The notes below the pieces were generated by a model, which searched no databases, had not been told where the DNA came from, and saw only the letters and a program-made list of their open reading frames with translations. The position numbers and the translations under genes are program-made. A DNA stretch of 64,000 bases from Mobula hypostoma (lineage: Eukaryota): NCBI RefSeq assembly GCF_963921235.1, contig NC_086101.1, positions 22,072,001 through 22,136,000 of the forward strand, read 5' to 3'. Positions 1-64,000 of the stretch are shown here, one piece after another. Position 1 is the first letter of the stretch. Each line of letters starts with the position of its first letter.

Positions 1-100
1 AAAGGCGCAATGGACGGTTAGACTTGCGTGCTGTCACTTATCGCTGCAAACTCTGAGCAACTCCGGATGCCGCTGAGTTTACATTTCTGTCGCTCCGTAG

Positions 101-218
101 GTTCATGGACAAAGTGGCCATTATCAGTGTGTCGACCTACAGGGATCGCTACCTGGAGGAGCTGGAGAGAAATACATGCTTGATGGGGAGAAGGACTGAG
201 CAGGATGAACAGAGCAAG
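101..218 (+). CDS. Probable internal coding exon of an unidentified gene (x-FMDKVAIISVSTYRDRYLEELERNTCLMGRRTEQDEQSK)
   Basis: Acceptor tttctgtcgctccgtAG|G at 100/101 and donor AAG|GTattg at 218/219. Only the phase 2 to phase 0 frame is open across it. CpG-rich and non-repetitive. Protein not recognised. Confidence 0.55.
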
Positions 219-802
219 GTATTGCTTCGCCGCACAGCGATCTCGGCAGTTTAACCCACCCATTCCCGCCCAGCTGTTAAAAAACTCTCAGTGAAGGGTC
301 TCGGCTCGAAGCGTCGATTCTTATCGAGGCTGCCGGATAAGAATGTTGAGCTGTTGAGCTCCTCCGGATTGTGTGCGTGTCACTCCGGGTTCTCTGGCAA
401 TACGTGCAAAATGCTGGAAAAATCAGCAAGTCGATCAGCACCAGTGGAAGGGGATTCATTTCTCTTTCGCTTTCAGACCTAGTGAAGCGTCTCTATTAGA
501 TGCTGCCTGACTTGCTAAATTTCTCCGGCATTTTTTGTGTGTTGTTTATGGAAGTCTCTCTGGCGATCTCAGACAGATCTAGCAAGTGCTGACGTGTGGG
601 TTGTGTTGATATTTTGCTCTAGCAATGGAAACCCAGACTAGAATATGTAAAGTTAATGTGGAGAGGGGTTTACCCGGACTAATCCACCGACCTCAGTTCT
701 TTTTTTAAATGCCATCTCTGCTTCATTTGGAGGATGTCGTTATCTGCCATCCTCATCGAGCAGAACAGGAGACACCAGTTGATTAACCTAGTGATACTGT
801 AG

Positions 803-905
803 TACAAGCAACACACATCAAAGTTGCTGGTGAACGCAGCAGGCCAGGCAGCATCTCTAGGAAGAGGGACAGTCGACGTTTCAGGCCGAGACCCTTCTCG
901 GGACT
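803..905 (-). mobile_element. Penelope-like element terminal repeat (pLTR) fragment with decayed hammerhead motif
   Basis: Reverse complement reads tagtc-ccgagaa-gggtctcggcct-gaaacgtc-gactg, then gatgctgcctggcctgctg. The same repeat is attached to the GIY-YIG ORFs at 18401 and 62433. Confidence 0.75.
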
Positions 906-1007
906 ACAATTCATTCCGTTCCGTGCGAGTAACAAGTTCTGACGGAGTAAGGGGCCACAAATAATAGATATTTCTGAATTCCATCTGAGTATTCCCTCTC
1001 TATTTAG

Positions 1008-1067
1008 GGGAAACTTCAGTGTAACGGCACAAACAAATCTGCAAGTGTGGCATTCTTGAAGTGCTGG
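1008..1067 (+). CDS. Candidate next exon of the same gene (GKLQCNGTNKSASVAFLKCW)
   Basis: Acceptor ttccctctctatttAG and donor TGG|GTaaac. Only the phase 0 frame is open, which matches the end phase of exon 101-218. Confidence 0.35.
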
Positions 1068-1089
1068 GTAAACAGAAATTTATCTTAAC

Positions 1090-1570
1090 TTCCGGTAACA
1101 TCGCCCTCTGAACCCTCCCAACTCTGTCCTCTCGCCTCTTTTTTTCCCAACCCCCCCCCCCCCCGTGGTGTGCCCATCACCTCCCAAAATATCCCCGCCT
1201 ATTCATGGTCCGCTGTCCTCTGCTTTCAGATTCCTGCTTCTTCAGCCGTTTACCTCGCCACCTATCGTCTCCCTGCTTCTCACATCGACCCGCCACCGAA
1301 CTTCTCTCCTCGCCAGGTTTTACCTATCACCTGCCTGCCTGTACTTCCCACCTCCTGCTACCTTCTTATTCTGACTTCTCCCTCCTTCCTGTCGACTGTA
1401 CTCCTTTCCACAGATGCTGCCTAGCCTGCTGAGTTCCTCCGGCATTTTGTGTGTGTTGCTCTGGATTTCCAGCGTCTGCAGACTTTCTCTCGTTTCCTCC
1501 CCCTTCCATTCCAGTGTTAATGAAGGGTCTCAGCCAGAAACATCCACAGATGCTGCCTGGCCTACAGCGT
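1090..1570 (+). mobile_element. Penelope-like 3' region and pLTR fragments
   Basis: C/T-rich tract ending in gtcgactgt...gatgctgcctagcctgctgagttcctcc...gatttccagcgtctgcag, with a second short pLTR piece near 1518. Confidence 0.7.
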
Positions 1571-1659
1571 TCTTCCTTTTTGTCTGTGAAATCTATGTGT
1601 GCCACATTTGGTTTCTATTTGCATCAGGTGAACCACAGGAAACATATGCAAAGGACAAT

Positions 1660-2372
1660 AGACAATAGGTACCAGAGTAGGCCATTCGGCCCCTTCGAGC
1701 CAGCACCACCATTTACTGTGATCATGGCTGATCATCCACGATCAGTACCCCATTCCTGCCTTCTCCCCATATCCCCTGACTCCGCTATCATTAAGAGCAA
1801 TATCTAACTCTTTCTTGAAAGAATCCAGAGAATTGGACTCCACTGCCTTCTGAGGCAGAGCATTCCACAGATCCACAACTCTCTGGGTGAAAAAGTTTTT
1901 CCTCAACTCCGTTCTAAATGGCCTAGACCTTATTCTCAAATTGTGGCCTTTGGTCCTGGACTCCCCCAACATCGGGAACATGTTTTCTGCCTGCAGCGTG
2001 TCCAATCCCTTAATAATCTTATATGTTTCAATAAGATCCCCTCTCATCCTTCCAAATTCCAGTGTATAGAAGCCTAGTCGCTCCAACCTTTCAACATATG
2101 ACAGTCCCGCCATCCCGGGAATTAACCACGTGAACCTCCGCTGCACTCCCTCAATAGCAAAAATGTCCTTCCTCAAATTTGGAGACCAAAACCGCACACA
2201 ATACTCCGGGTGTAGTCTCACCAAGGCCTTGTGCAACTGCAGAAGGACCTCTTTGCTCCTATACTCAACTCCCCCTGTTATGAAGGCCAACATGCCATTA
2301 GCTTTCTTCACTGCCTGCTGTACCTGCATGCTTACTTTCAGTGACCGATGAACAAGGACACCCAGATCTCGT
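1660..2372 (-). mobile_element. CR1 (HER1-like) LINE 3' end, 5'-truncated
   Basis: ORF 1742-2398 has the CR1 C-terminal motifs ANGMLAFI, LVRLHPEYCVRFWSP, EGVQRRFT and LWNALP, followed by the CR1 3'UTR. Confidence 0.92.
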
Positions 2373-2799
2373 TGCACTGAGATTTTTGCTGCAGGCACAA
2401 AAGGCTACTGATGCAGTGTCGTGACTGGAAACGGTGACGGTTCTTTCTCCCACACCCTGAGATGCTGCACAGCCTGATGAGTCCCTCCAGCAGACCATTT
2501 CTCCACATCTGACTGAAGTTTTAGAACCATAGAACAGTCCAGCACAAGAACAGGACCTTCTGTTCATGAAGTGCTTAACTAAACTAATCCCCCTGTCTGC
2601 ACAATGTCCACATCCCTTCATTCTCTGCATATTCATGTCGCTATCTAAGAACCTTTAAAACTCCTCTCTGGTATTTGCCAGGCAGCTCGTTCCTGGCCCC
2701 CACCACTCTCTAAAACAGAAACACTGGTCTTGCACGTCTCCTTGGAACTTACTCCCTATAATGCCGTCCAGCATTAGACACACTGACCCTGGGGAAAGA

Positions 2800-2975
2800 T
2801 TGTTGTTGTTCGTTCGAGTCCGACTCTTCATGACCTCATGGGGTTTTCATAGCAAGACACAGAAGCAGATTGCCAGGCCTTTCTTCCGCGCAGATACCAC
2901 TGCTGCCCGGGTTTCAGCTCAGGACCGTCTGCCCTGAAGTCCAGTGCTGATGCCACTACACCACTAGCCGGCCCA
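2800..2975 (-). mobile_element. tRNA-headed SINE with an RTE/BovB-like tail, inserted in a CR1 remnant
   Basis: Head gggccggctagtggtgtagtggcatcagcactggacttc; tail gagtccgactcttcatgacctcatggggttttc plus (TTG)n; near-TSD tggg(g/a)aaagat on both sides. Confidence 0.6.
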
Positions 2976-4484
2976 TGGGAAAAGATACTGGCTGTCTACT
3001 CTGTCTGTGCCTCTCACAATCTTGTGGTCTACTATCCGGTCTTCCTTCAGCCTCCTGCTGCTCCAGAAAAAAACAACCAAAGTTTACCCAACCTCTCCTT
3101 ACAGCACGTGCCTTCTAACCCAGGTAGCGTCTTAGTAAACTTGTGCTGCATCTCATGCATCCTTCACTTAATGGGCTGAGCAGAACTCCAGATATGCTCC
3201 AACCAGAGCTTTATAAAGCTGTCATATGGCTTCATGACTCTTGAAATTAGATCCTCAACTGATAAAATGAACATGGCATACACCTCTTAATCAGCCGCTC
3301 AACGTAAACGAGCTACGGACTTGTACCTCAGGACCCTCTCTGCACATCAACACCGCTAACAGTCCTGCCATTAGCGGTGGACTGTCCCAAGGTGCAATGC
3401 CTCATACGTGGCTGGATTAAACTCCATCTGCCGCTCCTCTGCCCATATCTGCAACTGATCCTGCTGCGGCCTTGGCAATTTTCTACATTATCTAATGCTG
3501 GTGATCTTTGTATCATCTTTGTAATGAGTTCTTTGGGCCTGTGTCGGGGGCTGGCGAGCACTGGGCTGAATGTTGAGGGTCTTTAGTAATGAGACAAAGG
3601 CACATCCTGAATGGTGAGGGTCTTTAATGATTGACGTCACCTTATTGAGAGACTGCCCCTTGAAGATGCCCTCAACGATAGGGAGGCCAGTAACCCATGG
3701 TGGAACAAGCTAATGGAACTTCAATCAATTTACCTATTGAATATTGAAATCCCTCGATAGATTGGACATGGAGAAAATGTTTCCTATAGTGGGGGAGTCT
3801 AGGACCAGCGGGCACAGCCAGCAATTTCTTCAGCCAGAGAGTGCTGAATCTGTGGGATTCATTTACCTCAGAGGGCTGTGTAGGCCATGTCATTGGGTGT
3901 ATTTCGGCAGAGATTGATAGGTTCTTGATTGGTAGGGGGATTGATGGTAACAGGAAAAGGTGGGCGAATGGGTTTAACAGAATCAGATTGAATGGTGGAA
4001 CAGACTCGATGGGCCAGATAGCCTAATCCTGCTCCTATATTTTATGGTCTTATGTCTCATTGTAATGCCTCTCTGTCCTAAGCAGAACAACCTGACCTCT
4101 CTCCCATGTAAGGAACAATTTTTAGTAACTCTTCAGCATTCTTAATGTATTTGTATTTTTCCTAAATTATTGAGCCAAGAACAGGAAATATTATTCTCCC
4201 TGTGCCAGATCCAGTTTATTTGTAAAGGTACATCATTATATCCTTGTTTTTGTCCTGAGAATCTATGAAACTCAGGATTCTATATGCTACCTCAACCTGC
4301 TATGCCACATTCAATGAACAATGTATAAATTCCATCCTTCTTTGTTCTTGAAACATTGTAGAACTGTGCATCTAATTAAAGGTGCCTTTTATTATTTCCG
4401 TCCATGATTAAAGTTTTTCAGCTTTAAAATTCATCTGCCATTTATCCATCCACTTATTTGCCTCACCCAAATCTCTATTAGACT

Positions 4485-5460
4485 ATAAGACATAAGAGCA
4501 AAGTTGAGCTATTTGACCCATTGAGGCTGCTTCGCCATTTCATCATGGCTGATTTATTGTCCCTGCCAATCCTATTCTCCTGCCATCTCCTCATAACTTT
4601 TGATGCCTAGACTAATCAAGAACCTATTAACCTCCACATTAAATATACCCAATGACTTGGTCTCCACAGCCGTCCATGGGAATGAATTCCTCAGATTCAG
4701 CACTGTCTGGTGGAAGAAATTCCTCCACCTCAGTTCTAAGGTGATCTCACTTTATTCTCAGCAGCACACGCAAAACGTTGGATGAATTCAGCAGTACCAG
4801 TAGCATCTATTGAAGGGAATAAGCAGCTGACATTCCGGGCCAAGACCCCTCATCAGGTCAGGGTCTTGGCCCGAAATGTCAGCTCTTTATTTCTCTCCAT
4901 AGATGCTGTGTGACCTGTTTTGCTCCCCCAGCTTTTTGCACGCATCTGTATCTGTAGAAATTCTTATTCTGAGATTCTGTCCCTAGATCCTAGTCTCCCT
5001 TGCTAATGGAAACATTCTCTACCAGACATTTCAGAATTCAGTAGGTTTCAAAGAGATTCTCCCACCCCCACAAATTCTTCTGATGTCCATCAAGTACAGA
5101 CCCAGAGACATCAAGTGCTCCTGGAATGTTAACTCTTTCATTTCTGGCATCATTCTTGAGAGCATTTCCAAGGCCAGCACATCCTTCCTTAGATAACAAT
5201 ATTGCTCACAATATTCGAAATGAGCTCCGCCCAGTAGCTGGAATTCCCTCCTGTGGAGCCTGTAGTGACTTGATGAGCTGAACAACCTCATAGCCACAGA
5301 GCACTACAGCACAGAAACCGGTCCTCTGGCTCAAATAGACCAAACTGGCCTTCTGCCTCAATGACGCAGATCATAGCCTCCCATACCCCTCTCATCCATG
5401 TACCTATCCAAGCTTCTCTTACCTGTTACAACTGAACTCGCCTCTGGCAGTTCCTTCCAC
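4485..5460 (-). mobile_element. Degraded CR1 fragments with an inverted Penelope pLTR pair inside
   Basis: CR1 3'UTR (ataagacataagagcaaag) and C-terminal remnants. Inverted pLTR pair at 4780-4945. Confidence 0.65.
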
Positions 5461-6190
5461 ACTCACACCACCCTCTGACCGACAAAGTTTGCCCTCAGGT
5501 TCCCCTTAGATATTTCACTTTTCTCCCTGAACCTGTGGCCCCTAGCTTTCATCTCACCATACCTGAGGTGGGGTGGGGGGGGTGTGGAAAGCCTCCATGT
5601 ATCCACCTACCCATTCAGTCATCTTTCTGAGTACCTCCACAAGATCCCCCTCAATCTCCTGTGCTTCGGGGAATAATATACTAGCCTATTTAACCTTTTA
5701 CCTATCAAATGCTGGCAACCTCTTCATCAGAACCTTCACCTGTGTTTTAACTGTTCTCATGTGCTGTGAAAAACAGAGCTACTGTTACAAATACAACTTT
5801 CTGCTCCCCTCCAAGTGTGTTAATTAACAGTTCTTAACTCTGGTTCTATTATGGTCCCTGCCATAAATAAGCAATCTCCCAAGCTTCTGAGTATGCAGAG
5901 AAAACAAAAACAGTTAGGCTTTGGAAGAAGTAGTAGTTGGAAAAAATAATTAGCCTGACAGATATATGAAAAGACAGGAAACCCTTTAAGAAAAATATTG
6001 GAGTTTAATTTAATTCATATCCACCCAGTAGTCCAATGACATGTTGATATTTTAATGATGGCTTATCACAGCTGATAATCGCTAAATAATCTGCAATAGA
6101 CTCAAATAAAGTAATACACTTTGCATGTGTTTAATATAGTATTTTGATTCATTTATATCACTGTAAGACAATTGTATGATTGAATTACAG

Positions 6191-6252
6191 CAAATTTGAG
6201 GAGCCGGCAAACAAAAATGACAAGAGTGGTGACACAGCGCCACATAGTGGTG
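6191..6252 (+). CDS. Candidate exon (KFEEPANKNDKSGDTAPHSG or NLRSRQTKMTRVVTQRHIVV, depending on phase)
   Basis: AG acceptor at 6189-6190 and GTG|GTaggg donor. GC-richer island in AT-rich unique DNA. Phase is ambiguous. Confidence 0.25.
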
Positions 6253-6704
6253 GTAGGGATGTACATACAAGTCATACTTACATTGTGAAGTTTAAATGTC
6301 CATATTTAAACTGATAATTGGACGGAAAGATTTCATTAGATGGAAATTACGATTTCTAAATTATTGCAAATTGGCATTGATTGCATTCAGTACATCCATG
6401 CTAGGGCAGTTTGGAAATGGAAATTTGGTCCTACGGAATTTATGAAGCAGCGCAAAAAAATTGAGATGCAAAATAAATAGCTACACATACCATTTTTATG
6501 TGATCAAAAAAAACCTAAAGAAAACACAGAATGCAAAGGAAACAACAGTTTTTGTCAGCTCTTCTCAGGGGTTCACAGTGTGGAAATTCCTGTTTTCCAG
6601 GAATAAACCGTTCCATGATGTACTTTATTTGTTAGGTTTAGCAGCACTTGTTTGTCAAGGAAAATGGCAGCTACTGATCTAATATTTTTTTTTCTATATT
6701 ACAG

Positions 6705-6775
6705 GGTGTGCCTCAAAAATCAAACAAAAAAAGAAGTCAACACTGAAATCCAATCCATCCGACCATGTTGTGTAA
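6705..6775 (+). CDS. Candidate terminal exon of the upstream gene
   Basis: Strong acceptor ttttttttttctatattacAG. All three phases reach a stop soon (phase 0 reads GVPQKSNKKRSQH*). Confidence 0.3.
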
Positions 6776-6953
6776 CGATGAAAGCAAATCAACAAAATGA
6801 TTAAGCAATCTGTTTCTTCTTCATGTGCCTTGTGTGTCCCATATTTGGAAAATCATGACTTTCTACATGAAAAATCTCGCGCAGGCCATTTTGCCCTGCC
6901 AGTCTGCTCTGCCGTTCAATCATAGCTGATCCTTCTTTCCGCTCCTCAGCGTC

Positions 6954-7474
6954 TGTAACGTTTCACTGCTAATGTAATGGTTTCTCTGTAGCAGCAATGT
7001 TTGGGTTATGATTAGAGATAATGGGGACTTTGGAATGTAATGTTAGCCAATGAGGGGGATGGTGTTCTTTTTCGCGGTCTTTTGTCAGCAAGAGATGAAG
7101 AGGGAAGAAGCGAGTGGAGAGACCTGGTAGACCACCACATGGAGTGGACTGGGATCAGTGAAGATCAGCGACACTGGGTGGAGTTTGATGGTTGATGAAT
7201 GACCATATCAGTGAACTCCAACGTGCAATTTTGCCTTTTCCTTAAAATGGACCCATTTTCTTTTTCTTTATTTTAATATCTTCAGAATAAAAGTTATGAA
7301 GTGTGATCATTTAATTCCATATGGTGTACTGATTGGTACATTGCAGTTAGGATTTGTAACCGGGCAACACATCACACAGCATCCACACACGAGATTTCTC
7401 AGTTTGGTGGGGCCGGAGGCTGTTTTCCCCTAGACGAACACGGGCTGGCTGAACCTGAGGACCTGAGGGTTACG
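6954..7474 (+). mobile_element. Probable solo LTR (older)
   Basis: Starts TGTAAC and ends GTTAC(G). Flanks CGTC and CATC fit a 4-bp TSD with one CpG transition. Internal AATAAA near 7287. Confidence 0.55.
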
Positions 7475-7529
7475 CATCTTGTTAAACATCTTGTTTTTTG
7501 CACCACTCTCTATAAACGCTCCAGACAGT

Positions 7530-8762
7530 TGTACATGAAAATCTCAGGAGATAGGTGGAGGAGCGGGTAGTGTTGAGGAAACAGAGAACCTGCAGAGAGA
7601 CTTAGATAGTTTAGGGGAATGGGCAAAGAAGTGACAAATGAAGTACAATGTTGGAAAGTGTATGGTTATGCACTTTGGTGGAAGAAATAAACGGGCAAAC
7701 TATTACTTAGATGGGGAGAGAATTCAAAATGCAGAGATGCAAAGGGACTTGGGAGTCCTTGTGCAGGATACTCAAAAAGTTCACCTCTAGGCTGAGTCAG
7801 TGGTGAAGAAGGCAAATGCAATGTTGGCATTCATTTCTAGAGGTATACAATATAAGAGCAGGGATGTGATGTTGAGGCTCTATAAGGCACTTGTGAGACC
7901 ACACTTGGAGTACTGTGTGCAGTTTTGGGCTCCTTATTTTAGAAAGGATGTACTGACATCATGGGCATGTGGCAAAGTGATTAAGGCATTGGACTAGCAA
8001 CCTGAAGGTCGTGAGTTCGAGCCCCAGCCAAGGCAACGTGTTGTGTCCTTGAGCAAGGTACTTAATCACTGCGACGACACTGGTGCCAAGCTGTATGGGT
8101 CCTAATGTCCTTCCCTTGGACAACATTGGTGTCATGGAGAGGGGAGACTTGCAGCATGGGCAACTGCTGGTCTTCCATACAACCTTGCCCAGGCCTGCAC
8201 CCTGGAGAGTGAAGACTTTCCAGGTGCAGATCCATGGTCTCACAAGACTTACTTTACTTTACTGACATTGGAGAGGGTTCAGAGAAGATTCATGAGAATG
8301 ATTCCAGGAATGAAAGGATTACCGTATGAGGAACGTCTGGCAGCTCTTGGGCTGCATTCCCTGGAGTTCAGGAGATTGAGTTGGGATGTCATGGAAACAT
8401 TCCGAATGTTAGAAGGTCTAAACAGATTAGATATGACAAAGTTATTTCCCATAGTAGGGCAGCCTAGAACAAGAGGGCACGACTTCAGGATTGAAGGACG
8501 TCCATTTAGAATAGAGAGGTGGAGAAATTACTTTAGCCAGAGGGTGGTAAATCTGTGGAATTTTTTGCCACGAGCGGCTGTGAAGTTCAAATCACTGGGT
8601 GCAGAGATAGAGAGGTTCTTGATTAGCCAGGGCATCAAAGGATATGGGGAGAAGGCAAGGGAGTGGGGATGATTGGAAGAATTGGATCAGCTCATGACTA
8701 AATGGCGGAGAAGACTCAATGGGCTGAATGGCCTACTTCTGCTCCTATATCTATGGTCTTAC
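7530..8762 (+). mobile_element. CR1 LINE 3' fragment interrupted by a SINE
   Basis: ORFs 7800-7997 and 8268-8672 are consecutive CR1 C-terminal pieces, followed by the CR1 3'UTR. Confidence 0.9.
7960..8259 (+). mobile_element. Full-length tRNA-derived SINE with a CORE-like central domain
   Basis: A box tggcaaagtgatt, B box gagttcgagcc, gtgtccttgagcaaggtacttaa, (ACTTT)n tail, perfect 9-bp TSD tactgacat (7951-7959 and 8260-8268). Confidence 0.88.
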
Positions 8763-8764
8763 GG

Positions 8765-8985
8765 AGATCAAAAGGTTCTGAGCTATTCAAAACCACCCTG
8801 TCTGGGACCAACAATCATTCCATGATCAAAGTCACTTCGATCACATTTCTTCCGCATTCTGCTGTTTGGGCTGAACAACAACTGAACCTCTTGACCAAGT
8901 CTGCATGCTTTTTCTTTGCTGCAACATGATTGGCAGATTAGATGAACAGCTATACAGATGAACCTAATGTAGTAGTCACTCATTT
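8765..8985 (-). mobile_element. Tc1-like non-autonomous fragment
   Basis: Encodes MRKKCDRSDFDHGMIVGPRQGG (Tc1 transposase N-terminal HTH) next to a TIR remnant. Confidence 0.75.
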
Positions 8986-9984
8986 TTTAAAAAATATTTT
9001 CTATTATTTACGTCAAACTGAATTTCAATAGTTCTCATGGATGGCTTATTAAGCTAACGTGTTTATTCAACTAACTTTTTAAAAATATATATTTCTTACT
9101 GTAATTTACAGTTTTTATTATAATGAATTGCAGTGTACTGCTCTTGCATAGCAGCAAATTTCACGACATACAGCATGCGAGTGATATTAAACCTAATCCT
9201 GATTCAGATCCTGGTTCTGAATATCATGCACACATTTCTTACGCAGCTTGGGGCATCTGGAAAGTTGAAAATGACTGCAGAGCATCAAGCATGCCAGTGT
9301 CAGTTTTACAGCAGAGCTGCCAGACCAGACCTTGCAGACACAAGGAGCTGTTAGTCCAGGTGAAGACGAATCTCAGCCCAAAGTGACGACTGTCCATTTC
9401 CCAATGAGTTAACGTACAACATGGAACCGTGCAACACAGTAAAGGCAGTTCGCGTGCCAACATATAAACCCACTCCAAGATCAATCTAACCCATCCCTTT
9501 CCATCCATGTGCCTATCTGTCAAGTGTCAAGTGAAGTTTGTCATTTAATTACAAACACGCATGTAATACATATAGACACGAGACAATGTTTCTCCAAACC
9601 AGGTTGAAAAGTACATGACACGCATAACACACTATAACTTAAGAAGGAAAGGATAAAATTTACAGGTGAATCACACATAAATAACAAACTAAAGTGCATT
9701 AATATTTAATATTGTAAAGTACAGAGCAACACTTCGAATACATTGCGGCCGGGAGTTCAGAAGCCCAATGGCCTGGGAGAAGAAGTTGTTTCTTATCCTA
9801 ACCAGTCTTGCTTTTGTGCATCGTAGTCAGCTGCCTGATGGTAGAAAGTCAAAGAGGAATGCCATGTGGACCAGTGGATTCCTTAAAAATACCACGGGCC
9901 CTGCGCATGTGGCGCCCCTGATAAATGTCCCCGATGGATGGTAGGGAGACCCCTGTGATTCTCTCAGCTGTTCTCACAGCCCTT

Positions 9985-11586
9985 TATAGTCATAGTCATA
10001 CTTTATTGATCCCGGGGGAAATTGGTTTCCCTTACAGTTGCACCATAAATAATAAATAGTAATAAAACCATAAATAGTTAAATAGTATGTTACGTACCCC
10101 GTAACTGGGTTGCCAAACCAGCAGAAATGGATCACTCAGTTGGAGTCTGGAGTACTAGAACTAAGAAAGTTTTATTAAAGAAACAAGCAACACAGTAATC
10201 GAAAGGATAATAAATGCAACAATTCAACAATGATAACCACACATGTGCACAGAATTAAGATAACAGCATCAATCAAGCTCTATCGTTGTCTAGGGGTAAA
10301 TGACCAATTTCAAAATGACTCAAAGTTCAGTCCAGTTTGTAGTTCAGTTCGCAGTAATCGTTGCCATGGCGATGGACAAGGTGGGGGAAGAGAGAGATAG
10401 AATAGGAACAACTCATCATTCAGAACGGCTTCACTCACAGACCAGCAAGATGGCTCACAGACCAGCGAGATGGCTCACAAACAGCTTTTGGGCGGGTCCT
10501 TGGTGATGTCACCTGAGGTCACCGACTGTGACCCCTCCTCCAGATGCGGTCGATCCTCTGCAGTGAACCCGGCACCCAGGCAAGGGCGGACACACACCGG
10601 GTTCCCGCTGATCGTACCTTTCCACCCTTGTCGTTGTCTGGGACTTCTCACCCACTCGTGAGAAGCGCACCGCTTCCAGGGTCTCGTTACCTCGGGTGGC
10701 GTGTGTCTGTCTTAGCGAACCTGTCCCTTTTTATCCCCCTGCTGGGGTATCGCCTGTCCATCACTTCAAACAGTTCAGGGTTCAAAGGGGGGAGCCGCTC
10801 CAGACAGCTCTTCCTCCCACATCCCTTCATTACACATCTCCAGACGCTGCTCCATTGTTCCTTATCTCTCCTTCCCCTGAGGGCAGGTAGCAGACCAACT
10901 GCTGATGCCACTGATGCTAGCCCAGGCCAGCAAACATCTTAATTTTATGTGTATTCTCGTAACAAGTAATATGTAAATTATGCCAGGAAATAAGTCCAGG
11001 ACCAGCCTATTGGCTCAGGGTGTCTGACCCTCCAAGGGAGGAGTTGTAAAGTTTGATGGCCACAGGCAGGAATGACTTCCTATGATGCTCAGTGCTGCAT
11101 GTCGGTGGAATGAGTCTCTGACTGAATGTACTCCTGTGCCCACTCAGTACATTATGTAGTGGATGGGAGACATTGACCAAGATGGCATGCAACTTGGACA
11201 GCATCCTCTTCTCAGACACCACTGTCAGAGAGTCCAGTTCCATCCCCACAGCATCACTGGCCTTACGAATGAGTTTGTTGATTCTGTTGGTGTCTGCTAC
11301 CCTCAGCCTGCTGCCCCAGCACACAACAGCAAACATGATAGCACTGGGACCACAGACTCGTAGAACATCCTCAGCATCGTCTGGCAGATGTTAAAGGACC
11401 TCAGTCTCCTCAGGAAATAGAGACGGCTCTGACCCTTCCTGTAGACAGCCTCAGTGTTCTTTGACCAGTCCAGTTTATTGTCAATTTGTATCCCCAGGTA
11501 TTTGTAATCCACCACTGTGTCCACACTGACCCCGTGGATGGAAACAGGGGTCACCGGTACCTTAGCTCTCCTCAGGTCTACCACCT
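9985..11586 (-). mobile_element. Young Rex1/Babar LINE copy A (5'-truncated)
   Basis: ORFs 11303-11584 and 11007-11336 (LDWSKNTEAVYRKGQSRLYFLRRLRSF...SFLPVAIKLYN). (TATGAC)n tail. Near-identical to copies B and C. Confidence 0.93.
10088..10964 (-). mobile_element. Solo LTR (877 bp), Gypsy-like
   Basis: Termini TGTTACG...CGTAACA. Exact 4-bp TSD AGTA at 10084-10087 and 10965-10968, which restores the Rex1 3'UTR when removed. Minus-strand AATAAA near 10172. Confidence 0.9.
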
Positions 11587-13254
11587 TATGGGGATTTTAT
11601 GGGGATTTCTGGTCTGATGCCATGCCAGCTGCTGCCATGCCAGATGGAGATGCAGCTTGTCAGGAAGTTCTCAATGGTGCTCCTGTGAAACACAGTTAAG
11701 ATTGGGTGGGGGGGGGGTGGGATGGGTAGCCTTGCTTGCCTCAATCTTCTTAGGAAGTGGAGGTGCTGCTGAGGGTCCTTGCTCAGGGAGGTGTTGTTAA
11801 GGTGAGGTTATCTGTGATGTGAGCTCCCGGGAACCTGGTGCACTTAAATCGCTCTACAGCAGAGCACTATTCACAGGGGGGGATGGTTTGTCTGCATCTT
11901 CCTGAAGTCCACAATGATCTCCTTGCTGTTGTCCACGTTCAGGCTCAGGTTGTTCTCCTCACACCGATCTGCCAGCCACTCCTCTTCCTCTCCATACTCC
12001 ATCTTGTCACCGTTTTTGATAAGGCCAACAACTATTGTGCCAGCCGCGTACTTGATGACACGGTTTGAGCTGAGTTCAGTTCAGAATCCTGCACGCTGGC
12101 ATCCTGGTGTGCTCTGCACCCTCCCTCAATAATGAATACAACAGAGGGCTCTTGGGGTGTCAGTCTACAGATCCCTCAAAGTTGCTGCACAAGTTGCTTG
12201 GGCGGGTGCGAAGGTGTATGGTGTGCTGTTCTCCATTATTCTGGTGATTGAATCCAAAATCCGTGAGGTAACGTTGCAGGTTCATAACACTGCTTGGACC
12301 ATACTTAGAGTATTGGAAGGATGTGGAAGCTTTGGAGAGCATGAAGAGGAGATTTACTAGGATGCTGCCTGGATTAGAGAGCATGTCTTATGAGGAAAGG
12401 TCGAGTGAACTAGGGCTTTTCTCTTCGGAGCGAAGGGGGATGGGAGGTGACTTAACAGAGGTGTCAAAATGAACAGGCATTAATAGAGTGAACAGCCTTG
12501 ATAACCCTGCCTGTACAATATGTGAACTCCTCCCATGTGGGAGTGGTTAATGGAGTGCCATAGGAATAACACTATTAACTACCACTACACATTTTACTAA
12601 GAATCATGTCATTAACCTTGTAATCTGCCTTCAATATGACCTTCTGAAGTGCATCACTTCACAATTTTTTTTCAATGGGCCTTGGGTTTTCCAACTGGCC
12701 CTTTCAGAACATGCATTCAAAACTTGACGCCGATCAGAAGAGACGTTGCCCAGTCCGACCAAACTACCACTTGTGCTAATTAACAGGCGTTTTAACCCAA
12801 AACCTAAAGGCTGCAGGCTTGTTTAACAGTAAGGTATAATGGGCTGTTCAGCTTTGTTGGAAAGATGGAACATTAAGTAAAGCTTTTTGAAAGAGTCGTA
12901 GCTCTGGTCAGAATAATAGTTCGGCACAGACCAGATGGACTAAAGGGTCTGTTTCTGTGTTGTAGTGATTTGTGATTCAATGACTCAGAGACAGAAGCTT
13001 TCAGATACACTGAACTGGTGACAAACACAACAGGTTTTGATGCCTACACCACTGGGAGTTGGCCATGAGAGATTCAAGATTCAAGACTCAAAACTGGTTA
13101 ATGTCATTTCCTTTGCACGGGTGTAAAAGAGAATGAAACAATTGTTACTCCAGATTGGATCAGCGCAACGAAACACGATAATATAAAATACAGAATAATA
13201 ACAATAAAACACAATAAATATAATACATAAGATTGTATAAATGTACAAATGGTG

Positions 13255-13645
13255 TTTTATATATAACATAAATATAATCCATAAGGGCAGTGTCCATTAT
13301 TAAGGACCCCATCACCCAGGACCTGCCCTCTTCTCATTGCTACCATCAGGAAGGAGATACAGGAGCCTGAAGACACACACTCAGCAACTCAGGAGCAACC
13401 TCTTCCCCCTTTGCCATCCGATTTCTAAATGGACATTGAACTCATGAACACTATCTTTGTTAACTTCTGTTTTGCACTATTTTTAAGTTAACTAATTAAT
13501 ATACGTACATATACTTACTGTAATTGATAGATAGATTGATTGATTCTATATTATCATGTATTGCGTTGTACTGCTGCCACTGAGTTAACACATTTCACGA
13601 CATATGCCGGTGATGTTAAACCCGATTCTAATTCTGATTCTGATT
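13255..13645 (+). mobile_element. Old Rex1/Babar-type 3' end with (GATTCT)n tail
   Basis: ctctcattgctaccatcaggaaggagatacaggagcctgaag...gatgttaaacccgattctaattctgattctgattctg. Similar fragments recur near 9070, 14150, 26040, 37730, 43260, 46750, 50480, 57990 and 60200. Confidence 0.7.
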
Positions 13646-14539
13646 CTGACACTAAACCGAAGAGAGTCCAGTCCAATCCATGACTCACAGAACTTCGGTA
13701 ACATCCTCCGACACCCTCGAGGAAGAGGAAGACAACTCGTACACAGAGGCAGAGGCAGAGGTAGAGCAGCGAAGATCATCACACAGAGACACCTAATCTA
13801 TCAGCCACGAGTGATAGGCAGTCACACACAGACATCTTATCATCAGCAATTAGTGACAGGCAGACACACACAGACATCTTATCCGGCAGCTGCAAGAGGC
13901 AGATAGTCGGCTCCTTGAGGTTTCAATCTTCCTCAGCGCTTTAATTGCCAATTAATGGATGCTTTAATTGGTGAAATGGAGTGGATCATGGACTCGCGCC
14001 CATCTCTGAGTTTCACCATGAGGCTGAACACACTTGTCTCCTGGGAGACAGCAGAGCACAAGATAACTCAATCTCTAAACTGTAAATCGCCGACTCTAAC
14101 AGTCCCAGAAGCACATTTAAGATAAAAGGAAGATGTACAAAAAGTGAAATAAACAGTTTCGTGGACTATCTGAAAGACATTGCCGGAGGATTTTTTTATT
14201 ATTCATTTTTGCGCTATTTTTAATTTAACTATTTAGTATACATATACATATTTACTGTAATTGTTTTATTTATATTTTCTTACAATTATCATGTTGCATC
14301 ATATTGCTGTTGCTAAGTTAACAAATTTCATGACAGGCTGGTGATTCTGACTCTGATTATATGTATAGGCCCATATAACATATACATATGTACATAAAGT
14401 GATACTAGGTGCAGGAGTGTCTGCGCATAAGGTGACTGACAGGAAATGATAACGTAGAGGTAAATGGGAGAGGAAGTGATAAGGATACCTGTAGAGAGGC
14501 CACACCAGCAGCGCGGCTGTGTAGCCGTCAGCGCAATCA

Positions 14540-17500
14540 CCGAGTGGGGTTTGATAGGTTTTCCAGAGTTGTTCGAGAGGGTTTAACCTAATTTGGTGGA
14601 GGGATGGAAACTGGTATGATAGTGCTGAGGATGAGGTAGATAGATAGATAGATAGACATACTTTATTGATCCTGAGGGAAATTGGGTTTCGTTACAGTTG
14701 CACCAACCAAGAATAGAGTATAAATATAGCAATAAAACCATAAATAATTAAGTAATAATATGTAAATTATGCCAGATGGAAATAAGTCCAGGACCAGCCT
14801 ATTGGCTCAGGGTGTCTGACCCTCCAAGGGAGGAGTTGTAAAGTTTGATGGCCACAGGCAGGAATGACTTCCCATGACGCTCTGTGTTGCATCTCGGTGG
14901 AATGAGTCTCTGGCTGAATGTACTCCTGTGCCCAACCAGTACATTTTGTAGTGGATGGGAGGCATTGTCAAAGATGGCATGCAACTTGGACAGCATCCTC
15001 TTTTCAGACACCACCGTCAGAGAGTCCAGATCCATCCCCACAACATCACTGGCCTTGCGAATGAGTTTGTTGATTCTGTTGGTGTCTGCTGCTACCCTCA
15101 GCCTGCTGCCCCAGCACACAACAGCAAACATGATAGCACTGGCCATCGCAGACTCGTAGAACATCCTCAACATCGTCCAGCAGATGTTAAAGGACCTGGT
15201 CTCCTCAGGAAATAGAGACGGCTCTGACCCTTCTTGTAGACAGCCTCAGTGTTCTTTGACCAGTCCAGTTTATTGTCAATTCGTATTCCCAGGTATTTGT
15301 AATCCTCCACCATGTCCACACTGACCCCCTGGATGGAAACAGGGGTCACCGGTGCCTTAGCTCTCCTCAGGTCTATCACCAGCTCCTTAGTCTTTTTCAC
15401 ATTAAGCTGCAGATAATTCTGCTCACACCATGTGACAAAGTTTCCCACCGTAGCCCTGTACTCAGCCTCACCTCCCTTGCTGATGCATCCAACTATGGCA
15501 GAGTCATCAGAAAACTTCTGAAGATGACAAGACTCTGTGCAGTAGTTGAAGTCTGAGGTGTAAATGGTGAAGAGAAAGGGAAACAAGACAGTTCCCTGTG
15601 GAGCCCCAGTGCTGCTGATCACTCTGTCAGACACACAGTGTTGCAAGCACACGTACTGTGGTCTGCCACTCAGGTAATCAAGAATCCATGACACCAGGGA
15701 AGCATCCACCTGCATCGCTGTCAGCTTCTTCCCCAGCAGAGCAGGGCGGATGGTGTTGAACGCACTAGAGAAGTCAAAAAACATGAGCCTCACAGTGCTC
15801 GCTGGCTTGTCCAGGTGGGCGTAGACACGGTTCAGCAGGTAGACGATGGCATCCTCAACTCCTAGTCGGGGCTGGTAGGCGAACTGGAGGGGTTCTAAGT
15901 GTGGCCTGACCATAGGCTGGAGCAGCTCCAGAACAAGTCTCTCTAGGGTCTTCATGATGTGGGAGGTCAATGCCACCAGTCTGTAATCATTGAGGCCGCT
16001 GGGGCGCGGCGTCTTCGGCACAGGGACGAGGCAGGACATCTTCCACAGCACAGGAACCATCCGGAGCCTCAGGCTCAGGTTGAAGACATGGTGAAGTACT
16101 CCACATAGCTGGGGAGCACAGGCTTTGAGCACTCTGGTGCTGACACCATCCGGTCCTGCGGCCTTGCTTGGGTTGAGACGTTTCAGCTGTCTTCTCACCT
16201 GTTCAGCTGTGAAGCCCACCGTGGTGGTTTTGTGTGGGGAAGGGGTATAGTCATGAGAGCAGGGTGGGGGGCTATGAGGAGGGGTAGGAGGGGAGAGTGG
16301 AATATGTATTGATTGGGGGCCAACAACAGATGGCTCATGAGGAGGATGGGCAGGGGTTACAATGTCAAATCTGTTAAAGAACAGGTTAAGTTCGTTGGCC
16401 CTGTCCACACTGCCTTCAGCTCCTCTGTTGCTAGTCTGCCGGAACCCAGTGATGGTCCTCATCCCCCTCCAGACCTCTCTCATGTTGTTCTGGTTTACAA
16501 ACCGAGGCAGTGCATGGTGAGACTCCTAACAAGGAGAGGCTGACGATCGGGCAAAATTGCAGTCAATAGGATGAGTTACAGACAAAATTGAAAAGGATGA
16601 ATACAGGACTGAAGTTGGTATATGGAATAATGTAGAGGAATTTGTAGCACAGTTGCAGTTTGGCATGTATGATGTTGTGGGCATCATTGAACCATGACTG
16701 AAAGAAGATTATAGCTGGGAGCTGAATATCAAAGGATACACGTTGTATCGAAAGGGTAAGGATTTCACGCTGCATACTGTGTACATTCACTGACATTAAA
16801 TTGAACCATTGGATCTTTTCTAGTTGGCTGACGGTGACTAGCGGTGTTCCACAGGGGCCTGTGTTTGTTTTCACGTTATATGTCGACGACTTGAATGATA
16901 AAATTGATGGCTTTGTCGCAAAGCTTGCATGCCATACGAAGGTGGAGGGGCAGGTAGTTTTGAGGAAGTAGAGAGTCAACAGAAGGACTTAGAAAGATCA
17001 GGAGAGTGGGCAAAGAAATGGCAGATAGAATACAGAGTCAGGAAATGTATGGTCATGCACTTTGTTAGAAGAAACAAAAGGGCAGACTATTTTCTAAGTG
17101 GAGAGAAATTTTGAAAATCCAAGAGGACTTGCATATCCTTGCATAGGATTCCCGAAAGGTTAATTTGCAGGTGGTGAGGGAGGCAAGTGTGATGTTAGCA
17201 TTCTGTTTACGAGGGCTGGAATATAAAGCAATAGTATACTGTTGAGACACTGGTGAGGCCTCAGCTGAAGTATTGTGAACAGGTTTGGGCCCCTTATCTT
17301 AGAGAGGGTGTGCTGACACTGGAGAGGTTTCAAAGGAGGTTCATGAAAATGACTCTAGGATTAAATGGCTTGTCATATGAAGAGCGTTTGACGGCTGTGG
17401 GCCTGTATTCACTGGAATTCAGAAGAATGAGGGGTGACCTGATATTAAACCTATGGAATGTTGAAAGGCCTCAATTGAGTGGATGTGGAGAAGATGTTTC

Positions 17501-17805
17501 CTCTGGTGGGAGAGTCTAGGACCAGAGGAGCATCCTTTTAGAACAGAGATAAGGAGGAATTTCTTAGTCAGAAGTGGTGACTCTGTGGAATTTGTTGCCA
17601 CTGGCGGCTGTGGAGGCCAAATCTTTATGTACATTAAGGCAGAGTTTGATAGATTCTTGATTGGTCAGGGCATGAAGGGATACAGGGTGAAGGCAGGAGA
17701 TTGGGGCTGAGAGGGAAAATTGATCAGCCATGAGATGGCAGAGCAGACTTGATGAGCCGAAAGGTCTAATTCTGCTCCAATATCTCATGGTATTATACGG
17801 CCCTA
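14540..17805 (+). mobile_element. Internally deleted CR1 LINE split by Rex1 copy B
   Basis: ORF1-end sequence (gagagggtttaacctaatttgg...gatgaggtag) resumes at about 16490 (tggtttacaa). Short APE piece, then RT (gtgactagcggtgttccacagggg) and C-terminus/3'UTR. Confidence 0.8.
14636..16490 (-). mobile_element. Young Rex1/Babar LINE copy B with a 438-aa RT ORF
   Basis: Motifs KAAGPDGV, LQFAYQP, FFDFSSAFNTI, GAPQGTVL, FSDDSAIVG, YKYLGI. A frameshift near 15190 separates the C-terminal ORF 14799-15173. (ATCT)n tail. Confidence 0.95.
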
Positions 17806-18319
17806 TTCCTGCCACTATCTGAAATGTACGTATTCTAGACTATGACTACTACTACCATTCCCTGTGACCACGAGGGTGCTCCCATTTCCTCCCACATTCC
17901 AAAGATGTATGGTTAGTAGGATTATTGGTCACATAGGAACAATTGGACAGTGTGGGTTTGTTCTGCTGACACAAACAAAAGTAATGATAAACGTGACTGA
18001 TGATGAACTTGAATCTGATCCAGGTCTCTATTGTGGACTGACAGTGGGAAGAAGGCAGGGAGAGGGGAATCCTGGTTGGCAAAAGGGGAAAAGAGAGGGG
18101 AGGGAGCAGGAAGCACCAGAGAGACATTCTGTAATCAATTGTTTGGAATCAAAGGACCTTGCCTGGTGTCTCAGGGCTGGGTGTGTCTGTACCCATGCCA
18201 CCCTCCCCCAACCCCTAGCACTCCTTCTCTGTCCTCTGTCTCACACCCCTCCCACGACACCCCATCCTCACCATTTCCAACGTCTTTTGCTCCTTCCAGA
18301 TTTATAATCTCACTCAAAA

Positions 18320-19030
18320 AATGCTGGTGAATGCAGCAGGCCAGGAGCATCTCTAGGAAGAGGTACAGATGACGTTTCGGGCCGAGACTCTTTGTCAGGA
18401 CTAACTGAAAGAAGAGATAGTAAGAGATTTTAAAGTGGGAGGGGGAGGGGGAGATCCAAAATGATAGAAGACAGGAGGGGGAGGGATGGAGCCAAGAGCT
18501 GGACAGGTGATTGGCAAAAGGGATACGAGAGGATCATGGGATGGGAGGCCTAAGGAGAAAGAAAGGGGGAGGGGAGCCCAGAGGATGGGCAAGGAGTTAT
18601 AGTGAGAGGGACAGAGGGAGAAAAAAAGAGAGGAAAAAAGGGGGGAACGGGGGGGTGTGGGATAATAATAAATAAATAAATAAGGGATGGGGTACGAAGG
18701 GGAGTTAGAGAAGTCGATGTTCATGCCATCAGGTTGGAGGCAACCCAGACGGAATATAAGGTGTTGTTCCTCCAACTTGAGTGTGGGTTCATCTTGACAG
18801 TAGAGGAGGCCGTGGATAGACATATCAGAATGGGAATGGGATGTGGAATTAAAATGAGTGGCCAATGGGAGATCCTGCTTTCTCTGGCGGACAGAGCGTA
18901 GGTGTTCAGCGAATCGGTCTCCCAGTCTGCGTCGGGTCTCGCCAATGTAGAGAAGGCCGCATCGGGAGCACCGGGCGCAGTATATCACCCCAGTCGACTC
19001 ACAGGTGAAGTGTCGCCTCACCTGGAAGGA
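18320..19030 (-). mobile_element. Penelope-like element 3' part: GIY-YIG endonuclease plus pLTR
   Basis: ORF HFTCESTGVIYCARCSRCGLLYIGETRRRLGDRFAEHLRSV...EEQHLIFRLG, followed by the pLTR repeat. Confidence 0.92.
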
Positions 19031-19094
19031 TGTGTTTGCGTTATAATCTCACTCTCCACCTCATGTTGACAAATACGCGTGCCGAAGACTCTTG

Positions 19095-19642
19095 CACTTT
19101 ATTAGGTATGCCTGAACACCTGCTCATCAATGCAAGTATCTAGTCAGTCAATCATGTGGCAGCAAATCAATGCATAGAAGCATGCAGATGTGGTCAAGAG
19201 GTTCCTTTTTCTGTTCAGACCAAACATTAGAGTGTGGAAGAAATGTGATCTAAGTGACGTAGAACGTGGATTGATTGCTGGTGCCAGACAGGGTGGTTTG
19301 AGTATCTCAGAAACTGCTGATCTCCTGGGATTTTCATGCACAGATGTCTCTAGATTTTACAGACAATGGCATGAAAAACAAAAAGACTTCCAGTGAGTGC
19401 CAGTTCTGTGGGCAAAAACACCTTGTAATGAGAGAGATCAGAAGAGAATAGCCAGACTTGTTCAAGCAGACAGGAAGGTGACTGTAACACAGTTGTGTGC
19501 AGAAGAGCATCTGTGAATGCACAACACGTCAAGCCTTGAAGTGGATGGGTTACAGCAGCAGAAAACCACAAACATACACTCTGTCACACTCTGTGGCCAC
19601 TTTATGAGGTGAAGGAGGTTCGTAATAAAGTGGGCACGGAGT
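19095..19642 (+). mobile_element. Tc1-like non-autonomous element
   Basis: TIR cactttattaggta...taataaagtgggcacggagtg; transposase N-terminus KKCDLSDVERGLIAGARQGGLSISETADLLGFS. Confidence 0.85.
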
Positions 19643-19899
19643 GCTGTTACATACAAAATGGATTTTGTGGGGATTTTCCACATGAAAATAGACAATGTAC
19701 ACGCCAAATCTCAACACTAATGATAGAGCAGCAAATCGTTCATGTCTCACTGAATTTTGCTTGTTAGTGTTACAAACCTTCCTGTTTGGCACATTGCCCA
19801 GTAGTCTGTTTGATGTTGAATACTTGCCGGAACTGTGAATTAGGTTATTAAGTTTTGTCCATATAAGTAAGGTCCTAGTGAATGGTTAACTTGCAATAG

Positions 19900-20990
19900 A
19901 ACACAGAACATAGAACATAGAATAGTACCCCACAGTCAGGCCCTTCGGCCCACAATATTATGCCGATCCTCAAACCCTGCCTCCCATATAACCCCCCACC
20001 TTAAATTCCTCCATATACCTGTCTAGTAGTCTCTTAAACTTCACTAGTGTATCTGCTTCCACCACAGACTCAGGCAGTGCATTCCACGCACCAACCACTC
20101 TCTGAGTAAAAAACCTTCCTCTAATATCCCCCTTGAACTTCCCACCCCTTACTTTAAAGCCATGTCCTCTTGTATTGAGCAGTGGTGCCCTGGGGAAGAG
20201 GCACTAGCTATCCACTCTATCTATTCCTCTTATTATCTTGTACACCTCTATCATGTCTCCTCTCATCCTCCTTCTCTCCAAAGAGTAAAGTCTTAGCTCC
20301 CTTAATCTCTGATCATAATGCATACTCTCTAAACCAGGCAACATCCTTGTGAATCTCCTCTTTACCCTTTCCAATGCTTCCACATCCTTCCTACAGTGAG
20401 GCGACCAGAAATGGACACGGTACTCCAACTGTGGCCTAAACAGAGTTTTATAGAGCTGTATCATTACCCCGTGACTCTTAAACTCTATCCCTTGACTTAT
20501 GAAATAACTCCTTTTTCAAGCTGGAACATAAAGTGCATAAACAATTCATGTGTGCTCCACTGTTTTCATGTCATTATTGGTGGCATGCGTCTTTAGTGGT
20601 TATGATTCTAAGGTCTGAGAATTCCCTTCCTGAATCTCTCTCATTCTCCATCTCTCTCCACTACTTTGAATTTCTACCAAGGACCTTTTAGCTTTTTAGC
20701 CAGCTCTCTGCCAGCTTCCTTTATACAGTATGTCATAGAACACAGAACATGAGAGCACACTAAAGGGCTTTCAGCCCACAATGTTGTGCTGACCTTTTAA
20801 CCTACTCCAAGATCAATCTAACACTTTCCTCCCACATGGACGTCCATTTTCTCTTTTCTCTTCTCTTAAACATCCCTAAAGTATCTGCCTCCACCACCAC
20901 CCCGGCCAGCACATTCCATGCACCCACCACTCTCTGTGTAAAAGACCTACAGTATCTCTGACACTCACCCTGTACTTTCCTTGACATTAT
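19900..20990 (-). mobile_element. CR1 3' fragments (two pieces)
   Basis: ORF 20204-20464 (PQLEYRVHFWSP...ERVKRRFTRMLPG) and tail ttctatgttctatgttct. Confidence 0.8.
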
Positions 20991-20992
20991 TT

Positions 20993-21305
20993 AATTAAGG
21001 CATCCATTAGTCTTGTGAGACCATGGATCTGCGCCTGGAAAGTCTTCACTCTCCAGGGCGCAGGCCTGGGCAAGGTTGAATGGAAGACCAGCAGTTGCCC
21101 AAGTTGCAAGTCTCCCCTCTCAACGACACTGATGTTGTCCAAGGGAAGGGCATTAGGACCCAAAGAGCTTGGCACCAGTGTCGTTGCAGAGCAATGTGTG
21201 ATTAAGTTCCTTGCTCAAGGACACAACACGCTGCCTCAGCTGGGGCTTGAACTCACGACCTCAGATCACTAGTCGAATGCCTTAACCACTTGGCCACGTG
21301 CCCAC
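20993..21305 (-). mobile_element. tRNA-derived SINE, same family as 7960-8259
   Basis: Reverse complement aligns over its full length with 7960-8259. Confidence 0.88.
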
Positions 21306-21934
21306 ATCTTAAAATTCTGCCCCCTCTTATTAGCCATATCTGTCCTGGGAAAGTGTCTTCTTCAATGTATGTGTGTAGAGATGACTGAATGCCTCATTGA
21401 CTGAAAGAGAAGATTGGTTCTGTTAAGTTTAACAGAGTGTGTTTACCGAATTGACATTTTTCAGTAAGAATACACTTGAAACACTAACAAATATTTCTGT
21501 TTTTTGAAACCATTCCATAACAGCGAGGTGCTTGGAGAGAGAGAAACCACAAGCAAGCACATTTCCTGTCCTAGTGGTATCAGCAGTGACCAATGTCTTC
21601 CAAAGAAGTAACCAGAGCAACAGGGTCAGAGGCACAGAAGGAAATGGTTCTCTACAAAAACTAAGTAGCAGCTTGTTCAGATGAAATAATTGCTGTGTGC
21701 AAATGTGCACACTTGGGATTTATACTTGGCGTCTCCATCAAGAGATGTGTTCAACCAGGAGAGACTAGGAACGGGCAAATCAAAAGGACCCAAATGAAAC
21801 TTCTCCACAGGGAAGGGTAAACAGTGATAAAATGATAAGATCATTATCACGATATTAAAAGAGAATCTTTATGAGAAAAGTATATTAAATAAATAATGAT
21901 ATAAACATAAAAATAATTAGAACTCTTCATATAT

Positions 21935-22580
21935 ATATGGATTACCTCCACCAACCCAGAAAGCCCACATCCTTTGTCAAAGCTGGAAAACAACCACAGC
22001 CTCAGCTCAAACCACCAGCAGGTTTGTTCACCATGGCACCTGACTGGCAACTGAAAGTCGATATTGGCAAATTCCCGGCCTTCATCGTATCATCATCCCT
22101 GAGGCCTCACATGGTCACTCTCAGAAACCTCAAAGCAGGTGGTCATGGTAGAACTGACAGTGCCGTGGGAAGACCGGACTGAGGAGGCACTTGAGTGTGA
22201 GAAAACCAGGTACCAGGAGCTGGTCGAGCAGTGCCCGAGACAGGGGGGAGGGCACGATGAGAGTCTACAGAGGTGGGGTATAGAGGTTCTGCCAGCTGCT
22301 CACTGTGCAGAACCTACTCTCTTCTTGACATGACAGGGTCTGCAAACAGAAGAACCATCAGGACCATCACAGAGGCTGCTGAGTGAGCCTCCAGATGGCT
22401 ATGGATCAAGAGCTGTGACCCCAGGACCATTGCTGCTGGGACACAAGCCAGGGACTGATCAACCCTGGCTGGTTCACCTGGGCGAGAGAGTCTGATGCTG
22501 AAAGACCTGAAACACCCGATGACCGCAGATTACATCACTGATGATGTGTCCCAGTGCATCCTAGGAGGTGTCTCAGCATC
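21935..22580 (+). mobile_element. HERO-like (restriction-like endonuclease) non-LTR retrotransposon 3' fragment
   Basis: Translation SLRPHMV...QVVMVELTVPWEDRTEEALECEKTRYQELVEQC matches the RPD...ELTVPWE RLE motif of the HERO/NeSL group. Confidence 0.75.
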
Positions 22581-22849
22581 ATTGAAAATAAAATCATAAA
22601 CTATCAATATAAAATAATAAAAGTGACATGTATCCGTACTAAAGATCTAAATTGATAATGCTTTGATTGTCATACTGCATGCAATTAAAAACGGTAGATT
22701 TAATTAGTGGGACATAAATGACATTAAAGTTAAATTGTAAACTTTAAGTGGAACTTCACTGGATTTCTTCCAGCTTCATTGGGACTAACCACCATTGCAG
22801 CTTTCGGTTCTCCCACAAATAAAATCACATATTTCATCAAAGACAAAAC

Positions 22850-23170
22850 CAAACAGCACTACATTATTCTGGCTGCTGTACACAGTGCTCCTGATGTGGC
22901 CTCCTTTACCAGCTTTTTTGAACTACTCTGTGGAATTCAATACCTAAAACTATAGGGGATGCAGACTCAGTTGACACTTTTAAACTCCAGCTCAAATCCG
23001 ATTTATTTAACCTTGCTATTAATGAACATTGTTTTGTCTTTTATTTACATGTTTATTTCTATTTTATATTATTTTTATACCTATAATTTTATCCCATTGT
23101 AAATTGCTTTGAACTACATGATCTGTATAGAAAGGACTCTATAAATAAAGTTATTGTTCTTATCGTATTT
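22850..23170 (+). mobile_element. L2 LINE 3' end
   Basis: ctgtggaattcaatacctaaaactataggggatgcagactcagttgacacttttaaactccagctcaaa (LWNSIPK..FKLQLK) and tail ataaataaagttattg. Confidence 0.6.
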
Positions 23171-23419
23171 TTATCGTTTCTCAGCTCAAGCTGGTGAAAC
23201 CTGAGGTACAGACATAGACAAGCACGCTCATTTCTTAATCGCTAGGATTTTTACGACTATTCTAGTGGTGTTTACTATTGAGGCTTTCTGGAGATTTGCA
23301 TAGATATGGCTGTATAGGCCTAATTGTTTCGTGCTACTGTGTCGTGACTGTGGTGATACCACTTGTAGATATTACTGCTGGGATATTATCATTTGTGTAT
23401 ATTATTATTATTATCATCA

Positions 23420-24030
23420 CATTGGTGAGAACCAGTGTAGATGATTGGGACACGCTTCATTGAGCACCTCAGCTCTATCCACAAAGTGGAATTTCCCAGC
23501 AGACAACCATTTTGATTCCTATCGCCATTCGCATTCTGACACATCGGACCATGGCCTCCTCTTCTGCCATGATGAAGCCACTTTCAGGCTGGAGGAGCAA
23601 CACCTCATGTTCTGTCTATGTAGCCTCCAACCTGATGACACAAACATCGATTTCTCCAACTTCTGCTCCCCCACCTTTCCTCTCCCTTATTCCCCCACTC
23701 TGGCATCTTACCTCTTCTCCTCACCTCCCCCTAGTGCCCCTCCTCTTTCCCTTTCTCCCAGGTCCATTCTCCTCTCCTATCAGATTCCTGCTTCTCCAGG
23801 CCTTTGCCTTTTCCACTTATCACTTCCCAGCTTGTTACTTCATCCCCCACCCCCACTTATCAGCTTCTAGCTTGTCCCCTTTCCCCTCCCCCCACCTTCT
23901 TATTCTGGCACCTTCCCCCTTCCTCTCCAGTCCTGATGAAGGTTGCCGTCCCAAAATGTCAGCTGTTTATTCAATTCCATCGATGCTGTCTGACTTGCTG
24001 AGTTCCTCCTGCATTTTGTGTGTGTTGTTC
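23420..24030 (+). mobile_element. Penelope-like GIY-YIG remnant plus pLTR (older)
   Basis: HSHSDTSDHGLL...RLEEQHLMFCL, then cagtcctgatgaagg pLTR. Confidence 0.85.
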
Positions 24031-24279
24031 TGTTAACTCAGGATTGCTCTGGGCTGTGATAAGCCGTCTTTAGGAGGATAAAGAAACTGTTTCAAGGTCA
24101 TGCTGATATTAATCTTACCAATAAACATAATAACCTCAACAATTTATGGGAATCCCAAGTCCAAGGCATACTGGAAAACATGAAGAACTTTGTGGTTCCA
24201 ATGGGAGGACATCCATTTAAATATTTAAATGTTTTGCCTCAAATTAATGAAAAACGCATGCTAGAAAATCATTTGTGCA

Positions 24280-26000
24280 TAAGGTTGCCTACCCCTGCCC
24301 TAGACAAACCATGAGATCGCGGTCTGCTGAGGGCCAGAAAGTGCCATTCAGGCTTGGTGACAAACCAAGATGCAAGAGGTCCAATACGATTTCCAGAAGT
24401 GGCAATTCCATGACAAACTTGAATCACTGACAGATGCTCAACGCTGTGGGAAGGCTTGAATGCTTTTCCCTCTTAAAGATAGGCCCAATGCCTTCGATGC
24501 TGGCTTTAACCATTAGAACATGGAGAAATATTCACGAACTCCCACTGCCCCGATTACCCTGTGAGGCCAATGTGAGATCACCCTTCAAGTGGGTGAAGCC
24601 ATGAAAAACATCCAGGTCAGTTGGGGTATCTGGCCAAGTACTAATTGCCTGTGCTGATCAACCAGATGAAGTGTTCACCGATACCTTGAACCTCTCGCTT
24701 CAGCAGTCTGAAGCAGGCTTCAATTATACCAGTGCCCAAGAAGACTGTCATAATCTGCCTAAATATCTATTACCCAGTAGCACATACATTCACGGTGATG
24801 AAGTGCTTTGAGAGGTTGGTGATGCATGAGAAGCAGCTGAGAGACCCGCTCCAATTTGCCTACCAGCACAACAGGTCCACGGCAGATGCCATTTCATTCG
24901 CTCTTCGCTCAATCCTTGAATATCTGGACAACAAAGGTGCATACATGATTAGGAAGCTCTTTATCCACTACAGCTCAGCATTCAATACCATCATCCCCTG
25001 AAATCTAAGCAATAAGCTTCAAGACCTTGGTCTCAAACCTCCTTGTGCAATTGGGCCCTCAATGTCCTCAGTTTGGACTGGCAACACCTCCTCCACAATC
25101 TCCGTCAGCACAGGTGCACCAGAAGGCTGTGTGCTTAGGCCCCTGCTCTGCTCACTTTACACTTATGACAGTGACGCTAAGGACAGCTCTAATGCCATGT
25201 TTAAGTTTGCCAACGACACCACTGTCATTGGCTGAATCGAAGGTGATGATGGATCAGCATATAGGAGGGAGATTGAGAATCTGGCTGAGTTGTGCCACAA
25301 CAACAACCTCTCACTCAATGTCAGTAAGATGAAGGAGCTGATTATTGACTTCAGGAGGAGGAAACCGGTGGTCCGTGGGCCATCCTCACCGGGGGATCAG
25401 AGGTGGAGAGGGTCAGCAGCTTTAAATTTCTCATTGTTATCATTTCGGAGGACCTCTCCTGGGCCCTGCATGTGAGGGCAATTATTACGAGAGCACAGCA
25501 GTATCTCTGCTTTCTTACAAGTTTGCAAAGATTCAGCATGACATCTAAGATTTTGACCAGCTTTTATGGAAGTGTGATGGAAAGTATATTGACCGGTTGC
25601 ATCATAGCCTGGTATGGAAACACCAATGTCCTTGAATGGAAAATCATACAGGAATAGTTATTGCCCCTCAACCATCAGGCTCTTAAACCAGTAGGGTTAA
25701 CTTCACTCAACTTCTCTTGCCCCATCATTGAAATGTTCCCACAACCTTTGTATTCACTTTCAAGGACTATTCATCTCATATTCTCGATATTTACTTCTTT
25801 TTTTCTTTTGTCTTTGCACAGTTTGTTGCCTTTTGCACTTTGGTTGTTTGTCCGTCCTGCTGGGTGCTGTCTTTCACTGATTCTATCATGTTTCTTGGAT
25901 TTAGTGTGTATGACCGTAATAAAATGATTCTCAGGGTTGTATGTGGTGACATGTATGCCCTCTGATAATGAAGTTACTCTGACCCTTGAACATTGAACTT
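24280..26000 (+). mobile_element. Old Rex1/Babar LINE, degraded RT to 3'UTR
   Basis: [52 protein letters not shown] across frameshifted ORFs. Confidence 0.85.
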
Positions 26001-27573
26001 AATATTATCTGTATTGGGACAAGAAGTCATGAAAGACAATGGAAGAATCAGAAATGGCAAGGATGGAAAATATCAAGAAAGGTGCATTGGCATCTTTTTC
26101 TCAGAAAGTTATGGAGGCTCAGCATGTCACTAAGCATTCTGATTTACACAGATACAGTGTTGAAAGTATCCTGCTGGTTGCATCATGGTCTGGAATGGCA
26201 ATCTGAATATGCAGGAATGTAAGAAACTGCAGAGAGTAATGGATTCAGCCCAATAGATCACTGGCACATTCCTCACAACCACTGAGAGAATAGACATGAG
26301 GCACATCCTCCAGAAAACAGCAACAATCATCGAAGATTGCCGCCATCCAGCCACGTTTTCATATCGCAGCTGCCATCGGGCAAGAGGTACAGAGGCCTGA
26401 TGACCCATGCCACCAGGTGCAAGAACAGCTACTTCTCTTTGATCCTTGAACCAACCTGCACAACCCTAATCACTACCTCAGTACAGCAACATGTTCGTTT
26501 TCTTGTGTGTTTTTCTTGAATCATTTTGTTTAATGTATGTTTTTCTTGTAAATGTTGTGTCTCTAATGCTGAATGCCTATGATCCTGCTACAAGTAAGGA
26601 TTTGCACTGGAAAGTACTACACACATGTACTTCTGCAGATGGCAATACAATTGACTTTGACTTTGAAATAGACCATCAATGTTCAGCATGAAGGGTAAAG
26701 AAACATACAAATTCTGAACTAGAACAGGAAGCATCACCAGTACAGTCATTAATGTACAGAAAGAGAGGTGAGCAGAACTAAAGCAAACTTCCATTTATTC
26801 CCCAAACAACGTGGATCCATATGGGTTTTCATAGCCATTACTTTGATTTGGCACAGGGGTTCCCAATCTTTTTGTGCCATGGACCCCTGTCATTAACTGA
26901 GGGGTCCTTGGACCCCAGGTTGGGAACCCTTGATTTGGAGGAAGTGAGCAGAGTTAAATGGGAAGTTGTACATGGTGAAAACCAAACTCAGCCAATCAAG
27001 GAAGTGTGAGGGCGAGAGGGACTGGTTGGCCCTCTTTACCAGAGGAAATAAAAAATCCTGTTGCTTTAGTGGTGTTAGAACATAAAAAACCTACAGCACA
27101 ATACAGGCCCTTCGGCCCACAAAGCTGTGCGGAGCATGTCCTTACCTTAGAAATTACCTAGGGTTACCCATAGCCCCGTACTTTTCTAAGCTCTATGTAT
27201 CTATCCAGGAGTCTCGTAAAAGACCCGATCGTATCCATTTATTGTGTTGGATAAAGATTAGAGGGATAGAAATTCCACAGTGAAAATGAACCGAAATCTA
27301 GAAATTTATTTTGAATTATTCTTCTCCTGAAATAGACCAACTGTTATGAAAACAATTTATCCCTTTGTTAATTTAAATTGATTCAATTGAATTTTCTGTG
27401 AAACAAGTTCAAGTTTAATTATCATTCAACCGTTTACTGAACACCCATGTATACGGCCAAATGAAACAGCATGTCCCCAGGGCCAAGGTGCAGAACACAG
27501 TCAAACGCAGCACAGAGCACATTTAGTACATATGGTACAGCAATAAACATACAGATGCACAAAAATAAATATA

Positions 27574-28041
27574 CGAGGGGTGATTGATAAGTTTGTGGCC
27601 TAAGGTAGAAGAAGATGAGTTATTAACTTCAAACTTTCTGCATTTTCATTCAAAGAATTGAACTGCACATGCATGTAACGAGAGTGTCTTAGATCTCCAG
27701 GTGGTCCACAGCAGGGGTGATTGATTAGTTCATGGCCTAAGGTAGAAGGAGATGAGTTATACAGTTCTCGTTACATGTATGTGCAGTTCAACATCTGAGT
27801 GAAAATGCAGTAAGTTTGAAGTTAATAACTCATCTCGTTCTACTGGTGGCCATGAACTTATCAATCATCCCATGCAGTGGGGGCCCATTTCTGGAGGGCC
27901 AAGACGCCGACTTCTACAAAGAAGGGATCCGTATGCTCCACGACCGCTGGACTGTGTGTAAATGTAGGAAAAATAAATGTGCTCGGTTTTCTAAAATTGA
28001 CTCCTTCTACCTTAGGCCACAAACTTATCAATCACCCCTCG
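27574..28041. mobile_element. Mariner-derived MITE (468 bp) with internal fold-back
   Basis: 38-bp identical TIRs cgaggggtgattgataagtttgtggcctaaggtagaag, TA duplications at 27572-27573 and 28042-28043, transposase C-terminal remnant FYKEGIRMLHDRW. Confidence 0.92.
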
Positions 28042-28559
28042 TATATAGCCCAAGTCCCTGAGTGACTTGTCCCGCAAATTAATCGTGCATGGGTGCTGTT
28101 GGCAAGAACAAGCAGTTTTCGGCAGTCTGCAGTCAAGCATATGCATGCACGCAGGTAGACAAAGGTTGTTTTCCACTGAGTGAATACTGGAGGGCAGCAC
28201 CAGTCAGGGGTTGGGCCAGCCCCCAACCCCGCATGGACAGCGCACCATACTGCCTCCGGCATCACCCCTCCTGGACTGCTGCAACAGGCAAGTCCGCGGC
28301 ATGAGGCCTGGTCCTTGCTACAATGGAGGCCATGCTGCTTCCCCTGTCAGTTTCACAAATATACCAGTGGCCCGAACTTGCATTATTTTACATTACTAAT
28401 GCCCAATATTGTCTTGCATTCACAAGGAAAACATCCAAGACAATCACTCGCTGTTAGACTGCACACCAATTCCAATGCCCCTCCCGAGCAGACAACAGCA
28501 CAGTCTGCACCAAGTGCGGTTACTCCAGCTCTTCTGTTATCGCTTCTGGAGTAGACCTG

Positions 28560-29420
28560 CAGACCATGGAGTCCTAAATGCTGTGATCAGAAAAAAATGT
28601 TTAAAAAAGAAAAACACCTTTGTTTGGTCCCGGGGAGGCAATGGCATCCAAGCACATCACTATCTTACCATGAGCAATGTGGCCCAAGGCACCAAGTGTC
28701 ACGACATGCTGATATTCCACCTGTCCCTGGTATTGCAGAAGAGAAGCCTGGCTCCATTGCCGAGCAACGTCCTGGTCAGCTGGATGCTGCCGCAGTACCT
28801 GGCCTTTTTGGAAGAGTCCATCTTTGAACAAAGTCCAATAGTCCGTGGTCAGCAAGGAATGCAGATACTGTGGAGCAGGGACATTGTCGTCCATGGGTTT
28901 GTTTCCTAAACAAGCAATCCAAACCATCTAGCATAACGTCCTATCACCAGATCTGACCAACAAACACCAAGACCTCATTTGGCTTACAGAGAAAGGGTCC
29001 CTCAGAGTCAGTGCTTTCCTCTACAGATGACATATGTACTCTGCCCTTGGGACGGCTGTGATGGGGAAGGTCATCCACCTCTTCACAGATTGTGGATTTG
29101 CTAAGAGGGTGTGGAGGCAGATGCAGGGGCCCAGGTTCTTTTCCAATAGCTGTGTATAAGAGGACTCTCCGATCTACAGGCTGTTCTCAGGGTCACACAC
29201 TGAGACAGACATTAAGTGTTGGTAGGTGATCAGCTCTCTGAAAGATGTACTTTGGTCTTCCAGCGCAGTGAGATGTCCATATGGAAATGCTGTTGGCTGG
29301 CCCAGTTCAGGCTGTAGAGATACATGCTGGAAGCTCCAAACAGACAACACTAAGGTTCTATCCAGACCCCTTCTGCTACCACACATGGATGGGCTGAGTT
29401 ACTATACATGACAAAACCCC
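28560..29420 (+). mobile_element. Tx1/L1-like LINE 3' fragment (degraded)
   Basis: PDLTNKHQDLIWL...CPWDGCDGE..HLFTDCGFAKRVW (C-terminal CCHC knuckle). Confidence 0.75.
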
Positions 29421-30044
29421 TTGACCATGAACGGGAGATCACCTCAGGGAGCTTTATGAGGGACAATGGCACTATGTTTGTGATTTTTCTTAAGTTTATA
29501 CTACTGAATGAACCAATCATGAATGTTTTCGAGAGAGCTATAGATGGCGGTGAACCCAAGTGCAGAGAAAGGTCTAGAATTAACTCACACTCAGTCTCAA
29601 AAAATAACAAGACAGCACAAACAAAATCAAAAGGCAAAATAACATACAATAGTACTAGAAATCAAACTCCTATGATTGAGCACTGAGTGCTCAGCATGGG
29701 ACCTTTAAGTACAGACTTCTCGAGAAGGAATGTGACAGACAATAATTGGCAGTCTGACAGTGGCAGCTAACCATACTCTGGGGAATTGGAGCACTGAACC
29801 CTGGATGCCCGACAAAGTTCAGCCGGGACCATGAAAATTTCTTACCTTGCATATATTTTTTTATCATGAAAAAGTTTATTTTTGAAATGGAATAATACAG
29901 TTCTATTCTTTGGGATATTGCCAGATTTTTGTTAGATGAAAAATATAAAACCAAACATTGAAGGTTAGGAGACAAAGGGGGGGGGGCAGGAAAAAGAAAT
30001 TCAGATACCATAATTAAATGGCTCTTCATCATCCTGTCCAATAT

Positions 30045-33000
30045 TAGACCATAAAACTACAAGACATAGGAGCAGACTTAGGCCACTTGGCACATCAAGT
30101 CTGCTCTGCCATTCAATCATTGTTCAACTTATTTTTCTCTCATCCTCAACCCTATTTTCCAGCCTTCACCCTGTAACCTTTAATGCCATGTCCAATCATG
30201 AGCCTATCAATCTCTGCTTTAAATGCACCCAATGACCAGGCCTCCACAGCTGCATGTGGCAACAAATTCCACAAATTCACCACCCTCCGGCTAAAGAAAT
30301 TTCTCTGCATCCCTGTTTTGAATGGATGCCATTCTATCCTGAGGCTGGGTCCTCTTGTCCTAGACTCTCCCACTATGAGAAACATCCTTTCCACACCTAC
30401 TCTGCCTAGGCCTTCCAACATTCAAAAGGTTTCAATAAGAACCCCTCCCCCCACCACCACCACCATCCTTCTAAGTTCCAGAAAGTCCAGATCCAGAGCA
30501 ATCAAATGTGTCTCGTATGCTAACCCATTCATTCCTGGAATCATCCTTGTGAACCTCCTCTGGACCCTCTCCAATGCCAGCACACCTTTTCTAAGATAAG
30601 GAGCCCAAAACTGTCCACAATACTCACCAGTGCCTTATAAAGCTTCAGCATCACAACCCTGCTTTTCTATTCTAGACCTCTTGAAATGAATGCTAACATT
30701 GCATTTGTCTTCCTCACCGCTGACTCAAGCTGCAAGTTAACCTTCAGGGTGTTCTACATAAGGACTCCCAAGCCCCTTTGCATCTCAGATTATTGAATTT
30801 TCTCTCCATTCAGAAAATAGTCTGCACATTTATTTCTACTACCAAAGTGCATGACCATGCATTTTCCAACATTATATTTCATTTGCCGCTTTATTACCTA
30901 TTCTTCTAATCTTCCTAAGTCCTTCTGCATCCTACCTGCTTCCTCAACACTACCTGCACCTCCACCAATCTTCGTATCTTCTGAAAACTTGGCAACAAAA
31001 CCATCTATTGCATCATCTAAATCACTTATATACAGCATAAAAAGAAGTGGTCCCAACACCGAACCCTGTGGAACACCACTAGTCACCGGCAGCCAACCAG
31101 AAAAGGATCCTTTTATTCCCACTCACTGCCTCCTTCCAATCAGCCAATGCTCTAATCATGTTAGTAACTTTCCTGTAATACCATGGGCTCTTGTCCAAAT
31201 ATACAACATCCATTGCATCTCCTTTATCTATCCTACTTGTAATCTCTTCAAAGAATTCCAACACATTCATCAAGCAGGATTTTCCCTGAAGGAAACCATA
31301 CTGACAATCTTGTCCTGTGTCACCAAGTACTCCATCATCTCATCCTTAACAATTGACTATAACATCTTCCCACCACTGAGTCAGGCTAACAGGTCTATAA
31401 TTTCCCTTCTGCTGCCTTCCTCCTTTCTTAAAGAGTGGAGTGATTTACGCAATTTTCCAGTTATCTGGCACCATACCAAAGTCCAATGAATTTTGAAAGA
31501 TCATTACTATTGCATCTACAACCTCTACCACTAATCTTCCAGCACCCTCGGGTGCAGTTGATCTGGTTCGGGTGACTTATGTACTCAAATGTCTTTTAGC
31601 TTTTTAAGCACCTTTTCCCTTGTAACAGTAACTGCACCCACTTCTCTTCCTTCACTCACTACAACATCTGGCACACTGCTCATGTCTTCCACAGTGAAGA
31701 CTGATGCAGAATACTCATTTAGTTCATCTGCCATCTCCTTGCCCCCCCCCCCGTTATTATTTCTCCTGCCTTATTTTCTCGCGGTCCTATAACCACTCTC
31801 AGCTCTCTTTTATTTTTTGCATACATGAAAATACTTTTACTATCCATTTTGATATTATTTGCTAGCTTGCTTTTATATTTCATTTTTTCCCTTCTAATGA
31901 CTCTTTTAGTTGCTCTCTGTAGGTTTTTATAAACGTCCCAATCCTATATCTTCCAACTAATTTTTGCTTTGTTGTATGCCCTCTCTTTTATTTTTACATT
32001 AGCTTTGACTTCCCTTGTCAGCCACAGTTGTACAATTTTGCCATCTGAGTATTTCTTCATTTTTGGAATACACATGTCCTGCACCTTCCTCATTTTTCTC
32101 AGAAATGCACACCATTGCTGTTCTGCTGACATCACTGCCAGCAGCTCCTTCCAATTTAAGTTGAACTCGGTCATATTGTGATCACTGGTTCCTGAGGGTT
32201 CTTTTACCTTAAGCTCCCTAATCATCTCCAGTTCATTACACAACACCCAATCCAGTATAGCTGATCCCCTAGTAGGCTCAACGACAATCTGCTCTAAAAA
32301 AAACCTGCCTCTTAGGTATTCAACAAACTCACTCATTTGAGATTCATTTCCAACCTGATTTTCACAATCAACCTGCATGTTAAACTTTCCCATGACTATC
32401 ATAACATTGCCCTTTTGACTCGCTTTTTCCATTTCCTGTTGTAATTTGTGGCCCACCTCCCAGATACTGTTGGGAGGCCTGTATATTGCATCAATGTCCT
32501 TTTACCATGCGGTTTCTTAACTTGACCCACAAGGATTCAACATCTTCTGATCCTATGTCACAGCTTTCTACTGATCTGATGCCATTCTTTACCAGTAGAG
32601 CCACACCTCCCCCTCTGTATACCTTCCTATCACTCTGATACAAAGTGTAACCTTGGACATTCAGCTCCCAACTACAACCATCCTTCTGACATGATTCAGT
32701 GATGGCCACAACATCATATTTGGCAATCTGTAATAGTGCAAAAAGATCATCCAACTTATTTTTTATTCCCCATGCATTGAGATACAACACCTCGAGTACT
32801 GTATTTGCTTTCCTTTCTGATTCTGCATTCCTAATGTTTTGTTACTCAACCTGTTGGCTGCAACTAAGTCCCATCACCAACATGCCCTTCCTGACAACAT
32901 GACTGCATGCTATCTTTACTTTTTTACCATCCATCCTATCCTGAATCCCATCACTCTGGGTCCTACCCCACTGCCAAATTAAATTAAACCCTCCCCAAAA

Positions 33001-33765
33001 GCTCGAGAAAACCTGAGAATTTTGGTTCCCCTCGGGTTCAGGTGCAACTCCTCACTTTTGAACAGGTTATACCTCCCCCAGACGAGATCCCAATGATCCA
33101 AGAATCTGAAGCCCTGCCCCCCGCACCAGCTTCTCAGCCACGCATTCATCCGCCAAATCATCCTGTTTCTACCCTCACTGCCACGTGGAACAGGCAGCAA
33201 TCCAGAAATTACTACCCGTGAGGTCCTGCTTTTCAGCTTTCTATCCAGCTCTCTAAATTCTCTTTTCATGACCTTTGTTCCTTCCGATGTCACTGGTACC
33301 AATATGTACCAAGACATTTGGCTGCTCAACCTCGCTCTCCAAAATGTTGTGGACGCGACCTGAGACGACCCTGACCCTGGCACTTGGGAGAGAACGTACC
33401 ATCCGGGTGTCCCATCCACGTCCACAGAATCTCCTGTCTGTTCCCCTCACTATCGAGTCCCCTATCACTACCACTCCCGTCTTCTCACTCTTTCCCGTCT
33501 GCACCACGGACCCATGCTCAGTGCCTGTAACCCGGTCTGTGCGGCATTCCCCCGGGAGGTCATCCTCCACAACAGTATCCAAAGCGGTATACTTATTTTT
33601 GAGGGGAATGGCCATGGGGGAGCTCTGTTCTAACTGCTCATTTACATTTACATTTCTCCTGACAGTCACCCAGCTACTCGCCCCCTGCAACTTCGGGGTG
33701 ATTACTTCCCTGTAGCTCTGATTAATTGTCTCCTCACACTGCCGTACAAACATTGGAACACCCTA
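30045..33765 (-). mobile_element. Near-full-span CR1 LINE with ORF1 esterase, APE and RT remnants and internal deletions
   Basis: ORF1 SGNH/GDSL motifs VVIGDSIVRG and LVHIGTSDIG; APE LYLNAWGIKNK and VVAITES; RT VTSGVPQGSVLGPLLF and KFSEDTKIGG; CR1 3'UTR at 30045-30150. Confidence 0.92.
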
Positions 33766-33939
33766 AAAGTTCCAGCAGAACTCTGGAAAGTCCCATTAAC
33801 AATTTTGCTTCTCAAATATCAACACGAAAGTTCAGAACCTTATTGCACAGAACCTCATTTTAAGTGTGCCTTTCACATTCCCGGAAACGATACAGCCAAT
33901 ACAGCCTTTGACCTGGATCTGAGATTTATCACCACAATT

Positions 33940-34270
33940 TTGTGCCGTGTGGTATGACGTGAGCTTACGTGATCTATCCATGACCATGATTGTTTTTGGC
34001 CATTTTTTTTCGACAGAAGTGGTTTGCCATTGCCTTCTTCAGGGCGGTGGCTTTACGGGATGGGTGATCCCAGCCATTATCGATATCTTCAGAGATTGCC
34101 TGCCTGGCGTCAGCGGTCGTATAACCAGGACTTGTGATACGCAAATCCGCCACCCCCTGTTCCCCTGACCCTGATCAGGGTTGGGAGAGTGGGGCTAAAC
34201 AGGTGCTACACCTTGCCCAAGGGTGACCTCCAGCTAGCGGAGGGAAGGAGCGCCGTACACCCCGCCACCT
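33940..34270 (-). mobile_element. Short retroelement with an RTE-type tail
   Basis: Tail ggcaatggcaaaccacttc. An inverted homologous copy lies at about 46170-46520. Confidence 0.6.
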
Positions 34271-34526
34271 ATGTGAGATTATCACCGTTAACACGAGAGA
34301 TTCGTACCAGAAGTGACATTATCCGTATCTATGAAAAGGGATTTGGTTGATGTCACAGTTAATGTTTAAGATACGAGGTTCGATATTTATGATAGCTTAT
34401 TATTCTTCAGTACAGGAGAGTAATGGAGAACGAAGTGATTGCTAGTCCGGATCCGATGCATCATAAAACACAATAAACATAAATTTAAAGCAATCCTCTG
34501 AGCATGGTGTGTAAGTAACTGTTTGA

Positions 34527-34612
34527 GCATGGCCATATATACACACACACACATATATACATATATATATACACATATACGTGTGTGTGTGTGTGTGTGT
34601 GTGTATATGTAC
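34527..34612. repeat. Compound (CA)n/(TA)n/(GT)n microsatellite
   Basis: Directly visible. The CA and GT blocks are mutually inverted. Confidence 0.9.
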
Positions 34613-34689
34613 GATTAGTTTATACACACGGGCTGATTTTATGTACATAATGTGATCCAGGTGCAGGAGAATCCGTACAGACTCTAAGA

Positions 34690-34908
34690 AGTGACTCTGA
34701 CAGGAAATGATTCAATGACAAAGTCACTCTTGGCAAGAGGAACTCTTGTCGGTCTGAGCGTGGCATTGAGTACTGTACACGGCGGGACGGTCACTGTCAG
34801 TGTGGGTACGAGGTGTGAAGTGTAAGCGTAAAGCGGCACTGCATGAAGCTGCTCATTTTTACGCTGACAGTAACTCTCCTCTCGGAAAGTCAAGTGGAAT
34901 GAGTCATA
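34690..34908 (+). promoter_or_regulatory. Putative promoter/5'UTR of the Ig receptor gene
   Basis: CpG-richer unique DNA. AP-1 site TGAGTCA at 34900-34906, ETS/PU.1-like GAGGAA near 34738 and CAGGAAAT near 34701. Motif matches only. Confidence 0.35.
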
Positions 34909-34984
34909 ATGTCACCCAGACGAAGTGAGGGGGTCAGGGTGTATGGCGTCCAGCTATTAACTTTTACTCTACTGGTCCCGATGG
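34909..34984 (+). CDS. Ig-superfamily receptor exon 1: signal peptide MSPRRSEGVRVYGVQLLTFTLLVPM
   Basis: ATG at 34909, basic N-region plus hydrophobic core, consensus donor G|GTAAGT in phase 1 that joins the IgV exon as GCC (Ala). Confidence 0.8.
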
Positions 34985-35359
34985 GTAAGTGTTTCTTAAC
35001 TAACTCGTGTAATGTCTATCTTACAATCATAATTGCCAAAGAGTAGGAAAAATATCTCGGATGATTACCTTGGCGAAAATATGTCCAGCGGAGCTACCAT
35101 TTTGGAAAATATATTTACACCGCTGTAAATTGCGGTTCTGCTCAAAGTGAGCACCTGGTTTGATTATTTTTGCGTGATTATCGGGTGGATAATCGCAGGG
35201 CCAGACTGCCCCCGGTTTCACTGGGATGCCCCTGCTCCTCCTTGGCAACCTCCCTACACTGTTCATCGATCAGTGTAAAACTACAAGAAGAAGGCATAGA
35301 ATTGCCGGCGGAATGCTACAAAGAACGCGATTAACACTACAATCTTAGTGATACTGACT

Positions 35360-35758
35360 GCCTATTTCTCACCGCTGGCATTTGGGGCAGCAGAGTAGGT
35401 CCACCATCTCTGGCGGTGTTCAGGGATTCTTCGTGTCACAGCTCGGCTTTCACGACTACTGTTAGACATGCAAGTCCCACCCGGGGACTCAGGAATACCA
35501 TCGCACTCAGATGTTGAAGCTTCCGTAACAATTTTGTTTGACCAGTTTGGGTTGTTCGCCCTGAGCTGAACCCCCGAACCTGGAGGACTGGTAGGCCACT
35601 CTTCGTCTGGCCTCGGTCCATTGACCTGTTTGGCATGGGCGACCCTACCAAGAGACAAACCACAAAGCCCCTGACTCCAGCCAACAAAGCTCTCCCGGTC
35701 ATTGAGGCATACAGGCCTCCAAACCACGACAGGGCTGTGGTCCTTTTGGAGGAATCAT
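35360..35758 (-). mobile_element. RTE-clade internal-deletion derivative (5' and 3' ends joined)
   Basis: 5' cctgtcgtggtttggaggcctgtatgcctcaatgacc resembles an RTE/BovB 5'UTR. 3' ccagagatggtggacctactctgctgccccaaatgccagcgg resembles an RTE 3' end. Confidence 0.6.
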
Positions 35759-35939
35759 AGTATTAATAGTAACAGTTATCAGTGATGTTAGGAAATAATT
35801 CAGATTCTGACCCGGCGAATATAAAGTTCCCGCATTAAATCCCTGGGGACCAAGAATATCGCCGTGTTGTATTCATTTGAAATTCTCGACCACAGAAGAC
35901 AACTGAAGACAAGTAATTAAAGTATTTAAGGAGTTAGGT

Positions 35940-36110
35940 ATATTAAGATATCAAATGAGAATGGCCAGACTGTTTCTTCAAGCTCACAAGAAGGCGACAG
36001 TAACTCAAATAACCACTCGTTACAACAGTGATGTGCGGAAGAGCATCTCTGAACGCACAGCCTGTCGAACCTTGAAGTGGGTGGGCTACAGCAACAAAAG
36101 GTCACGAACA
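35940..36110 (+). mobile_element. Tc1 transposase fragment
   Basis: RMARLFLQAHKKATVTQITTRYN...SISERTACRTLKWVGYS. Confidence 0.8.
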
Positions 36111-36111
36111 C

Positions 36112-36578
36112 GGAGGAACTCGGATGTTCCCGGGGACGCACACGGAGACCAACAACCGGTGCTACTGGCAGATCATCAACTCGGTGAAAGACGCTCTTTG
36201 GTCGGCCTGAAACTTGATGATCTACCAGCACATGGAGATGTCCGTGGCAGAATGCTGCCGACTGGCACATTCTCGGCTTCAGGAGTCCGTGCTGAGGGAC
36301 GCACTGAAACTCGGTGCAGCCACCGCAAGGGCCCGGTGGGGAAGGACCACTGTTTAGGGTTCTTCTCCCGCTGGAGTGGGAGGGGTCGGGTGGCGGGGAG
36401 TATACTGTATCCCTCAACAATGGTGTGGGAAGGTGAAACAACAGAGCGCCACGTGGGTGGCCAAAAATATGGATATGTAGAGACCATAATGGAAACATAT
36501 GTAAAGGATTGAGTCATTGAATGGTTTATTGTATGTAATTTTATTTTTGAATAAAGTATATTTTGAAATAATAAAAAA
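36112..36578 (+). mobile_element. Tx1/L1-like LINE 3' end (younger)
   Basis: GMFPGTHTETNNRCYWQIINSVKDALWSA*NLMIYQ...CCRLAHSRLQESVLRDALKLGAATARARWGRTTV*, then AATAAA and an A-rich tail. Homologous to 29180-29420. Confidence 0.8.
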
Positions 36579-37166
36579 GAACTCAGCAGGCCAGGCAGCA
36601 TCTATGCGAAAGAGTACAGTCGACGTTTCGGGGCGAGACGTTCTCTTTTGTTAGGTTTGTTGAGAATGTTTGGATTCGGACTGCAGCTGGTAGAATATAT
36701 TAACTGTGGTTATCCTTTAAAGCGTTGAGGAGTTTGTTCTGATGGACAGAAAACACTTTTAGGGACCTTTGTTCCCTCCAGTCTGCTGAAGCGTCTCAGC
36801 ATCCATAGACGCTGCCTGACCTGCTGAGTTCCTCCAGCATTTGTGCGTGTTGCTTAGATTTCCAGCATCTGCAGATGTTCTCCTGTTTGTCACTTTGTAG
36901 GTACTTTCTTCTGGCAAAGAGATCATGGTCCTGGGAAGGGAGCAGTAACACAGTATTGACATTCGCCATGATCGTATTAAATGGCGGAGCCGGTTCGAAG
37001 GCCGAATGGCCCACTCCGCCTTTAATGTCCCTGTCTACGGGTGGCGGCGGAATGTCAAACACCGGAGAGCGTTTTCGTTTTGTAATTAGTGATACACTGT
37101 CGTTTAAGCAATGATTGGCTTTATCATTTAAATATCATTTCGTTTTGTATCACTCTCCACCTTTAG

Positions 37167-37559
37167 CCGTTGCAACACTGAGGGTACATCAGAACCGCTT
37201 GAACGGAAGCGTGGACCATTCTGTGCTCCTACCCGCCTCTTACACAATCTCGGACCCACGGGGTTATCTGCGGATCAAATGGAGCAGGGCTGGGAAAAGA
37301 ATTGTGGAATACAGATGCATATCAGAGCGAAACAGCAACTCAGATGAATGCAGCCACGTCATGTCTTACTCTGATCTCTATAAACACCGGGTTGTTCTTT
37401 TCCCGGAGAACGCTTCGCTGCTGCTGAAACATTTGCAGATTAACGACAGTGGCCTTTATGAATTATCTGTTAGCCAGGCAAGAGGAATCGAAAGAGGAAG
37501 CTTTAACTTAGTTGTCCAGGCTGACAACGCAAATGAAACCGGCCACGGGGAGATAATGG
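37167..37559 (+). CDS. Ig-superfamily receptor exon 2: single IgV domain of CD2/CEACAM/SLAM/HEPACAM type
   Basis: Acceptor ctctccacctttAG and donor G|GTAGGT, phase 1-1, 393 nt open. Motifs GSVDHSVLLPASY, IKWS, YKHRVVLFPENASLLLKHLQINDSGLYEL. Four N-glycosylation sequons (NGS, NAS, NDS, NET). Confidence 0.9.
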
Positions 37560-38684
37560 GTAGGTAACTTCCCAGTAGTTTTGTTCCGTGTGTTGAGAAT
37601 GTTTGGATTCGGACTGTAGGAGGGAAACGTATTAACTGTAGTTATCTTTTAAAGCGTTGATGAGTTTGATCTGGCGTACAGAAAACACTTGTAAGGACTT
37701 TTTTTCCCGTGCCTTGCTCTCTTCTCGCTGCTGCCAGCACGAGGGAGGTACAGGAGTCTTAGGTCCCACATTATCAGGTTCAGGAACAGTTATTACACGT
37801 CAACCATCAGGCTCCTGAACCAACGTGGGTAACTCCACTCACCTCAACATAGATCTGATCCACAACCTGTAGACACATTTTCAACGACTCTAGAACTTAC
37901 GTTCCCGGTATCTGTCTATATATTTATTTATTTCTTACACAAAGCATTTGGTTATTTATCTGTTCATTCAGTTACTGTATTTGCAGTTTGTTTTCTTTTG
38001 CACGCTGGTTGTTTGCCAGTCCTTGTGTGTAGTTTTATCTGTGATTCTGTAGTATTTCTTTATTCTAATGTGAATGCCTGCCAGAAAATGAATCTCAGGA
38101 TAGTATATGGTTACATACACGTACTTTGACAATAAACTTACCTTGAACTTTGAAATTGTATTTAAAATGAGGCACGACGAGCCCAGCGAGTTGTATTCAT
38201 GCAGGTTTTCAATGTAGTTAAACATCACAGGAATCTTGAAGGCTAATTTACAGAATTTGATGCCTAACCACAAAAGAAGATTGGAGCGTGTGTATAACAC
38301 TAAAGAGGTGGCACGTTTTAAAGATTATTTCAAAGATGTGGTTTCCAAAAATCCACCCTCTTCTCCACAGACTGCCTTCTCGTCATAGGTTAGAAAATGC
38401 CAAACATTCACCACTTTCAGACTGAAGACATTTCTTTAACCTCAGGCCTGAATGGCCTGCCCATTATTTGAGGCTCTGACCTTAAGCCAGTCTCCATACA
38501 TTTATGCTGCTTTGTCCAATCCTCATATTATATGTTTCAATGACATTCTACTGCACTAAGCTCAAGACAACTATGGCTTTGTCCATTAATGTTCTCCTCA
38601 TTCACAGATCCAGTGTCCCAAGAACCATTCAGCTGCATCTTGGCTGCTCTCCATCTAAACTGTTGTCATTTAAGTGAGGATATA

Positions 38685-41070
38685 GTCATAGTCATAGTCA
38701 TACTTTATTGATCCCGGGGGAAATGGGTTTTCATTACAGTTGCACCATAAATAATTAAATAGTAATAAAACCATAAATAGTTAAATAGTAATATGTAAAT
38801 TATGCCAGAAAATAAGTCCAGGACCAGCCTATTGGCTCAGGGTGTCTGACACTCCAGGGGAGGAGTTGTAAAGTTTGATGGCCACAGGCAGGAATGACTT
38901 CCTATGATGCTCAGTGCTGCATCTCGGTGGAATGAGTCTCTGGCTGAATGTACTCCTGTGCCCAACCAGTACATTATGTAGTGGATGGGAGACATTGTCC
39001 AAGATGGCATGCAACTTAGAAAGCATCCTCTTTTCAGACACCACCATGAGAGAGTCCAGTTCCATCCCCACAACATCACTGGCCTTACGAATGAGTTTGT
39101 TGATTCTGTTGGTGTCTGCTACCCTCAGCCTGCTGCAAACATGATAGCACTGGCCACCACAGACTCGTAGAACATCCTCAACATCGTCCGGCAGATGTTA
39201 AAGGACCTCAGTCTCCTCAGGAAATAGAGACGGCTCTGACCCTTCTTGTAGACAGCCTCAGTGTTCTTTGACCAGTCCAGTTTATTGTCAATTCGTATCC
39301 CCAGGTATTTGTAATCCTCCACCATATCCACACTGACCCCCTGGATGGAAACAGGGGTCACCGGTACCTTAGTTCTCCTCAGGTCTACCACCAGCTCCTT
39401 AGTCTTTTTCACATTAAGCTGCAGATAATTCTGCTCATACCATGTGACAAAGTTTCCTACCGTAGCCCTGTACTCAGCCTCATCTCCCTTGCTGATCCAT
39501 CCAACTATGGCAGAGTCATCAGAAAACTTCTGAAGATGACAAGACTCTGTGCAGTAGTTGAAGTCCGAGGTGTAAATGGTGATGAGAAAGGGAGACAAGA
39601 CAATCCCCTGTGGAGCCCCAGTGCTGCTGATCATTCTGTTGGACACACAGTGTTGCAAGCACACGTACTGTGGTCTGCCAGTCAGGTAATCAAGAATCCA
39701 TGACACCAGGGGTGCAACCACCTGCATCGCTGTCAGCTTCTCCCCCAGCAGAGCAGGGCGGATGGTGTTGAATGCACTGGAGAAGTCAAAAAACATGACC
39801 CTCATGGTGCTCGCTGGCTTGTCCAGGAGGGTGTAGACACGGTTCAGCAGGTAGACGATGGCATCCTCAACTCCTAGTCGGGGCTGGTAGGCGAACTGGA
39901 GGGGATCTAAGTGTGGCCTGACCATAGGCCGGAGCAGCTCCAGGACAAGTCTCTCCAGGGTCTTCATGACGTGGGAGGTCAATGCCACTGGTCTGTAGTC
40001 ATTGAGGCCGCTGGGGCGCGGCGTCTTCAGCACAGGGACGAGGCAGGATGTCTTCCACAGTACAGGAACCCTCCGGAGCCTCAGGTTCAGGTTGAATACA
40101 TGGCAAAGTACTCCACATAGCTGAGGGGCACAGGCTTTGAGCACCCTGGTACTGACACCATCTGGTCCTGCAGCCTTGCTTGAGTTGAGACGTTTCAGCT
40201 GTCCTCTCACCTGTTCAGCTGTGAAGCCCACCGTGGTGGTTTCGTGTGGGGGAGGGATATGGTCATGAGAGCAGGGTGGGGGACTGTGAGGAGGGGTAGG
40301 AGGGGAGAGAGGAATATGTGTTGGTTGGGGGCCAACAACAGATGGCTCATGTGGGGGATGGGCAGGGCCACAATGTCAAATCTGTTAAAGAACAGGTTAA
40401 GCTCATTGGCCCTGTCCACACTGCCTTCCGCTCCTCTGTTGCTAGTTTGCTGGAATCCAGTGATGGCCCTCATCCCCCTCCAGACCTCTTTCATGTTGTT
40501 CTGCTGGAGTTTCCACTCAAGCTTCCTCCTGTACCTGTCTTTAGCCTCCCTGATCCTGGCTTTCAGGTCCCTCTGTATTGCCCTCAGCTCCTCCCTATTT
40601 CCGTCTCTATCTTCCATCTTCCATCTCTACCCAATTTACCCAATTTCCCTCGGGATCAATAAAGTATATCTATCTATCTAAACACCCTCTTTTTAGATTC
40701 AGGATGTCCTTAATGTCCTTTGTTACCCATGGCTTGTTATTTGAATAACAAAGGACAGTTCTTGTCGGAACATTGCAGTCTACACAGAAGTTGATGTAAT
40801 CAGTGATGCACTCTGAGAGCCCATCAATATCCTCTCCATGTGGCTTACAGAGTGCCTGCCAGTCTGTCACATCAAAACAACCCTGGACCGCCTCATAAGC
40901 CTCCTCCGACCATTTCCTCACTGTCCTTGAGGTTGCAGGTTTACTCTTCACCAGAGGCACGTAGCAGGGTTTGAGATGCACCAGGTTGTGATCTGACCTT
41001 CCCAGTAGGGGGAGGGGAGAGGAGCTGTATGCATCCTTAACATTAGCGTACATCAAATCCATATCAAGAT
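38685..41070 (-). mobile_element. Young Rex1/Babar LINE copy C (longest; APE end through RT to tail)
   Basis: ORFs 40670-41062 (GRSDHNLVHL), 40207-40617, 39125-40231 (RT) and 38829-39071. (TATGAC)n tail. Lies antisense in intron 2 of the Ig gene. Confidence 0.95.
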
Positions 41071-41324
41071 TGCACCTAGCACACCAGGCATGGACTCAGA
41101 CTTTCTCATTTTGTACTCAAATCTTCTTACAATAAAGGCCAACATACACGTGGCATAAACCCATTCAGTAGGTCAGACCACATCTGTGGAAAGAGGAAAT
41201 GAGTTAATAGCTCAGGCTGAAGACCTTCCAATTTTTTTTTTATTTTGTATTTTCAGCATATATAGTGTTGAAATTTCAAGTCACTTACCTTCCTTTGCCT
41301 ACTGCAACCATATGTTATTTCTGA

Positions 41325-41495
41325 GTTTGCGTGGAACGTCACAGTGAGCATTATGCTATAACAATACCAGTGACCCAGGTTCAATTCCCGCCCCTGTCCG
41401 TAAGGAGTTTGTACGTTCTCCCCGTGACCGTGTGGGTTTCCTCCGGGTGCCTCGGTTTCCTCCCACGTTCCGATCATGTATGGATTGGTCACGTG
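41325..41495 (+). mobile_element. HE1-like V-SINE
   Basis: B box ggttcaattcc and V domain ggagtttgtacgttctccccgtgaccgtgtgggtttcctccgggtgc. Related copies near 42240-42380 (-), 47270-47430 (-) and 60640-60790 (+). Confidence 0.75.
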
Positions 41496-43697
41496 GGTGT
41501 GATTTTGCACCTTGGTTGTTTGTCCATCTTTGCTATTTCTATTGTGTTTCTTTGTATTTATTGTGAATGCCCATAAGAAAATGAATTTCAGGGTAGTATA
41601 TGTACTTCGATAATAAAGTGTCCTTTGAACTTTAACTGGGTGACCGGGGACTCGTTGGACCAGAAGGGACTGTAACTGTGCCTCATCTCTAAATTAATAC
41701 ATGTTATAAGGACAACCAGCTCCCTCTGACTATTAAGACATTCAATCTCATACCATTTGAAAATACTCCTCCTTCCTCTTTTTCTCCCTTGTATTTCTGC
41801 ACATTATATTCAACTTGCCGTGTCATTACCCAGTCACAAATTTTAACTGTGCCATCATAAAACACGTTTGGATTCTCCTCACAGACCATACTGCCACTTT
41901 GTAGCACCAGGTTTAAGCAGCATCCGCAGAGACAAAAAGAGTAAGTTTCGGGACAACACCCTTCATCAGGACTGAGAGGGAAAAGGAAAGATTGTTGTTA
42001 TAACTGTCAGAAAGGGATGGGAGAAAGGCTGGGCAGTGATGGGTGGAATCAGATGCAGATAGAATGGGGGTGGGAGTGGATAGGAGTGATGAACAATAAT
42101 CTTGGCAAACAGGGAGCGGACATTAGGAAATGACCCATTATGATTTATCATCTGGATTCTGCATCTTCCGTCTATTTTCTTTCTTCATTTAGCTTGGTAA
42201 CAGGCCTGCACTGCCTAATACACATGCAACCTATTAACCTACTAACCTGTACATCTTTGGAATGTGGGAGGAAACCAGAGCACCTGGTGGAAACCTACAT
42301 GGGTCACAGGAAGAACGTACAGACTTCTTACAGACATCAGCAGGAACTGAACCTGAGTTACTGGCACACAAGTAGCATTGCACTAACTGCTATGTTATCA
42401 TGCACCCTGAAGTGTTTTGGCTCTGTACTTCGTATCACCAGCTGTCTCATATATATTATACAAGATTCCCTTATCAAAATTTCACCATATCCAGTAAGTA
42501 GCTGGGATCCCACTCTCCAACTTCCTCTCCCTACACTGGTCAAAATCTCCGAACCTGAATCTTGTCAAGTTAAATCTAGTCAGATTCCTAATCTTTACTT
42601 TTCATGCGTTAAACAATCTTCAATCCAAGTCAGTATGTTACTCGCAATAGTGTGCACTCTAATTATCAACAACCTCTTCTGTGGTGCCTCATCAAAGACT
42701 TTCTGAGGGTTCAGTTAGACCACAATTAGTTTGCCCTTATCTATTCTGATAGTAACAATGTCAGAAAATCACAAAAGATTAGTAAGGAATCATTTCTTTT
42801 TCGTAGTGGCATCAAGGTAACCCTAACCCTATCCCACCTGAGTGAGAGGATCAGAAAGCGAGTGATATTGTTTTCTTTTTCTCAGACACACCCTAAAAGT
42901 CAAAAAGTCTTTTAAGTGTTCCTTTCAACGTGCACACAGAGAGAATCAGTTTAAAAATAAACCTACAGTAACCCAAAGAATTAATTTTCGACTTGTACTT
43001 ATATGGAAGCAGTTAATGCAAGTATGGCCACTTTATATAAAACTATTGAGTTATATATTTATAAAATGTTTATTTTTATATTTATATGTAGAATCTAAAT
43101 CTAAGTGGGAAATTAGCAGAAGTTCCAATTTCCCCCATGCTGGAGATCCCCTCCTTTCTAAATAGTCATCGTCATAGTCATACTTTATTGATCCAGGGGG
43201 AAATTGGTTAAATGAATGTACTGGCTTGACAATTGTCAAGTTTGAAGTACCTGAATATCTCCTCATTGCTGCCATCAGGAAGAAGGTACAGGAGCCTCAA
43301 GACTCACACCACCAGGTTCAGGAACAGTTATTACCCCTCAACCATCAGGCTCTTCAACGAAAGAGGATAACTTGATTTATCCCATCACTGAAATATTCCT
43401 ACAACCAATGAACTCACTTTCAAGGACTGTCCATCTCATGTCCTTGGCATTTATTGCTTATTTATTTATTATTATTGTTTCTCCTTTTTGCATTTGCACA
43501 GTCTGTTCTCTTCTGCACCCTGGTTGAACACCCTAGCTGAGTGGTCTTTCATTGATTCCATTGTGTTATTATTCTAGAGATTTGTTGAGTATATCCACAA
43601 AAAAATTAATCTCAGGGTTGTTTATGGTGACATATATGTACTTTGATAATAAAATTTACCTTGAACTTTGAACTTCCAATCCTGACTTGTTCTACAG

Positions 43698-43799
43698 ATA
43701 CAGCCAAGAAGATAACTCCAGGATTCAAAGACAAAATTCGATATGTTACTCTTACTCTTATTTTGTTTTTCTTGTGTTTTACCATGAAGATACGGAGAG
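43698..43799 (+). CDS. Ig-superfamily receptor exon 3: stalk plus transmembrane (DTAKKITPGFKDKIRYVTLTLILFFLCFTMKIRR)
   Basis: Acceptor cttgttctacAG and donor G|GTGAGC, phase 1-1. Hydrophobic run followed by the basic stop-transfer KIRR. Confidence 0.8.
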
Positions 43800-44829
43800 G
43801 TGAGCAATTATGATATGGCACAGCCTACCTATACTTGAGCATGATATTTGTGTGTTTTTTACAACTTTCAATTATTTTATTAATACACAAAACTAATAAA
43901 ATGCTGTGCTGTTATACGGATTACATATTGTACCTCTATCAATCTGAGATCAGTTTAGCCACATAAAAACAACATTATAAACACAAGAGAATTGACAGAC
44001 ACTGGAAATCCACAGCAACACTCAAAATGTTGGAGGAACTCAGCAGGCCAGGCAGTGTCTGTGGAGCAGAATAAACAGTCGATGTTTGGGTCAGAAGGCT
44101 TCAGCAGGAAAAATTGCCAAGTACAGTCATGGTCAAAGATACCAAACGACACGGCTACCACATGGTCGGCTAATTAGATACAATATTTGAAATAATGAGC
44201 AAGCGTACAGGTGTACCTAATAAAGTGGCCACTGAGTGAAAGTATGTAGGTCAGTTTCTACACCATACATGGCTTTATCACATCATCCTATTTCTCCATG
44301 GCACGATGATGATGATGATGATGATGATGATGATATGTGTAGTTAGTAACATTTTAACTTTTCTCTGCATGGCAATCTTATGGGTTGAGTTGAGTGCCTG
44401 TTATACGTGGCGCCCAAATTAGGATGGGTGTAGAAACCACTGTTGCTCATGAACCTATTAATTCCTCAACATTAACATTTTACAAAAGTAATAAAATAAC
44501 AAATACTAATAAATGTAATAACTAAATATTAGTGCCGTGAAGTTCCTATAAAAGTTAAAATGATAGAATATTCTGCAATCCTATTTGTTAAATGAATCTA
44601 TGATAGAGCATTTCTCTTCCAGTTAAAAATTAATTAAGTACAGTACATAATGTTTGCATGACAGAAACTCCTTGTAATCCTGACAGAAGAGAAAATTAGT
44701 TGAGATGTTACTGTGCAACTTTAAATGTTTAATATATAATTATTTTGGCTGGAGTGTACCAATTCAAGGTTCTGACCAGCAACTGCTCATTGCCAAAGGG
44801 GGACTAATATGAGTTTTTTTTCTTCTTAG

Positions 44830-44885
44830 ATTCTAAACGAGCTCAAAAACGATCAAAAAGAGGAAATGCTTCTCAGAATGGTCAG
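44830..44885 (+). CDS. Ig-superfamily receptor exon 4: juxtamembrane tail (DSKRAQKRSKRGNASQNGQ)
   Basis: Acceptor ttttttttcttcttAG and donor CAG|GTAAGC, phase 1 to 0, open and basic. Confidence 0.8.
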
Positions 44886-45133
44886 GTAAGCACAACCATG
44901 AGGAACGTTGAGATTATCTTATCCATGTAGATATTTGATTCTTGAATTGCTGCTCCTCCACAGTCTGCAAAGATATGGGCTCTCTAATATGTATTTAGAG
45001 AACACTTTGGCTCATCTGGTGCTGGCTATTGGCAAGAGATGTTGTATTAGTGACGGTGGAAGGGTGGAGAAACAGGATGGCGTGGTAAAGCTGTGCATCA
45101 GCATTCTACATATAGTGAGTGACCTACATGCAT

Positions 45134-45665
45134 ACACTTAGTGGTCACTTTATTGGTACACCCGTACACTTGCTTCTTAATGCAAATATCCAATTATCCA
45201 ATCACATAGCAGCAACTCAATGCATAAAAGTATGCAGACATGCTCAAGAGGTTCAGTTGTTGCTCGGAATGGGGAAGAAATGTGACTATATGACTTAGTG
45301 GAATGATAATTGGTGCCGGGCGGAGTATCTCAGAAACTGCTGATCTCCCGTGATCTTCATGCACAACAGTCTCCAGAGTTTACAGAGAACGATGCGACAA
45401 AGGAAAACGTCCAGTGAGTGGCAGGTTCTGTGAGTGAAAATACCTTGTTAATGAGAGAGGTCCAAGGAGAACGGCCAGGCTGGTTCAAGCTGACAGGAAA
45501 ATGGCAGTAACTCAAGGACAGCGCATTACAGCAGTGGTGTGCAGAAGAGTCTCTCTGAATGCACGATACATCAAACCTTGAAGAGGATGGGCTACAGCAC
45601 AGAAGACCAGGAATGTACACTCTGTGGCCACTTCATTAGGTAGAGGAGGTAGCTGACCAAGAGGC
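45134..45665 (+). mobile_element. Tc1-like non-autonomous element
   Basis: TIR cacttagtggtcactttattggtacac; same family as 19095-19642. A right-end remnant of another copy lies at 44150-44238. Confidence 0.8.
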
Positions 45666-48539
45666 CACTGACCATAGGGCTATGGCTGGGCTTTCAGATG
45701 ATTGTACTGAGGGCACGGAGATGAGAATTGAAAGGGTATACATCACAATAATCACATTCCCAACACCGTGTTTGAACACAAGCAATATTCTTCTGTGAAA
45801 TGGTTATATCATGACCTTTCTGTGTTTCATTGCCCAAGGTATCTACTGTGCATGTCCACAACTGTTGCATATGCTTTAACTTATGCATAGCTCCCAAAAA
45901 TGTGTAACATTCCTGTAATACATATCATCTTCCCAATAGCAGACAGTTCAAGGACAAGGAAACGGATTAAAGGTGAAGGGCAGCAGAGACAAGGAACTCA
46001 TTAACACAGAGTGTTAGCAAAGACTGCTGTAACACAGAAACAGGCCATTCGGCCTCCAGTCCGTGCCAACCCAATCTTCTACATAGTCCCCTCTGGAACA
46101 TAGCCTCTCTGAACCTGTTGCTGACATGTCGGGTGCTGGGGTGGAGATACTTCTCTGCAAAAGGAGGTGTACGGCACTCATTTCCTCTGCTAGCCTGCAG
46201 GTCACCCTTGGGCAAGGTGTAATACCTGCTTAGCCTTCCCCTCCCCAATCAGGAACATGTGAAGCCATGGGAGCAGGTGGTGGGTGGTCGTACGAGCAGC
46301 TGGTGCATACCACTAGTCCCGGTTATGTGACCACTGATGCCAGCAGTCGATCTCCAAAGGGCATTGATAATGGCTGGAGTCACCCATCTTGTAAAGAGAC
46401 TGCCCAGAGGAAAGCAATGGCAAACCACATTTGTTAAAAAAAATTACCAAGAACAACCACAGTGTTGGAAAGACCACGATCACCCACGTCATACAACATG
46501 GCACATAACAATGACGATGATCTTGGCAGATACAGTAGCTGGAGATCTAAGCAGCACATTGAAAACAGGAAACAGAAAGGTTAAGCAAGTCCCATTAAGT
46601 CATGGACTGCTACAGCACAGAAACAGGACTTTCGGCCCATCTACTTCATGCCGACATGGTCTTCTGTCTACTTGCACCTGGACCATAGCCACTCCAAACC
46701 CTTTGCAGACATATGTCATGAAATATACTGTGCAGCAACAATATTGTGCAAGACATTAAAATTACTATAAGTTACAGAAATAAATAACTAGTGCAAAAGT
46801 GGAATAATGATGTGGAGTTAATAAGTTTGTGGACAGTTCAGGCTCCTGCACAGATCTTTGGATTTCAGCTAATCTATGCCCTGCTGTGTCCTTAGGCAAC
46901 CATACTTGTGATATATGGCTTCACGTCATCAGCAAACTTACCCATTAAACTAAGTACCAATAAAAAATAAAATAAATAAATCATGCAAACAAGGAATAGT
47001 GATGTGGTGTTCATGGGTTCATGGACTATTGAGGAACCTGACGGTGGAGGGGAAGAAGCTGTTCCTCAAACATTGCGTGTGGATCTTCAGGCTCCTGTAC
47101 CTCCTCTCCATAAGGACAAATTTCACAACATATGCTCATGATAATAAACCTGATTCTGGTACTAATGAGAAGAGGACATGTCCCAGATGGTGAAGGTCCT
47201 TAGTGATGGATACTGCCTTCCTGAGTCTCCATGTCAATATAATCCTATATTAATCCCATTTTATTCTACCCACATTCCCATTATCTCCCCTAGATTCCAC
47301 CCCACGATTTACAGTGGCTAACCAATGGGCAATCTGTGCCTCTTTGGAATATGGAAGGAAGCTGACCTACTTGGGAAAACATGCAAACTCCACACAGGCA
47401 GTCCCAGAGGTCAAGGTGCCTTGAGATGCAAGGCAGTGTTATTTGTACCTTCACCAACTAGTGGTGAAACTCTACCGCAGAACATCTTAGAAACAAAGTG
47501 ATTAAATACTGTATATTCATGGAGGAGTTAGATGACTAAAGAGATCACGCCATCAAGAGTACTGAGGCAATCAGCTGTTATTATAAAGAATGGCCAACTC
47601 TTGCTTTTATTTTCTGCATTTCTATCTTTTGTATTATGACTGAAGTATAAAAGTTTTCCAATTAATATACTGTTTGAAAGTTAGAATTTTTTTTAAAGCA
47701 AAAACGCATTTTCCTTTTAAATTAATTTTTATCCATTTGTGAATTATTTATAACCGTGACAAACAGCCCAAAGGAAAATATTGCATCTGTTCTAATTCAT
47801 GTAAACATGATTTGTAATTGTGGATGGTTATATTCAATGTTCTTCCATCTTCGAGTGTTAGATGTTCACGCCAAAGTGACCTCACACATTACGGTTGGCA
47901 TTTAGCTCATTTCTACTTCTGGTTTATGTTTACCTAAAAGCCCGGTGCAGATATACAGACATTAACTGACCTAAAAGCACAAAAATAACGAAAGGAAATG
48001 GAAGTGACAGCCTATGCTTTGCTGCAGGATATGACCATAAAAAAGCAACAAACCCCTTTAAACTATAATATTACAATTAGTGATGAATCTCAATCTTCTG
48101 TTTTTCTCAATTCAGTGGTGTGAAGAAAACGACAGATTTTTTTAGAAGACAAAGATAGAACAGAATGGCTAAAATGTCCCCAAGTTCTTACCTTAATCCC
48201 TCAATTTAAATCCATCAGGAAATTATTGCCTGGAAATTAGATTGCACCTACTTTGCTTTGGTGCAAAACCATAAGACCATAAGATAAAGGAGCAGAAGTC
48301 GGCCATTCGGCCCATCGAGTCTGCTCTGCCATTTTATCATGAGCTGATCCATTCTCCCATTTAGTCCCACTCCCCCGCCTTCTCACCATAACCTTTGATG
48401 CCCTGGCTACTCAGATCCCTATCAATCTCTTCCTTAAATACACCCAATGACTTAGCCTCCATTGCCGCCCGTGGCAACAAATTGCATAGATTCACCACCC
48501 TCTGGCTAAAAAAATTTCTTCACAAACGTCACTGTATTT

Positions 48540-49240
48540 TAGATTAGATTAGATTATGAGGACACTCAGTCCTCGTTTATTGTCATTTAGAAATGCATGC
48601 ATTAAGAAATGATTCAATGTTCCTCCAGAGTGATATCACAAAAAAAAGGACAAACCAAAGACTAACACTGACAAGACCACATAATTATAACTTATAGTTA
48701 CAGCAGTGCAAAGCAATACCATAATTTGATAAAGAGCAGACCATGGGCACGGTAAAAAAAAAGTCTCAAAGTTCCAATCGACTCCCGATAGTCCCGATAG
48801 CAGGTGGCAAAAGGGAGAAACTCTCCCTGCCATAAACCTCCAGGCGCCGACAACTGTCAACGCATTGGAAGCACCCGACCACAGCTGACTCTGAGTCTGT
48901 CCGAAAACTTCGAACCTCTGACCAGCCCCTCTGATACAGCCTCCCGAGCACCATGCTCTGCTGAGCGCTTTGACCCCCTCACCCCCCCCTGCCCCCGGCT
49001 GCTGAACAACAAGCAAAGCCGAGGACTCGGGGCCTTCTCCTCCGGAGATTCTGGATCACACAGTAGCAGCGGCAGTGAAGCAGGCATTTCAGAAGTTTCT
49101 CCAGATGTTCCTCTGTGCTCTCACATCTGTCTCCATCAAATCAGGATTTTGCACGGCACCCTACTTGACAGATAACAGGTATCATTCACCGGAGTGGCGC
49201 TGCGCACTGCGTCGCACCGCCATCTTCTCCTCCTCCTCCT
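48540..49240 (-). mobile_element. Non-autonomous non-LTR element with (ATCTA)n tail, inserted in a CR1 tail
   Basis: 5' ggagaagatggcggtgcgacgcag; 3' tail ctaatctaatctaatct; no coding remnant recognised. Confidence 0.55.
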
Positions 49241-49509
49241 TACTTGTTTGAGTTTGAGCTCTCAGTTGGGTCTCTCTCCGTTGCAAAGGAAGTACATAAG
49301 TTTTAAGATGTTGTATCCTACACTCAGAAAGAGTGCAGAAACATGACTTCCAAAGTGCCAAGTTGTGTTCCCACAGATTATGTGCAACTTCCAAGACTGC
49401 TGCATAGCAATACTAAAAGACAATCAGTCCTTAAAGACACACTTGGCTTGGCAGCCGGACAGCAGTAATGATGGAGTTAGAGGCTATAGGGGTCAAGAGA
49501 GAGATGTCA

Positions 49510-50130
49510 GCTGACACGGGACAGGGGTCAGGGATCAAAGGACTGGGGACAGAGAACCAGGACTGGGAATGGGAGACAGGGGACTGGGAATGGGGGACAG
49601 GGAATTAGTGACAGGAAACAGGGACAGGGAACAGGAGACTGGTGACAGGGAAGAGGGAACAGGGGACAGGGGGCAGGGGAGAGGGAACAAGGACAGGAAA
49701 CGGGACGGGGACAGGAGACAGGGGAAAGGAGACAGAGGACAGGGGAAAGGGGACAGGGAAAGGAAACAGGGACAGGAGACAGGAGACAGGGACAGGGAAC
49801 AGGGAACAGGGGTCGGAGACAGGGGACAGGGGAAAGGGGACAGGGAAAGGGAACAGGGACAGGGGACAGGAGACAGGGACAGGGGACAGGGGACAGGGAA
49901 TAGTGGACAGGGGAAAGAGGACAGGGGCCTGGTGATAGGGAACAGGGGACAGGCGACAGGGAGGGACAGGGGACAGGAGCAGAAGGGAGAGGACTGTGAT
50001 AGGGGATGGGGAACAAGAAACAGAGGACAGGTGTCAAGACAGAGAGGACAGGTTACAGGAAATACAGAATAGGGAACGAAAGGCAGAAAACAGAGAACAG
50101 GGAACATGGGATGGGGGATAAGGGAGAGCT
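49510..50130 (+). repeat. Purine-rich GGGACA(G)-type minisatellite
   Basis: Dozens of degenerate ggggacagg/gggaacagg units. Source of the spurious ORFs 49528-50107. Confidence 0.95.
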
Positions 50131-51350
50131 CCCAGATCTATTGACAGTTAAGCGCCAAAGTCTTTGAACTGAAGCATTAACTCTCATGCTCTTTCCACAG
50201 ATGTTATCAGACCAGCTCAGTACTTCAATCATTTTCTATATTTTCATTTTAAATTTGCAGCATCTGCATTTTTGGTTTTCCCATCTCTGTGATCAGGGCT
50301 GGCCAGGCAGGTGAATGTTGGAGGCTGAGGTGATGGAAGTATGATCTGGTACTTTAGTTGCTCAGTTGTCGACCCTTGCCCCTAAAAAAAAAATCAGCTG
50401 GTGTGCAGGCTCAGGCACTGATGTCCCCGTTTTACAGGACAGCAGTTTACCTCCTGCCACTTTTAGACAACTCAAAATTAGAATCAGAACAGGTTTAATA
50501 TCACTGGCACATGTCGTGAAATTTGTTGTATTTGTGGCAGCAGGACATTGTAATACATAATAATAGAGAGAGAGAGAGAAAAGGTGAATTACATTTATAT
50601 ATATATATTAGTTAAATTAAATAACTAGTGCAAAAATAGAAATACTAAGTAGTGAGGTAGTTCCACGGGTTCAATGTCCATTTAGAAATCAGATGGCAGA
50701 AGGGAAGAAGCTGTTCCTGAATAGTTGAATGTGTACCTTCAGGCTTCTGTACCTTCTTCCTGATGACAGCAACGAGAACAAGGCATGTCCTGGGTAGTAG
50801 AGGTGCTTCACAATGGACGCTACCTTTTTGAGGCATCGCTCCTTGAATATATCCTGGATACTATGGTGGCTAGTGCTCATGATGGAGCTCACGAAGTTGA
50901 CAACTCTCTGAAGCTTATTTCGATCCTGTGCAGTAGACCCCTCCCCTATAGTCAGTTGTTCACCACAGACAGACAGGCCTTGCCAGATTTTTCCCTCAAA
51001 GAGCTAGGGCCAGCATCTGGAAGCCAGACCATGTGTGGCAAGGATGTCATGGATTAATGACGTCAAGCAGACCCTAAACAACAATGACCAGATTTCCATC
51101 AGCCCAATTCTAATCATGGAGGAGACTCTGCAATTCTAGGCAATCAAAATCCAGCATGAAGGTCATCAAAAGGGCATTGAACTGAGATAGAGGATTTAAT
51201 TGGACAAATTAATGCCATATCTCTTCCCACTGGTCTTATTTGATTTTGTTTGCTTGTATGTGGTTGCAAAGCCACCAACAATTTTCAAACATTCAGCAAA
51301 GAGAAAGAACTCATCATGAGTATTGGTAATTTCCCTGTGGGGAAAGAGAC

Positions 51351-51880
51351 ACACTCAGTGGCCATTTGATTAGGTGCAGGAGTGTGCCGAATAAAGCAGC
51401 CACTGAGTGTATATCTATTGCCTCCAGCTGTTGTAGCACATCACCTTTGAAGTTTGGTGCATTGTGTGTTCAGAGATACTGTTCTGCACACCGCTGTTGA
51501 AACTTGTGGTTAGGTGCCTTCCTGTTAGCTTGAACTAGTCTGGACATTCTTCTCTGACCACTGTCATTAACAAGGCATTTCCACCCACAGAACTGTTGCT
51601 CACTGGATGATTTTTGATTTTTGCACCATTCTCTGCATGATACTTCCAGGGGAATCTGGAATACTCAAACCACCGTATCTGGCACCAATAATCATTCCAC
51701 GGTTAAAGTCACTGAGATCACATTTCTTCCCCATTCTGATGTTTGGTCTGAACAACAACCGAATCTCTTGACCATATCTGAATGCTTTTATGCATTGAGT
51801 TGCTGCCATACAATTGGCAGATTAGATGTTTGCACTAACGAGCAGGTGTACGCAAATACTTAATAAAGTGGCCACTTCTC
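51351..51880 (-). mobile_element. Tc1-like non-autonomous element
   Basis: MGKKCDLSDFNRGMIIGARYGGLSI; end repeats cactcagtggcc and taataaagtggccac. Confidence 0.8.
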
Positions 51881-52394
51881 TAAATCTTTAGCGTAGAGAA
51901 ATAGCTCTTACTGGTATGGAGGCTACTGACATTGCTGTGTACCTTTCGATGTCTCTTGAAGCAAGGCTGATAGGTTAAAGTGCTCAGGAAATGCGTTAAT
52001 TTTTAAAAAGCAATGCTCTTCAAAGAGAACTTTACAGCTAAATCAATATGGTTTTGTGGAAAGGAAATTGTGCTTGACCAATGTATTGGGCTTCTTTGAA
52101 ATAACATATGGTGTAATTAAGGGAATTGTGAAATGTGGTATACTTAGATTTTCCACAGAGCATTATATAAATATCTGTATTAAAGGTTATGGTGCAAAAT
52201 ACAGCGATAGTGCACGAGGTAACAGACTGGGCTGGATAAAAGACTGGCTATCTAACAGAAAATAGAAAGTGGGCACAAGATTTTCTTACTGGCAAGGTGT
52301 AATCCTATTAAATGTCAAAAAGGTTGCATGGACATCTCCTACTCTAATGCATATCACCGTCTGTTCCAACTGAGAGGACATGAGAAGAATATCG

Positions 52395-52860
52395 TGGGTG
52401 AGAGACAGAGAAAGGTTAAGATAGAAAGAGAGTAAGAAAGGCAGATAATGAAGAGATGAGGAGTGCACTCAGCTGCTCGGCTGTTCTGGTAACAAGGCAG
52501 GGGGAGTGAGGTATGGTCCTCCTGGGAGGTTCACAATTCTAATTCGAGAGTTTGGATGGTGAGTGAGTAAGAAAGTGACAGAGAGGCAAAGGGAGAGATA
52601 AGGCGTTAGATCAAGGGAGAGAGAGATGTAAAGGGAGAGCAAAATAGATAGAGTGATAGAGAGGGAGAAATATAAAGATAGGCAGTAAGAGAGAAAAAGA
52701 AACAGCGAGAGAGGGAGGGAGGTGTACAGAGAAAAAGAGAGATAGAGGGAGAATGAGATAGGTTCATAGAGGTAGAGATATATAGATAGATATAATAGAG
52801 TAGAGAGAGAGAGAAAGTGAAAGAAGTTCCAATGGATAGTAAGTGGGAAGAGAAACAGAG
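52395..52860 (+). repeat. GA-rich low-complexity tract
   Basis: Long degenerate (GA/GATA/GGGA)n purine stretch. Confidence 0.85.
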
Positions 52861-52879
52861 ACTTGCAGATCAATGCGGA

Positions 52880-53450
52880 ATTTGCCGCGGTAGATATGGG
52901 TTCAGATATGATATCTGACAGATCTGGGGTGGGTAGATTCAGACCTTTTAGGTTCCTGTTTTTGAATGGATTCTGCAGTTTGAAGAAGCACAGCTCAAGG
53001 ATTCCTGGAGTTGCTGAAGATGTTATACTTTATCAAGGAAGGACTTTTCTTTGTGTTCCTGGAAACCCGCGCCAGAGCCTGGAATAATTTTCCAATTTCA
53101 GAAGTCAGGGTCCAGGTATGACATGCTCACCAGTGGTAATTCAGCATGATCAGAACATCAGTGCTGAGGATATTGGCCTGGGAGTAGGTGCTGATGTTAG
53201 CTCACCTATCCTGCCTGTTTGTTTGGTGAACTTTGCAGGGGTAATACTTGTCGAGTGGTTTCAGTTTGCCCATGCCTCTGAAGAGTAAAGGAGAATGGAA
53301 TCACTGTTGCTTGGTTGCTCTGCGCTGAGCTTGATGCCACAGAAAGCTGGCAGGTCCCGGTGCCCTAGATGCATCTGTTCATTACCAAAATCAAATCGTA
53401 TTGATTGACTTATTTGTGAATATAGTGTCCAGATCATCTCCCTGGTGCAA
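52880..53450 (-). mobile_element. Old RTE-clade LINE fragment
   Basis: SILLYSSEAW resembles RTE LLYGSETW. ANISTYSQANILSTDVLIML resembles the RTE C-terminal NxSVLSQANIPSIEAL region. Confidence 0.55.
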
Positions 53451-56409
53451 CGATGAGCAGCAAATTGGAAGACCTCAGGGATACAGATACCATGAATGTT
53501 AGCAGGCTTTTTCCTGTCAGGTTGCGTGAGACTCAATCTAGAGGTCATAGGTTTAGGGTGACAGGTGAAATAGTTAATGGGAATCTGAAGGAGAACTTTA
53601 CACAGAGGGTCGTGCAAGTGTGCAACAAGCTGCAAGCTAGTTGGGAGGTCAATAGTTACATTTAAGAGAAGTTTGGATAGGTACGTGAATGGAACAGATT
53701 TGGAGGGCTATGGTTCAGGTTCAGGTAGTTGGGATGAGGCAGAAGACCAGGCTAGCACGTATTAGATGGGCTGAAAGGCCTGTTTGTGCTGTAGTACTCT
53801 ACAACTCTAGGCCATGATAGTTATCGCTAAAGATGATATAACAGAGATGCTCACAGCCAATATGACCTTGATTCCCACAGCGGGCACAGCCAGAGATCTC
53901 CCACAGAATATTGGCTATGATGGCAGCCCTGAAGAACAAATGCATGGTTCATCAGTAAGGTGTCATTGGGAAGTGGTAGCTCTGAGCTGTCTGTGGGAGT
54001 CAATATTCTACAACCTGTCCTGTGCACATCCCGGAAACTAATTAATGACTGGAGGAGCAGGGAGAGAAATGGAAGAAATAAAGAAATTCAGGACAATTTT
54101 CTGATCAGGTGCATCGCTCTTCGTAAACTGGCTGTAATTCCATCAGTTACAAATGTTAAAAGAGAACAAATAAATATTCATGATATTGCTCTCATTGTGT
54201 ACAATATAACTAACTATTGGTACCAAATGAGCAATACTGGTATAGGTATTGGTTTATTATTGTTACGTATACAGAGATACAGTGAAAAATTTTGCCTTAC
54301 CAACAGTCATGCAGATCACGTACATTGAGGTAGGACAAGGCAAAACAATAACAATACAAAATAGACTGGAAAGGCTAAATTAGCTGCCATTTTAATAGCT
54401 CAGTGCTCTTTGTGAAAAGTGGGAAATTGTTGTCCATCCATACTTTATTGTTTTATTGGCAAAAAGAGCCAATTTTCTCATTGTATTGAATGGTGCTGAA
54501 CACAAACGTTATCTTGTTCCATCATTGGAAAGGCACAAAGATTTTAGTCCAAGAGATGCACGGAGATCTGAGTGTCCTGGTGCATGATCTGCAAATGGCT
54601 AACATGCAGTGCATCAAGTCAATGGGAAGCTGGAGGAACTGAATACAAAATAAGGAAATGTGTTTCACATGTATTAGGCATTACTGAAATTGAAAATGCC
54701 ATATTTGTACTGGTTTACTGAGTTGGCTGGTGTATGGGGGATGGTTAGAAAAGCCAGGCTTGTAACCTCTGAGATTTAGAACCTGGTGACTTGAATGAAA
54801 CAAATCTAATCTTAACAACAAGGATGAAATGCTGGAGGAACTCAACAGGTCAGGCAACGTCTATGGAAAAAAGTACAGACGACGCTTGGGCTGAGACACT
54901 TCGGCAGGACGATCTTGATGGGTCTTGGTAGGATGGAGTCATTAGTGTCACAAAGCTCTCCAGCACTAAAGGGGGGAGGATGTTTCTCCTTGTGGAAGAA
55001 CCTAGAATTTGGGATCACTTCAAAATCAAGGGAAATTTGCTTAAGTGAAAAATGAGACAAAGGTTTTCCAATCAGGGGATAATGAGTCTTTCCACCTCTC
55101 TTCCTTAAAGTGCCATTGATTCAGAGTCTTTGAATATATTTATGGTGCTAGAGACTTTGGTGAAAGGCTATCATGAGTAGATGGAATTGCAGAGCTAAGA
55201 TTATAAAGTCAAGTTAATTAGCATAATAAAAATAAGTAACATAGAAATCTTGAGGGGCCAAATGGCCTATGCCTGATCCTAATTTACGTATTCATATGTT
55301 TCTACAACAAGTGCAACAGAATCTTCCGGAATATTCCACTTGCAATGGCAAAACATTCCAAGAATGATATGGAGGTGAAATCAAACAAAATAGATGCCAC
55401 ATCAAATTACCAAAATCTTGGTCAATATAGTATATTTAAGAAGGGTCTTCAAATAGAAACAAACTTAGAACTTCAGAAAAAGTTTAGAGAGGGAATTCCA
55501 AAATTCCATAAATTTTAGAATTGCCCTTTTGGATTGGAGGATTGCAAATGTGACCAGACTATTTTAGAAAAGAAGAGAGAAAACAGAGAATTACCAAGCT
55601 TTTAGCTGAAGTTTAGTTGGAGAGAAAATGCTGAAGCCCATAACAAGCTAAACACAGAAAATGTTGCAGGAACTCAGCAGGTCAGGCAGCATCAATGGAA
55701 GTGAAGGATTCGTCATGAGGACTTCAGGACATTGGAAGCTTTGATTCTAATGAAGCATCTCAGCCTAAAACATCAACTGTTCATTTCTGTCTATAGATGC
55801 TGCCTGACCTGCTGAGTTCCTCCAGCATCTTGTGTGTGTTGCTCAGGATTTTCAGCATCTGTAGAATCTCTTACATCATTAACATCTATATTGAGGTTCA
55901 TTGAGCAACACGTTTTGTTTTGCTCGATATCATGTTTTGACTAATCTACTGAATTATGAAGGGTGTGACTAATAGAATAAACAATGGGGAATCAATATTT
56001 GGATCTTTGGAGGGTTTTTGTTAAGGACCCACATATTTGCTAAAGACTTTGGTGACATACCAGGCTCTTTTTGACTACTAAGGCAATCGAGGGATGTGGG
56101 GGTAGTGCTGGAAAATAGAACTGAGGTTAAAAGTCTTGGGGAATCATGGAGCAGACGGGAATGGCTAGAGAGCTAAACATTGGCTTTTATTCCTAGTGTC
56201 CTTGTGTCCTAATGAGTTACAGAGCTCAACGTTAGTAGCTAAAGCTTTGCCCACCAGTGAATTTCTGGAAATGCAAAATAAAATCAGAAATTCTATTGAT
56301 GATAATTCACCTCCCCACAAACAAAAATATTCCATGCATCAAATTCTATTTTTACTAGATTACTCTAACAAAATTTGTGATCTGTTCCTTTTTCTTTATT
56401 TAACATAAG

Positions 56410-56499
56410 AATCCAACAACAAGCAACCCCATGGTAATTTATTCTGACATGAACTCATCAGAATATGCAGGAATTACGGGAAAAGCGGATAAGTGGTGA
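56410..56499 (+). CDS. Ig-superfamily receptor terminal coding exon with two tyrosine motifs (NPTTSNPMVIYSDMNSSEYAGITGKADKW*)
   Basis: Acceptor ttcctttttctttatttaacatAAG in phase 0, matching exon 4. VIYSDM and SEYAGI resemble ITIM/ITSM. The five exons total 717 nt, i.e. 238 aa plus stop. Extra phase-0 exons in between cannot be excluded. Confidence 0.65.
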   Translation, partial: NPTTSNPMVIYSDMNSSEYAGITGKADKW

Positions 56500-57412
56500 A
56501 AAACCAGAAGGCGGCCATTTTCAGAAACTGAGTAATTATTCATAAAATAATGTTAACCTTGTTTGTATGAATTGTTTTTATTTGCTCAAACAAAATGTGT
56601 AGACATGTTACCTACACACACTAAGCAATAATTGGCCGGTGGACAAGAACTTATCTCCTGGTGCTTGTGGTCTGGAGAATGGAATTTCTCAATCAAATTA
56701 AGGAAAAGTGCATTTGAGAGAATTTGCTCCAAGTCTTCAATGTATATTGTCAACACATACGCTTGAAAAGGTGTTGCATTCTCATCACCGAAACAAATAC
56801 CTCCTGCCCCTGGGAGTCTCTGTCTACATCTGAGTCTACCTGAACTGAAGCCAATCGTAACTGGAGGGTGAAACTTAATTTGACACTAATTAATGCCAAG
56901 AGGTTCATCTTCTACATTTTCCTAGTGTTTGGTTCTAACATTACAAAAGTCAATTTCCACTGAGTCTACAACAACTTGATTATAGTCTACATTGTAAATT
57001 TTCTTGTTTAATTTTCTTTTAACTCTATGTTTGTATAATCACCTGTTTGCCTATAAATGCTCAGTGGATTATCAGTACTTTCTATAGTTTCTTTGTCTGC
57101 AGCCTATGACATGCCATAAATTGAACTTTCTCAAAGGCTTTTCTTATCAAAAGAATTTTCTTATCTGTAACTTAAGAGACTGTGCAGATGCTGGAAATCC
57201 TGAGCAGCACACACAAAATGCCGGAGAAACTCAGCAGGTCGAGCAGCATCGATGGAGAGGAATAAACAGTCAATGTTTCATCAGAACTCCAAGCCTGACT
57301 GTTTAGTTTGAAGTAGTTTTCAGTATAAAGATATCCACAGGTTCTTTGCTCTTTGTCTTTCTTCATTACAGAAGACTGAGTTGGTTATTGTTATTTCCGT
57401 GTTATGAGACTT

Positions 57413-57418
57413 AATAAA
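57413..57418 (+). terminator. Candidate polyadenylation signal for the Ig receptor gene
   Basis: AATAAA in unique DNA about 0.9 kb after the stop and just after a strong acceptor at 57371. Confidence 0.35.
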
Positions 57419-58384
57419 ACTGTAACCACAAGATTTACGCTTCATTCTTGACTTGCAAAGTGATTTCTGGACAATATCATCTCCAGATCCAACAAACTCA
57501 ACTGCTTTAAGTCCCCAGACATCTTTGCTTTAAATCCACCGTCCAATTCCAATATCCAAGTACCATCAGATCCCGACCTTTCAGCTCACTGCAGTCATCC
57601 TGTGCTGCCAGCAAATCCCAGGTACAGCCCTGCCCTTCGGTCAAGGCTGATTCCTTGCATTGACACTCACACTGATCCTCCCTCCACACCACTCAACCCA
57701 ATACCCATCTAGATACGGTGCAACAATCAGACGTTTTCACCGACGTTATGAGATTGCCACATTTGCAACCTTGCAGTTTGCAAACTGGTAAAATGTTCCC
57801 TATGTTACAACCATAAATACACATTCTAAAGTATGCCAGCTTCTGTGATGCATTTTAGGGTATCCTGAATTCATAAAAAGTACTTATAAACACAAGCCCT
57901 TCTTTCCTTTGGTTGTTATTACTTGTGTGCAGTTGTATGCAAAGGGACTTGTGCCACTGGGTGCTCCAAGCTTTAATAAAGTTCAAAGTAAAGTTTATTA
58001 TCAGAGTACATACATGTCACCACATACAACCCTGAGACTCTTTTCTTACAGGAGTAGTTAGCAAATCTATAGAACAGTAACTGTAAACAGGATCAATCGA
58101 TGACAAACTGTGCAAATGCAGATAATAACTAAATTACAATAAATAATGAGCATGAAATAACAAGATAAAAGAGTCCTTAAATGAGCCTAGTTATCCCCAT
58201 TTGTTCAAGAGGCTGATGGTTGAGGGGTAGTAACTGTTCCTCAACCTAGTGGTGGAGTCCTGAGGCTCTTGTACCTTCTATCTGATGGCAGCAGTGAGAA
58301 AAGAGCATGGTCTGGGTGCTGATTGTCTTTAATGATGGATAATGCTTTTCTATGGCAACGTTTCATGTAGATATGCTCAATGGT

Positions 58385-58870
58385 TAGAACACAGAGCTTA
58401 GAAATCTACTGCACATTGCAGGCCCTTCGGCCCGCAATGTTGAGTTGACCATATAACCTACTCTAGAAACTGCCCAGAATTTCCCTACCACATAGCTGTT
58501 TTTCTAAGCTCCATGTACCTAATAAGAGGCTTCTAAAACACCCTATTGTATTCGTCTCCACCACTTTCACTGGCAGTGCATTCCACGCACCCACTACTCT
58601 CTGTGTGAAACACTTACCTTTGATATCCCCCTTGTACATACTTGCAAGCACCTTAAAACTATGCCCCCTTTATGTTAGCTACTTCAAGCCTAGGAAAAAG
58701 CCTCTGGCTATCCACATGGTCAATGCCTCTCTTCTTATCAGGTCACCTCTCATCCTCCATCGCTCCAAGGAGAAAAGGCCAAGTTCACTCAACCTATTTT
58801 CAAAAGGCATGCTCTCCAATCCAGGCAACATCCTCATAAATCTCCTCTGCACTCTCTCGATCGTACCCAC
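58385..58870 (-). mobile_element. CR1 3' fragment
   Basis: [15 protein letters not shown]...FTQRVVGAWNALP. Further CR1 pieces at 53450-53810 (+), 54530-55290 (+) and 59335-59800 (-). Confidence 0.85.
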
Positions 58871-61499
58871 TATAGAGAGTTGGGAAGATTTTACCCGTAA
58901 TGTACTGGGCTGAATCCACTAACTTGTGTAGGATTTTCCACTCAAAGGCTCTGGTGTTCCCATCCCAGACTATAATTCCGCTAGTGGCTTCTACTTCTCA
59001 ATCTCCCTCTTCTTAGTCAACCCCGTGGAGTTAGTATGTCATACTGGCACTCCAGTTTGTTTGGTCCAGAGGTCAGTGTGGGGATCTCAGATACTAAGGT
59101 ACAGCAAGCAACAGAGCCAGTGTAAGTTACTTGGTTTCATACACAGGAGAACCATACTTGGTGTGCGGTCAGAGTGGGGTGCAGAATGGCCTGTTTCTGT
59201 GGCTCTATGGTTCCTTCTGGATGGTGATTGGAATGGAGTGGAGGGGTGCTAGTTTGTGAGGTGATTAGCTCCTTCTGCCACTCACACAGGGCCTACGTGT
59301 TCTTCCAGTGAATGGTCTTGGGGCCCTCATGGAGGCATTGAACACTATGGGCACAGAAACAGGCCATTTGGCCCATCTAGTCTGTGCTGAACTATTATTC
59401 CACCTAGTTCCATCAACCTGCACCAGACCCTGGCCCCCATACACCTTCCATCCACGTACCTAATTAAATTTCACTTAAGTGCTGAAATCAAACCCAAATC
59501 TACCACTTGCACTGGCAGCACATTCCACACTTGCATGACACTCAGAGTGAAAAAGTCCTCCCTCATGATCCCCTTAAACATTTCACCTTTCCCCTTTAAC
59601 CCATGACATCTAGTTCTAGACTCACCCAACCTCAGTGAAAACAGCCTTCTTGCCTTTACTTTACTTTTCACAATCCTGTATGCCTCTATCAACTCTCCCC
59701 TCATTCCCCTGCTCTCCAGGGAATAAAGTACTAATCTATTCAATCTTTCCCTGTAGCCCAGGTCCTCAAGTTCTGGTAACATCCTTGTAAACTTTCTCTG
59801 CTTTCTTTCAGTACTATCACAAATGCTTTCTCATTTTCCATATTTCCTTATGATGTAGATTAGGAGGCCATTCAGACCATTAAGTCCATGCAGTATCACA
59901 AAGTAACCCCTTTCCCTAGTTACTTCCTCTGTAATCTAATCCCCTCATGTTCCCACCATCCACATGGCCCCAGACTCTACTCACCACTGCCAATTACCTG
60001 CACACTACACTTTCTCTGTAACCGTTACACCGTATACTGCATCTGTTATTGTTTTAACTTGTTCCACCTCAACGCACCATGCAATGATCTGCAAGATAAG
60101 CTTTTTACTGGATCCTGGTACATGAGAAAATTATAAACCAATTCCAGTCAGTTAAATACCCAAAATACCAGGTGTAAGAATGGTGGGAGAAAATTCAAAG
60201 TTCAAAGTAATTTTATTATCAAGGTACATATACGTCACCATATACTACCCTGAGATTCATTTTCTTGTGGGCATACTCAATAAATCCATAATAGAATAAT
60301 AACCATAACAGAATCAATGGAAGACCACACCAACCAGGATGTATTTGCACAGTCTTTAAACTGTGCAAATACAAATATAAATAATAATAATAATAATAAA
60401 TAAATGAGCAATAAATAGCAAAGAGCATGAGGTGAAGAGGCCCTGAAAGTGAGTCCGTAGGTTGTGGGAACATTTCAGTGATGAAGTAGAGTGAAGTTAT
60501 CCCATTTGGTTCAAGGGCCTGATTGCTGAGGGGTAATAACTGTACCTGAACCTGTTGGTGTGAGACCTGAGGCTCCTGTACCTTCTATGTTGGGATTCAG
60601 CCTTCCTTATTGCCCTCACTCCATTATGCTGCCTGTCAGGGGTTTGCAAGTTCTCCCCGCGGCCACATGATTTCCTCTGGGTGCTCTGGTTTAATCCCAC
60701 ATTGCAAAGACCCTCAGAGACAGTTATTTAGCTGTGGGCATGCTACCTTGGCACTGGAAATGAGGCTACACTTGTGGGCTGCCCAAGGATAATCCTCGGA
60801 GACTTGATTTGACACAAACAACGCATTTCACTGCATCTTTTGACGTACACATGACAAATAAAGCTAATCTCTTTATCAGAACACTGATTTGTGCAGACCT
60901 TGCTGGTCTTCCCAGTGTGAGGAGTTCCCACGTATGAACACTGCTGATTGACAGGGCCCAGGCTGCAGGAGTCCATGCTGAGGGATGCACTGAAGTTCAA
61001 GTGCAGCCACAGCAGAGGCTCTGTGTGGAAGGACCACAGTTCAGGGCTTTGCTGCCATGGAAACAGAGGGGCTAGGTCCTTGTAAAATCCTCTCAGAGGC
61101 ACTTTCTTTAGGGAAGAACTCTGAGTAGCATTGACATATTGTAAGAAAAGCATTTTACTGATGCTACAACAAACGTAGAGCAAGATATATAATGAATGTC
61201 ATTATTTAATATGTTTGTTACTACCAAGAGGGAGGAGGAACAGGAGCCTGAAGGAACACACTCAACATTTTAGAAACAGCTTCTTTCCTTCCAATGTTGG
61301 ATTTCTGAATGGACTATGAACCAGCCCATGAACACTACTGGTGGAATCGGTTGTTCTTTAAGTTTTTAATAAGCTATAAATTGAATTAATGAGTTTTTTG
61401 TAGTTTCCCTAACGTATAACTTATATTTTTCACAATATGTGGTGTGAGACTCCACCTACTGGTGGCAAAATGATATAACCGTTACATAGCATTTTATGA

Positions 61500-62310
61500 T
61501 CTCCCTCCTGGTATTTATCCTGGCGAGTGAAACAAGTGCTAACACCTGTCCCCACACCTCCAACCTCACTACCATTCAGGACCCCAAACAGTCCTTCCAG
61601 GTGAGGCGACATTTACTGCTTCCGATGCTCCCAGTGTGGCCTCCTGTATATCGGTGAGACCCAACATAGACTGGCAGGCCACTTCACCGAGCACCCACCC
61701 TCCATCCACCAGAAAAAGCCACCACCTTCAATTCCACTTCCCATTCCCATTCCGAAGTCAGTCCATGGCTTCCACTACTGCCATAATGAGGCCACACTCA
61801 GGATGGAGGAACGACATCTTATATTCCATCTGGGTCGGCTCCAACCTGATGGCATGAACATAAATTTATCAACCTTCTGGTAATTACCCCCCTCTTTCCA
61901 CGATTCCCCATTCCTGTTTCTTTCCCTCTCCTATCTCTTGCCATCACTTCCCTCTGGTTTCTCCTCCCCTTCCCTTTCTTCCATGACCTTCTACCCTCTC
62001 CTGTCAGATTCCTCCTTCTCCAGTCCTCTATCTCTTTCACCGATCAACTTCCCAGCTCTTTACTTCACCCCTCCTCTCTTCTGGTTTCACTTATTACTAA
62101 TCACCCTCTTCTTCTTCTTCTTCTTCCCCTCCCCCCACCTTCTTACTCTGACTTCCCATCTTTTTTCCCAGTCCTGATGAAGTGTCTTGGCCCGAAACAT
62201 TGACTGTTTATTCATTTCCATAGATGCTGCCTGACCTGCTGTGTTCCTCCACCATTTTGTGTGCGTTCCTCTGGATTTCCAGCATCTGCAGATATCCTCA
62301 TGTTTGTTAT
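61500..62310 (+). mobile_element. Older Penelope-like 3' part plus pLTR
   Basis: attcaggaccccaaacagtccttccaggtgagg GIY-YIG remnant; pLTR with cagtcctgatgaag at 62170. Confidence 0.85.
62170..62206 (+). ncRNA. Minimal hammerhead ribozyme-like motif (CpG-decayed), best-preserved copy
   Basis: CAGTC-CTGATGA-AGTGTCTTGGCCC-GAA-ACAT-T-GACTG: stem I CAGTC/GACTG intact, core intact, stem III ACGT changed to ACAT. Confidence 0.6.
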
Positions 62311-62439
62311 AAGTTACATTTTTATGTAAGTTTTATCATCTTTCATTTTTCATTGGCTGAGTGTTAAATATGCTACACCTGTGTGCCATCCAATAGGCCC
62401 TTGTTTATCTCAGAAATTTGCCTTAACTCGGTATGAAAG

Positions 62440-63592
62440 TGACTCCTTCTGCAAAAATGACCATCCTATCAACTCTGCTCTTAAACGCATCTCCCCCATT
62501 TCACGTGCATCTGCTCTCACTCCATCCTCCCGCAACCCCACTAGGAATAGGGTTCCCCTGGTCCTCACCTACCACCCCACCAGCCTCCGGGTCCAACATA
62601 TTATTCTCCGTAACTTCTGCCACCTCCAACGGGATCCCACCACTAAGCACATCTTTCCCTCCCCCCCCCCGCATTCCGCAGGGATCGCTCCCTACGCAAC
62701 TCCCTTGTCCATTCGTCCCCCCCATCCCTCCCACTGATCTCCCTCCTGGCACTTACCCATGTAAGCGGAACAAGTGCTACACATGCCCTTACACTTCTTC
62801 CCTTACCACCATTCAGGGCCCCAAACAGTCCTTCCAGGTGAGGCGACACTTCACCTGTGAGTCCGCTGGGGTGATACACTGCGTCCGGTGCTCCCGATGT
62901 GGCCTTTTATATAATGGCAAGACCCAATGCAGACTGGAAGACCGCTTTGCTGAACATCTACACTCTGTCCGCCAGAGAAAGCAGGATCTCCCAGTGGCCA
63001 CACATTTTAATTCCACATCCCATTCCCATTCTGACATGTCTATCCACGGCCTCCTCTACTGTAAAGATGAAGCCACACTCAGGTTGGAGGAACAACACCT
63101 TATATTCCGTCTGGGTAGCCTCCAACTTGATGGCATGAACATTGACTTCTCTAACTTCCGCTAATGCCCCACCTCCCCCTCGTACCCCATCTGTTACTTA
63201 TTTTTATACACACATTCTTTCTCTCTCTCCTTTTTCTCCCTCTGTCCCTCTGAATATACCTCTTGCCCATCCTCTGGGTCCCCCCCCCTTGTCTTTCTTC
63301 CCAGACTTCCTGTCCCATGATCCTCTCGTATCCCCTTTTGCCTATCACCTGTCCAGCTCTTGGCTCCATCCCTCCCCCTCCTGTCTTCTCCTATCATTTT
63401 GGATCTTCCCCTCCCCCTCCAACTTTCAAATCCCTTACTCACTCTTCCTTCAGTTAGTCCTGACGAAGGGTCTCGGCCTGAAACATCGATGCACCTCTTC
63501 CTAGAGATGCTGGCTGGCCTGCTGCGTTCACCAGCAACTTTTATGTGTGTTGCTTGAATTTCCAGCATCTGCAGAATTCCTGTTGTTTGCAT
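62440..63592 (+). mobile_element. Penelope-like element: RT-linker, GIY-YIG endonuclease and pLTR
   Basis: 243-aa ORF CKRNKCYTC...HFTCESAGVIHCVRCSRCGLLYNGKT...EEQHLIFRLG, plus an upstream frameshifted part (RVPLVLTYHP). Confidence 0.93.
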
Positions 63593-64000
63593 CCTAGTTC
63601 TTGTTGTTCTTAGTTCTTTAATCTTTAGTTTCACATCCCCTGTACCCACTTCCCTGTTTTAAACTTTCAGCAAAAGATTGTGAAGTGACAAGTTTCTGAT
63701 TCTCAGACTCTAAAAGAACCTGCAGATCAAAAATCACCAGAATCGACAACTAGCTCACTACTTTTCCTCTCTTTTTGCCCAGCTTATTTAAGTTAATTTT
63801 TAAATACATATTTCTCATTGTAATTTATAGTTTTTAATGTATTGTACTGTAAATAAAAGAACAAATTTCTTGTCTTATGTTAGCGATATTAAACCTCATT
63901 CTGATAATATATAATTTGAATGATTTTTTAAATAAATTACACCATCTGCAGCAGGTATCTCATAGCCCTGTTAGAATATCTGGTGGGTGGTCTTCGGGGT

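What the first reader, a model, noticed from the sequence alone, without database searches (positions are those of the whole stretch)
34909..56499. Hidden single-IgV receptor with a CD2/CEACAM-type V domain and paired ITIM/ITSM-like motifs
Seen: five exons with canonical splice sites and consistent phases (1,1,1,0) assemble into 238 aa with signal, V domain, TM and a tail ending VIYSDM...SEYAGI. Only exon 2 appears in the ORF track. Known: V domains without the B-F disulfide mark the CD2/SLAM/CEACAM N-domain group, and (S/I/V/L)xYxx(I/L/V) motifs recruit SHP-1/2. Inference: a compact inhibitory immune or adhesion receptor, possibly a chondrichthyan lineage-specific family. I cannot assign an ortholog.
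Basis: partly seen in the sequence, partly recalled or inferred. Interest (0 to 1): 0.75.

Follow-up and report, generated by a model that had tools for sequence, protein, structure and literature searches.

The report
Annotated devil-ray single-V receptor gene

Summary
Observation confirmed. The five exons (34909-34984, 37167-37559, 43698-43799, 44830-44885, 56410-56499, + strand) have GT/AG borders and phases 1,1,1,0. They give 238 aa, identical to RefSeq XP_062903529.1, "uncharacterized protein LOC134346154 isoform X2" of Mobula hypostoma. The gene is therefore not hidden, only unnamed.

Orthologs with the same five exons occur in sawfish and sharks. dN/dS against sawfish is 0.39. RNA-like runs hold exon 2 and exon 5 with its 3' UTR in exon-only proportions. 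No junction reads were obtained.

The V domain lacks the B-F cysteines, as do all 86 aligned relatives. Most of them have a C'-C'' cysteine pair instead. The nearest named folds and sequences are VSTM5, HEPACAM, CAR and the CEACAM N domain. No membership was established.

The inhibitory reading is weak:
- VIYSDM is a YxxM site, and its tyrosine is lost in three lineages.
- SEYAGI exists only in stingrays and mobulids.
- There is no ITSM.
- Batoids lost the ancestral terminal motif through a frameshifting deletion.

By contrast, an Arg near the outer end of the membrane span is invariant in the orthologs examined. Paralogs with uncharged spans carry long ITIM tails. This is the pattern of a paired-receptor family, and this gene sits on the charged, short-tail side. 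The scan has already flagged similar Arg-span family members about 5 Mb away.

The parts
34909..34984 (+). Exon 1 coding part: start codon and first 25 residues of the leader (MSPRR...), donor GT, phase 1
   Evidence: Identical to RefSeq isoform X2. MSPRR start shared with ray and Stegostoma orthologs.
37167..37559 (+). Exon 2: end of leader plus the whole V-set domain and start of the stalk (393 nt, phase 1-1). No B/F cysteines; Cys pair in the C'-C'' hairpin; three of the four ectodomain N-glycosylation sequons.
   Evidence: Pfam V-set 30 bits against a cut-off of 26, Receptor_2B4 23.2 against 21. AF2 with 86-row alignment, pLDDT 86.8. Column counts. Small RNA-like runs hold 0.58-0.69 of the words, against 0.74 expected for exon only.
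43698..43799 (+). Exon 3: stalk end and membrane span DKIRYVTLTLILFFLCFTMKI (102 nt, phase 1-1)
   Evidence: tblastn to shark orthologs down to E=2e-11. 86% identity to ray and 58% to shark orthologs over the span.
43739..43741 (+). Codon CGA for Arg171, about the fourth residue of the membrane span. Invariant in the shark and ray orthologs examined.
   Evidence: Aligns with the 'ILPP' start of the uncharged span of type B paralogs. Basic-span relatives have short tails that mostly lack ITIMs.
44830..44885 (+). Exon 4: basic juxtamembrane tail segment (56 nt, phase 1-0)
   Evidence: The same 56-nt exon occurs in Pristis.
56410..56499 (+). Exon 5 coding part: last 29 residues and stop TGA. The 3' UTR runs on to at least about 56800.
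   Evidence: tblastn to Heterodontus, E=9e-4. RNA-like runs hold 0.52-0.63 of 56200-56800, against 0.63 expected if the RNA starts at 56410; source DNA runs hold 1.00.
56434..56451 (+). VIYSDM (aa 218-223): YxxM site, homologous to the 'AVLY(S/T)(D/E)x' block of relatives. Not a canonical ITIM.
   Evidence: The Tyr is replaced by Phe or Arg in four ortholog lineages, and the +3 residue varies (M/V/I/T/R).
56458..56475 (+). SEYAGI (aa 226-231): fits the ITIM pattern but is a lineage-specific gain (Ser in sawfish and all sharks)
62224..62325 (+). Alternative exon used in place of exon 5 by RefSeq isoform X1 (248 aa). It is a copy of an interspersed repeat.
   Evidence: Eight copies of its first 40 nt lie in the window on both strands.

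Best explanation
This is LOC134346154 of the lesser devil ray. It is an intact, transcribed five-exon gene for a 238-aa type I membrane glycoprotein. The protein has one V-set domain that lacks the canonical disulfide, a short stalk, a membrane span with a conserved Arg near its outer end, and a 50-residue tail.

It belongs to a multigene family of sharks and rays, with more distant relatives in gar, amphibians, turtles and birds. That family has the layout of paired immune receptors. One class has an uncharged span and long tails with ITIMs. The other has an Arg-bearing span and short tails, mostly without motifs. This gene belongs to the second class.

The most likely mechanism (inferred, not shown) has three steps:
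1. The V domain binds a cell-surface or microbial ligand.
2. Arg171 pairs in the membrane with the acidic residue of an ITAM adaptor dimer (FcR-gamma, CD3-zeta or DAP12 type).
3. The adaptor delivers an activating signal.

The tail is a decaying remnant of an ancestral inhibitory tail. In Mobula it may add a YxxM site (PI3K p85-type) and a recently gained ITIM-like site, but neither is conserved. The confidence figure refers to this mechanism. That the gene is real and of this family is close to certain.
For: Gene reality:
- Exact identity to RefSeq isoform X2.
- The same exon sizes and phases in Pristis and the same five exons in Stegostoma.
- dN/dS is 0.39 overall, 0.35 for the V domain and 0.40 for the span.
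- RNA-like runs of two species hold exon 2 and exon 5 with its UTR in exon-only proportions.

Arg-span class:
- K(I/V)RY...FLCFT is invariant in Arg across the shark and ray orthologs examined.
- Only 15 hydrophobic residues follow the Arg. The segment aligns without gaps to the 19-residue uncharged span of type B paralogs, which puts the Arg at about span position 4.

Paired pattern:
- Among about 100 span-bearing relatives, 40 have a basic residue in the span. Of these, 7 have an ITIM or ITSM, and the median tail is 34 aa.
- The other 60 are uncharged. Of these, 32 have an ITIM or ITSM, and the median tail is 76 aa. Fisher p = 3.5e-4.
- Type A and type B spans are interspersed on the V-domain tree.

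Tail decay:
- Shark orthologs have H or F where a paralog has VDYAQI.
- Batoids share a roughly 5-nt deletion and an early stop. The old coding sequence is still visible in the 3' UTR.
- Tail dN/dS is 0.56.

Adaptor availability: an earlier scan report states that an expressed FCER1G gene exists in this genome (not checked here).
Against: - No adaptor binding, surface expression or cell type was tested.
- The span borders come from hydropathy and alignment only, so the Arg could sit just outside the bilayer.
- This orthogroup keeps a 50-67 residue tail. In Mobula it has two tyrosines, one of them in a canonical ITIM pattern, which is unusual for a purely adaptor-coupled receptor.
- Akula et al. 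2014 (PMC4016189) found no FcR-gamma in sharks using the data then available.
- The survey of relatives rests on automatic gene predictions.
- Junction reads are missing.
Confidence: 0.45

Rival explanations
1. One reading: a compact inhibitory receptor. After ligand binding, Tyr220 and Tyr228 are phosphorylated and recruit SHP-1/2, which damps activation.
For: SEYAGI fits (S/I/V/L)xYxx(I/L/V) and is kept as SDYVGI in Hypanus and Hemitrygon. The Tyr220 block reads VLYSDI in Pristis, VIYSDV in one Hypanus gene and VLYSEI in Heterodontus, all canonical ITIM patterns. Paralogs of the family do carry ITIM tails.
Against: In Mobula the first site ends in Met. Tyr220 is lost in Hemitrygon, the orectolobiform sharks and Cetorhinus. 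Tyr228 is absent outside Myliobatiformes. There is no TxYxx(V/I) motif. The tyrosines are only 8 residues apart. The terminal ITIM-equivalent is degenerate in most sharks and deleted in batoids. A conserved Arg in the span is not expected in a pure inhibitory receptor.
Confidence: 0.2
2. A non-immune adhesion or co-receptor protein of the VSTM5/HEPACAM kind. The V domain mediates homophilic or heterophilic contact, the Arg is only a flanking charge, and the tail has no immunoreceptor signalling role.
For: The best Swiss-Prot fold matches are VSTM5 (TM 0.74, 24% identity), then HEPACAM and HEPACAM2. VSTM5 is also the nearest named cluster in the Atlas. NCBI names some relatives HEPACAM2-like. 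The single-copy orthogroup is stable across sharks and rays with moderate purifying selection.
Against: Sequence identity to those proteins is only about 24%. The family shows the coupled pattern of charged span with short tail versus uncharged span with ITIM tail that is typical of immune paired receptors. The tissue of expression is unknown.
Confidence: 0.25
3. A decaying gene on its way to becoming a pseudogene, whose tail motifs are chance.
For: Tail truncation in batoids. A frameshifted exon 4 in one Hypanus model. An isoform that ends in a repeat-derived exon.
Against: The reading frame is intact in the ortholog species examined, from sharks to rays. dN/dS is 0.39 over 235 codons. The gene is transcribed.
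Confidence: 0.05

Closest known systems
VSTM5 (V-set and transmembrane domain-containing protein 5)
   Same: About 200-240 aa in total, with one V-set domain, one membrane span and a short tail. Best Foldseek match among reviewed proteins (E=5.7e-10, TM 0.74) and nearest named Atlas cluster, which also often hits Receptor_2B4.
   Different: Only 24% identity. The VSTM5_C family model is not in the Pfam copy available, so the C-terminal half could not be tested. No Pfam match other than V-set and Receptor_2B4 was found in the full protein. VSTM5 is not known as part of a paired, multigene family (my knowledge).
CEACAM N domains (CEACAM1/3/5/6/8)
   Same: V domain without the B-F disulfide. Invariant Arg-Asp pair and a 'NASLLL..L...DSG.Y' block that gives the local PDB hits (CEACAM1 52 bits with the family profile). 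The leader/N exon split in phase 1 is also shared. NCBI names duck and frog relatives CEACAM5-like and CEACAM3-like. Both are paired activating/inhibitory families.
   Different: The profile match to CEACAM covers only strands C''-F. There is no IgC domain. Activating CEACAMs carry their own ITAM, not a charged span (PMC5112662 and its supplement). Relatives abound in ducks and chicken, which PMC13278318 reports to lack CEACAM genes. An earlier scan report places the ray CEACAM locus on another chromosome. Synteny with LIPE-BCL3 was not shown.
CD2/SLAM family (2B4, CD48, SLAMF5/6)
   Same: Disulfide-less V domain. Pfam Receptor_2B4 just above its cut-off (23.2 against 21). Weak profile hits to CD48, SLAMF5 and SLAMF6.
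   Different: No membrane-proximal C2 domain and no TxYxx(V/I) switch motif. These families are absent from the top fold matches.
Adaptor-coupled activating arms of paired Ig receptors (for example Fc-alpha-RI, NKp46, LILRA, PIR-A, OSCAR)
   Same: Arg in the outer third of the membrane span, a tail shorter than that of ITIM-bearing relatives with related ectodomains, and signs of descent from an inhibitory ancestor by tail truncation.
   Different: A different ectodomain type (a single disulfide-less V instead of C2/I-set domains). A longer tail that still holds tyrosines. Adaptor pairing is untested.

Membership tests
Immunoglobulin V-set domain (Pfam PF07686) | Score above the curated cut-off and a V-type beta sandwich | tested here: met
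   30 bits against a cut-off of 26 for the exon 2 product. All 86 aligned relatives hit V-set. The AF2 model has pLDDT 86.8 and every top fold match is a V domain.
Disulfide-less V domains (CD2/SLAM/CEACAM/HEPACAM type) | No Cys at the B and F strand sites, with the core Trp and the Arg-Asp pair retained | tested here: met
   The sites are Ala and Leu. None of the 86 relatives has a Cys exactly at either site (1-2 rows have one in an adjacent column). The Arg, Asp and Gly are invariant, and the Trp and Tyr are present in 85 of 86 rows.
CD2/SLAM family | V domain followed by a C2 domain | tested here: not met
   Only 23 stalk residues lie between the V domain and the membrane span. There is no further Ig exon in the gene.
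CD2/SLAM family | TxYxx(V/I) switch motifs in the tail (SLAM receptors) | tested here: not met
   No such pattern occurs in the 50-residue tail.
CEACAM family | Location in the conserved CEACAM locus (between LIPE and BCL3 or their equivalents) | tested here: inconclusive
   The window holds no other recognisable gene, only LINE and Penelope-like fragments. Flanks in Pristis and Stegostoma show only another Ig gene. Indirect evidence is against membership: relatives exist in Galloanserae, which are said to lack CEACAMs, and the ray CEACAM locus is reported on another chromosome (unchecked).
CEACAM family | Tail with ITIM/ITSM, or with an ITAM split by phase-0 introns | tested here: not met
   There is no ITSM or ITAM. 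One lineage-specific ITIM pattern is present.
VSTM5 | VSTM5_C region after the V domain | not testable with these tools
   PF28389 is named by the Atlas but is not in the Pfam copy searched. No C-terminal family was hit.
HEPACAM family | V plus C2 ectodomain and a long cytoplasmic tail | tested here: not met
   Single V domain and a 50-residue tail. The fold match is to the V domain only.
ITIM-bearing inhibitory receptors | A canonical ITIM conserved among orthologs | tested here: not met
   Tyr220 is lost in four lineages and has a variable +3 residue. Tyr228 is confined to Myliobatiformes.
Adaptor-coupled activating receptors of paired families | Conserved basic residue inside the membrane span | tested here: met
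   Arg171 is invariant in the orthologs examined and aligns to span position 4 of the uncharged paralog spans. This rests on sequence and hydropathy only.
Adaptor-coupled activating receptors of paired families | Inhibitory counterparts with related ectodomains | tested here: met
   Type B paralogs have uncharged spans and VEYATV, VDYAQI or VEYDKI tails. The V tree mixes the two types. Fisher p = 3.5e-4.
Adaptor-coupled activating receptors of paired families | Physical association with an acidic-span ITAM adaptor | not testable with these tools

The most novel reading that the evidence does not exclude
The orthogroup is a long-lived intermediate between an inhibitory and an activating receptor. 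It acquired the adaptor-coupling Arg span before sharks and rays split, yet has kept a partly functional tail ever since. In Mobula, one small receptor would then combine adaptor ITAM signalling with its own YxxM and ITIM-like sites. It would belong to a so far undescribed, possibly MHC-linked, CEACAM/VSTM5-like paired-receptor family of non-mammalian vertebrates.
Probability: 0.2. Interest if true: 0.55.

Novelty: new member of a known kind. Interest (0 to 1): 0.35.

Why it matters
The gene model itself adds nothing to RefSeq. What the analysis adds is context. The gene belongs to an unnamed family of disulfide-less V receptors that spans sharks, rays, gar, amphibians, turtles and birds, and that shows the charged-span versus ITIM-tail split of paired immune receptors. 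I found no paper describing this family. It shows that automatic names such as "CEACAM5-like" or "HEPACAM2-like" hide a separate lineage. It also offers a clear case of an inhibitory tail eroding after a charged span was gained. This is relevant to how activating and inhibitory receptor pairs arose early in jawed vertebrates. It is still one of many such Ig receptor genes in this genome, and its function is inferred only.

Tried and rejected
- **Read laying:** That was the only call allowed, so none of the four junctions was seen in reads. The ORF over them was left out of the Pfam call and they were masked in the repeat count.
- **Sixth exon:** I looked for one like the shark C-terminal 20 residues. 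There is no credible match downstream in the window. The shark segment turned out to lie in the same last exon, and batoids lost it through a deletion.
- **Single-sequence AF2** gave a poor model (pLDDT 47.9) and was replaced by the alignment-based model.
- **Synteny:**
  - The M. birostris locus gave no DNA and no neighbours.
  - The Xenopus locus was withheld.
  - The Heptranchias protein was not on record.
  - The Pristis and Stegostoma flanks showed only a distantly related multi-Ig gene.
- **Other family genes in the window:** a search for close family V exons found none.
- **Full spliced protein as a direct query:** not typed in. It was reached through an alignment of exon references.
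- **Literature searches** for the family under CEACAM, HEPACAM, VSTM5, XMIV, LOC771657 and shark paired receptors gave no description.
- **No complex prediction was run,** because no adaptor sequence was in hand.


Full report
**1.

Reading the five stretches and joining them in a script gives exons of 76, 393, 102, 56 and 90 nt. Every internal border is AG...GT and the phases are 1,1,1,0. The open frame has 238 codons and ends in TGA at 56497-56499. Only exon 2 is long enough to appear among the mechanical ORFs (37115-37567).

The protein has these parts:
- a leader (MSPRR...PMAVA);
- one Ig domain;
- a 23-residue stalk;
- a hydrophobic span (IRYVTLTLILFFLCFTM);
- a 50-residue tail with Tyr220 (VIYSDM) and Tyr228 (SEYAGI).

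There are four N-glycosylation sequons in the ectodomain.

**2. The gene is real but not hidden**

A full HMMER scan with the exon 2 product found 245 relatives. A profile built from shark orthologs plus the window's exon translations then recovered a 238-aa Mobula birostris protein that is 99.2% identical. Its 90% cluster holds XP_062903529.1, [quoted passage not shown]. RefSeq therefore already predicts exactly this protein, but without a name.

A second RefSeq isoform (X1, 248 aa) replaces exon 5 with an exon at 62224-62325. The first 40 nt of that exon occur eight times in the window on both strands. It is therefore an exonised interspersed repeat and probably a minor product.

**3. Independent support for the exons**

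- The Pristis pectinata ortholog maps to exons of 76/393/96/56/87 nt with the same phases.
- The Stegostoma ortholog has the same five exons.
- Exons 3 and 5 of the window are found by tblastn with shark proteins (E down to 2e-11 and 9e-4).
- Nei-Gojobori dN/dS between the window and Pristis is 0.39 over 235 codons: V core 0.35, span 0.40 and tail 0.56. The gene is therefore under purifying selection, weakest in the tail.

**4. Transcription**

Indirect evidence comes from word shares.

| Stretch | Small runs X1-X3 (86-241 million letters, source species) | Expected if only exonic words are present | Source DNA runs |
|---|---|---|---|
| 37100-37620 (exon 2) | 0.69 / 0.58 / 0.58 | 0.74 | not listed |
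| 56200-56800 (exon 5 and UTR) | 0.63 / 0.56 / 0.52 | 0.63 if the RNA begins at the exon 5 acceptor and runs past 56800 | 1.00 |

Runs of a sister species behave alike: 0.44-0.33 against 0.67 for its DNA. This fits spliced mRNA carrying exon 2 and exon 5 with a 3' UTR. It is an inference from proportions and is not a demonstration of the junctions.

**5. The V domain**

Pfam gives V-set at 30 bits (cut-off 26) and Receptor_2B4 at 23.2 bits (cut-off 21). With an 86-row alignment, AlphaFold2 gives a confident V-type sandwich with pLDDT 86.8.

In that alignment:
- No row has a Cys exactly at the canonical B and F strand sites. Only 1-2 rows have one in an adjacent column. Here the sites are Ala and Leu.
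- The Arg, Asp and Gly of the V core are invariant, and the Trp and Tyr are present in 85 of 86 rows.
- 67 of 86 rows have two or more cysteines in the C'-C'' hairpin, which is a family feature.

The nearest matches by method are:

| Search | Best matches |
|---|---|
| Single sequence against PDB | Drosophila Otk (one Ig domain) ranks first, then weak hits to CEACAM8/6, CAR and CD2 |
| Family profile against PDB | pIgR ranks first by summed weak partial hits (62 bits); then JAML (57.6 bits) and CAR (full length); CEACAM1 (52 bits, strands C''-F only) |
| Foldseek against PDB | VCBP3, CAR, PD-L1, TIGIT |
| Foldseek against reviewed proteins | VSTM5 (TM 0.74, 24% identity), HEPACAM, TIGIT, HEPACAM2, CAR, A33 |
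| Atlas feature search | VSTM5 as the nearest named cluster |

None of this amounts to membership of a named family.

**6. What the relatives are called, and why that misleads**

Close relatives are all shark and ray proteins, mostly "uncharacterized". More distant ones are named CEACAM5-like (duck), CEACAM3-like (Xenopus), CEACAM4-like (Heptranchias), HEPACAM2(-like) (ostrich, stingray), CD276-like (gar) or A33-like.

Zimmermann and Kammerer define CEACAM genes by synteny (LIPE-BCL3), exon phasing and tail motifs (PMC5112662). They also report that ducks and chicken have no complete CEACAM gene (PMC13278318). Yet this family has many members in exactly those birds. An earlier report of this scan places the ray CEACAM genes on another chromosome (not checked by me).

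I therefore treat the family as CEACAM-like in its V domain but as a separate lineage. I found no paper on it.

**7. The tail motifs are not conserved**

Aligning the orthologs gives the following.

| Species or group | Block at Tyr220 | Site at Tyr228 |
|---|---|---|
| M. hypostoma (this window) | VIYSDM | SEYAGI |
| M. birostris | VFYSDM | SEYAGI |
| Hypanus (one gene) | VIYSDV | SDYVGI |
| Hemitrygon | VIFSDV | SDYVGI |
| Pristis | VLYSDI | SESAGI |
| Heterodontus | VLYSEI | Ser, no Tyr |
| Mustelus | VLYSDM | Ser, no Tyr |
| Heptranchias | SLYTEM | Ser, no Tyr |
| Scyliorhinus | VSYRGT | Ser, no Tyr |
| Cetorhinus | VLRSEM | Ser, no Tyr |
| Orectolobiform sharks | VTFSE(M/V) | Ser, no Tyr |

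- The Tyr220 position was lost at least three times, and its +3 residue is not fixed.
- In long-tailed paralogs the same block reads AVLYT(E/D)R, so it is not their ITIM.
- In Mobula the block ends in Met. That makes it a YxxM pattern (p85-type, from general knowledge) and places it outside the ITIM consensus.
- Tyr228 appears to be a gain of the stingray-mobulid lineage.
- No TxYxx(V/I) motif exists in the tail.
- The tyrosines are 8 residues apart. That is too close for the usual ITIM-ITSM pair and too short for an ITAM.
- Shark orthologs continue with about 20 more residues ending ...E(H/Y/F)xxIQI... This segment is homologous to the terminal VDYAQI ITIM of a Pristis paralog, but it has His or Phe in place of Tyr in all but Mustelus.
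- In Mobula and Pristis a roughly 5-nt deletion relative to Stegostoma shifts the frame and brings an early stop. The former coding sequence can still be aligned in the 3' UTR.

**8. The membrane span points the other way**

All orthologs have (D/A)K(I/V)RY followed by only 15 hydrophobic residues and then Lys. Family paralogs fall into two classes:

- **Type A** has this Arg-bearing span and short tails, usually without any tyrosine. Examples are Hemitrygon XP_072920459.1 and the two-V proteins with a ...LRYIGL... span.
- **Type B** has an uncharged span (for example VILPPVGLAV...) and tails of 66-113 residues. These carry YAEL..W plus VEYATV, VLYTEI plus VDYAQI, or VEYDKI.

The two span types align without gaps, which puts the Arg at about position 4 of the span.

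Over all relatives of up to 700 aa that have a span after the V domain:

| Span type | Number | With ITIM or ITSM | Median tail |
|---|---|---|---|
| Basic residue in span (36 Arg, 4 Lys) | 40 | 7 | 34 aa |
| Uncharged | 60 | 32 | 76 aa |

Fisher p = 3.5e-4. Most of the seven exceptions belong to this gene's own orthogroup. Arg-bearing spans with very short tails also occur in salamander, gar and other distant members.

On a V-domain tree the elasmobranch family is one clade (SH-aLRT 95). The ray orthologs are a tight group (99). Type A and type B genes are interspersed, as expected if V exons and span/tail modules have been re-paired.

This is the classic picture of a paired receptor family, and the window's gene is on the charged-span side.

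**9. Most likely mechanism**

Shown:
- the gene, its product and its domain type;
- conservation of the Arg;
- erosion of the tail;
- the family dichotomy.

Inferred:
- Arg171 lies in the bilayer and pairs with an acidic residue of an ITAM adaptor dimer, so that ligand binding by the V domain activates the cell.
- The Mobula tyrosines are at most accessory.

An earlier scan report says the devil ray has an expressed FCER1G gene. An older survey found none in sharks (PMC4016189). I tested neither claim.

**10. Surroundings**

The rest of the window shows LINE reverse-transcriptase fragments (15170-16483 and 39128-40231, both on the minus strand) and a weak GIY-YIG hit at 18404-19021, but no other recognisable gene. 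No second V exon of this family lies in the window.

In Pristis and Stegostoma the next gene downstream is a multi-Ig protein (V-set plus I-set/Ig_2/Ig_3). The V exon of the Pristis neighbour is only about 27% identical to this family.

Earlier scan notes place the following on the same chromosome:
- a three-V-exon gene 15.5 kb beyond the window's end;
- an NKp30-like gene 6 Mb upstream;
- Arg-span, Cys-less V receptors next to RPS18 about 4.9-5.0 Mb downstream.

This hints at MHC-type linkage. I did not test it.

**11. Verdict**

The finding is a correct hand-built gene model of an already predicted but unnamed gene. Its V-domain description is right. Its "hidden" label is wrong. Its inhibitory interpretation is the less likely reading. 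In kind it is a new, uncharacterised member of the well-known class of paired Ig-type immune receptors, in a family that has apparently not been described.

Noticed in passing
window 62224-62325 (+): RefSeq isoform X1 (XP_062903528.1, 248 aa) skips exon 5 and uses an exon that is a copy of an interspersed repeat. Eight copies of its first 40 nt lie in the window, for example at 55797, 57210 (-) and 44019 (-). It encodes a Cys-rich hydrophobic tail of doubtful function.
   Followed up: partly
window 15170-16483 (-) and 39128-40231 (-); 18404-19021 (-): Two LINE reverse-transcriptase ORFs (RVT_1 at about 85 bits, each followed by an ALKBH8_N-like piece), one of them inside intron 2. There is also a weak GIY-YIG (Penelope-like) ORF. 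No other host gene was recognised in the window.
   Followed up: partly
window 56500-56560 compared with L002:32060-32125 and L001:25745-25800: Batoids share a roughly 5-nt deletion in the last exon relative to Stegostoma, which causes an early stop. The former coding sequence for the shark '...ARIQI...' end is still alignable in the Mobula 3' UTR.
   Followed up: yes
Hypanus sabinus proteins P0164 and P0205: Hypanus has two gene models for this orthogroup. One (222 aa) has a tail that reads as a +1 frameshift of exon 4 and lacks both tyrosines. The other (289 aa) has an odd long N-terminus but an intact VIYSDV...SDYVGI tail. This could be a duplication, an assembly error or an annotation artefact.
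   Followed up: no
L001:33195-35753 (Pristis) and L002:34132-42125 (Stegostoma): In both species the next gene downstream, on the same strand, encodes a multi-Ig protein (V-set plus I-set/Ig_2/Ig_3; 522 and 436 aa). The V exon of the Pristis neighbour is only about 27% identical to this family. It may correspond to the three-V-exon gene that the scan reported 15.5 kb beyond this window.
   Followed up: partly
family relatives (P0002, P0006, P0180, P0069 and others): Bird, turtle, frog, salamander and gar relatives carry misleading automatic names (CEACAM5-like, CEACAM3-like, HEPACAM2, CD276-like). Many exist in ducks and chicken, which a 2026 preprint reports to lack CEACAM genes. This suggests an unnamed vertebrate family that may be missing from mammals.
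   Followed up: partly
   Followed up: no
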